Shown: positions 1 through 64,000 of the stretch, piece after piece
Numbering within the stretch: the first letter of the stretch is position 1
How the letters are laid out: each line of letters opens with the position of its first letter
Origin: Eledone cirrhosa
Taxonomy: Eukaryota
Assembly (NCBI GenBank): GCA_964016885.1
Contig: OZ024742.1
Span: 78,368,001-78,432,000 of the forward strand
Direction of reading: 5' to 3'
Length of the DNA stretch: 64,000 nucleotides
The notes under the pieces: generated by a model
Database searches by the model: none
The model's input: the letters and a program-made list of their open reading frames with translations, nothing else
What the model was told of the DNA's origin: nothing
Made by a program: the position numbers and the translations under genes

Positions 1-634
1 ATATCTCCTAGATATTATATATGTTTAGAAATCTATGTACATTAGAATGTTATTGCTTGTATTGAAGTTTAATATAAATTCATTAATAATATTGATCAAC
101 CTAAGATTTTCAGCTGTGTTAGAGTAACATTAGAACTGTTGAAGAAATAATATATGCTTATTGTAGAAGAAACTATGGTCATCTTCGCAAATATTATTTT
201 AGTGTAATTACGAAAATACGTTTTGGAGGAACATAGTGTGTTTTAAAAAGGTTGTTCATAATCGCAAATATGAAATGTGATTAAAATGTTCGATTCACAA
301 TCACCTTATACTAAATTTAATCCCATTGCTTGGTACGTTAGTGAGATTTGATAAGCATTTTATGATACATATTAGATTGTTTATATCGCTACTTGAGTAT
401 TAAGTAAGTGACCGTATTTAACACAAACATATGGTCCAGGATTACCTTTAACAGTACCCATTCGGTTGCAAGTATTAGGACTAAATCTCCTGTCTGAGGA
501 GAGCTAACACGATATCTTAATAGGTAACTTTGTAATACTGCAATCCATGAGACGTGGCTTCTTTCTCCCTTATTTTCCTCAACAGTCATCTTTAACTAAG
601 TGAGACAAGAATGAAATGGATTCACATAAGTTGT

Positions 635-965
635 AGATAATGGTTGAATGGCTAAAACGTTCACTTCACTGTCATGAAGTTTCAGGTCCGTTCCTAGAGC
701 GATGCATCTCGGACAATTGCTATTACCGTAGCCTCAAAACTTCTCAAATTTTGGTAGTAAAATTCGAGAGACGATACCTGTACAAGCTCATCGGATTGAA
801 TATTTCCATATCTCAAAAGTCCGGTCTTGTTATAAATTGTGTTACGCCGATCCTGCTTGAGAATTCCTTATGAATAAATGTGTCTGTAGAATACTCAACT
901 GCTTACACGCTTACATGAGTCGTAGATTCAGTTGATCGAACGATTGAATGAGCATCGTCGAAAGT
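635..965 (+). mobile_element. Degenerate tRNA-derived SINE, similar to 56076-56345
   Basis: A-box-like TGGTTGAATGGCTAA; body and 3' part (CTTACATGAGTCGTAGATTCAGTTGATCGAACGATTGAATGAGCATCGT) resemble the 56.1-56.3 kb copy. Confidence 0.4.
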
Positions 966-1179
966 GAAGGAGGACCCATCATCAAATAATAAAGTCCCTC
1001 TGATTGATGAATTGTTCAATAAAAAGTTTAACATTTTAGAGCGTACAGAAGTTTAGTCAGTTCTATTTGATTTCCTATCAATTTCGTAAGACATCCACAT
1101 GAAGCTTGTTACATAAAATATTACAGACAATAGAAACAAGCAGCTTTCTCTATGCAAACATATATCTACATATATTCCC

Positions 1180-2700
1180 GCTCTCTGTTCTTTAAACTGT
1201 TTTCCTTTGTTCATAACTCTTCCTTACTCCTCTTGACTTTAGACATTAAATCTATATACAGGGTTAACCTTCATGAACACGGTCGCCGCGCTCTTAATAA
1301 TTATCTTAATTACTACTCGGGCCTAGCACCTTTAATCTCCACCGCCTTACATAGTTAGTATGCACACTTAATTGATTCGCCTTTTACGGGTGAATGTTAC
1401 CAGTAAGTTACTCAGGTGGTCATGGATATTCTGATTGAGCCTAACTACGCTAACTTGCTTGTTTGCTATGATGAGTCCCAAATGTTTGCCTAATTCATTT
1501 GTCTAATCCCGGAACATTATGGCAGATACATCGATGATTGCTGCGATGTCACCTATCGCACCCACGCCTAATTTACCGACTGTCGATTCTTTTTCACCAG
1601 CTCTTATCGACCACCCAAATCATTCCTTGCTTCTACTTCTATTTTCTAGACACCCTCTGACCCCACTCTTTCCAACACTTTGCCTCTTCCCATCTCAATC
1701 CCTCTCAATCATCCATCTCCTACTCACAATCTGTAGTCTTGGCCACCTTTGCAGCAAAGACCAGGATTCTCTGACCAAATCCCACCTAATGGTCCATCAT
1801 GTTCTGTGGCGTGGCTATCCAGACATAACTGTCCAAACATAACCTGCAATATTGACCCTACTTCATTCTTCACACTTTGCTTTTGCCTTACCTTTGACCT
1901 CTTGTACTTCCCTTTCACTTTCTATCCTAAAACCTTACCGCGTCAAGAGTCCATTCTCCGCACTTTCCGCTTCCTTCATTTAAACTCCAGAACTTCTTCC
2001 ATATTCTATAACCGATCAAGCTATCTTCCTTTGAATGAACTTCCAACATGGATGATCTCTTAGACCCTAGCTATCTACTAAACCTATTACCTCTCCTGGA
2101 TCCTTCTCTTGCTCACGATTACGTTATAACACTTGACCTTATATTCGCAACACTACACTCCTTCTTGCTCACAAACAACTTTTATCAGTGACCACAACAC
2201 CTATACCACTAGAAACATCATCTAATGTATTAGTGTCTCATTTTGGTCTCATAAACATTGGAGAGATCGGCCACAGGTTAGCATATCGTTTAACCAAATA
2301 TCTAAGAGACATCCATTTAAATAGCACCACATCACCAACACTTTAACTCACCCATTCATACACTTTCCTACCTCTCACACAGGGGCACACTTTTACAATA
2401 CGGCTCTCCTGTCTCTCGCTATCACAAGGAACAACATCTCATTTTCTTACACGGCTGCTCTCTTTTCTTTGGTATGGATAGTAAAGTGACCTCATCTAAA
2501 TACACTTTAACTCAATCTCATTTTCCACTTACACTTATTACCTATTGGTTCATACTACTATTTAATCCACAACTTCCACCAACCCCACCACCACTGTCTG
2601 CTCTTATTGCGACAGTGTTTGTTTGTCTTCTTCCTGTTCTAACGCCCAAACATCTCTAATTTCACAAGATGTAACAATTTAAACCACAGCTTGCTATCCG
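1180..2700 (+). pseudogene. Decayed Penelope-like element (RT plus GIY-YIG)
   Basis: Translated relics TLDIKSIYRVNLHEHGRRAL (~1235), PNYANLLVCYDE...YGRYIDDC (1439-1541), FPFTFYPKTL...ILRTFRFL (~1910) and SSNV...NIGEIGHRLAYRLTKYLRDI (~2220-2313); many stops. Confidence 0.75.
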
Positions 2701-2879
2701 TTTCAACATTTTTTTCTTATTACTTATTTTTAAACTCTCACGTTTTAACTGTTTTCTCCCTAGAAGACAAAACAATGTCACAATAAGAGCAGACAGGGTG
2801 GGTACAAGTGGTGGATTAGATAGTGGTGTGAACTAATGGAGAATAAGTGGGTGTAGAAAATGAGATGGAGTTAAGAGTT

Positions 2880-3220
2880 ATTATGCAATCATTTCCTTGT
2901 TCTTGTTGAAAGCTGCCCAACCTAGAGTGATGCGATACTGCGCAGCAACCATTCCATTGTTGTTTGAAGATAGTTTGTGACTGAGATATACAAACTCCGT
3001 AACTTGAATAATTTGCTGGTTGTAGATTGTGAGTTGGAGATTGGCATTGTTTTTTATCAGTTGTCATACATTTTGTTTTCAAGATGTTGATGTGTTAGCC
3101 AGCCTCCATTGAATGTTTGGCCAGTACATTCAGAAAGTCTTGCAGATCACTTCTAGAGTAATCCATGATGGCCAGATCGCCTGCATAGCTAAGATTTGAT
3201 AGGATTTTCCCTCCTATTTG
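2880..3220 (-). pseudogene. RTE-type LINE RT fragment (inverted 5' part)
   Basis: Minus strand reads GGKILSNLSYAGDLAIM...DLQDFLNVL...HINILKTKCM (YADD region). Confidence 0.65.
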
Positions 3221-3239
3221 ATAAGACAAGGAAGTACTA

Positions 3240-3680
3240 ACATCAAAACGAGTTTGTAGTGTTATATGGTCTTGACTGTGTTAATTGGACGACAAGATCT
3301 CTTCAGAAGATCTCTACATTCCAGAACCACATCATGAGACTTATGACTGGCAAGCGGCTCAGCGACCGTATCTGTATCAGTGAGTTGCTCAACATTACCA
3401 AACTTAGACCAATTACATCAATTGTCAAGTCAAGAGTACTCAAAATATACGGCCATATAAAAAGATCAACTCGTGGTGTGAGTTGGTTATGCCTAGAAGG
3501 ATGGTTGGCTGGTAAAAGAAGCAGAGGCCGGCAGCTAAAATGATGGCTTGATAATGTCAACTTATGGATTGGACTTTATCTTTATTCTTTAAACTCTGCT
3601 GCTGGTGATCGAAATTTGCGGAGAAAAATATCTCATGTTAATGTGTAGTCTGCAACTGGCAAAGGTTAGCGTCAAAGTAG
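3240..3680 (+). pseudogene. RTE-type LINE 3' fragment
   Basis: ORF 3259-3543 LYGLDC...KIYGHIKR...LEGWLAGKRSRGRQLK*WLDNV matches the RTE C-terminal pattern. Confidence 0.7.
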
Positions 3681-3789
3681 TATGCAATCACTTTGACGTC
3701 TTCAAAATATGTATAACAGGATTGTACAATAAATAGAAGATGTACTTTTAAAATGATTAATGGTCATTGCGTAACTGACTTGCACACTA

Positions 3790-3870
3790 GTTTTATACTG
3801 CGGTTGATTTAATCAATTTTTTCCTTCCCTTTCAAATTGGTGGCCTTGTGCCAAAAGTAGAAACAATTAT
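3790..3870 (+). mobile_element. 3' fragment of the main SINE family
   Basis: GGCCTTGTGCCAAAAGTAGAAACAATTAT tail shared with many copies in the window. Confidence 0.6.
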
Positions 3871-3911
3871 ATATATATATACATACATACATATATATAT
3901 ATGCATATATA

Positions 3912-4124
3912 GGAACGATCGACTTTCGTCAAATCGGACCGAGGGAACAATGTTTCCGTTGGTCTTTCCAATTGCTAATACTATCTATCGGTCGCAACTC
4001 CAGGTAGAAGGAGCAACGTGAAATAAAGTGTCTTGCTCAAGGACATAACGCATCGCCTGGTCCAGGAATCGAACTCACAACCTTACGATTGCGAATCCAA
4101 TTCTCTAACCACTCAGCCACACGC
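3912..4124 (-). mobile_element. tRNA-derived SINE (second family) head
   Basis: Minus strand: A box TGGCTGAGTGG, B box GAGTTCGATTCC, then TGTCCTTGAGCAAGACACTT core. Confidence 0.7.
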
Positions 4125-4271
4125 TATATATATATATTTCAAGGAGAAAAAAATTCGCCAATAGGGGGATGACCACCCAGGGTTCGCTCAGGTACCCCAC
4201 CAATTCGGAACGACCCGACGCTTCGAGAGCACCCTGGAAGGGCACCCCCTCTCCTCCTCAAATTTACCTAC

Positions 4272-7200
4272 CTACAGCCGCATGACCAGAGTAGGCACAC
4301 TCACACAGGCCATTCTCGCCACATTCACCCACCTTTCAGCAAATGTACTGGGGGTGCAGCACTTCTCTCTCCACCCTCAACTTCCTTTCCAAGTGAAACT
4401 TGAAAAAGTTGATGAGGGATTGGCCGAAGAGAAAAATGTCTGTCTTCAGTCCTGTCAACCTCGTCCACCATAAAACCTTTTTCGTTACTGCCACCAGACA
4501 GAGGAAAATTGTGCCCTTCCTGGCAAAAAGAAGGCGGCGGGTCGATCTTCACTATGGACTCGGCCGATAGCCGGATCCGTTCTACACGCGACAACAGCTG
4601 TTTAACATGACTCCACAAGTCAGTAATGCACGGACACTGGACGAGTGCGTGCAGAACGGTTTCGTCGCTCTGCGCGCATCTCGGGCAGGTCCGTCTGACA
4701 GCACTTCCGTGCCTGTAGAGTTTATCTCGAACCGACAGTGCCCCCCGGTAACACTGCCAAGCGAGGGATTTTTGGAAATTATCCATCGTCCCCGGTACAG
4801 ACTGGTTAGTTCGACTTCGTTGACTCTCAGAGCCTCTCCGAGTGCGTCGTCGCACTTGCCCGCCACTAATCCTCTATAGAACTCGAGAGTGGAAGTTCCA
4901 CTGACCGCATTGCCCGCCTGGTAGAGGGCAGTGAGTGCCTGGCAACATTCCAGATGCCAGTCACCCAGTCTCGGTCTCTTCTTGACCCAGGACTGCAGCT
5001 CAGTCAAAGAAACGAGCTGCGGAAAGGCCCGTCTGACAAACGGCGACCAGACGTATTCACCGTTTAGGCAGAATAGCTGGAGATGTCGCAGCCTCAGCGC
5101 GTGCCAGCGCATCATTAGCCGTGGCATGCCCAGCTCTCCACATAGAGGGTGCTGGCAGCAGTTGGACCGCCTCACCAGCGGAATCTGACCCCTCCACAAG
5201 AATTTGAAGAGGAGCCGCTCCAAGATGGCGAAGCGCGAACGGGAGCAAGGGACGACAGTCAGACGGTAGTAGATGACGGACGCGATGTACGCGTTCGCCA
5301 CTTCGGCCCGACCTTTCAGTGATAGCTTCATCCCAGCCCATTTCTGGGTGAGACTGGCTACCCTTCCCGTCACCTCGTCCCAATTCCTATCCACCTGGAG
5401 GTCTGGCCCGAACCAAACCCCTAGCAACTTTACCGGTCCGGCCGTCCAGCGCCTAACGACGCAGTTGGACGCCATGGACTTGCCTCTCCAGGTGCCGAGT
5501 TGCAACCCACCGACTTTTCCGAGTTAAGTTTTGCTCCCGTCAACCTTTCATATTCCTCCAATAAGTTGCCGACCACCTCGATTTCTGAGGTGTCAGACAT
5601 GATCACGGTGATGTCGTCCGCATAAGCCGACACAGCCTTTCCGCGTCCCGGTTCGAGCGGGATGCCCTGTAACAGCTCCAGCTTCCGCAGTAAAGGCTCG
5701 AGAGTCAATATGTACAGAAGGGAGGAGAGAGGGCACCCTTGACGGACCGATCGGGAGACCTGAAACGGTTCCGAGAGGTGGCCATTAATTTTGACAATCG
5801 AGCAGGTGCCGCTGCGCATTGCAGCGATCCAGCTTCTGAAGACGGGGCAGAAGCCAGCCGCCTTGAGGACAGCCTCCAGGTATCGATGGTCGACCCTATC
5901 GAATGCTTTCGATTGATCTAAATTAATCAGAGCCCCACCGAAGCCAGGTTTACACCCTACCCTCTCTATAATGTATCGACTTAGGTGGAGGTTGTCGTAT
6001 ATGGACCTGGTTGGGATTGCGCAAGTTTGCGCCTCCCCAAACAAATCCCCGACGACAAGCACCAACCTCTTCGCTAACACCCTGGCCAAAATCTTAAACT
6101 CTGTGTTGAGCAGAGTTATGGGCCTGAAATTGTCTAATGTGTCCTTCTTGTTCTCGTCTTTCCTTATCAGCGTCACTACGCCCCGGCTCGCAGAACTGGG
6201 AATACTCCCGTTTTGCTGTCAGTTGCAGTAGAGGGCTTCGAGGAGATTGGAGAACAAGTCTGGCATATTTACGTAAAGCTCGTAGGGCAGACCATCCAAA
6301 CCGGGTGACTTGCGCCTCATGCAGCCGACAAGGGCATCCTGAATCTCAGCTGAAGTGATTGGCCTTTCGCAGCGCCCAGCGTCAGCCGTCGAGAGTTGCG
6401 GCAAGCTATCGAGGTAGGGACTGACGTCCACCACCATCTCTGACTCGCCACTTCCCCTGAACAACCGAGCAAAATGTTGGCGAAAGGCCTCACATCCGCT
6501 TGGAAACGCTCAGCTCGTGTCCGTCTCGGTCCGTCAAAGACCGAATCGTGGTTTTATTACCACGCTGCGCCTCTGCCACGCGAGCCCATCGAACAGTTTT
6601 GGTTCCCTCGTTTCTCAGAGCACGCGCCTTAGCTCTGACAATGCAACCTTCATGTTTCGCATTGAAGAATTGGTCTAATGCCATTCTCGCCGCTTAGCAC
6701 GTCAGTTGCAATGCCACTACCAATAGCCTCGTTTAACTTATCTACTAACTCCCCCTCCTTTCTATTTTTCTCTAACGCTACTTCTTTGCTAAACTCTATC
6801 GACATTACTCTAATCTCTCTTTTGAGAGCCCCCCACCATCTATTGTTGACGACTCCCCCTGTCAACTTTTTCTTAACTAAATTGTTCACCTGGTCCCTGT
6901 AAGCCTTACGTGCCGGAAATAACATGTTTAGCTTCCAGTAACCAGGTCCTAACCTACGCGTCTTATCTAGGTCGACCATACAGATCACAAACTTGTGATC
7001 TGAATAGGCGACCGTTTCAAAACGTGGACAGCTTACACTATTTCTGTCTATTTTCCTAATGAATATCCTGTCTATATACGATCTAGATGACCCTATGCGG
7101 TTAGCCCAGGTCCACACTGGCGCATTAGGGAAATCTAGTCGGTATCTGTCAGACAGTTTGAACTGGCTGATCAGATTCTTGAGGCTTTTGCACCCCCCGC

Positions 7201-7675
7201 TCCTATCGAATACTCCCACACAGTCCCAGTGTTGCGTCTAAGATGCCGTTCCAGTCCCCCGCTAACAGTAAAGAGCGAGACGTGCCCAGAAAGGTTTTCA
7301 GGCGTCTAAAGAAGTCCGGCCGTCCTGCCCCAGTAGGAACATAGACGGCCACCAGTCTAAAGGCAGCACCTTCATTATTGTTCACATCCAGGACCACCAA
7401 CTTCCCGTCCGAGTCCCGGAAGATCGACCTTACCTCGAGATCCAGGCCTTTCCTAAACAGCACTGCCACCCCGCCTCCCATTCCCGGCCGGCTAACAGAT
7501 GCAAAGATCTGATAGTCGTCGAAAATGGGGGCTAGAGCTGCGTGTCGGAAATCCTGGTCTCGCTGACTGCAATTACATCCATTTCTATAGACCTGAGGTC
7601 GTTGAGCAGGTGACTCTGCTTCCAGGACTATCCCAGGCCTCGAACATTTAAACATCCTTCTCTTAATACGGCGAT
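4272..7675 (-). pseudogene. Tx1 ORF2 (APE endonuclease, reverse transcriptase, zf-RVT), frameshifted
   Basis: GCLNVRG, AGDWNG, SDHK, SPGLDGLPYE, NFRPITLLN, DQSKAFDRV, RQGCPLS, AYADD and CPRC..DETVLHALVQC spread over several ORF fragments. Confidence 0.92.
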
Positions 7676-7706
7676 GTGGCAGGTTAAAAAGAGAGAGAGG
7701 AAAGGT

Positions 7707-9670
7707 TTACTTACCTTCCAGGCTTTTGTGAAGGTCGGGTTGCTCGACCTCCATAGTTGGTGGGGTTTCTTTTGGGAACCCCTTTAAAAGTCTTGAAGTT
7801 GGTTTTACGTTCGGGATTCCCACGTCCCGAGGAAAGCTGTCTCGTATTTCTTTGTATAATTCGATCGACATTCGCACCAGAACCAAATCTTCCGGCACGC
7901 GAAATGTGCTCGATTTAAAAATTTCCCCCTCTTTTTGTATATTTTCACTTGGTGCTACGAGGGCCATCAGTTCCTTGTTGGCCCTCCTGACGAGCACAAA
8001 GTTTTGTATGTTTTGTTGGTGTGATTTTATTTGTTTGCGTGGTTGTGGTGGTTTGGGTGGTGTTGTTTCGGTTGTATCTGTGTTTGTTGTGAGTGTGGTG
8101 TCTGTGGTTTCAGATGTTTGTGTGTATATTTGTTCTTGCGTCTGTTTCGGTTGTGTGCGTTTGGGGGATTCTGGTGATGGTGATGCTGATGTTGATGTTG
8201 GTGTTATTGGAGATATGTTTGCGTGGGTGGTGTCTGCGTTTTTTATTGTAGGTGCTTTTGTGCTTTGTTGAGTTCTTTTTTTCTTTTTGTGTTTCCTTTT
8301 TTGTATTTTGGGGGATTTTGGATTTCCTTCATTTTCACTACTGTTGAGGGGTCCGTGTCTGTAAGTGTGTCTGTCTGTATGTATGTTTAAGGTTTTATTG
8401 GTCTGTGTATTTTTGGGGGGAGGGGAATTTGACAGCTTTCCTCGTTTCCCTCCTGGGTGGTCAATGTTGGTGGTGGTCTTTCTATTGGTGTTGTTGTTGG
8501 TGGTTTTGCCGGTGCAGGTGTTGGTTGTGGTCCTCGCCCCGGCGTCGGCAGCAGTGGCGCCTTTCGACCCCTTGCCTCTTTCAGCAGTTGAGGGCAGAAG
8601 GCTCGCAAATGGGTTTTTTCCCCACAAACAAAACACTTTTGCCTTCGGTCATCATGTGAATGACAGTCCCATTCTGAAGGCGGATGTGGTCTGGGATTGT
8701 CTTCACATTCTCGGGCCTGATCTGGAGAAGGATCTCCAGGTCAACCCCGGACCAGTCCTCTCTGGCCGTTCTGGTCACTTCTATAGGGACTGTATCCGTC
8801 CCCTCCACAATCACACATCCCAGAAGCCACCACATGTCAAGTCCTGGTGGGATTCTGGGAATGCGGAGACGGGCCGTTCTTTTTCCCATGTGGGAGGGGT
8901 ACATTATGACCTTGCTGGTTTTGCAAGGAGTCATAGCGTGTTTCATAGCGAGGGCTTCTGACTTGAACAACACCGAAATGGTGCCGTACTGTCTGCCCCT
9001 CTCTATGTACTGGGTGTCTTCTCTGATGCACCTCAGCGCGACTTCGACATCTTCTTGTGGGATTAACCCTGCCCTTTTGGTTTGTGCTGAGATGCATCTA
9101 TAATGCACCGTTTTGCGCTCCACTACCTCTATAGCTTCTACCGGGACAGTTAAGTTGGCCCAAGTTTGCTCTTTCTTGATGAGCTTCCATGCCTGGGCCA
9201 ACTTTTCATCTTTGTTTGAGAGGTCCATGTTGAAGCATGGCCTCTTCTTTGCTGCTGCCGCAGCGAAAGTGGTCTTGTTTTCGTTGGGGGTGTTGTTGAC
9301 GTTGTTCTTGTTGGTGTTGTTGTTAGCACTGTCGCTGTTATCATTGTTGTCTTTGTTGCCACCGTTGTTCTCGGTTCAGTTGGTATTGTTGCTGTTGGTG
9401 TTGTCGCTATTTGTTTTCATGTTAGTGGTGTTGTTATTGTTGTTGTATTTGTTATTTCTTTTTTTTGTTATCTGTATTTTCGTTGTCGCTGTTACTGTCA
9501 TTTTTTTCAAAATTAGAGTTCTTATTGGTATCATTGGTGTCTTTGTTTACCTTGTTTGTGGTGGTGTTTGTGTTATCAATGTGTGTTAATTTCGCTGTAG
9601 CGCTCCTCTCAACTTCTACGTCGTTGTCGCACGGCAGCCGACATATCGCTGGGGGGCGTGGCACAGCCAT
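7707..9670 (-). pseudogene. Tx1 ORF1 (gag-like, CCHC zinc knuckle), frameshifted
   Basis: ORFs 8581-9228 and 7707-8636; KCFVCGEKTHLRAFC near 8590-8635; homologous to ORF1 of copies B and C. Confidence 0.8.
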
Positions 9671-9902
9671 GTTTTTTTTTCTTCGTAAATTTTTTAGCAT
9701 GTAAAAAAAAAGTTCAAATATTGGGGCCAAAAGGCCCAAATATTATACTTTCCCCTTCACGGGGCAAAGTCTAAGGGATTATATTTAACAACAAATAATT
9801 TAAACAGGCAAATAAAGCGACTTACTGTGAGCGAGCAAAATACGTCCGCTTAGACCAATAATAATAATAAATATATTTAATAAATATATATATATATGTG
9901 TC

Positions 9903-9929
9903 GAAACGGCCGGAGCTCAGCCGTCAGGG
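9903..9929 (+). ncRNA. 3' half of a hammerhead ribozyme (truncated)
   Basis: GAAA-CGGC-cggagctca-GCCG-TC-AGGG gives stem III and a GUC site; no CUGANGA upstream. Confidence 0.4.
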
Positions 9930-10393
9930 TCCTGACTCTTTTCCTATATGTAACTCTATATATATATGTGTGTGTGTGTGTGCGTGTATAGGGAGAGATT
10001 GAGGGAGAGAGAGAGTGATTGAGGGAAAGAGAATAAGAATACTCTCTTTTTTTCCATTGCCATGAACCTTCTCACCGACATGGACGAATTTTATCTTCAA
10101 TTCTCAATAAAATATTACATAATCTACACATTTATGCTATTTTATTCCTATGTCAAGCTATTGCTAGTATTGCGTATGTATATGTCTGTGTGTATTTTTA
10201 TGCGTGTGTATCTGTATGTGTGTATATCTGTATATGTTTATATCTGTATATATGTGTATGTGTGCGTGCCTGATTGTTTATCTTCTATTCATCGTCTGTG
10301 CCTCTCTTTGTTCAGTATTCTTCTCTATGTATCTCTTCCTCTCTAGCTATTTCTCTTCTTTTCACTCAATTGCAAACTTTATGTTTCAATCAT

Positions 10394-10690
10394 CTACCCC
10401 GTCATGAAAATTAACATTCCTAACAGATGAAATATCGTGGAAATTGATGATTCTGTCAGATCTAGGATCATCAATATTGACAATTTTAACAGATCCAGGG
10501 TTAGCAAAATAACGATTCCTTTTGCTCCACGTTTATCAAAATTACGAATTCTGACAGGTTTACAATTTTGAAAAGTGAAATTTCCAATTGGTTTGAGACG
10601 ACCAAAATTAAATATTCTGGCAAAAACTAATAAAACTCTAAAACCCTGACCCACATTCATCAAATTTAACGAAATTGACAGCTTGGAAAC
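10394..10690 (-). pseudogene. Possible PLE RT N-terminal relic
   Basis: DKRGAKGIVIL...ILD resembles the ADKG..IVI motif. Confidence 0.3.
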
Positions 10691-11149
10691 TGAATGCTAT
10701 GAATCTTCCTGGGTCTCTTCTCCTTTTTTCTCTCTCGTAGTAGTATATTTCGTGAAGGATATTTTCGCTGCTAATTCAACCAGAGTGAATAATTGACCGC
10801 GTAGTGACTTCTGCGTGTGTTACTGTAACTAGATCCAACATACACAGTCTCTGCAGCTACATCATACAACCACTCCTGGAAATAACCAGATACCTTTACA
10901 ATGTTCTGTAACACTCTTAAAGAAGCTTCGTCTTCCTAGAAATAGATTCACATCTTCCTCAAATCGCACCCTCCGTCTTAAAAAGAACGGTTACTTTCAT
11001 TACTGTAGTGCTAGGTGTCCTGTTTCTGAATAAGACTGAATGGATAGGTATGGAACATGTTTGATGATAGGCATGCTCAATAAGAGTTGAGCCACGACAA
11101 CTACGGCAATGACAAGATCAAGCACTACAGGAATAACAATAAAATAGCA

Positions 11150-12330
11150 TAGAATTCGAAAATCAAAACAAACAGAAATTATGAGAAGTCTAAAACTTAA
11201 GATTATAGTAGAATGAATAACATTGCTCGCCGTGCTTTATATGTTTCGTGGACCAATGCCAACTTGTTCCACGGTATCTTTTTCAAACCTTCGGAAGTCG
11301 AACTGACCATACACAACCTACGACCTGTTTCACCATAGATCGTAATAATATTAATGATTGCTTCCTTTTACCATCTTCTCTACTTTTTTAACAATAACCT
11401 TATGTTTTGCCACTTAGTTAGAATCAAGATTTGCTAGATAAAGAACTGCCGTTCTCCGAGTGCTACTTTTTAATCCGAAGCTGTACCATAAGAAAACATT
11501 CACGCCTTGCTTATGTCTGGTTTTGTTCATAGGTTTGAGGTGCGACACCATAATAGCTTGTTATTAGATCTTATCTGCATGGATGTTCCTTTAGTTGAGT
11601 TATGGTATGTCTAATTGACAAAGTGAAAGTCACTTCCTTACTATTAAGCAACCTTGTTTCACTCCCACTGTAACAATGCAACTAAGCAGTGGTGGAGTTC
11701 ATTGGCCTCACACAAATCCTCGTTCTAGTGTGTAGGTAATCTTTCATGCGAGAGAAAATTTCCAAGGATCCAAAATTCTGAGTACTTCACAAATATACGT
11801 CCACGTGTTGAAAGCTTTTGAGGAGTTAATGAAGAACACATATGCTTGCTTGTTCTGCTTCAGCATTCCTCTGGGATCTCTTGGTGCTTTTCCCTCGTCC
11901 GAGCCCACATTGAGTTTCAGCTAAACCTCAATCGTGACCTCCTCATTCGTATTTTTTGTGTGTTTTTTTTACCATTCTAAGGAGTTCATCTTTTTCAGGG
12001 ATGCTATTGATTTATGTGGCATTTTCTTTCCATCCATGAGCTGCCTTAAATGTGTTATGAATGCATGATGCTATTCGTTTACTCTTAATATTTTTACCTG
12101 TTTGTTGTGTATCGTATATGCAAGGATCTTTCCACCCAGAACAAGTAAAGAAACCTTTCAATAGTTCTCGTATACTTGCTTATCCCCCTTATGGAATACA
12201 AGGGCGAATTTAGAATTGTTAATAAGTTCACCTCCTCCATGTTTCCATACTTGTGCAAGAAAGCTGTTAAATCCTTACACTTTCACATTTAAATTATCAG
12301 GTTTCAGCTACACATAAACTACACTTAGAG
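11150..12330 (-). pseudogene. Old non-LTR (RTE-like) RT relic
   Basis: FHKGDKQVYENY*KVSLLVLGGKIL (~12120-12200), YVFFINSSKAF (~11815-11845), KQG motif (~11505). Confidence 0.65.
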
Positions 12331-12560
12331 AATCTTTCATTAAAAATATCTATAGTAATATGCATGTATCTTTTACCATGAAACACTGATGATCTCACAA
12401 CCGAACTCAGCTGATAGGAACAGCATTTCAGAGGTCCATATACATCCCTCACTCCAGCATAGAATCTACACGTATCATTGAAATCAGTAGCAGTTTGCAG
12501 TTCAATAATTTGTTCTCCTTCAACAATTCATATTGCGCGTGTTCTTTTGCAGTTTTCACT

Positions 12561-12895
<335 letters not shown>

Positions 12896-12914
12896 CCTCT
12901 TCATATACAAATAC

Positions 12915-13010
12915 TTAACTTTGCCTTTCATCCTTACGGGGTCGATAAAATAAAGTACCAGTATTACACTGGGTAATTGCTGGCCTTGTGCCAAAAGTAG
13001 AAACAATTAT
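12915..13010 (+). mobile_element. Main SINE family, 5'-truncated
   Basis: TTAACTTTGCCTTTCATCCTTACGGGGTCGATAAAATAAAGTACCAGT...AGTAGAAACAATTAT. Confidence 0.85.
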
Positions 13011-13637
13011 ATATATATTAATTATGTATAAATACTCCTCCTAAAATGGGGAGGTGATTCACAGCCCGTATTGACTGCTATTTCTAATAGCATTTGAGGC
13101 CTGTCATTTTGTCCGTATGTACAAATATTTACCTGGATGGTAGATTTACGCATGCGTACAATATGATCACTTTATCTTTTTATTGCAGCATGCTGGTTCG
13201 ATGCGAGACGGACACAATTTCTCCCAACGAGTATTTGTATCTTCCTTATACCTTACAGATTCCCTCTGATGAAGAATTGCTTAGTTAATGATGGCCATAT
13301 CAATCTATTGGAATTGTCAGATTTATTCTTCAGTTTTCAAACTGCAGTCAAGGAATTTTTAGTCAGGCTTCCTATTTTTAGGTTGCTTGTCTGTGAATAT
13401 GTCCCTAGTGATAGATGCTTGTGAAGTATTTTTTTTTTTAGTGTACTTTACTAGGATGTGCCCTTCAGTGATTTTATACAAGGTGTTGTGTATATATTTT
13501 CTTCTATGGATGATATTTTTTTAGTGACCTCTTTTCATTGAGATGTTAAATATATTCGCGACAAATTGATTAAATATATATAATTATACACACACACATA
13601 CGCGCGCGCGTGTACACACACACACATACACACACAC

Positions 13638-13697
<60 letters not shown>

Positions 13698-13708
13698 AAC
13701 AAATATCT

Positions 13709-14020
13709 TGCTCACGACGAATCACCCGACCCGCGAATTGAACTCAGAACCTCCTGATTGCAAGTCCAATGCGCTAAGCCATACACCTTTAAGTTGCTCC
13801 AATTTACTCAGCTGGAGAAATGAGTTGCGACGTCACTGGTGTAAAGTTGTATCGGTCATTGCCTTTCCCTTGAACGACATTGGTGGCGTCGAGGGGGGAA
13901 ACTAGAATGCATGGGTAACTGTTGATCTTCCACAAACAACATTGCCCAGACTTGTGCATTGGAGGGTATCTTTCTAGGTCAAATACCGTGGTCATTTGTG
14001 ACCGAAGGTCTTTACCCACA
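13709..14020. mobile_element. SINE with inverted tRNA-like head (13709-13790, minus) and plus-strand body (13815-14020)
   Basis: Body matches 58480-58640; minus-strand A/B-box-like head. Confidence 0.55.
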
Positions 14021-14328
14021 TATATATATATACATACATATATATGTATATATAATATTTCTGTTATTGCATGTGTTATGCAATGTTTTGATGTATTTTC
14101 ATCCTATTGTATTTATAATACTTATTCTAATTGTAATTAAATATTTTCGTGGCTGGTTTGATGCATTCGATTAAAATACTGCCAAAATGCAACCAAATTT
14201 CCTTCAAAATACACATTACGGTCTTTTAAAAGGACTGACGCCGTTGGTTGATACAGGAACGATATAGCTGTAAAAAAACGATATAGATGTAAAAAAAAAA
14301 AAAAAGATCGGATGATAACAGCTGTAAG

Positions 14329-14359
<31 letters not shown>

Positions 14360-14363
14360 TATA

Positions 14364-14650
14364 TAAATGGAAAAAATGAAATTTCATTTCTCGCTCTTAG
14401 TACGGCTGATACTTACATATAAGTATGTATACGTACATACATATATGTATACAGACGTACAGTAGTATGTATATACATACATACATGCACACATATATAT
14501 ATGTACGTATGGGTTTACCGAACATTTATTATAATGTTCGGTTTGTTTGTAAACAAATAGCCCGAATTAAGCCGTACAGTGTTCGGCAACCATCGTTGCC
14601 CTTTTGTTCAACACTGACAAAGGAACGATGAACTAGTTTCTAGCTTATTC
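14364..14650. mobile_element. Repeat shared with 44592-44985, internally inverted, with a half hammerhead
   Basis: 14364-14412 matches 44592-44647 directly; 14420-14650 matches 44738-44985 as reverse complement. Confidence 0.75.
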
Positions 14651-14932
14651 AAACTTTCCAAACTGAACCTGACCCGATAAAGTCTGGTTTCTTGGGAATG
14701 TCAACATTTATAAAACAAATTTTGTATTTTATCTGTTGAGAGCGTACCAAAATGTTGGTACCCTTGAATTATATATAATAAAATAAATATGTTTTTATAA
14801 ATATAGTTTCCATTTATTAATATCATTGATATTATACTCCAGAAAACTTGTAGAGTGCTTCGAATCTGTTATGAATAAATTTGTTGAATAACCAACAAAT
14901 TAAATATCTCTTTGCTTATATATATATATATA

Positions 14933-16376
14933 ATTTAAGATGGTAGTATGGTCGAAACAATAGAAGAAAAGACATCCTTCATCAGCTGTAAGACCGAGAT
15001 CAAAATGTTTCGGAGCTTAATACAGGACATCTAAAAGCGATCAGTCGCGCGCCCAAGGCCTTTTATCAATCAAAAGACCAGGAGGGAAAGAAAAGAAAAA
15101 AAAGAAGAAAGGGGAAAAGTAGTTAGGAGAGAGGAAGAAAGAGAAAAACAGGTAAAGAGACCAAATGATGGAGGGACACAGGTCAATGGAACATGCAAAT
15201 GAGTAACCGAGGAAAAAATAGAATAGAATAAGTTATGGGGTACCGATTAGACACAAGTCTGGAAGTACGATAACAGGAGCCCAGTGTTACCGTGCCATGT
15301 CAATCGAGAGGGAGAGAGTGAAAGAGAGTGAGAGAGGGAGGGGGAGAGAGAGAAATGGAGCAACTGGAAGTGAGAGGGAGAAGGGAAAGGGAGATAATCC
15401 AAAAGAGTTTTACGACAGTTGTAAAACGTGTCGTAAACGATCGAAACCAGAGGAGTTTTACGACATGTGTGAAGCATGTCGTAAACGATCGAAAACGAGC
15501 AGATGGATAGAGAGAGAGGGAGATAGGGAGAACGAGAGAGAGGAAAAAGGGAAGAGAGAGAACGAAAGAGAGGAAAAATGGAAGAGAGAGAAAGGGAGAG
15601 TCGATATGAAAGCGTGATGGGACCACAGATCGAGCAAAACAAGTAGAGGGGTTACAGTGGTAACCACACAGCTCCTTTCGTTTCTTATAATGTTCTACTT
15701 ACCGCTGCGACACCCCTCTACCTGTTTTGCTCGATCTGTGGTCCCACCACGCTTTCATATCGACTCTCCTCTTCTCTCTCTTCCCTTTTTCCTCTCTCTC
15801 GTTCTCCCTATCTCTCTCTCTCTCTCTATCCATCTGCTCGTTTTCGATCGTTTACGACATGCTTCACACATGTCGTAAAACTCCTCTGGTTTCGATCGTT
15901 TACGACACGTTTTACAACTGTCGTAAAACTATTTTGGATTAACTCTCTTTCCCTTCTCCCCCCCCCCCCTCTTTCTCTCTCTCTCTCTGTTTCTCTCTCT
16001 CCCTCCATTCAATTGAGATGGCACGGTAACACTGGGCACCTCTTGTCGTACCTCCAGACTTGTGTCTAATCGGTACGCTATAACTTATTCTATTCTATTT
16101 TTTCCTCGGTTTCTCACTTGCATGTTCCATTGACCTGTGTCCCCCCACAATTTGGTCTGTTTACCTGTTTTTTCCTCTTTCTTCCTCTCTCCTCTCTACT
16201 TTTCCTCTTTTTTCTTTTCTTTCACTCCTGACCTTTTGATTGATAAAATGCCTTGGGCACGCCGCTGATCGCTTTTAGATGTCCTGTATTAAGCGCCGGA
16301 ACATCTTGATATCGGTTTTACAGCTGATGAAGGATGTCTTTTCTTCTCTTGTTTCGTCCATACTACCATCTTAAAC
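14933..16376. repeat. Long imperfect inverted repeat (arms ~14933-15663 and ~15699-16376), probable PLE-derived fold-back
   Basis: Arms align as reverse complements throughout; (TA)n on both flanks; CTGATGAAGG near both outer ends. Confidence 0.9.
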
Positions 16377-16422
<46 letters not shown>

Positions 16423-16505
16423 GTGAGAGCGAGAGAGAGAGAGAGAGAGAGAAAGGGATATACATAGATAGATAAATGAATAGATAGGTAGAAAGATAGA
16501 TAGAT

Positions 16506-16821
16506 AAAGTTCTTTATTAGCCACAAGGGCACAAAAGAAGGGGACAAATACAAATGGAGAGTTTACATACAGGTATATGAAAATAAAACTATTAATAAAA
16601 TAACAAATAACAATTGAAATTCCCAATAGGGGGGGGGCGTTACACAGGGGTTGTACACACCCCGAAAAAATGTACAACCCTCATCTCCAGGAGCACCAAG
16701 AGTGAGTACTCCTTCCTCTCTTCCTCTTTTTCCTCAACCTACTGTCTTATATAGAGAGAAGGCCCAACCACTCGGGCCATCTTTGCCACATTCACCCACC
16801 TTTTATAAAATTTGCTGTGGT
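16506..16821 (-). mobile_element. 5'-truncated Tx1 copy E (end of ORF2 plus 3' UTR, copy-B type)
   Basis: Near-identical to the reverse complement of 28016-28332; flanked by (AGAT)n on both sides. Confidence 0.92.
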
Positions 16822-16896
<75 letters not shown>

Positions 16897-16912
16897 GGAC
16901 AGATAGATGGAT
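16822..16912. repeat. (GATA)n microsatellite
   Basis: Directly visible. Confidence 0.95.
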
Positions 16913-17103
16913 AGTATGTCTATGTTATATGTATTCAAGTTTCCCTACGCGTATTTAAGTTGTGATCATGTCACGGATACCTCAACAGCTGTGTAAGCTT
17001 TTTATCATTTATCAGTAATGCTTATTTCCGTGAGTATACCGAGGTTCGAAGTTCATAAATTCTCATAAATAATCTAGATGAATCACTTTCATACGCATAT
17101 ATG

Positions 17104-17168
<65 letters not shown>

Positions 17169-17173
17169 ATATG

Positions 17174-18131
17174 TGGTATGTGTATATGCATTTTTTCTTC
17201 TAACTTTAATTTTATACCTAATTGTGTATGGTTGACGGTATATTTAATCGATTTCCACGTGCTATTGAAATGTTGGGTAAATATTCTATAACGGTTGGCC
17301 GCGAATAGATGGCTGTCGTTTATTTATCCACTATTTCTTCATAGGTACCTTTTAATCTAATAGCCTGGTTTAATTGTTTGTTTTTTTTTGTGTGGTTGAT
17401 TATGCTAATTGGGAGAGGAAATGGTTCTATGGACATACTTTATAGTATATTGCTCTGATTATTTAATTTATTAATTCATCATTGAGCCTCATCGTGAATG
17501 GTTGCCAAAACATATATATCTGTGACTTTGTCTAGTTTGTGTATATGTAAATCTTTATATTTGATAATCTCCCATAAGGTTGAGATGCAATTTGGGCAAT
17601 ATTGGGCTGCGCTTTCTAGCAACCAGCCCACTCGTCGTAGGCACCAATCACATTCTTTCTGACTTGACCACTGCCACTTCACAGTTCTTAGCCATTTTGA
17701 ATACGTTTCTGGCGGGGATCATTTAAGAAAAATCTTTGTCCAAGTGAGTTTGTTTCCTGATGAGTTCGAAGCTCGAGAATTTATCCTTGATAGGATATTT
17801 CCGAAAGCGAACGAAACCCTAAGGGTAGAAACGTAATCCTGGTATGTGTATATGCATTTTTTCTTTTAACTTTAATTTTATAACTAATTGTGTATGGTTG
17901 ACGGCTATTTAATCGATTTCCACGTGCTATTGAAATGTTGGGTAAATATTCTATAGCGGTTGACCGCGAATAGATGGCTGTCGTTTATTTATCTACTATT
18001 TCTTCATAGGTGCCTTTTAATCTTATAGCCTGGTTTCATTGTTTTTTTGTGTGATTGATTATGCTAATTGGGAGAGGAAATGGTGTATATATATATTATC
18101 AAATGATTCTATGGACATACTTTATAGTATA
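17174..18131 (+). mobile_element. Partial tandem repeat (666-nt period) containing a hammerhead; retrozyme or PLE pLTR-like
   Basis: 17174-17450 recurs at 17840-18131; hammerhead lies just before the second copy. Confidence 0.75.
17752..17832 (+). ncRNA. Type I hammerhead ribozyme
   Basis: Stem I GTTTC/GAAAC; CTGATGA 17757-63; stem II GTTCG/CGAAC with extended hairpin; GAAA 17813-16; stem III ACCC-TAA-GGGT; GUA cleavage site after 17827. Confidence 0.88.
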
Positions 18132-18184
18132 TATATATATATACTAAAATAACAGATCCTCACTTCGGATTTTAGTCTTCATAT

Positions 18185-20110
<1,926 letters not shown>

Positions 20111-20824
20111 ATGGTGTATATGCGTGCCTGTGTGTATACATGAATAAGTGTATGAACATATGTCTGTCTGTCTGTCTTTCTGTTTATATATACATGTTTT
20201 TCGTTGTTCGTGGTCAGATGATCAAAAAATAAAAAAACAAGCTCTTCCTACGAAATGTGGTGTTATCAACATCTTCCCAAATTATTGCATGCAGCTATTT
20301 TCTATAAGTTTTATTCTCTTCTTTTTCTTCATTCAACCACAACACAACATTTCGCTCACGTCATTGATCTCTTCTCGGAATAACCACTCTCTTATTCAAT
20401 TCTCAAGTCGTTTGCTTCTTCTGCTTCCACCGTTTCTTAATTCAGTTGTTGCTCTACTACTTCTTCTTCTTCTTCTTCTTACTGTTGCCGTTATTATTTC
20501 AACTCTTCTTTCCCTCCTTCCGTTCTCTCAGTCCGCGTTCTTTCCAATCTCTAGATGTCCCTTAATATTCTAGAGAGTTTCTTTTTACTTTCCATTAATT
20601 CAGTTTTCAAGTTTTTTTAAAAGTATTTTTTGAATTATATGTAATATTTATTAGAGTTCTTGAGCTATTTTATCGTGTTTCTTTTTTCTCTTAATATTCC
20701 TAGAAATTAATCTATGTATAAAAATACAAATACTCACTGATATGTATGCCTGCCTGAATGTATGTATGGCATCTACATATATATGCCTGTGTGCATTTAC
20801 GTATGTATTTATGTACTTTATCCG

Positions 20825-20862
<38 letters not shown>

Positions 20863-20869
20863 TATGTGT

Positions 20870-20971
20870 ATATGTGTGTTCAACGCACACATAGATTCAC
20901 CCCCCCCCCATATATATATATATATATATGGGGGGGGGGTGAATGTGTGTGTGTGTGTTGAACACACGTAT

Positions 20972-21002
<31 letters not shown>

Positions 21003-21052
21003 CAAGTATATATATATATATATGGGGGGGGTGAATGTGTGTGTGTGTTGAA
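20870..21052. repeat. Fold-back palindrome centred on (AT)n, with a second direct copy of one arm
   Basis: GTGTTCAAC..ATTCAC(C)n-(AT)n-(G)nTGAAT..GTTGAACAC; arm repeated at 21022-21052. Confidence 0.8.
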
Positions 21053-21369
21053 CATGGGGAGGTACCTATTTTGCGAAAGAACTTTTATCCAGGTGAATAT
21101 GAAATCTGTCAGTTTTTCGATAAATTCAACCCTTCTAGGCAGTTTTCTCTCTAGGCCTGCATTATTGGTCAATAAGAAATTCTATCTTTCTTACTCCGGC
21201 TGATGAAATGTAGAAAAATTGCCTCGAGATAAGATCACATATTTTCTTTATATCAAATAGGGAATGCTTTTGCGGTCTTGTCTACGGGGCACAGACCCAT
21301 TGCTGCTGCGCCCTTCTATTCTTTCTTCTCAATCTATTTTTTTCTCTTTCGATTAAATCGTTTTTAATA

Positions 21370-21765
21370 TTTGCAGCGTAGAGTTATGGCCCTTTACGTT
21401 CTGATTTCAAATACCATTGAGGTTAACTTTGCCTTTCTATCTTACGGGGTCGATAAAATAAAGCACCACTAATGCACTGGGGTAATTCCTGGCCTTGTGC
21501 CAAAAGCAGAAACAATATTTATATATATAAATTTGTCACTTTGTAATCGATTGTAGTGTAATAAACACAGTAATAATTGTTTCTACTTTTGGTACAAGGC
21601 CAACGATTACCCCAGTGCATTACTGGTGCTTTACTTTTTTCACCCCGCAAGGATGAAAAGCAAAGTTAACCTCGGCCTTTCATCTTTACGGGGTCGACAA
21701 AAATAGAGCATCAGTAATGCACTGGGGTAATTGCTGGCCTTGTGCCAAAATTAGAAACAATTCTT
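21370..21765. mobile_element. Three main-family SINE pieces in +/-/+ orientation
   Basis: 21370-21520 plus, 21572-21675 minus, 21675-21765 plus. Confidence 0.85.
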
Positions 21766-22279
21766 ACCAATTATCTAAAATAAAATAAAAGTAATTGACT
21801 GTTTCTGTTCCTCCATTCCCTACATGGAGTTAATAGTGTTACCTCAGATAATTTATAATTGAGATGCAATTTCCTTCGAAAAGTCGCAAAGGAGCCCGAT
21901 TGAAAAGGGTAGCCCCGTGATGTGGGATGGCTATTGCTGTGGGTACCTCAGGCCATTCTCCATGGTATTACTTCTGCCGTTTTGACCGCGGAGCACCGCT
22001 CAGACTGGGGTGTAGTGACTGTCCCTCCCCCTCTCTTTCGCCGTTTGATCCTTCTTTTGTTTCTCTTTTTCATTTTCTTTATCTTCTTTTCTGTTGCCTT
22101 TAGTAGTGTGTTTTGTTTTATTAGATACTACTCAATTATATTTATACAATGTCAATGGTCTTTCATGACTTTGTGAGATTTTGTATATTGAACAAATTGT
22201 AATAGATATGCGTATTTTTTATATTCTCAGCGGGAGTATTGATACAATGAGTTTCACTGAAATGATGAAAGTCAGCAGA

Positions 22280-22460
22280 TAGTCCTGACGTCATAGTTTA
22301 TGTGTCCGCATATAGTATTCTCGTCGTGAATGTGTGCTTCCTGTTCATGGTGTACATACGTATACACTCATATAGGTTTTTCTGCATGCGCTTTTGTATA
22401 CAGTGTTAATTGTAAACATGCGTGAGTTGGCATTTTTTTTTTTTTCTGATTGGCTATTAC
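22280..22460. promoter_or_regulatory. Promoter-like motif cluster (CRE, NRF1-like, CCAAT)
   Basis: TGACGTCA 22286-93, TGCATGCGC 22383-91 and CTGATTGGCT 22446-55 in non-repetitive sequence. Confidence 0.25.
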
Positions 22461-22768
22461 AGTTTAAAAAAACAAAAGAAAAAAGAAGCTAATAAATTTT
22501 GGTTATATGCTTAAGCATAAGAGAACGGAAACGAGAGTCCTTGATGTACATAATCTATCTATCTATCTATCTATTCTGTCTAACACAGAAGTAAATGTTT
22601 TAATTTCATTGGAAATTGCATGAACTGAATCTACATTCTTACACCATTTTGTAGATAAGCTGCGACCCTACACTTTGTAGGTGGTAGCAACCCCAAATAA
22701 TAAGCCCATCAGGGCGAGAAACGGAGAAATCCCACAAAATTTCTACCGGAATTTTGAATATAGCCAAA

Positions 22769-24722
22769 ATGGCCAAATTCTTTGACCTCATCTTCACAAA
22801 AAACACATCAGAGAATTGTGGAGATGGGCTGTTAATCTCACCTTCCACAGTACTAGTAGCAGGTGAAGGCTGTCTGCCTGCTGCTATCACCAACAACAAC
22901 AACAGTAACAACAACAGCAACAAAAACAACAACAACATCAAAACTGTCAGCCAACAATTAGACAGAGGTGGTGGAGGGACGGTAAAAGTGGCAAGCCAAC
23001 AAGCAGCTCGAACCGCCTCATTGAAACACTTCGATATGTTTAAAACACACCCTGACAACAACACCAGCACCACCAACACGAAAACTGTGAATGGCACAAA
23101 CTAAAACAACGCCATCAACAACAACAGTGACAACGAGAACAAGAAGAACAACAATGACAACAAAACCACAACCAACAACAACACCAACAACGGAAAAAAC
23201 GAAAACAACATCAACAATAAGAACAATAATAACAACAAGACCAATAACTGCAACAAGGAAGTAAACGACAAAATATAATTTGCTCAAACCGTAAAGAAAA
23301 CGGTAAGCTACACTCCAGTAGATATTTTAAATGCAAATGAGCTTTTGAATAACGCCAGACAATATGTAACTTTTGGGGAAAACGGATCATTCTCCATAAA
23401 CTCTCCCCCATATTTGCGAAGACAAGCTGCCTTGAAAACTGTGATTTTCAGGACAATCTCAAACAAAACACGAAAACCGACTCAACTTTCACAAGGCGAA
23501 ATTGAGTTGGCTTTAAAAAATGCCTTAAAAGACATTGCTTTTATTCAGAAGGGTAGACTCTACGGGAGTTTATCCATTCTAATGAAAGACCAATTGACGG
23601 CACAGAAATATTCTGTGTCGCCAATTGTGTCACCGCTGTTCACCTTTTTCCCCACTTACATGGGGAAAAGGACACAGAAAATAAAAATCCAAAGTATCAC
23701 ACCAAATATTGACATTTGGTGGGTACTATGTGGATTTTTAAACCACGAAACACTATCGGTAGGTAAGTCCTCCGGCGACCTGTTCAGCGGAACTAGCCTG
23801 GAAATTCTGGTCCAAATGACACCAGAACGAATAGCTAGGATCCCGGAACGTGTGTTGCTGGATGGGCTTATATACATAAACATTTCAGTCGAGGGTAGAC
23901 GGCCCTCATGTTACAACTGCTCAAGCAGGGGGTCACCTGAGAGCATCCTGTCCTCGGCTAACTAGCCAAAAAAACACTACTGCCAACACCTGCAACACCA
24001 GCACAACAATCACCACCACAACAACAACATAAAAAAATAGTGACAACAAAACAAACGACAAACACAGTCCCACCCAACCTCACCTAAAACAACTCCAGAA
24101 ACACTCACACACATAACAGCTCCCCAAAATGTATCCCTCCCCAACAACACGGATGCGGCCTCATCATCGTCACCCAGTGACGATGAGGGAGAGCCTTTCC
24201 GACTAGTAAAATGAAAAAAGAAAAGACAACACAAACAAAAATGCAACAAACACACAAACACCAACACAAGCGACGAAAAGAGCACAAACGAAAACACCCC
24301 TCCTGAAAACAAAACACCTACTACAAAACGTAAACACACACAAGAACCACAGACAAAAAAAAACCCAACAAAAATGCTACACCTACATAAATACTAACAA
24401 TAAAACTTTAACAGACACCATATATAAAAGCCCTTCGGTGGAGACCGAAGGGAAAACTTTTACACACTCTTCGGAGAATCCTAATCTTAAAATGATTAGG
24501 ACCTCCATGGACACACATAAACAGTTAAAAGAAAAATTTCCTAACGACGTAGGTAACCCCTGCGTCAAACCCTACAATCGAGTCCTGTAAAAATGTTTCC
24601 CCACCCCACCAGACACCCCCTCCCCACCAAACATCTCTGTCCCTACCCCTCCAGAGGACACCCCCCCAACACCCCCATCGAGATTGCGCAGCCTGATCCC
24701 CAGGAGACGAAGAGGTGGGTGA
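22769..24722 (+). pseudogene. Tx1 ORF1 of copy B
   Basis: ORF 23345-23965 homologous to copies A and C; CYNCSSRGHLRASC knuckle across a frameshift. Confidence 0.78.
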
Positions 24723-24758
24723 TTTCTTTTCCTCTTCTTTTAACTTTACGGCACCAAC

Positions 24759-27700
24759 ATGGCCAATATAAGAGTTGGATGTGTGAATGTACGCGGGCTG
24801 GGGATGCCCTGGAAACAGGTCAAACTCTTAAACGACCTCAGGTCGCACAGTATGGATGTAGTAGCCATTTGCGAGTCCAGGATCCACAGCGAGCAACAAC
24901 TGGCCCCCATATTCCACGACTTTGAGATCTACGCATCTCTCTGTCAGCCGGGAGGTGGGTGGGGGTGGGGTTGCCGTTTTGCTGCGGAAACACCTGGACC
25001 TCGTAACACAGAGGATACATCTGGACCCGGAGGGTCGACTGGTGGTCCTAGACGTTGACGGTAGTGAAGGTGGAGCCTCCAGGCTGGTGGCCGCATATGC
25101 CCCATCCGGGACACCGCGGCCAGACTTCTTCAAACGTCTAGAGACTTTTCTGGGAACGTCCCGCTCCCTGCTGTTAGTGGGGGACTGGAATGGAATTCTA
25201 GATGCACGCTGGGACTATGTGGGAGCATGTCCCGATAGAGGGGGTGCAACAGCCTCAAACAGTGAATCGGCCGATTTGACCTGGCCGATAGATATCGACT
25301 AGATTTTCCGACTGAACCACTGTAGACGTGGACTAATCGTATCGGAACATCTAGATCGTATCTAGATAGGGTTCTAGTAAGAAAGAAGGATAGGGACATG
25401 TTAAGCTGTCCACAAATGTTCATGGTTGCCTATTCAGATCACAAATTAGTGACCTGCTTAGTCAACCTTGACAAAACACATAGACAGGGAGCCGGCTACT
25501 GGAAGCTGAACTTGTCGTTACCGACATGCAAAGCCTACAGTAGACTCGATAGGTTTTAGTAAAGAATTAGTGTTAGATAGAAATAAGAGCGAAAAGGACC
25601 TGGTAGATAAAGTAGAAGAGGCACTTCGGAGTGGAAACGTAGCCAGCGTGCTAGCAACGAGAACGGCTTGGACCAGCTCTTCGACGCAAAGCATGAAGGC
25701 TGCGTTGTCAGAAGCAAAATACGTGCTCTGGGAAACGTGGGGGCCAAAGCTGTTAGCTGGGCCCGAGTGACGGAGGCGAAAAGTGGCAACAAGTCCACGA
25801 TTCGGTATTTGAAGGACCAAGACGGACGCGTGATACGTGAGCCGAAGCAAATGTGCGCGGCCTTTCAGCGGCACTTTGCTCAACTGTTCCGGCAGGGCGG
25901 CGCGCCGGGAGGGGCTATGGATTACGGTTCATACCTCGACGGCCTACGGCGACTCTCGGACAGCGAGGCAAAGTTCTCCGAAAGGCCGCTGAGATAGGGA
26001 ACGCGCTGAGCCAATGCAGCAAACGCAAATCTCGAGGTCTCGACGGTCTACCCTACGAATTTTACGTAGCAATGCCGGACTTATTCTCCGGTGTCCTGGA
26101 AGCGGTCTACTGCAACTAGTAGCAGAACGTGAGAATTCCCACTTCTGTGACCAAGGGCGTAATCACGTTAGTCAGGAAGGAGGAGGAGAAAAAGGGGGAT
26201 AACATAGGCAACTTCCGGCCCATAACTCTGCTCAACACAGAGTTACAGATTTTGGCCAAGGTGTTGGCAAAGAGGCTGGCACTTGTCGTCGAAAACCTGG
26301 TGGGAGAATCGCAGACATGCGCAATCCTGACCAGGTCCATACACGACAACCTCCACTTCATGCGATACATCATAGAGAGGGTAGGGTGTAAACCCGGCTT
26401 CGGTGGGGCCCTGACAACTTGGATCAGTCTAAGGCTTTCGATAGGGTTGACCATCGTTACCTGAATGCAGTGCTCGAGGCGGCAGGCTTCGGACCCGTGT
26501 TCAGGGGCTGGATTGCTGCAATGCACAGCAGCATCATCTGCTCAAGGGTAAAGGTGAACGGGTACCTCTCGGAGCCGTTCCATATCACGCGATCCATCCG
26601 ACATGGAACCCTCTCTCCTCTCTTCTGTACGTACTGAGTCTCGAGCCACTACTGCGGAAGTTGGAGCTATTGCAGGCATCCCCCTGGAACTGGGACTGCG
26701 AAAAGCGGCGTCGGCCTACGCTGACGACGTGACAGTAATGGTGTCGAGCACCTCGCAAATTGGGGAAGTCGGCACCTTACTGGAGGAATACGAAAGGTTC
26801 ACAGGAGCGAAGCTGAACCGTGACAAATCCGTCGGTTTGCAACTCGGAACGTGGAGAGGCAAACCGATGCCTTCCGATGACGTCGTTGGACGCTGGACGG
26901 AAGGACCGGTAAAGCTGCTCGGGGTCTGGTTTGGTCCGGACCTCCAGGTGGAGAAGAACTGGAACGAAGTGACGGCCAAGGTGTTTGCGCTCACCCAGAA
27001 GTGGGCCGAGTGCAAACTATCCTTAAAAGATCGAGCGGAGGTGGCGAACACTTTTATAGCGTCCTTCATCTACTACCGCTTGACTGTCGTGCCTTGTCCA
27101 GCCAAAACGCTCACCAAAATGGAGCGCACTCTCTTCCAATTCCTTTGGAAGAAACGGGCTCCTTTGGTGAGAAGATCCATCTGTTGCCAACACCCTTCAA
27201 ACGGAGGGCTGGGGATGCCGTGGCTGACGATGCGCAAACACGCGCTCTGGCTGCGGCACCTCCATGTATTCCGCACCAGACAACCGGTGTGATCCCCGTT
27301 CGTGAAGCGAAGCTTCCCACGACACGTCTCGCTGACCGAGCTGCAGTCCTGGGTCAAGCAAAGACCGAGGAAAATGGGCGACTGGCACATCGAATGTGCT
27401 CAGGCGCTCACAGTCCTCTGGCAAAAGGACCCGGCGATCAGTGGAGACTCCAGTTCGCCATTCTATAGAGGGTTGGTCCGCAGCAAGTGCGACGACACAC
27501 TCGGAGAAACTCTAGGCGTAGAGGAGGAGGAACTGGCCAGTATGTTCGGTAGGACCTTCTGCCCGGGACCAATGGACAACTTCCAAAAGTCTCTGGCCTG
27601 GCAGTGCTACCGAGGAGCTCTACCAGTTCGAGACAAGCTCTACAAACACGGGCGTCCGGGTAGGGACCCTTCGAAAAAGATCTGTCCGAGATGCGTGCGC

Positions 27701-28099
27701 GACGAGGAAACCGTCGCACACGCATTTGTACACTGCCCGGGCATTACCGACCTGTGGGGCTATGTAGAACGACTATTGTCGCAAATGGGACCAATCCAGT
27801 TGACCACCGAGTCCATTGTTATGATCAAACCGCCACCCTCCTTCAAAAACGAGGGAGATGCGGTTTTCCTATGTGTTATGGTTATGGTGAAAGAGGTTAT
27901 ATGGTGGACGAGGTTAAAAGGGCTTAGGTCAGACACCTTTCTCTCCGGCGAGCAGCTGATTCGTTTTTTCAAAAATCATTTTGGAAGAAGAATCAGGATG
28001 GAGAGAGAGGTGCTATACCCCAGCAAATTTTATAAAAGGTGGGTGAATGTGGCAAAGATGGCCTGAGTGATTGGGCCTTCTCTCTATATAAGCCTGTAG
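24759..28099 (+). pseudogene. Tx1 ORF2 of copy B (APE, RT, zf)
   Basis: MANIRVGCVNVRG, VGDWNG, NFRPITLLN, DQSKAFDRV, AYADD, CPRC..EETVAHAFVHC; multiple frameshifts and stops. Confidence 0.92.
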
Positions 28100-28545
28100 G
28101 TTGAGGAAAAAGAGGAAGAGAGGAAGGGAGTACTCACTCTTGGTGCTCCTGGAGATGAGGGTTTTACATTTTTTCGGGGTGTGTACAACCCCTGTGTAAC
28201 GCCTCCCCCTATTGGGGATTTCAATTGTTATTTGTTATTGTATTAATAGTTTTATTTTTATATACCTGTATGTAAACTCCCCATTTGTATTTGTCCCCTT
28301 CTTTTGTGCCCTTGTGGCTAATAAAGAAATTTATCTATCTATCTATCTATCTCGCATAGTATAGACGCGTACAACATCGGCTCCTGCCTTTTTGAATTTT
28401 TACCTATTGACAGTAAATGTTTGATTCTTTATTGTGTTGTCTTCGTGTCTTTTGACCACCCGGCTAGGTCTGTAGATGGGTGGTCATCGTATTTTTACCC
28501 CTTTTGGGGGTAAAAACTACTCCTAAACATTTTTTGCTGACTCAC

Positions 28546-30342
28546 ATGTCTAAAATTGACCGCATGTCTGTAGCACGTGTGAACGAAAACGCCACGCTCA
28601 CTAAGGAAGAAGAGAGAAAGAAGCAAGCGGTACAAAGCACTTTGCTTTCCCGCGTCAAAGTTTTAAAAGACATTGTAAAAGGCGAGTAAATACGGGTGCA
28701 AACCCAATTAATTACAACGAAAACACTAACAATGACAAAACCAACACACGAAATGAGAAAGACAACAACAAAAATGAAAATAACTCAAACTACGACAAAC
28801 AGAACAACAAAAAACAGAACAGCTCAAACACCAACAACGTAAACAAAATATCCGTTACACAGACTGCTAAAAAATCAGTCACCTATGTGCTTGAGGATAT
28901 AACAAATGCTAAAGAAATGCTTGAAAAAGCAAAAAAATATGTATCTTTTGGCGAAAATGGATCTTTTTCCATCAATTCGCCCCCAGAACTAAAAAAAACA
29001 GACGGAATTACGAATTGTTGTATTCCGTACAATTGCCAACAAAACAAGAAAACCAGCACAATCATCTCAAGTTGAAATTCAGTTGGTCTTGAAAGAGGCT
29101 ATGAAAGATATAATTTTCATACAAAAGGATTAACTCTATGGGAGTTTATCCATATTGATGAAAGACGAATTGGCGGCGAAAAAATACTCTGTGTCGCCAA
29201 TTGGTTCCACGCATTACACCTTTTTTCCAACCTACATGGGTAAAAAAACTCAAAGAATTTGGATAAGCACGATCACCCCAGACATAGACTACTGGTGGTT
29301 ACTAACCGGTTTCCTCAACTTGGACGAGGACAACCTAATATCAATAGGGAATGCATCCGGCAACGCATTCAGTGGAACGAGCATTGAAGTTCTGACCCAA
29401 ATAAAGCCAGAACGTATCGCCCAAATCCCTGAACGTGTAATGCTGGATGACCGTACCCACCTCAACATTATTGTGGAGGGTAGGCGTCCCTCCTGTTACC
29501 TCTGTGGCGACAGAGGTCACCTGAGGGCTGCCTGTCCCCAGCTCACACCGAAAAAGCCATTGCTACCAACACCCCAACAACAACATCAAAAACAACCAAC
29601 AACAACAACAAAAATAACCATAACAACAACAACAACAACAACACCACAACAACAACAAACACGTGAAAAAACAACACAGAACACTGTCCCACCCAACCCC
29701 TCCCCACCCAAAACAAATAGAAAAACACCCACACCGCAAACACTACCAGAAAACATACCCCTGCCACCCAACAAGGAAGACGAGCCCCTTTCGTCGCAAG
29801 ACGAAAAAGATCCCTTCCAAATAGTAAAAAGAAAGAAGAGGAGGCGCACCACAGACACACTTATTAACATAAATCCTCCCCAAGAGAAAACAAACTATAT
29901 ACAAACCACCCCTACCCTTCACACAACACTAACTGTTCCGCAAAAAAAGACTTTACAATATACATACATGAACACAAACAACAAAGAACTAATGAACACA
30001 ATTTCGTCAAACTCTTCGGTCCAAACTGAAGATCCTAACTTTCTAACTGCTGTGGGACTACCTCATTTAAAAATGATTAAAGTCCCAATTAACTTATTCA
30101 AAACATTGAAAATAAATTCCACGGAGGACGTACCCCCCACCCCCTGCACCAAGCCAATCAACACGTCCTCCTAAAAAAGTTCCCCACCCCCTACCCAGAC
30201 ACCCACTCAACTAAAAAACACCCCAACCCCACAACACACTGATGCCCCTACACTTCTACAAACCACCACCCCACCAAACAACCCATCCTCCACCCTCATG
30301 GAAATTGAGCGGCCCACTCCCCTGACACAGAGAGGTAAGTGC
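28546..30342 (+). pseudogene. Tx1 ORF1 of copy C
   Basis: ORF 29155-30174 with CYLCGDRGHLRAAC knuckle; YVSFGENGSFSINSPP shared with copy B. Confidence 0.8.
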
Positions 30343-30362
30343 CTTTTCTCCTTACCACCAAC

Positions 30363-33300
30363 ATAGCTGTGTTGAAAGTAGGGTGTCTAAATGCGCGTGG
30401 CCTGGGCTCACCTTGGAAGCAAGCAATGCTTCCAAATGACCTCAGGTCACGATCTGTAAATGTGATGGTTATCTGCGAGTCCCGGATCAGCAGCGTGCGA
30501 CAGCTGGCCCCCACCTTTGATGACTTTGAGATGCACGCATCTCTCTGTCAGCCCGGAGTTGGGGGTGGGGTTGTCGTTCTGCTGCAAAAACATCTGGGTC
30601 TCGCGACACAGATAGTTCACTTGGACCCAGGGGGTCGACTGGTGGTGCTGGACCTTGGCAGTGGTGAAGGTGGAGCCTTTAGGCTGGTAGCCACATATGC
30701 CCCTTTTGGGACAGAGCGGCCCGACTTCTTCCAACGTCTGGAGTCTTTTCTAGGGACGTCCCGTTCTCTGCTTTTGGTGGGGGACTGGAATGGTATCCTG
30801 GATGCACGTTGGGACTATACAGGGGCATGTCCCAATAGAGAGGGGTTTAATAGCCTCAAGGAGTTACTCGGCCGATTTGACCTGGCTGATAGATTTCGAC
30901 TAGATTTTCCGACTGTGCCAACATGGTCTTGGACAAACCGCAGCAGTCAATCTAGATCGTACCTTGATAGGTTCTTAGTTAGAAAGGACAGGGACTTTTT
31001 AAGTTGTTCAGAAATGCGCATGGTTGGCTATTCAGACCACAAGTTGGTGACCTGCATGGTCAACATTGATAGAACGCATAGACAGGGTCCCGGTTACTGG
31101 AAGCTGAACATGTCCTTACCAGCAAGTAAAGCTTACAGGGACTGGATTAGTACGTTGGTTAAGGAGTGGTTGACTGGAGCGATCGTCAACAGCAGGTGGT
31201 GGGTATCTCTAAAGAGAGAGATTAGATTAGTCTCGATAGAATTTAGTAAGGTTTTAGCTGCGGATAGGAATAGGAAGGAAAGGGAGCTGACAGATAGAGT
31301 AGAAGAGGCAATTAGAAGCAGTGACGTGGCCAGAGTGCTAGCGTCGAGAACGGCTTTGAGCCAGTTTTTCGACGCGAAGCACGAAGGCTGCGTTGTCCGA
31401 AGTAAAATACGTGCTCTAGGAAACGAGGGGACCAAAGCTGTTAGCTGGGCCCACGTGACAGAAGCCAAGAGTGGAATTAAATCCACCATCCGGTCTTTGC
31501 GAGACCAGGATGGACGGGCGATCCTGGAACCTAAGCAGATGTGTGAGGCCTTTCAAAGGCACTTTGCCCGATTGTTCGGAAGCGGCGAGGAGCCAGTTGG
31601 GGAAGTGGACTTCGGTCCATACCTCGACGGCCTGCCGCGTCTTTCGTGCTGAGCCAATGCGGCAAACGCAAATCCACGGGTCTCGATGGTCTTCCATACG
31701 AACTATATCTAGCTATGCCGGACTTGTTCCCCGATCTCCTCGAGGCGGTCTACTGCAACTGGCAACAGAACGAGAGAATTCCCTGTTCTGTGACCAAGGG
31801 CGTAGTCACGCTAGTGAGGAAGAACGAGAACAAGGGGGAAGAAATAAGTAACTTCAGGCCCATAACTCTGCTAAATCCAGAGTTACAGATTTGGGCCAAG
31901 GTGTTAGCAAAGAGGTTGGCGCTGGTCGTGGGCAACCTGGTGGGAGATGCACAGACATGTGCTATCCCGTCCATGTCCATCCACGACAACCTCCACCTCA
32001 TGCGATACATCATAGAGAGGGTTGGGAATGAACCCAGCTTTGGTGGGGCCCTGATCAACTTGGATCAATCTAAGGCGTTTGATAGGGTCGACCATGGTTA
32101 CCTGGATGCGGTGCTAGCAGCGGCAGGCTTCGGGCCCGTTTTCAGGGGCTGGATCACTGCTATGCACAGCAGCCGCATCTGCTCTAGAGTCAATGTGAAC
32201 GGCTACCTCTCGGAGCCGTTCGAAATCGCGCGGTCCATCAGACAAGGGTGCCCTCTCTCCTCCCTTCTGTATGCATTGACTCTCGAGCCCCTACTGCGGA
32301 AGTTGGAGTTGTTGCAGGGCATCCCTTTGGAACCGGGATTGCGGAAAGCGGTGTCGGCCTACGCCGATGACGTGACAGTAATGGTGTCGACGGCCTCCGA
32401 AATCGGGGCGATCGGCACCTTACTGGAGGAGTACGAAAGGTTTACAGGGGCTAAACTGAACCGGGACAAGTCGATCGGTTTGCAACTCGCCACGTGGTGG
32501 GGAAAACCGATGCCCTCCGATGGCGTCGTCGGACGCTGGACGGAGGGCCCGGTGAAGTTGCAGGTAGAGGAGAACTGGAGTGAGGTTACGAACAGGGTGT
32601 TTGCACTGACCCAGAAGTGGGCCAGTTGCAAACTATCCCTGAAAGGTCGGGCGGAGGTAGCGAACGCCTATATAGCGTCCGTCATCTACTACCGCCTGAC
32701 CGTCGTGCCTTGCCCAAGGGAAACTCTCGCCAAGATGGAGCGCGCACTCTTCCAATTCCTTTGTAGGAAGCGGGCTCCTTTGGTGAGGAGATCCATCTGC
32801 TGTCAACACCCTTCGAAAGGAGGGCTGGGGATGCCGTGGCTAATGATGCGTAAACACGCATTAAGGCTACGGCACCTCCACGTATTCCTCACCGGTCAAC
32901 CGGTATGGGCCCCGTCTGTGAGACGTACCTTTCTCAGACTCGTCTCACTCACCGAGCTGCAATCCTGGGTCAAGCAAAGACCGAGAAAACTGGGCGCCTG
33001 GCACACTGAGTGTGCCTAGGCGCTCACGGCCTGCTGGCAGGAGGACCCGGGTATCAGTGGAGACTCCACCTCGACATTCTATAGAGGGCTGGTATGCAGC
33101 AGGTGCGACGACGCCCTCGGAGAAGCCCTAGACATGGAGGAAAACGAACTGGCCAGCCTGTTTGGTAGGACATTCAGCCCGGGACCTATGGACAACTTCC
33201 AGAAGTCCCTGGCCTGGTAGTGCTACCGAGGGGCTCTACCCGTTCGAGAAAAGCTCCACAGATCGGCTATGTCCGAGATGCGTGCGCGACGAGGAAACCG

Positions 33301-33674
33301 TTGCACACTGCTCGGGCATAGCCGATCTGTGGGGCTATGTCGAACGACTGCTGTCACGGGTGGGACCGATCCGGTTGACCACCGAGGCCATTGTAACGAT
33401 TAAGCCGCCTCCCCACTTCAAAAATGAAGGAACGGCGGTGTTTCTGTGCGTAATAGCCATGGTGAAAGAGGTTGTATGGTGGACGCGTCTGAAAAGACTG
33501 AGGTCAGGCACCTTTCTCTCTGGCCAACAACTGATCCGTTTCTTCCGATATCATTTCGGAAGAAGGATCAGGATGGAGAAAGAGGTGTTCCACCCCAGTC
33601 GTTTTTATGAAAGGTGGGTGAAAGTGGCGAGAATGGCCCGTGTGAATGGGCCTTCTCTCTACATCAGACTGTAG
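30363..33674 (+). pseudogene. Tx1 ORF2 of copy C (APE, RT, zf)
   Basis: ORFs 30339-31652 (APE), 31646-33019 (RT: RQGCPLS, AYADD) and 33162-33674. Confidence 0.93.
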
Positions 33675-33935
33675 GTGGAAAAGATGAAGGAACGAGGGAG
33701 CACCCTCTATGCTCCTGAGGAGAAGGGTTGCACACTTTTTTCGGGGGTGTATGCGACCCCCCAAAATGCCTCCTCCCTATTGAGGACTTTATTGTTAATT
33801 TTATATTTGTTATTTGTTTTATATTTGTTATTTATTTTCTTTACTCGCCTTTTTGTGTTAACTCTCCCCCTTGTATTTGTCCCCTTCTTTTGCGCCCTCA
33901 TGGCAATAAATAGAAATATATCTATCTATCTATCT

Positions 33936-34094
33936 GGAAGAAACCGTCGCGCACTCATTTTTACACTGCCCGGGCGTTACCGACCTGTGGGGCTATGTAG
34001 AAAGACTATTGTCGCGGATGGGACCAATCCAGTTGACCACCGAGTCCATTGTCATAATCAAACCGCCACCCTCCTTCAAAAACGAAGGAGAGGT
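33936..34094 (+). mobile_element. Tx1 fragment D (ORF2 zf region)
   Basis: Matches ~27703-27860 of copy B; starts immediately after (ATCT)4. Confidence 0.85.
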
Positions 34095-34099
34095 GTTTA

Positions 34100-35700
34100 G
34101 AATGACTAAGGAAAGAATTGCAGGGCAGATTTTACGGACAAAACCAGCCAGCAAGAGATCCAGAAGTAAACCACTGCAGGCTGTTTGGATACCACCCATA
34201 AGCTCGGGTAGTCTCTCTTGGAATCTAGTCGAATCATTTGGAGACAATTGCTTCTGAAAGAAACCCTTGAATAGTGTGTCTGAGGAGTCTTCCCTCATGA
34301 ATAAATGAGCTAAGAAAAAGAAGAAATTGTTTAAAGATGAGCCCTCTGATGTAAACAAAAATGTTCGAATCCACAAGCAAAATTGCACGGTAATATCCGA
34401 TAAATTCAGGCTAAAAGTTTCCTTTACATATATATTGTGCTTGTTCTACAGTGTGGTTAGACCCTATTATTCCTATTCTGATAATATTTGCATTATTGTT
34501 TAATCTGTGTTTAGTTTGTGGTATTGGAAATATAGCATTTATGCTTAAAGTCTGATTATGGTTATGGGAATATTGTCATGCCCTTGGTTCTTTCTTTCTA
34601 TTAATGGAATTAGGTGGGTTTGATGTCTCTTTCTAATTGGTGCACTGCTTCCGTGACTAAGTACTGAATCATGGAAGTGTTTTCATAGAATTTTTGTTTG
34701 GATCTTATTTATCGATCTACTGTATTTTTCTCTGGCGTATTGTTGGAGTAAGAATGTTAATATATTTTGTTGTTTACTTTTGCCTATGTCACAGATTTTG
34801 TTTTCGTATGTAAGATGTAAAGATGTTCTTTGATCCTCAATACTATTCATGCAGTATACTACGTCCTTAGTTTTGCTAACAACCTGTCTAGTTTGGTTTG
34901 CTACCGTTACAGCTGTTATCGGGATTGTTAAATCTATGAGTCTATTTGCCCTTGGATGTAAATACAACACTCACCTTGCTTAGTTTCTTATTTTTTCTTT
35001 CTAATCTTCCCCAGGATTTGTTCCGGTATACAGGGCATTCGGATCATTGTTGAAGATTGTGTGAAACATATTTCTGCCTCCTCTGTACACCATGATTTTT
35101 TGTTGTTGTTGTTCGTTATATACAAAGAATTGCACAGGCCGGATGAAATCCTGTATATGTTGCAGCTCACAGAAATGACACACGTGGGATTCCTTTTCAT
35201 CACTTGGTCGACCATAAAGATTTTTATTTTTTACATTTTATGATATAACGGAATTTCATTGGACGAGGTACGTCATAACCTCAGATTTTGCAGAGTGCGA
35301 ATGAAGGAACTGTATTTTGTTGCCTATAGTTTCCAGTCTCAGTTTGAGGTAAAATTCATTCATAACGTCACAGTCTCGATCTCACTTCATTGATTATTGG
35401 GAAAATGTCTTTTAACAACTTCAGATTGACCAAAGCCGTATGAGTGAAATTTGGTAGACGGAAACTGCATGAAAAGCTATCAGGTGGCTTGTACCTATAA
35501 ACATTCCAGCCTTATAACGTTTTACGCTTATTCTGCATGGACATTGTGTTATGGGTACACATATCTGTCGAATATTTAGCTTCTGGTACGTTAATTGAAC
35601 GAATAGGTCATTCAGTTGTTTGACGAATTGAATGCTCAGCGTCAAAACCGACAGAGTATCTATAATTCCTGCCTCATCTACACCATGCATGTGTCCTATC
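34100..35700 (-). pseudogene. Highly decayed Penelope-like relic
   Basis: Weak PLE-like translations (FHTIFNNDPN, YLHPR...TIP, TFLLQQY). Confidence 0.35.
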
Positions 35701-35999
35701 AGTCTTTAATATTTCCAATGTTTTCCCTCATTAATCATGGACTGTTCTATGTTTGAATAAGTGATTATTTTTTACACTGTCACAGGGACGGACACACATT
35801 TATAGAAGAGTTGTGTAGTCGAAGAAATCTATTATTACTTCCCATCATATGTGTCTTTTTATGTTTAAAATTACTAACAATCGGTATTAGGGTTGATAGT
35901 CTAAAGAATCGTCAAATATTGGGGCGATTTAATCGACGATAACCTCCGCTAACATTTGTGATCTTATGCCAGTGTTAGATATCCGTAGTTATTAGCAGA

Positions 36000-37030
36000 G
36001 TGACTATAGTAGAGGATTTTCAGAGGCGGTAGGATTACGAACAAAATGCCTTGCTATAATTAATTCTGTACGTTAATATTCTGTATTCAAATCACAACGA
36101 TTTCCAGTTTGCTTTAGTTCATCCCTATGTCGATAAAACAAGTTTCATTCAAAACTTCAGTCGATATAACTAACTATATCCATACTCTAAATTGAAGCCC
36201 TTGTATCTGTTAATTACAGCACATATGGTTTCCTATTCTAAAATCTTATGTCAAATACAGCGTTGATATAATGAACCTCTCCTCCCCACAAATTTGCTAG
36301 CCTTGTGCCTACGTTTGAAACCATTAAAAGCGAAATTTGAAACGTGATGTAGAAAATACAATACAATATTTAGCTGCAGCACCGAGGTCAACTTTTATTG
36401 TCCTTTCTGTCTAGATAAAATAAACTACCACCCAAATACCGAGATCGATGTCATTGTTTATAAACACTCTCCCCAATCTAGAGGTATTTTGCCTTTTGTA
36501 GAGATCAGTGTTATCATTATTAAAGAGAAGATGACAGAATGAATAAATAGTCAGGTGAAATCTTGATCTCTTGAATAAACAATTGAACAAAAAATGCGAT
36601 AAATTAGTGAGTTCTGCCTGAGGTACAATGTTAGATATTTCTGAGGATTGAATAATCGATTAAATCTACTTTAGCAATAGTCTAGTATTTATGTCATCGA
36701 AAATATATTTAAGCTACGTATTGATTTCTAAAACTGGAAGGAAAGTAGCCGATCATTAGACTGAACCAAATGAACCAAATTTCCGTTGGTCTTACCATTA
36801 CTAATACTATCTGCCGATCACAACTCCTGACAGAAACGTCACCTCTTTTCCGGTGAGAGAAGGTGGCATTTGAACTCAGAACACAAAGCTGGAACAAATG
36901 GACTCATACTTTATTTATCGATTCCTAAATGATGAAAAACAAAGTTGACATCGATGAGATTTGAACATAGTGAGCAGAGAGCCTGAATACAACTGTAGCG
37001 TATCATCAGACGCTCTAACAACACTGCCAA
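36000..37030. mobile_element. Cluster of old degenerate main-family SINEs
   Basis: Diverged GAGGTCAACTTT...GATAAAATAA and TTTGAACTCAGA motifs on both strands. Confidence 0.5.
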
Positions 37031-37384
37031 TTTGCTGCCTAAACTGATATCTGATTTATGGATGATAAACGTCATATTCTCGAACCCGGAGGTTTTGACA
37101 ACATTGGTGAGATATAAACTGAAAATACTGCAAAACAATGGAATCGATCAATTCTACTTTTGCTGTGATCACTATCAGCTCGTTTCCTTGAGCAACCCAT
37201 TATTTCTATATTCAACTAAAGGCTACACTTTTTCTCTTTTTTTTTTATTCTGGAAGGGGTAGGATTTTTTCTTTTGGTTGGCACAGTAAGAGCACTCTGC
37301 TGTGGAATCCATGCCTATGCAAAAAAAGAAGGGATTGAAAGCAGGTCATGGCGTTACAACCTCTCTAGTGTTAGTGATCTACAA

Positions 37385-37810
37385 GATTAACGCCCACAGT
37401 ACACGCTGTAAAGTGGTTCGTGATAGGAAGGGTATACAGCTATAGAACACTTGTCAAACAATGGGTTAAGAGAACCCTTTAGTCGACTCAAGTACATGAG
37501 ACACCCTTGTGTTGATCTACACGATAAATGCACCCAGTACACATTGTAAAGTGGTTGGTGATAGGAAAGGCAATCAGTCGTAGGAATCCTGCCAAACAAA
37601 TGGATAAGAGGACCCCCTCGGGTGTGTCAAAGACATGACAACCTCTCCTGAGCTCTTCATAGAACGTAAAACCGTACGTAAATTAGATGCAAACAGTCCA
37701 GCCTGTCTGGGAGGTCAGTAGCCCCGCTTCAGTATTGACTTGGTCTATGTAGAGCCGTCCAATCCTTACTAGCAGGGAAATCTGACGGTAATCGATGATG
37801 ATGATGATGG
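37385..37810 (+). mobile_element. SINE or RTE 3'-UTR relics with (GAT)n tail
   Basis: Two CAGTACAC.TGTAAAGTGGTT..GATAGGAAG units and a (GAT)n end resemble 50028-50200. Confidence 0.6.
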
Positions 37811-38094
37811 CAAAACTGGATCCTATTTAACCCTTTCGTTACCATATTTCTAATTAGAAACATTACCTATGATATTCAAATCATTTTGAAAATTACGTGA
37901 AGTGATTTAATAGTATAATTAACTTTCTAGTTATCAGGCTTGTGTTTGAAACTAAACAAAATGGTGATAGAATTTGTTTAGATAAATATATACACTTTAA
38001 AAAACAAAGTTTTGTATTGTAGAACCAGAGTAAGTTTCAGGTGGTCGCCATAATATCCACCCAACTCAGTTTCCAATCCAGCACCTATGGACTC

Positions 38095-38730
38095 CTACTT
38101 TATTTATCAATTTCGAAATGATGAAAGACAAAGTTGACGTCGGTGGATTTGAACACAACTGACTACCTTCAGAGAAAGAGGAGAGGAAATGAGTGAAAGG
38201 GAAAGAAAGGGAGGATCAATCCCAGTACAGCAGTTGTACTTCTTTTATAATAACCTCCAAAATAATGATTTCTAGTATAGGCACAAGGCCAGTAACTTGG
38301 GGAGAGGGGAAAGTCGATCAAATTGACCCCAGTACGTTACTGGTGCTTTATTGTATCGACCCCGTAAGGATGAAAGGCAAAGTTAGCCTCTGCAGGATTT
38401 GAACTCAGACCATAAAGGGCCGTAACTCTATGCTGTAAAGCATGGTGTACGACTCTCTACCGATACTGCCACTCCACCGCCTCCAAAATGATGAAAGGCA
38501 AAGCTGATCTCATCGATATTTGAATTCTGAATACTGAGAACTGAAATAAAGTGTTCTGTAGGACGTTCTAATAACTCTGTTAATTCGAAGCGTCAGTCGG
38601 GTAGAAGTATGGTCTTTTAAATCGACCTCACAACTTAAAGTGACCCCGGAAGGATTTGAACTCAAATTTAAAGGGAATGGAAATGAATATTGCAAAGCAT
38701 TTTTACTAACGGTTATTAACCATCCTACCA
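38095..38730 (-). mobile_element. Main-family SINE copies (full copy ~38270-38482 plus fragments)
   Basis: Reverse complement of the SINE consensus including A/B boxes. Confidence 0.75.
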
Positions 38731-39539
38731 ATCAGCAGCCCACACACTTATCAATAATTCATGCTAATAGCTAACTATTTCACAGAATGTTGCTGCCTAA
38801 TCATATGAATTACTGATATGTATTGAATAGTTTTTTTTGTTTCTTTTTTATATATGTTTATATATTTTCTATCTAGTTATATTACGCTTTTAATTATTCA
38901 TTTCCTTATATATATATGTGTGGGGGCGGTATGTATGTATATATATATATATATGTGTGTGTATGTATGCATATATATATATACATATATATCTACATAC
39001 ATATATATATATATATTTATATATATATATATATATATATATTTGTGTGTGTGTATGTTCATTTATATGCATATATTTATGTAAGTTTGTATGGTTATAG
39101 TTTCGGGCAATCCTATAATGTGAATAAACCGACTTATTCCCACAATTTAATTACTTTCACAGTAAGAATACACGCACACATACACATACATATAAATATA
39201 TATATTTGCAGTGTTTTTCGTATAGGGCGAATTCTATAGTGTGAATATATTCCGTTATATGTTACATTGTAAGAACGCACTTTAACATCTTTAACATCTT
39301 TGCCGGGGAGAAAGAACCTACCCATGACCTTCACAGCTCTTTTGAGGCTGGTGAGATCAAATATATTTTATGTTCATACTGTAATGTAGTTAACTTATTT
39401 AAAATATCAATAGAATGGTATAATTCTAGAGAAAATATACACCGATTATTTCATTCCTAGCATCGATTCCTCTTTTCTTTTCATCGCATATAAAATACCT
39501 ACAGACGTGTGTTCATAACTCCCAACAGACTCATATTCC

Positions 39540-40190
39540 ATGAGTGAGGAAGTTGTACTTGTCGATTTCAACATCGCTTCATCGTAGTAAAACTAAAGAA
39601 GGAATGGGCGATCCGTTTACTACTATTTTATAGACGCGGTTGCCAGCCAGCCTGTTGTATATTATATACGAATATAATCGGAAACGTCAAGATCTTGTCA
39701 ATTACTGTAGTGAAAGTGATCCGTTGTTAAACGCTGATAAGGAAGGATGTGCAATGGTTGAGAAAACGCAAGTGTCTATCCTATGTATCATAGATAATCT
39801 CGGAGAAACCTGATGCATGTTTAACCCAATCATTGCAATCTAAAAAAAGCTCTCGGTTTCACCATTGATGATGAAGCTAAGACTACCAAACAGAAGAATA
39901 AAGGTTTCTCTAAGAAAAGCACTCCACGAAGGAAGTTAACATGCAGAATGTTGCCTATGAGATTCGAACATACACCTGCTGTATGCCGCACGAGTTACAC
40001 GAAAGTAAGCTGATAATATGTTTCCGACATGTGTTAGTTCTAGTAAAAGACATTCGCCTAATGTATCCCGCATGACGACTGAACCCGAAAGGATATGGTT
40101 GAGAAGCGAGCTCCTTACACATAGGCATGCCTGTGCCGATGTCATAAACGTCAAATGTGTTTTATTCATATAGAGAAATGATTATGCATA
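39540..40190 (+). pseudogene. Possible decayed DNA-transposon ORF end (Academ-like)
   Basis: Relic translations ...KGFSKK..LTCRMLP..LYAARV..RLNPKGYG*E; weak. Confidence 0.22.
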
Positions 40191-40344
40191 TTAGAAAAGG
40201 TAGTCAAAATGGCATAATTCATTTTTTAAATCATACACCCTGCTCTAAAACGATAAATACTTTCTCGCGTTTTCACAGCGAGGCGTATGACTTAAAAACA
40301 ATACATATACAAACATTAAATGTTATCTCATGAAACGAAAAATA

Positions 40345-40403
<59 letters not shown>

Positions 40404-40611
40404 GTGTACGTATGTGTACCAATTTATAAGCTTGCACATAGTTTTCGTTTCATGAGATAACATTTAATGTCTGTGTATGTATTGTTTTTCAGTCATACGC
40501 CTCGCTGTGAAAACGCGAGAAAGCATTTATCGTTTTAGAGCAGGGTGTATGATTTAAAAAATGAATTATGTCATTTTGACTACCTTTTCTAATATATATA
40601 TATATATATAA

Positions 40612-40666
<55 letters not shown>

Positions 40667-40734
40667 GTGTGTGTGTGTTTATATATATATATGTTTATAT
40701 ATATATATATATATATAGACATATATATATATAA

Positions 40735-40768
<34 letters not shown>

Positions 40769-40970
40769 CTGTGTGTGTGTTTATATATATATATATTAGA
40801 AAAGGTAGTCAAAATGACATAATTCATTTTTTAAATCATACACCCTGCTCTAAAACGATAAATGCTTTCTCGCGTTTTCACAGCGAGGCGTATGACTGAA
40901 AAACAATACATACACAGACATTAAATGTTATCTCATGAAACGAAAACTATGTGCATGCTTATAAATTGGT

Positions 40971-40975
<5 letters not shown>
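40191..40975. repeat. ~160-180 bp module in three copies (+,-,+) separated by TA/CA microsatellites
   Basis: 40191-40350 plus, 40413-40592 minus, 40796-40975 plus. Confidence 0.92.
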
Positions 40976-41034
<59 letters not shown>

Positions 41035-41358
41035 ATACAAGCGTGTGCATGTGTGTATATACATATATACATACACACACTGAGCACAAACGAAACTAGC
41101 AATATTACCGAAAAAAGATAAGACTTTCAAGGTGTGCATGTGATATTGAATGATATTTATTCACATCATTAAAGGAGAAGTTCATTTTAAGATAAGAACT
41201 GTTTTGAATTCAAAAATGCTATCTCGGAATTGCTAATCCTTGTTCTGGAGACTGAGTTCCAAGAAGCCACGAAACCTGCAAAGAAATAACAATAAGAATG
41301 TGAGATCTTCCAGATGAACAGAGATAAGATTGCAGTAAATAATGAAAGTCGAAAATTA

Positions 41359-41390
<32 letters not shown>

Positions 41391-41446
41391 CATATATTTA
41401 TATACATATATTTATATACACATAAATTTATACATACATACATACA

Positions 41447-41482
<36 letters not shown>

Positions 41483-41501
41483 TTATATATATATATCTAT
41501 A

Positions 41502-41580
<79 letters not shown>

Positions 41581-41840
41581 CATATGTACACACACACACA
41601 TATATATAATTAGAAAGCATTGAAAAATGTTATTTTCTGATTAACTTTATTCTCACCATCAGCCATGATATCAATTTTCACCAGGTAATCATTTTTGAGA
41701 GCACGGCTTCGACATATCAACAATACATGAAATTGAAAGAAATTAATAAAAAAAAAACCACTAGGGCAATCTTATGTATATATATATATAATTACAAAAT
41801 AACAGGAGGCTGGACTGATGTAATTCCTTAAAGGTTTATT

Positions 41841-41898
41841 ATACTATGAACATTTCAATGACCGGGTTCAGTATGAATCCGGTGACATCATCAGGTAT
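41841..41898 (-). ncRNA. Hammerhead ribozyme-like motif (atypical base of stem II)
   Basis: Minus strand: ATAC-CTGATGA-TGTCACCGGATTCA TAC TGAACCCGGTCATT-GAAA-TGTTCA-TA-GTAT. Confidence 0.55.
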
Positions 41899-42599
41899 TC
41901 CGAAATTTATCCAACAAAGGAATATAATAGACACAATCCAAGGAGCTGAAAACTGAAAAGCAGAGAGAGATGCCCAAGACGAGAAGGCGGTAAAAAATTA
42001 GCAGTTGCTAGTCCGGGTGGCTGCCTTCAAGTATATATATATAGATATATATATGTTTGTGTGTGTATGTGTGCACTATATACTCACACACACACACACA
42101 TACAGATAAATACCCACTCAAACACACATAAACACCACCCTCATATATATATATACACACAGAAGGAGGTGTCCATTAATCTGGTACTTCGGAGTGGAAC
42201 TGACTTTTGAAGAAAAATTATGTTAAAATTGAAGCAGTCTATTTTCTATACCACCACAACTTGATAAATTGTTGCTTTGTCTGTTATTTGTAAGTAATGA
42301 AAGTAATGTCTTGTTTTCTTTATGCATTTGATTGAGCAATACTTATCACTGATGAAGTCTGAAATCGAACATTCCCACATACAAAAATAAAGACATGAAA
42401 TTGTGTTAGGAAAATACTTGAAATGTTGTTAATCACATGTTAAGCTACCATTCAGATTTCTAGCTCTCCCATAAGTTACATGACAATATATACGAATATA
42501 TACTGAAAAATGATAGATGATCCGAAATACAAAGTTTGAAAGATATTCTACCGTTTATAATTTGCAGCTAATGAAAACAAAAATAATAAATAAGAGAAC

Positions 42600-43316
42600 C
42601 AATATTGGATGAAATTACGTCATCAGGGGGAAATTTCAATATATATATAACATACAGACCGCCGAAACAGCATGGGTGTGTTCAACAAGTGAGCCATTCA
42701 GCTACTAAATGAACATATATCTCTCTATGTGAATCAAGATAATGCGTATAAATGTTTCTCTGATTTGATGTTTATCTTTTCTTAACTATATTAAGGACAA
42801 ATCACTATTTGTTTAATATTTGCTACTTCATGGTTGTTGAGTTAACTTAGACGGGTTTGGGGGTGCTATGGCTAGCATCATTACATCTTTCATTTTTGTG
42901 CTTGGAAACAGAACTGGCAGGTTTGCCTTATGGGTGCCTGTGTTTTGTATACCTGCATCATAAGTGTTGACGAATAGAATATCTTCCTCAACTTTTTATC
43001 TAGATGTCCTAACCTTAGATATATCCAGTTCTTTTGACTCTTCAATCCATTGATCAACTAAATTCAAGGAGTTTTCCGTAGCTCTGGATCCATCACTGTT
43101 ACTCATATGTTGTCATGCACTATGGAATGCCCATTTGGAATGTAAGGAATAGCATGAATGAAAGTTGAGATGCTGCTGTGAATATGTTTTTGAAAGTTAT
43201 GTCTGTTGTAATTCTAGTGTTACAGAATTTTATGAATACGTCCATAAATGGTAGTACTTTCTCACTTGTTTCTATTGTGTATCTAATTAAGGGGTGACGA
43301 ACATTTAAGATCATTA
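42600..43316 (-). pseudogene. Penelope-like RT 3' relic
   Basis: LNVRHPLIRYTIETSEKVLPFMDVFI...ITTDITFK (43120-43314). Confidence 0.7.
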
Positions 43317-43319
43317 TAG

Positions 43320-43570
43320 TTCTGATAGATTATATAGTCTGTCTTGGTTACAAAGAGATTTATGTTGGTCAGACCGATAGCTTATTGTAGGAAGGACTCA
43401 GAACACATAAACAACAGATAAGAAAACAGAAACTAATGAATATCATGCGAAGTGAATATATAGAAATGTACGTTGAGATCAAATACAAAATATTCTCGTT
43501 TTATAAATGTCCGTCGGGGTATTTGTATAAATGTTTTCATGTATCCAAGTCGTCACTCTAATCTTTAGTC
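43320..43570 (+). pseudogene. Penelope-like GIY-YIG endonuclease relic
   Basis: LIDYIVCLGYKEIYVGQTDSLL*EGLRTHKQQIR...SEYI starting at 43322. Confidence 0.75.
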
Positions 43571-43591
43571 GACTGCATCTCTTTGTTCCGC

Positions 43592-43696
<105 letters not shown>

Positions 43697-43774
43697 ATAT
43701 ATATATATATAAGAACAAAGTAGAGATGTTACATAGGAGTTTTCTTAGGATTTACTGAATTTTCTGCATATATA

Positions 43775-44570
<796 letters not shown>

Positions 44571-44591
44571 TATATATATATATATATATAT

Positions 44592-44990
44592 AAATGGAAT
44601 AGAATGAAACGAAATTTCATTTCTCACTCTTAGTACGGCAGTTACTTAGCTGCTCAGCCGTTAATATGCATAAGAAAAGTATATACTTTCAGACGTTCAA
44701 ACATCTGGCAGGAAGGTATACGATGCTGACGATAGCTAATAAGCTTGAAACTAGTACATTGTTCCTGTGTCAGTGTTGAACAAAAAAAAGGTGACGTGGT
44801 TGCCTAAACACTGTACAGCGTAATTCGGGATGTTTGTTTGTTTACAAACAAACAAACCGAGCATTATAATAAATGTTCGGTAAACCGATACGTGCATATA
44901 TATATGTGTGCATGTATGTATATATATACATACTACTGTACGTCTGTATACATATATGTATGTACGTATACATAAATAGATACTTATATA
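44592..44990 (+). mobile_element. Short hammerhead-bearing repeat (PLE pLTR or retrozyme-like)
   Basis: Second copy at 14364-14650; (TA)n flanks. Confidence 0.65.
44721..44761 (+). ncRNA. Minimal type I hammerhead ribozyme
   Basis: CGATG-CTGACGA-TAGC TAATAA GCTT-GAAA-CTAG-TA-CATTG; palindromic ACUAGU stem III; GUA site. Confidence 0.75.
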
Positions 44991-45135
44991 TATATATATA
45001 TATATATAAACGAACAATAAAATACAAAACGTATACCCTTTTATTTTATTTTATATTTTAGCTTTTCCCTTTCAGCTTCCTATAGCTTACACTCCTTACC
45101 TTGCTGCACGCAATACGAAAACATTACACAACCCA

Positions 45136-45214
<79 letters not shown>

Positions 45215-45394
45215 GATAGATTGATCGTTGCCTGAATGTAGGGTTGTAATCACTAAAAACGAGCTCTTAGTAAGTATACTAATATACACAACATATGGCA
45301 AACTGGCATATACCTGCCCAGGGAAATGGAGTTCCCATCGTACGTCAATCTAGGAAAATGTGTCACCGCGTTTGATACTTCAGTGAAAGCCATC

Positions 45395-45436
<42 letters not shown>

Positions 45437-46042
45437 AATATTGTGTACAGTGCTCAGGTGCACTACAACTCATCAAAAAGTGTATGTATAGTACATAGGG
45501 TAATGTACAAACATCAGGAAAATGAACAGTGCATGAGTCATGATATACACATAATAATGAAATTAAACACAATCCCTTTGGATATATATAAATATGTACT
45601 CATATTCACATCCACTCCGAGACTATCACCGGCGGCGGTGACACACTTTCCAATGGCTAACGAACGGAGTATCAATAACATGAGTTTACTTCAGGAAACT
45701 GCCAGTACCATGTTATATATATATAGACTCAAAGAAACAAAATGGCGTAGGACAGAACAAAAACAAAGAAAAGAATCCCGAGTCACTGATGAGGTCACAG
45801 AATGTGTGACGAAAGAACTTTGACAATATATAAACAACTATCTGGTTGTGGAACCAACCAACCAACCAGAAATTTATAGATTTACAAATTCCTAAATTTA
45901 TAAATTTATTATAATAAATTGAAGTGAAAGCAACTGGTGCGTGTGTTTCTTATTGGCTACATGACCCTCCCAAAGTATAACAATATCGGTTTCAACACAC
46001 GATTTCAGATAAAGAATCTTACTAAACAAATTCAGAAACGAA

Positions 46043-47465
<1,423 letters not shown>

Positions 47466-50200
47466 TAAACACTAAATCCCTCCCCCATGAAGAATGCACC
47501 TCCCAACATAGACTGATAATTAGCGACCTCATAGTCAGGACGAGACGTACCCGACAGCAGAAGAGGACTATCCTCAGGAGGAAAATATGGAAACTAAAGG
47601 ACCCCACAGCCAGAAATAAATTTCAAAGCATATTACTTGATGCTTTCGACAGTAAGGAAGAGCATCTAGAATCGGACAATATAGAGGGACAGTGGAAATT
47701 TCTGAAAGCAAACCTGCTGTTGGCGACAGACGAAGTCTGTGGCTGGAGCAGGCCTGTAGGCAGGAGGAGAGTAACATGGTGGTGGAACAATAGGGTGGAG
47801 GGGTCAATTAAGGCCAAAAAGCAGGCTTGGAAAGTATGGCGGGATGGGGGAAGTAGAGTAGACTATCAAGTGGCCAGGAGGGAAGCTAGGAGAGAAGTGT
47901 ACTTAGCAAGAAGGGAAGCTGAGGAAAGAAAGTTCAAGCATGTTCTACAACGCGATGACCAAAAACGTGAGGTGTTCAGGATTGCCAGGCAATGCGTCAA
48001 GGAAAACCGTGATATTGTCGGGGAGAAGTGTGTACTTAACGATGATGGCATACTTGCCATCACCGACACTGATAAGAAGGTAGCTTGGAAGTGTCACTAT
48101 GAAAGGCTACTAAATGAGGAGAATAAATGGGAGAAAGACAGTCTCCCCCATATCGACCCGATAGAGGGACCAGCAGTGTTAGTCGAGGGGAGTATAATAA
48201 GTAAGGCAATCAAGGATATGAAGATTGGTAAGGCGGCTGGGCCTTCGGAAATAGTTGCTGAGATGCTGAAGGCATCTGGCACGGTGGGACACACCATGGT
48301 CACCCGCACAGTTAACCAAGTCGTACAGAATGGGGTTGTTCCGAAGGACTGGCATAGCAGCATCATCGTTAACTGTTATAAGGGTAAAGGAGACGCCCTA
48401 GATAGGAGTAACTATAGAGGCATTAAATTAATCGACCAGGTCATGAAGGTCACGGAAAAAGTAATAGCGCAACTAATCAGAGAGAGAATTGATCTAGATG
48501 AAATGCAGTTCGGGTTTGTGTCAGGCAAAAGCACCACAGACGCTCTTTTCATAGTACGACAACTACAGGAGAAGTACCTAGCTAAAGGTAAACCCCTCTA
48601 CTTAGCTTTTGTCGACCTGGAGAAAGCCTTCGACAGAGTCCCCCGCTCCATTATCTGGTGGGCTCTTAGAAAACTAGGCGTTGACGAATGGCTTGTGAGG
48701 GCTATACAAGCCATGTATAAAGAAACAGTCAGCAAGGTTAGAATTAACAACGAATATAGTGAAGAGTTTAGCGTAAAAGTTGGCGTCCATCAGGGCTCTG
48801 TTCTCAGCCCCCTACTATTTATTATTGCCCTTCAGGCTATAACAGAGGAGTTCAAGACAGGCTGCCCATGGGAACTCCTATACGCAGACGACCTGACACT
48901 CATAGCGGAATCAATGGCCGAGCTAGAGAAGAAATTCCAAACATGGAAGCACGGCCTAGAGTCAAAAGGACTTAAAATTAACCTGGCTAAGACCAAAGTT
49001 CTAGTTTGTAGGAAAGAAAACAAGGCGGCGGTCCCTTCTGGGAAATGGTCGTGCTCGGTATGTAGGAAAGGCGTAGGTAGAAACTCCATCTTATGTCCTA
49101 AATGCAAAGTATGGGTGCATAAAAGATGTAGTGGGATCACAGGTAAGCTAACTAAGAACATAGACTTTACATGTGGCCGGTGTTCTGGTGCAATAAGTAG
49201 CAGCAAGTGCCCACAAAATACTAGCTCTTTCAATTGCGCAGAGGGTTCTATAGAAATAGTGGACAGCTTCCGTTACCTGGGCGATAAAATCAGCAGTGGG
49301 GGAGGGTGCTCTGAAAGTACTGTAGCTAGAGTCAGAACTGGTTGGAAAAAGTTCAGAGAGCTTATACCACTATTAGCTGCTAAAGGGTTCTCCCTAAAAA
49401 TGAAAGGCAGGTTGTACGATGCCTGCATACGAACAGCAATGTTGCATGGTAGTGAGACCTGGGCATTGTGTGCAGAGGATATACGCAGACTAGAGAGGAA
49501 CGAAGCTTGCATGCTCCGCTGGATGTGTAATACGTGAACGGCAAAGCATAAACGAACTAAGGAAAAAATTAGAGATAAGAGGGATCAGATGTTGTTTACT
49601 CGAGAGAAGGCTGCGTTGGTATGGACACGTGATGCGCATGAAAGTCGATAGCTGTATTACAAAGTGCAGGGCAATAAAGATAGACGGTAGCCACGGAATA
49701 GGCAGACCTAGAAAAACATGGGATGAGCTGATAAACTCCGACCTCACACACTTACACCTCTCCAAGACAATGTCACTGGACCGTGACCTTTGGCGGTACT
49801 CAGTAACAGAGAAGACCCGCCTTGCCAGTAGGCATCTCTAACAAACTACACCCCGTCCCGCCACCACCCCCACCCCATCCACACCACCCCGTTCTATGTA
49901 AAGTTATGTTGGTGCCGCGCCATCCAGGCCGAAACAAATGAGATCGTGTAGGTGTCACGACAAAAAAACACACAGTCCACGCTGTAATGTGGCCGTGTAG
50001 GCAACACGGTAAAAACCTCCCAGACCCACACTGTAAATGTGGTTGGTGTTAGGAAGGGCATCCAACTGTAGAAAACCTGCCAGACAGTCCTATGCGAGCA
50101 AGACAATCACTCTTGCCTCAAGTGGGACTACCCCCGTCCAAACCCATGCAAGCGTGGAACACGGACGTTAAACGTTGATGATGATGATGATGATGATGAT
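47466..50200 (+). mobile_element. 5'-truncated RTE-clade LINE with (GAT)n tail
   Basis: End of APE ([13 protein letters not shown]), RT ORF, C-terminal GRPRKTW, 3' UTR ending GGACGTTAAACGTT(GAT)n. Confidence 0.92.
47720..49841 (+). pseudogene. RTE reverse transcriptase with embedded PHD-type finger; frameshift at ~49535
   Basis: [37 protein letters not shown]; C4HC3 at 49052-49183. Confidence 0.9.
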
Positions 50201-50254
50201 ATACATATATATATATATATACATACATATACATACATATATATATATATATAC

Positions 50255-50285
<31 letters not shown>

Positions 50286-50880
50286 CATACACATAGATAT
50301 AGATATATATATATATACATACATACATACACACAAATATATATCCATTGAGATATTGTCACAATGGAGAAAGTGGAAGCGGTGAGCCGGAAGAGGTGGA
50401 GTAGTATAAAAACAAAAGACCAGGAAATAAAGGAAGAAAAAGCGAATTTTATGATGTTCTATTGTCTCTCCATTTCTTTTTCCTCAATTAATAGTTATTA
50501 TTCTAGGTCTTCTCTATGATGTCAGTATTATTATTACCATTATCGTAACAATAATAAATATTATTATTATTTCATCATTGATTCTTGGCATAGAATCACG
50601 TAGGGAATGTGTATGTGTGTGTGTACCTGCGCGCAAACGTGTGTGTGTGTGTGTGGGTGCGTGGGGGTGTGGGTGTCCCTACGTGCGTCTGATTGTTCTA
50701 CTCGTCCAACCATAAATTGATTTGTAGCTAAGAAGAATGGTTAAGAGGTTTCTGTAATAAAAGTTTGAACGAACTAAGAACGACAGCAACAAGTAATATC
50801 GATGAATTTGGTGATAGTGGTGGTGGACGGAGATAGTAATAATTACTATTTTAACTGTTATTATTATTATTATATAGAAA

Positions 50881-51125
50881 TTGAAGGTGGAAAACTGGGA
50901 GAGGACTGCCCTGGTGGTCAGGGTCACCGTGGCTTTTTAATGGGCTTTCTCCACGATGGGCCTCGGAAGTCTCCCTCCTATTGGGGAATTTTTTCATTGT
51001 TCTATTATTACATCCTCTGTTTTTTGTTTTTTACACGCAGAAATGCTCTTTTGTACCGTCCTGTATTGTCCTGTACTGTCCTTAATGTCTACTTTGTGTA
51101 AACCCTTGTGGTTAATAAAGAAAGC
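50881..51125 (+). mobile_element. Tx1-type 3' UTR-only insertion F with 18-bp TSD
   Basis: CCTATTGGGG and CCCTTGTGGTTAATAAAG motifs shared with copies B and E; ATTATTATTATATAGAAA at 50863-80 and 51126-43. Confidence 0.75.
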
Positions 51126-51174
51126 ATTATTATTATATAGAAACGATTATTATTATTATTATTAATATTAATAA

Positions 51175-51368
51175 AGGACGGTGAATTGGCAGTATCGGTA
51201 GAGGGTTGGACGCCATGCTTTCCAGCATAGTTACATCCCTTTACGGTCTAAGTTCAAATCCCGTCGAGGTTAACTTTGCCTTTCATCCTTACGGGGTCGA
51301 TGAAATAAAGTACCAGTAATGTACTGGGTAATTGTTGGCCTGGTGCCAAAAGTAGAAATAATTATTAT
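51175..51368 (+). mobile_element. Main-family SINE, full length
   Basis: A box TGGCAGTATCGG, B box AGTTCAAATCC, conserved body and tail. Confidence 0.88.
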
Positions 51369-51630
51369 TAATGTTATTGGCATTACAATGATAGTAATAA
51401 AGAAGAAGAAGAAGAAGAAGATGATGATGATGATGTCTGTAGATACAAGAGTCAGCTGAAAAATTCATATGGTGACTATACGAGAGCCGTGAAATCTTGC
51501 ATGAATTAACTTTTCTTATTAATAACTGCATTGTTTCTTTCCAGGGACTATGTTGAAAAATAAACCTCCTTTGATCATTCCTTTGATCTTGGTCAGTCTA
51601 TGAACCTTTGAGCCGAACATCCACGTTTAG

Positions 51631-51679
<49 letters not shown>

Positions 51680-51840
51680 GGGGGGGGAGATTTTAAAACC
51701 GAAGGCAGAAATGGTTGCATTAGAAAGCATTGGGGGAAATTCCAAATGTGCGTGTCCCACCGGAAGAATTATCGTAATAGACTATATAACAATAGCTGGG
51801 ATCATACATTTCAAATTTTCCTAAGTCAACTGATTTGTTT

Positions 51841-51888
<48 letters not shown>

Positions 51889-51924
51889 GAGAATAAACGT
51901 GCTGCGGAGTTGCAAATGGGTTAC

Positions 51925-52590
51925 ATATGAATAAAGTGGTCCTTCATCAGTGATTATCCAACCATCATCGGTATTTCTTCGCTTTAAAGACCATATACCT
52001 CCGGTTGGTGCGAGCAACGGCTAAAGAAAGTCGCTGGGACATGTAAATAAAGGGAACAGCGAGAGTGTAAACAAACAAAGATGGTGAAGCAACTAAAAAT
52101 GAGGAAGAGCGAGTCAAGTCCAAAAATTTCCATGAATATAAGTTCGGTGAAATCGTGAACGAGAGAGAATAAAGACCATCAAACCTGGTTGGAATGTGAG
52201 CAAGGAAGGAATTTCGCACAGGTCTAACGGGAGGTTCACATAACTTATGTTTACCGAATTCACAGACTAGACCCCTTCTTCCTCCCGTTAGACCTGTGCG
52301 AAATTCCTTCCTTGCTCACATTTCAACCAGGTTTGATGGTCTTTATTCTCTCTCGTTCACGATTTCACCGAACTTATATTCATGGAAATTTTTGGACTTG
52401 ACTCGCTCTTCCTCACTTTTCGTTGCTTCACCATCTTTGTTTGTTTACACTCTCGCTGTTCCCTTTATTTACATGTCCCAGCGACTTTCTTTAGCCGTTG
52501 CCCGCACCAACCGGAGGTATATGGTCTTTAAAGCGAAGAAATACCGATGATGGTTGGAAGATCACTGATGAAGGCCCACTTTATTCATAT
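51925..52590. repeat. Near-perfect inverted repeat (arms ~51925-52235 and 52281-52590)
   Basis: Mirror ORFs 51965-52219(-) and 52296-52550(+) are nearly identical; CTGATGAAGG near both outer ends. Confidence 0.93.
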
Positions 52591-52719
52591 ATATATATAT
52601 ATGTATATATATATACACAAATATATATATATATATAACGAAGGAAGTGTGGTAAGGAACCAGGTGGACCATAACGCACCAGAGTACTCGGTACTTAGGA
52701 TAGTAGAGTGGGTAATAGG

Positions 52720-52753
52720 AAAAGAGTCAGGACCCCGTGGTCCTGATTCTTTT
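52720..52753. repeat. Short hairpin of the element also seen at 9928-9948
   Basis: AAAAGAGTCAGGACC-CCGT-GGTCCTGATTCTTTT. Confidence 0.7.
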
Positions 52754-53200
52754 ATATATATATATACACACACACACAAACGAGACCACCTTGTTTCAGT
52801 AAAGCGTGTTTTCGTTAAGTTTTAGTTGGAAAGAACAACCTATAATCTCATAGGACGGTTGCATTATTTCGCACTCGCCCTAACAGTTGCAATACTGTCT
52901 TACAATTTTCTAAAAAATATCATGAATGCCAGATTTACTTGGCACGTCTCTTTTCATTAAGCGTGCTTCATTCGTGAAACAAGGTTTTTCGATGATAGAC
53001 AACTATCCGAAGCGTCAACTTATTCTATTCTTTCCTCAACATCATTAAATGAATTGACATATCTTTACTCAAGTCTCACCGGTATATGATTGATTCTGTT
53101 ATTCTGTATATGTAGTCATGTATAATATACGTTAACACTGTTTCAGAAAATTTCATGAACTCAAAGAAAAGAGCGTGGTGCGGACGGAAGGAGAGAAGAG

Positions 53201-53253
<53 letters not shown>

Positions 53254-54017
53254 CGTGTGTGTGTGTGTGTGTACAGAGAGAGAAAGCGAGAGAGAGAGAG
53301 AGATGGAGGTGATAAAATGTGAGAGTGAGAGAAACAAAGAAAGGATGAGAGAGATTGAGGCGAGGTTTCTTTATCCAATTATTAAGAGAAAATACATTTT
53401 GAACATTTCCAGACAAACAGCCTTGTTAGCGTGGCAGTGAAGTCGACATCTTAAGAGTACATCAAGTGAAATGGCTTTTCTTTCACTCTCATTTCTTTTC
53501 TAGTCTTTTTTTTTTAAATATTTTTTGATCAAACAACGCTACATGAACTTTGACACAAAGGCGCGCGCGCGCACACACACACACATGCCTACATAGATAG
53601 ATACATACATATGTGTGTGTGAGTGTATATGTGTATATATATATATAAAATGATGTGTGTGTGTGTGTGTGTGTGTGTGTGGTCTCTGTGCGTATATATA
53701 TATATATATACACACACATATATATAATATACATATACTAATGCATACATATACATATGTGTGCGTGTGTATGCGTGCCTATAAATCTGCATAGAGTTAT
53801 GCACGCATATATTCACAACATATATACGTTTGTGTGTATGTGTTGTGTGTGCGTGTTCGAGCAACAGAAACACCAATCGCTATAGATGAGGTCGCTTTTT
53901 AATTTTATTTTTACATATAGACATCATTTTCACTACGTCTCCGGCCGATCGATTTGTCGGCCATTTTGTTATTCACTATTACTTCGGTCTCTTTATTTTC
54001 TAGACGTAAGTACATAG

Positions 54018-54070
<53 letters not shown>

Positions 54071-54281
54071 AGTGTGTGTGTGTGTGACCATGTCAACGTA
54101 TGCATGTGTGTATTGAGTTGTTAGTTTTCTCTGTTTGACCTTTAGCAATTTTCATGACTAGATGTACAAAAATGGCTCAATGGCTTGAAGCCACAATCAC
54201 TTCTTTCCTGTTAACTATTAAAACGCAGTGCAACTAATGCGTCATTTCTTTTCTATTTCTTGTCATTATTATTAATCAGTA

Positions 54282-54950
54282 GAGGCGGTGGATTGGCAGT
54301 ATTGGTAGAGGGTCGGGCGTCATGCTTTGAAGCATAGAGTTACCTCCCTTTATGATCTGAGTTCAAATCCCACCGAGGTTAACTTTGCCTTTCATCCTTA
54401 CGGGGTCGATAAAATAAAGTACCAGTAATGCACTGGGATAATTGCTGGCCTGGTGCCAAAAGTAGAAACAATTATTAATCAGTAGAGGGTCGGACGCCAT
54501 GCTTTCTAGCATAATTACGTCCCTTTACGATCTGAGTTCAAATCCCGCTGAGGTTGACTTTGCCTTTCATCCTTACAGGGGCGATTAAATGAAGTACCAG
54601 TAATGCACTGGGTAATTGCTGGCCTTGTGCCTAAAGTAGAAACAATTATTATTATCATTATTATTATGATCTGAGTTCAAATCCCGCCGAGGTTAACTTT
54701 GCCTTTCATCCTTACAGGGTCGATTAAATAAAGTACCAGTAATACACTGGGATAATTGCTGGCCTTGTGCCAAAAGTAGAAACAATTATTATTATCATTG
54801 GTGTCGGACAAATGTTTTACGGTATTTTTCCGGCTCGTTAAGTTTTAAGTTCAAATCCCGACGAGGTCAACTATGCTTTTCATCCTTTTGGAGACGATTT
54901 AATCGATTTTTCCGTTCCCTTAAATTTCCTCACCTTCTGCTAAAATTAGA
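54282..54950 (+). mobile_element. Four head-to-tail main-family SINEs
   Basis: Units at ~54282, 54480, 54667 and 54800, separated by (ATT)n tails. Confidence 0.9.
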
Positions 54951-56075
54951 TCCTTCAAGCTCTGGACTTTAAAACCAAAAATGTCGTAGTTTTTACGGAA
55001 GGAATTTTATTTCTTTAATGCTTTGTAAACAGTTGATTGAACATTGATACAAACTACTATTTGTGTGTCCTTAAATAGGAAGATAGAGGTTTTGCATATC
55101 AAAACTTGACATGAAAAATCAAACAAAAACAATCGAAATATGGACGTCGATGTTGCAACAAAAATGTTCGAGAAAACCCTCGGCGTTACCGAGGGTGGGA
55201 GTGACAGACATCATATAACAAAGATGGTGGAATGGAGGAGTTGTAAAGCTGTTAAAAACTACTCCAACTGTAGCTTTCGTGACAACATATTCAACCAGAC
55301 TTATAGGAAAAATGGAAATTTAAGTGATAACAACAGTAAGAACAACAACAAACGCAACTGCAGCACGAAAGGTAACAATCACTATAGCAAAAAACAACAT
55401 ATGTAAATGGCCAGGTTTAACTACGCTTAAGTGGCCACAAAAAGTTATAAAACATGGACTTTTACAAAGGGCATTGTTTGTCACCTACAAGATTATGATT
55501 TAAATTCAAATGAAGCTACAGTAAAAAAAATACAAGTTAGTTACTGGTTTCAACATAATCAGTTGCACCTATCATCAACATTTGTGAGTCTCTATGTTTA
55601 GAAAACCTAATTCCTATCATTATCATTAGTCGACATTATAACACAGTCGGTGTTGCATTTTATTCCCCTGGGTTCAATACAATCATTACTAGTCAGGTAT
55701 GTACTATATTCTCTGAATCGATATAACTTTCCCGCCAAAATACCTGGCATTCTACCAACGCTAGGAATCATGACGGTGGGAACAAAAACAACCAAAATCA
55801 TCAGCTCGATATTAAAATAATTACTATTGGCACTATTTGAACTCAAAACGTAAATAAACAAAACAATATATTATATATTATTATATATATATTTATAATA
55901 AAGTTTTGGCGCGGGAGTTTGCATTTCACTACTTTCGTGTTGGCTGATATTTTCAACTCATAGTAAAAGTGATTGCTTTCTAAATTTGGAACAATACCCC
56001 AATATATTACAGGAGCGGGGATGGGTAGAGTCGTTTGGAACGATTAGTATTGTATTTTCCACAGTGTGTGTTGAC

Positions 56076-56345
56076 GCAGGCATGGCCGTGGCTAACAAGT
56101 TCGCTTCGCAGTCATGAGGATCAGCATTAGATTCCACTATGTGGTATCTTCAGCAAGCCTCTTTATCAACCCTCGAAGGGAAATAAAGAGACAGCAATTG
56201 TATGGAAGCTCCTAGGATGCATTGTATCTGTAGTAAAACTCTAACTAAGTGGTATATATATATGTGGAATAATCAACCACTTACATGTTAATTCACGACT
56301 CGGACATGTAGTTGATAAAACAATCGACTGATCATCGTATATTAG
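56076..56345 (+). mobile_element. Degenerate tRNA-derived SINE
   Basis: GCAGGCATGGCCGTGGCTAA head; similar to 635-965. Confidence 0.45.
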
Positions 56346-57347
56346 ACTCAGTAAGAATAACGGACAAATTCAATACCGGTGAGATTTGAAATGAAGACAT
56401 GAAAAGATATCATAAACTATCATTGCAAAACAGGTTCTATATAGCGCTCTACCGATTTTGAACCAAGCTTATTAGTAATAGTGTCTATTTTTAGTTTAGC
56501 TGCTGTGTAAGAAATTAGTATCTGGTATAATCGATTAAAGCATCTCAGTATCATACTGGTACTTATTGATTTTCAAATGAATGTAAACTCAGACCCAAGA
56601 GAATAAAATTACAAAGTATTTTTCAGTCATCTCCATTTATTCTTTCAACAACCAGTCTTTTGACGTTTGGCATATGAGGACAAGGCCTCAGTTCACAAAT
56701 GAGAACCACAATATTTCACGGCTACTTATTTTATCGAAGGAAGAAAGGTAAAGTTGACATTGCTCCGATTTGAATTCAACACTGAGAAGAAAGCAATTAA
56801 ATACAATAAGACAATCTAATACTTACATTATTATTACTGTTAATCAATTACTATCAGCAGAACGTTTGTGATAAATATCATAATCGTTCCGCAGATTCTT
56901 ATTCCGAGTAGAGCTTCAGTATGAAAGGCAAAGGTGAACATAGTGAGTATCTGAATTTCAATTCATGAAAACAAATACACCTAGAACTTTTTTCGCTGTT
57001 CTGCCTAAAGTGTTACCTAACCTTCTTACAGAAGCAGCAGAAACAACAGCAACAAAAATAGTACATTAAAAATAACATTATAAAAGCCTTCAACAAGGGT
57101 TTTACTACTCTAAAATATTTGTCCTTCAGTATCTTAAAATGCAACGTGTTATATTTAACTTCACACAATCTTTCCGAATTCTGATTTCAGACAATAAATC
57201 ATCATTACCATCAAAAACATCAACACTATCATGAAGAGCAAAATGGCGGATAAACAAAAACACCAGATTAAACAACACACGTGCTAACGTACATATGCCC
57301 CAAAGCTATTCCTTTTGAAGATCTGAAAGGAAAGTAAATATGTTTCT

Positions 57348-57399
<52 letters not shown>

Positions 57400-57850
57400 C
57401 CTTTATTAATATTATTGCTGTTGCTTCTGCTGCTGTTATTTTTATTATAAGTATTTTTCTTTAGGAAAAAAATCTGTTTTTATCACTCCAGTTTTTTCAT
57501 TTGTTTCACTCACTACTTAGGCTAAATCAATTCTCTGCCACATTTCCATTCTCTACAACCACAGCTAAACGTATAATAATTCATCTGCATCCCACTCTTT
57601 TGGCTTCCCCCAATTACAGTAAGCACATGCACACAAAAACGTGCTATTTCTAGGAGAATGGAAAATTACCGTCTCTGAATTTACCTATTTCTCTAGCGAA
57701 TAAGAATTAGTTTGTGAGCAGTGGAGGAATACCGTGAAGAGAATTTCTTACCTGTATTTTAAAGAGTAATTCTTTTCATTTATTGTGCTTACATTGTACG
57801 TGTGTGATCGTATGTTTACGTGTTTCGAAGAAAGAAGTAGAATATGTATA

Positions 57851-57852
<2 letters not shown>

Positions 57853-57933
<81 letters not shown>

Positions 57934-57943
57934 TGTATCTCTG

Positions 57944-58011
<68 letters not shown>

Positions 58012-58022
58012 TGTGTGTGTGC
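57853..58022. repeat. (GT)n and (GCGT)n microsatellite
   Basis: Directly visible. Confidence 0.95.
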
Positions 58023-58214
58023 GGGGCAAGCCGCATATATTCCATCCATTAGAAAAAGCAAAATGCTTCATCCTCGATGGAGGGACGACTCAAGAAGAAT
58101 ATACATATACATACATATAAATATACGAAAATAAACGGATAAACAACACCTGAAAACGATACATTACGAGGAAGATATATATTAGTTGTATGTTTGATAT
58201 AGGAAGAAAAAGAG

Positions 58215-58250
58215 TTTTAACGTTTCCGACGTTAGTCCTTCATCAGAGGA
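58215..58250 (-). ncRNA. Degenerate minimal hammerhead (PLE-type)
   Basis: Minus strand: CTGATGA-AGGAC TAAC GTCG-GAAACGTT; stem I not restored; related copy at ~59922-59958. Confidence 0.35.
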
Positions 58251-58391
58251 TGGTATGGGAGATAAAAAAAAAAGAAATAGAAAAGAGAGTAACAAGAGGA
58301 TAAAACGGGAAAATCTTTTTAGAAGGAGCAAGTCAGCCAAGTTGGAGAAGTACAATAAATATAAAACATACCATATATTAATATAATAAAA

Positions 58392-58642
58392 TGGACATGG
58401 CTTGGTGGTTAGAACGTTGGGCTTGGTGGTTAGAACGGTCGATTCTCGGACCGGGAAAGTCTTGAGCAAGACACTTGTATAAATGAGTTGTGATGTCACT
58501 GGTGCCAAGCTGAATCAGCCTTTGTCTTTTCTTTGGACAACATGGACGACTGCTGATCTTCCACAAACAACCTTGCCCGGACTTGTGCTTCGGAGGAGAA
58601 CTTTCTAGGTCATTCGTGACAGAAGGGAGTCTTTACGCTTTA
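58392..58642 (+). mobile_element. tRNA-derived SINE (second family) with duplicated A-box segment
   Basis: GGCTTGGTGGTTAGAACG twice, TTGAGCAAGACACTT core, body like 13815-14020. Confidence 0.75.
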
Positions 58643-59002
58643 TGTGTATATGTATGTGTGTGTGTGTGTTTGTTCGATATATGTGTATGTGTATGTGTCT
58701 GTGTGTGTGTGTGAGTGAGATTAGACTCAGAGGGTGAAAAAGAGTATGTGCTTTACTTCTTCGGGGATTAATTATTTGAAATCGTGATTTTCTACATTAT
58801 TTTTGGTGTTGATATTATTGTGTCTTATTTATGGCAGCATACTAATGTTAGAAATAATTACCATTGTTGTGAGCTTATTATTCTGTTAGTATTTCTTCAG
58901 GAATTCCTAATTATAATGAAATCCATATATAAACCTATAAATACATATACACACGAACATAATATATATTAACACAACCCTGCACACACACATACACAGG
59001 TG

Positions 59003-59039
<37 letters not shown>

Positions 59040-59445
59040 CCGAAACGTTGAACCTTCCCCCACTTCCTCCATATAATATATATATATATATATACTAATT
59101 TTACTAAGGCTAAATAATGAGTCGGGTTACTCTGGAGTTTTGCTTGTTTATCGTAGTCACCAGACAAGAACTAACGTTTCAGTAGCAGGCACAATATAAA
59201 TAAAAGAAGAACCGAAGTGCGGGGAGGGGGTGGGTGATTTAATTAAGAAAGGTAATTAAGAGAGGGTGGACAGGCTGGTGGTGGCAGTGGCTGATGATAG
59301 GGCTGTGTGAAAAAGAGGAAGGTGATAAAGGGTGATAGTGGACACAGCCATATAATTCTAACTGCTCACTGGGGGGGGGGGGGCAGGTGATTATTATGAA
59401 GTTCGGTGTATGGGGGGGGGGTAGTGAAATGGTTGGTGTGTTTGG

Positions 59446-59503
59446 CAGGATAAAGTGGTGGATGGAATATACATATGTATATTCCATCCACCATTTTATC
59501 CTG
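59446..59503. repeat. 58-bp spacerless palindrome
   Basis: CAGGATAAAGTGGTGGATGGAATATACAT|ATGTATATTCCATCCACCATTTTATCCTG, one mismatch. Confidence 0.9.
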
Positions 59504-59667
59504 GCAATAACACATGTATATAAATATATATACATACACACAAACGTATACATACATACGTAATGTCTTAATAAAATGAATATTAAAACTCTACTTAGGT
59601 ACTGAGTACTCTTTTCTATGTAAGCACCTGCGAAAACTTTATAGAAGTGTGTATGTATATGACGGTA

Positions 59668-59698
<31 letters not shown>

Positions 59699-60961
59699 TC
59701 AATTTGTCAAGCTATCTAAACGTATGTTATTACTCTGAGGGCCTACTCTTATTGAGTGCTTTGCTACTCATTCCTAATTATAGGTCGATTTTGCTTGGCC
59801 GCAGCCAAAACTTCGATTTTACTAAGCTTCCACTTGTATATATATATATTCAAGGGAAAATTCCCATGAGAAAAATACAACAAAATATATTAATTTAACG
59901 CTTGATATACTAGGAAAGACAATTAACGTTTAGAACGTTAGTCTTTCATTGGAAGATGGAATGATAGTGAGAATGGCGGATGCATGCGAAATAGAAGAAA
60001 TAGGAAGATAGACGTGAGTAAGAAAAGACTAGAGAAATATACATGAGTAGGTAATTGGTCATTTTAGATAGTTTTAGATAGTTGTCATTTCAGAACAAAA
60101 CTCGTCGGTCGCAAATTTACCGGGTAGCGGGAGGACGGTAATAAACCTCGGGAAGGTATGAATAAATGTGGGCGATGGGTTCGTTTATTTGTAGAAAGCT
60201 GTGACGGTATGAAAATCGTGATGCGCTGTAGATCATGACTGCGGTTGAAGTTCTATTTTTTGTGTATGTGTGTGTAGGCATAGAAGACTTAGGTATGTAT
60301 GTGTGAGTGTGCACAGGCACATATATAAGCTCGCACAACATTATATTCGTACATATGCATACACATACAAACACACACACATGTGGAGGCACACCTTATG
60401 TAGTTCAAAGAGGGAAAGACAATGACATATGTATACAAGTCACCAACTCACATGCCATGTTCGAGAAAAGTCTGAAATGTTTATAGACTGACCAAGATAC
60501 TCGTATGGAATGACCAAATGAGTTTTATTTTTTAACATATTGCCGGGAAAGAAACAATGCAGATATTAATAAGAACTGAAATTAATGCATGCAAGATTTC
60601 ACAACTCCAGCATCATTCCTTCATTGTTAGTCAATGAACTTTTCAGTCCACTCTAGTTGACCGAAAGAGACGCCCCAAAGCATCATGTACACTGACATGA
60701 CTATACAGACGTCAACTGCCGAAATCCGAAAAATGGAGGACACGGTAATCAATAGAGGTAAAACCATATGAGGTGGTGTCGGAATAACTGGCGTGAAGAA
60801 ATTCAATCCGATGCCAAGATAGTCCCAGCACAATCCCTAACGCAGGCTGCATACATATCGTGCAGACAAAAGGAAGCGGACACAAGTGTTGTGCGTAATG
60901 GTAATTAATGTACGTTATGTGGCGTTATTTTTAAAGCTCTATATATGGTTTGTGAGCTGGG

Positions 60962-61021
<60 letters not shown>

Positions 61022-61177
61022 GTAGTTTACTTAACTACATATATATAGTTGATAAATGAAACAAAACAAAACAAGCACAGGAGACCAAAAATACACAGTT
61101 ATTTTAGGTTCACGCTTGGAGGAAGTGGGGGAAGGTTCAACGTTTCGGACAGAAGTCCTTTACACAAACACACAGAC

Positions 61178-61264
<87 letters not shown>

Positions 61265-61387
61265 GTTATAATAGTGACATATACAGTTACTTAAGTTTCG
61301 TTGGGTTATACACCCCGACTCAATCAGCCTCATATAAAAAAATTCAAGGACAGGTAATTTCGAAATTAGCTATAAATAAACAGCATT

Positions 61388-61487
61388 ATTAACTTGCCTT
61401 TCATCTTTATGGAGTCGATAAAATAAAGTACCAGTAATGCTCTGTGTTAATTGTTGGCCTTGTGCCAAAAGTAGAAACAATTATTAA
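61388..61487 (+). mobile_element. Main-family SINE, 5'-truncated
   Basis: Consensus body and tail. Confidence 0.8.
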
Positions 61488-62332
61488 ATAGGTTAAAAGG
61501 ACGTAAGTATAAAACATCCCTGGTGCAGAGAACTTGTGTTAGGTTAGTAATTCAAAGAAATCAAATTCCTTGAAATTCACATTAGTTATTAATTCGAAGA
61601 AAATATGTTCCTTGAAATTCAAATTAGTTAGTCTAGGCTATACCATTTTATTAGAATAAATTTTGCTTCGTTTGGACAGTGACTGAAGCAGACAAGGCGT
61701 GTATTTAACCAGTGTTTCTCTGAATCCAGTTGTGAGAGTTTATTCAACTTTCCCGAATTACATAGCCGGCAAAATTTCGTCAAATTAATATAGGGATTAG
61801 ATTTTTCTCATACGCCATTTAATGAAAAAATGTGGCGTTATTTTTAAAGCTCCTTACATGGTTTGCGAGCTGGGCGGCATATTCATATATATATATATAT
61901 ATAGTGGGTTGTGTAGCTTTTTGTAGTGCATTCGGTTCAGGGCAAGGTAAGAAGATAATCTATAGGGAGCGAAGAGGAAGAAGCTAAAATACAATAATAA
62001 ACAAGAGAAAACATGTTTAAAAACCGGTATACGTTTTGTTTTATTGTTCGTTTAGTTGAAGGTAGAGGTTTAGAAAGATGAGTTTGTGAGAGATAACGTT
62101 AGCAATTGAATTAGCGTTAGGGTTAGAATTAGGATTAGTATAAGTATAGTTGTCGTTACTTGTTGCTGGGTTAGTATTTTTCGCTCGATAGTGAGCGCTT
62201 TCGGATTATATATATATAAGAACGTAAGGTTTTCAACTTCTTTTTCCAGTATATATAATCTATTTGACTGCATATACAGTGTTGGTTTCTTTTGTAATGA
62301 TTTTTAAATACTTTCCCTTGCAGCAACTAAAT

Positions 62333-62511
62333 AATAATTGTTTCTACTTTTGGCACAAGGCCAGCAATTACCCAGTACATTACTGGTACTTTATTTTATC
62401 AATCCCGTATGGATGAAAGGCAAAGTTAACCTCGGCGGGATTTGAAATCAGATCATAAATGGACATAACTATGCTAGAAAGCATGTCCGACCCTCTACCG
62501 ATACTGCCATA

Positions 62512-62563
<52 letters not shown>

Positions 62564-63140
62564 GTGGTGATGATACCAATATCAGTAATAATTGTTTCTA
62601 CTTTTGGCACAAGGCCAGCAATTACCCAGTGCATTACTGGTACTTCATTTTATCGACCCCGTAAGAATGTAAGGCAAAGTTAACCTCGGCGGGATTTGAA
62701 CTCAGATTGGCAAGCGCCGTAACTCTATCAGTAATAATAGCGTTTTCTGATAGCTATCATATCAACGTGAATTGGCAGCATCGGTAGAGCGTCAGACACC
62801 ATGCTTTACAGCATAGAGTTATGGCCCTTTATGTTCTGAGTTCAAATCCTGCTGAGGTTAACTGTGCCTTTCATCCTTACAGGGTCGATAAAATAAAGTA
62901 CCAGTAATGCTCTGGGATAATTGCTGGCCTTGTGCCAAAAGTAGAAACAATTATTACTATTGGCAGTATCGGTAGAGGGTCGGACATGCTTTCTAGCATA
63001 GAGTTACGTCCCTTTACGATCTGAGTTCAAATCCCGCCGAGGTTAACTTTGCCTTTCATCCATACGGGGTCGATAAAATAAAGTACCAGTAATGCACTGG
63101 GTCATTGCTGGCCTTGTGCCAAAGGTAGAAACAATTACTA
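62333..63140. mobile_element. Four main-family SINEs arranged -,-,+,+
   Basis: 62333-62510 minus, 62586-62725 minus, 62767-62955 plus, 62960-63140 plus. Confidence 0.9.
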
Positions 63141-63934
63141 CTACTACTACACCTTTATCACTATCACCAGTAACTCCACTAGCACCATCTTCATCATCAT
63201 GAACACATATTTTTAGATTTACTTTTATTCTGAGGTGTATTTAAAAATAAAATAAAATAATTCCCTTCCATAACTAAATCATAAGTTACGATTGTGAACA
63301 TATACAGAGAAGAGGGAGAAGGATGAGAGAAATGGATGGGAATATCGCAGAAGCTACAAAAAAGAAGAAATATATAAATTCCGATATGATTTTGGTATTT
63401 TTAGTTACATGTTTTTCTATAAATATATTTTTTTATCTCCCTTGAAGTTGTTAGGATAATCATCTCACCATCTTAGTAGCACCGTAAGACCTAACATTTT
63501 CACACTTGAGCAATAACACCACCACCAAGCACAACAAGACATCAAGAAGAAAAAAACCAGAAATAAAAATGAATGTAGTATTCAAATTTTTGTAATCTAA
63601 GTGGTAATTATAATGTGTTTAAGGAGGGGGTGATGATAGTGATGGTTGAGATGGAGAATCTAAGGCTTGTGACAAAGATTTACAGATAATTCATATATGT
63701 TGTGGCTGTTGTTGTTTAGCCCAGGGCAAACTTATTATCAATGATATTCCTGCAAAGATCGTCTTATTTTTTCTTTACATATATATATATGTACGAATAT
63801 TTTCGAAACAGCGAGTTGGTTTGAAATTATTAGAAATGTAAGCTATCGCCATATTTTGACTAAAGAAATTAAAGAAATTATTTAGCCTGATAGTGGGGTT
63901 AAGAACCCTCGGAGAAATGGAAAAAGATGAGTAT

Positions 63935-64000
63935 TGACGTAAATGGGAGTCGAACCCACATCTTTAGTTATCCGGACTACTGTGCTACCATTTACACCAA
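63935..64000 (-). tRNA. tRNA-like sequence (pseudo-tRNA or repeat head), runs off the window
   Basis: Minus strand TGGTGTAAATGGTAGCAC (A box) and GTGGGTTCGACTCCCAT (T arm/B box); non-canonical anticodon loop. Confidence 0.45.

Follow-up and report, generated by a model that had tools for sequence, protein, structure and literature searches.

In Drosophila, copia produces a 2-kb RNA that is spliced and encodes gag only, and in the RNA phage MS2 long-distance pairing hides the replicase start until the coat gene has been translated. Among Ty1/copia elements, spliced gag-only subgenomic RNAs are also described for EVD of Arabidopsis (PMC5580714) and BARE of barley (PMC3735527). In human LINE-1, the SpIREs trace to splicing that either stays inside the 5'UTR or joins it to ORF1; they account for 131 of 6,609 (~2%) full-length L1PA1-6 copies and are considered evolutionary dead ends (Larson et al. 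2018, PMC5860796). The LINE SART1 couples translation of ORF2 to that of ORF1 (Kojima et al. 2005, as described in PMC3894237), and LINEs of the Tx1 group insert into microsatellites, with Kibi in (TC)n, Koshi in (TTC)n and crocodilian Tx1 elements in (TTCC)n/(TTTC)n (PMC4494074). How ORF2p is kept scarce relative to ORF1p, and how ORF2 is translated from a bicistronic RNA, remain open questions for most LINE groups.

Here we examine a window of 64,000 nt from Eledone cirrhosa (contig OZ024742.1, positions 78,368,001 to 78,432,000), for which an earlier note had proposed that the ORF2 of three long LINE copies is bracketed by splice-site consensus and acts as a retained intron. Copy A (4125..9878, minus strand, 5' limit approximate) has its 3'UTR cut at ~4125 by (TA)n and another repeat, in which ARAGORN found no tRNA. 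Copy B (23150..28354, plus strand, 5' limit approximate) ends in AATAAA and (ATCT)n at ~28332-28353, and copy C (28355..33937, plus strand) begins right behind this tail and itself ends in AATAAA and (ATCT)n at ~33918-33935. The ORF2 of copy C matches the Pfam domains Exo_endo_phos (2.6e-08) and RVT_1 (2.3e-23), corresponding to an N-terminal APE endonuclease and a reverse transcriptase (RT), while an ESM Atlas look-up returned generic endonuclease clusters only. A separate ORF1, whose zf-CCHC match falls below the Pfam cut-off, precedes the ~3.4-kb ORF2 at a spacing of ~40 nt. Judged from these matches and the order of the reading frames, A, B and C have the layout of L1/Tx1-type LINEs, with ORF1 followed by an ORF2 that carries APE and RT. 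They resemble the Tx1-group microsatellite inserters in being LINEs of two ORFs, the second with APE and RT, in ending in a microsatellite and in forming head-to-tail arrays within it; they differ in that the repeat is (ATCT)n, and the likeness is drawn from layout rather than from RT phylogeny. Copy A belongs to the youngest family, whose neighbouring copies are 96-97% alike when compared at the end of ORF1. For comparison we used seven lineages (A, A2, B, C, D, E and F) with a mutual likeness of 65-80%, of which F was the single addition from a tblastn search of locus flanks for more lineages; the duplex and read-through comparisons described below draw on eight sequences from these seven lineages, D being represented by two copies.

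The donor-like letters reported for the end of ORF1 are present as quoted: AAG/GTAAGT in copy A (G at 7714, minus strand), GAG/GTGGGT in copy B (24715) and GAG/GTAAGT in copy C (30335), the slash marking the putative splice boundary. In copy A the motif AGGTAAGT occupies 7709..7716 (minus strand); ORF1 reads GAA GGT AAG TAA there and stops at a second TAA (7707..7709, minus strand), 4 nt past the TAA inside the motif. Copy B carries AGGTGGGT (24713..24720, plus strand) in place of the family form AGGTGAGT, its ORF1 stop TGA being mutated to TGG at 24716-24718, with 24718 G>A in nearly all sequencing-run contigs. Copy C carries AGGTAAGT at 30333..30340 (plus strand), with the family-frame ORF1 stop TAA at 30336-30338 and, in the window copy, a 1-nt deletion immediately upstream of the motif. 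Taken as families, B, C, D and F terminate ORF1 at the TRA within the motif (AGG TRA GT), E is ambiguous, and A and A2 are displaced by 2 nt (GGT AAG TAA), keeping the motif though its TAA is out of frame. The proposed phase-1 join applies to A and A2 only, the join in B, C, D and F being phase-2.

The motif stands out as an invariant island in a poorly conserved ORF1 tail. AG/GTRAGT is preserved at the end of ORF1 in all seven lineages examined, and within families the exact AGGTAAGT is found in 24/30 A copies and 23/30 C copies and the exact AGGTGAGT in 27/30 family B copies. Five elements were scored with a crude position-weight score, good for ranking only, by which the donor-like site is first among the GTs in A (1/285), C (1/268) and A2 (1/273), second in D (2/269) and tied for fourth to fifth of 263 in the mutated window copy B. 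From this conservation and ranking we consider the donor-like site to be more than chance, and the motif conforms to the 5' splice-site consensus at the upstream boundary of the candidate intron.

At the other boundary, CTGTAG/G ends at 4272, 28099 and 33674 as had been quoted, preceded by CCTTCTCTCT in B and C and followed by purine-rich sequence. The AG of this acceptor-like site belongs to TAG, the stop codon of ORF2, and in crude scoring it ranks 16/261, 17/251, 24/252 and 11/254 among the AGs of the elements scored. The earlier note had conceded competing AGs a few nucleotides upstream in B and C and a weak pyrimidine tract in A. Family A has 10/17 pyrimidines there, and in C and D a CAG 8 nt upstream outscores the acceptor AG by the same crude scoring. 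As a splice site the acceptor looks ordinary and mediocre. In favour of the intron idea, both dinucleotides, GT and AG, are kept in the seven lineages.

Both boundaries lie within two segments that are predicted to pair with each other. This long-range complementarity, ~100 nt in extent, links the region of the ORF1 stop and ORF2 start (arm X) to the ORF2 end and the start of the 3'UTR (arm Y) across the 3.4-kb ORF2. Arm X contains the end of ORF1, the inter-ORF pyrimidine tract and the start of ORF2, and spans 7627..7736 (minus strand) in copy A, where the start codon is mutated to ATC (7673-7675); 24693..24802 (plus strand) in copy B, with the ORF2 ATG at 24759-24761 and an acceptor-like stretch TTTTAAC..TTTACGG at which 24/30 family B copies have TTTTCAG; and 30313..30422 (plus strand) in copy C, where the ORF2 start is mutated to ATA at 30363-30365. 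Arm Y, in which all the acceptor-side features lie (the pyrimidine run, CTGTAGGT and the purine-rich beginning of the 3'UTR), spans 4198..4347 (minus strand) in copy A, with the final ORF2 codons and the stop TAG at 4272-4274; 28024..28173 (plus strand) in copy B, with the stop TAG at 28097-28099, the purine tract and an ACTCAC that pairs with the family GTGAGT; and 33599..33748 (plus strand) in copy C, with the rival CAG at 33665-33667, the stop TAG at 33672-33674 and the purine tract.

When ~90-105 windows of 150 nt are compared as partners for arm X, arm Y comes first in each of five elements (z -2.1 to -3.9). The consensus duplex of the eight sequences, a structure derived from the same related sequences in which it was then counted, has 43 pairs with 90.7% of cells holding standard pairs, a share that falls to 42-56% once the partner is offset by 1-3 columns. 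Both sides have changed in 15 of the 43 pairs, compared with 2-9 for an offset partner and 7.9 ± 2.0 in 500 column shuffles, none of which reached 15, much of the duplex being a pyrimidine tract facing a purine tract where the alignment is uncertain. Specific instances of co-variation include the T after TAG/G, which faces A in six sequences, the pair being G-U in A and G-C in A2, and donor position +3 (A in F, G in family B), whose 3'UTR counterpart is U or C (within GCACUU in F and within ACUCAC in B). The arms also favour their own partners: own pairs add up to an energy of -616.5, compared with -528.9 ± 18.3 in 1854 derangements (0/1854 reach the own-pair value), and the own partner ranks first in four of the seven lineages, second in two and fourth in one. 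When folding within each arm is allowed to compete, cofolding retains 47-73 inter-arm pairs in all eight sequences, with a net gain over shuffled partners that is strong in B, A2, F and E and marginal in A, C and D. Folded as a consensus, the sense strand yields 43 pairs compared with 19 for the antisense strand; the energies of single sequences do not tell the two strands apart. The modelled arms are complementary beyond background, with compensatory changes between lineages.

Within this predicted duplex, CUGUAGGU at the ORF2 stop is matched by ACCAACAUGG, which holds the ORF2 start with its surroundings; CCU(U/A)CUCU, which looks like a polypyrimidine tract, is matched by AGAGUAGG from the early codons of ORF2; and the inter-ORF pyrimidine tract pairs with the purine-rich start of the 3'UTR. 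Of the donor motif, GG and GU(R) are predicted to bind a segment of the 3'UTR such that the stop codon stays unpaired; an internal loop is predicted to take in part of the motif in C and D. Because the AG is the ORF2 stop codon and the sequence around it co-varies in pairing with the ORF2 start region, the acceptor-side features can be explained without splicing, and the acceptor half of the intron case is largely accounted for by other constraints.

We favour the reading that a predicted RNA zipper closes ORF2 and gates its translation rather than marking an intron, and give it about an even chance of being correct. The splice-like brackets of ORF2 would then be real and conserved features embedded in two ~100-nt arms predicted to pair. 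Pairing of the arms would hide the ORF2 start, ribosomes completing ORF1 would open arm X and free that start, and ORF2p would in this way be kept scarce and its synthesis coupled to translation of ORF1. We infer this translational role purely from the predicted fold, and a zipper across an intron could equally aid splicing. As in MS2, a downstream start would be sequestered by a distant segment and opened by ribosomes on the upstream gene; MS2 is a bacterial system, however, and the partner predicted here lies downstream of the regulated ORF. With SART1 the model shares an ORF2 initiation tied to ORF1 termination and an RNA structure near the junction, here a predicted one, whereas SART1 has an overlapping UAAUG with a local downstream structure and the present elements have a gap of ~40 nt and a predicted duplex across 3.4 kb that joins start with stop. 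In open-access text we found no LINE precedent for a conserved duplex of ORF2 start and ORF2 stop spanning the gene in an element whose ORF1 stop also bears an invariant motif of U1 type. The duplex would furnish a model, open to direct test, of how translation or splicing is controlled in a family that is young and abundant. The zipper does not fully account for the invariant donor motif, the GG..GU of which never changes while the partner letters vary (C/U opposite G, G/A opposite U).

This constancy of the donor motif beyond that of its pairing partner is among the points in favour of the principal alternative, that ORF2 is a facultative spliceosomal intron whose boundaries are the ORF1-end GT and the AG in the ORF2 stop, with the pairing acting as an intron zipper that unites the two sites; we consider this unlikely. 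On this unlikely reading, splicing would leave an mRNA for ORF1 alone, with the native 3'UTR, and would control how much ORF1p is made relative to ORF2p. The perfect or near-perfect 5' splice consensus is invariant in seven lineages despite the TAA/TGA switch and the 2-nt frame change of A and A2, the donor-like site ranks first in three of five elements and second in D, and the candidate intron is flanked by complementary arms. The earlier note had further argued that the join would leave essentially the same ORF1 protein. This is so in four of the eight sequences (A, A2, window copy C and E), where a stop follows immediately or nearly so, and fails in B, both D copies and F, where the join reads on for at least 25 codons. 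Because the regenerated stop is not conserved (4/8) and the acceptor side is otherwise explained, feature by feature, as stop codon or co-varying pair, we lean against ORF2 as a functional intron on the evidence of these sequences. The acceptor itself, at only 11-24 of ~250 AGs, lacks a pyrimidine tract in family A and is bettered by the upstream CAG in C and D, and both sites are predicted to lie inside helices.

Reverse transcription of spliced RNA could have left copies of its own, and the earlier note had suggested that ORF1-only elements might be spawned. Precisely ORF2-deleted copies numbered 0/87 among non-self copies containing the ORF1 end and 0/58 among copies found by the 3'UTR alone, none of these copies lacking exactly the donor-to-acceptor segment as a SpIRE-like retrocopy would, a result that points against the intron idea. 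Genome-wide, spliced-junction patterns gave 0 matches, as against 155 (A), 209 (B) and 1175 (C/D) for the unspliced patterns, counting exact matches only and with the frequency of the family B right-hand motif not measured. In contigs of eight sequencing runs, of DNA or of unrecorded kind, no donor-to-acceptor joint was among the joints listed (15 of 3198 and 15 of 27); the 15 listed of 3198, on B and C in contigs of four runs, are B-to-C cross-mappings. The elements resemble the SpIREs in that a LINE RNA has functional-looking splice sites and the genome can be searched for copies of spliced RNA, and differ in that the candidate intron is the entire ORF2 and that spliced copies are 0 against the unspliced numbers just given. 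The intron model would also be the LINE counterpart of the copia-type RNAs, with the polymerase part spliced out to give more of the RNA-binding structural protein; those, however, are LTR elements whose splicing is shown by RNA data, whereas the LINEs here are known from DNA and have a weak acceptor. A regulated intron, in which a co-evolving 100-nt zipper joins a perfect 5' splice site to the ORF2 stop and switches between full-length and ORF1-only RNA, is improbable in our estimate; if the intron reading were true, it would be the first LINE counterpart of copia-type Gag-only splicing.

The donor motif is, we assume, exactly complementary to the 5' end of U1. A sequence-specific role such as U1 binding is possible because the motif is more constant than pairing needs, and a further reading is that the motif serves as a U1 snRNP site without productive splicing, with effects on whether the LINE RNA is retained in the nucleus, on its stability or on the processing of its 3' end; we hold this to be quite unlikely. 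The same low estimate applies to its corollary, that the 3'UTR partner segment masks and unmasks the donor motif. The presumed match to U1 is conserved beyond the needs of pairing, and the 3'UTR partners ACUCAC (family B) and GCACUU (F) would compete with U1. Against this, the sense strand of the G-rich ORF2 contains no more than 0-1 AAUAAA/AUUAAA hexamers in A, B and C, so that there is no evident need for shielding from premature polyadenylation, a function we rejected on this count, and a search of open-access literature on LINE-1 ORF1/ORF2 splice sites and U1 snRNP yielded nothing.

That coincidence and descent suffice, the stops TRA and TAG with their inherited neighbours mimicking splice sites and both motif and pairing being functionless, is very unlikely: the T, R and A of the donor do serve B, C, D and F as ORF1 stop, the AG belongs to the stop of ORF2 and the match came from a reader seeking anything notable, but the motif is invariant amid a weakly conserved ORF1 tail and is kept in A and A2 with its TAA out of frame, and the arms co-vary and favour their own partners. 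Should the brackets prove to be stop codons and pairing only, splice-like brackets around LINE ORFs would call for proof at the RNA level. Two smaller candidates were also set aside: a local hairpin around the ORF1 stop, which gave no consensus structure (z -2.1 to +1.1), and a 37-nt GT..AG "mini-intron" of family B, which is too short by minimal intron sizes and whose AG is absent in A and C.

The elements end in (ATCT)n tails, and the window holds a head-to-tail series of copy B, copy C and a truncated copy. Elsewhere, three further loci (L143, L146 and L122), seen individually rather than through a systematic count of flanks, lie within (ATCT)n arrays or form them.

We give an even chance to the view that the splice-like bracket around ORF2 of the three long LINE copies is mainly explained by a predicted RNA duplex between the ORF1-end/ORF2-start stretch (arm X, donor -20 to +90) and the ORF2-end/3'UTR-start stretch (arm Y, ORF2 stop -70 to +80). 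The copies lie at about 4125-9878 on the minus strand (A) and at about 23150-28354 (B) and about 28355-33937 (C) on the plus strand; copy C shares about 77% identity with B and about 69% with A, and has the Pfam domains Exo_endo_phos and RVT_1 in its ORF2 and a sub-threshold Pfam match to a CCHC knuckle in its ORF1. The genome around the window (3.0 Gb in 1796 contigs) holds >1000 candidate copies of each family, the youngest being A, whose neighbours are 96-97% alike over the ORF1 end. We sampled 30 of the 40 places listed per ORF1-end query, giving 29 non-self loci per family, and took in the further lineages A2 (L154), D (L151, L152), E (L153) and F (L155). The window copies also have small internal deletions of sequence present in most family copies, about 54 nt at 31646 (C) and about 85 nt at 25545 (B).

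In six elements, arms X and Y are predicted to form near-continuous duplexes with energies between -81 and -96 kcal/mol, against about -45 to -55 for any two windows of this size, and arm Y is the best partner window among about 90-105 in 5/5 elements, the pyrimidine and purine tracts involved being of low complexity. The consensus duplex of eight sequences has 43 pairs, with standard pairs in 90.7% of its cells versus 42-56% when slid and changes on both sides at 15 pairs (a number reached by 0/500 shuffles), the structure having been derived from the same sequences that were later counted. The arms favour their own partners, the own-pair sum being reached by 0/1854 derangements. Against competing within-arm folds, B, A2, F and E keep a strong net gain and A, C and D a marginal one, and the sense strand is weakly favoured. 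In the predicted helices, ACCAACAUGG at the ORF2 start pairs with CUGUAGGU at the ORF2 stop, and AGAGUAGG with CCU(U/A)CUCU, the seeming pyrimidine tract. A GGCC in one arm pairs with a GGCC in the other, the pyrimidine tract between the ORFs faces the purine-rich beginning of the 3'UTR, and a segment of the 3'UTR takes up GG and GU(R) of the donor motif but not the TRA stop, which stays unpaired. Thus, each acceptor-side feature that the earlier note had read as a splicing signal forms one side of a helix that co-varies between lineages. The acceptor AG is itself part of the ORF2 stop TAG (CTG TAG GT in A-F; CTA TAG GC in A2) and ranks only 11-24 among about 250 AGs per element.

A role of this duplex in ORF2 control is a more tentative proposal, to which we give less than an even chance. 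The duplex would act as a long-range zipper that holds ORF2 in a closed loop and masks its start until ribosomes finishing ORF1 open it. The mechanism is drawn by analogy with phage MS2. A further parallel is the structure-dependent coupling described for the LINE SART1 (PMC3894237).

Stop codon and pairing only partly account for the perfect 5' splice-site match at the ORF1 end. All sequence letters quoted in the earlier note are present where it placed them, and AGGTRAGT is kept in 7/7 lineages as an invariant island in a poorly conserved ORF1 tail. The family-level junctions read GAA GGT AAG TAA (A), GGA GGT AAG TAA (A2), AAG AGG TGA GT (B), GAG AGG TAA GT (C and D) and AAA AGG TAA GT (F), so that TRA is the ORF1 stop in B, C, D and F; the lineage E copy, which has lost 16 nt, retains GAGAGGTAAGT. 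The exact motif occurs in 24/30 (A), 27/30 (B) and 23/30 (C) copies and, by a crude frequency-based score, ranks first among the donor-like sites of A, A2 and C, and second in D. It is invariant though its partner varies (C or U faces G; G or A faces U), lies partly in an internal loop of the predicted duplex in C and D, and is retained in A and A2 although its TAA is out of frame, which together make stop codon and pairing insufficient and keep the splicing and U1-binding readings alive. A second conserved donor-like site, AAG|GTGGGT, lies about 55 nt upstream of the ORF2 stop in all lineages (e.g., 28041-28049, 33613-33621 and 4324-4332), in RWV codons, and is probably held by coding and arm Y pairing. 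In family B, TTTTAAC..TTTTCAG directly precedes the ORF2 ATG in 24/30 copies (loci L032-L060) and forms with the donor a 37-nt GT..AG unit (24715-24751), whose AG is missing in families A and C.

If ORF2 were a facultative intron whose splicing the zipper assists, the surplus constancy of the donor motif would be explained, but from the sequences we consider this reading unlikely. The phase claimed for the join was wrong for B and C, window copies B (TGA>TGG) and C (1-nt deletion) being misleading, and the proposed regeneration of a stop holds in 4/8 sequences and fails in the other 4/8. Precise ORF2 deletions, which the earlier note had suggested seeking, occur in 0/87 non-self copies retrieved with queries that stopped at the donor and were blind to downstream sequence: all continue into ORF2, and in none is the ORF1 end fused at the donor to the 3'UTR or to other sequence, the few internal deletions beginning 17 to 78 nt beyond it. 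With the 3'UTR alone as query, 0/58 copies have an ORF1 end upstream. Spliced junctions were also sought genome-wide with exact patterns in which 0-8 free letters separated the ORF1-end motif from the 3'UTR-start motif. None matched for A, B or C/D, against 155, 209 and 1175 matches to equally long unspliced strings. Among the joints listed for contigs of eight runs that are DNA or of unknown kind, none links donor to acceptor. The missing ORF2-less copies weigh against an intron; they are not decisive because ORF2-less RNA would need copying in trans. For comparison, about 2% of full-length human L1 copies are retrocopies of spliced RNA (PMC5860796). Four copies (L025, L036, L053 and the C-type L126, which lacks 30000 to 32850) have lost parts of ORF1 and ORF2, none by a deletion starting at the donor or ending at the proposed acceptor.

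U1 binding at the donor motif without splicing would draw on the same excess constancy, yet ORF2 contains just 0-1 poly(A) hexamers, leaving no obvious need for protection from premature polyadenylation, and we judge it, on sequence grounds, decidedly unlikely. Coincidence is the least probable reading of all.

Published work describes LINE RNA splicing in human L1 (PMC5860796), antisense introns in TART (PMC1636488), Gag-only splicing in copia-type LTR elements (PMC5580714, PMC3735527) and Tx1 LINEs targeting microsatellites (PMC4494074). In the open-access literature we found no report of a duplex pairing the start of a LINE ORF2 with its stop, or of an ORF1 stop that carries a U1-type motif; neither 'splic' nor 'ORF1' occurs in the text of a paper on O. 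vulgaris repeats (PMC13282606).

The 3'UTR of copy A is shorter than in 12 of 13 A-family 3' ends examined (L091 is the window copy itself), and beyond its cut (about 3990-4125, minus) lie (TA)n and another repeat, tRNA-like by eye, but for which ARAGORN predicts no tRNA. An isolated piece of the 3' end of a B/C-like element lies at 16490-16810 (minus) and matches C at 74%. At their 3' ends the elements carry AATAAA and then (ATCT)n (28332-28354, 33918-33937), and they lie head to tail: C directly follows the tail of B, and a 5'-truncated copy follows that of C (33963-34098). Elsewhere (L122, L143, L146), truncated copies sit right behind long (TATC)n runs, alongside tandem 3' ends, an arrangement that fits insertion into (ATCT)n or an earlier copy's tail.
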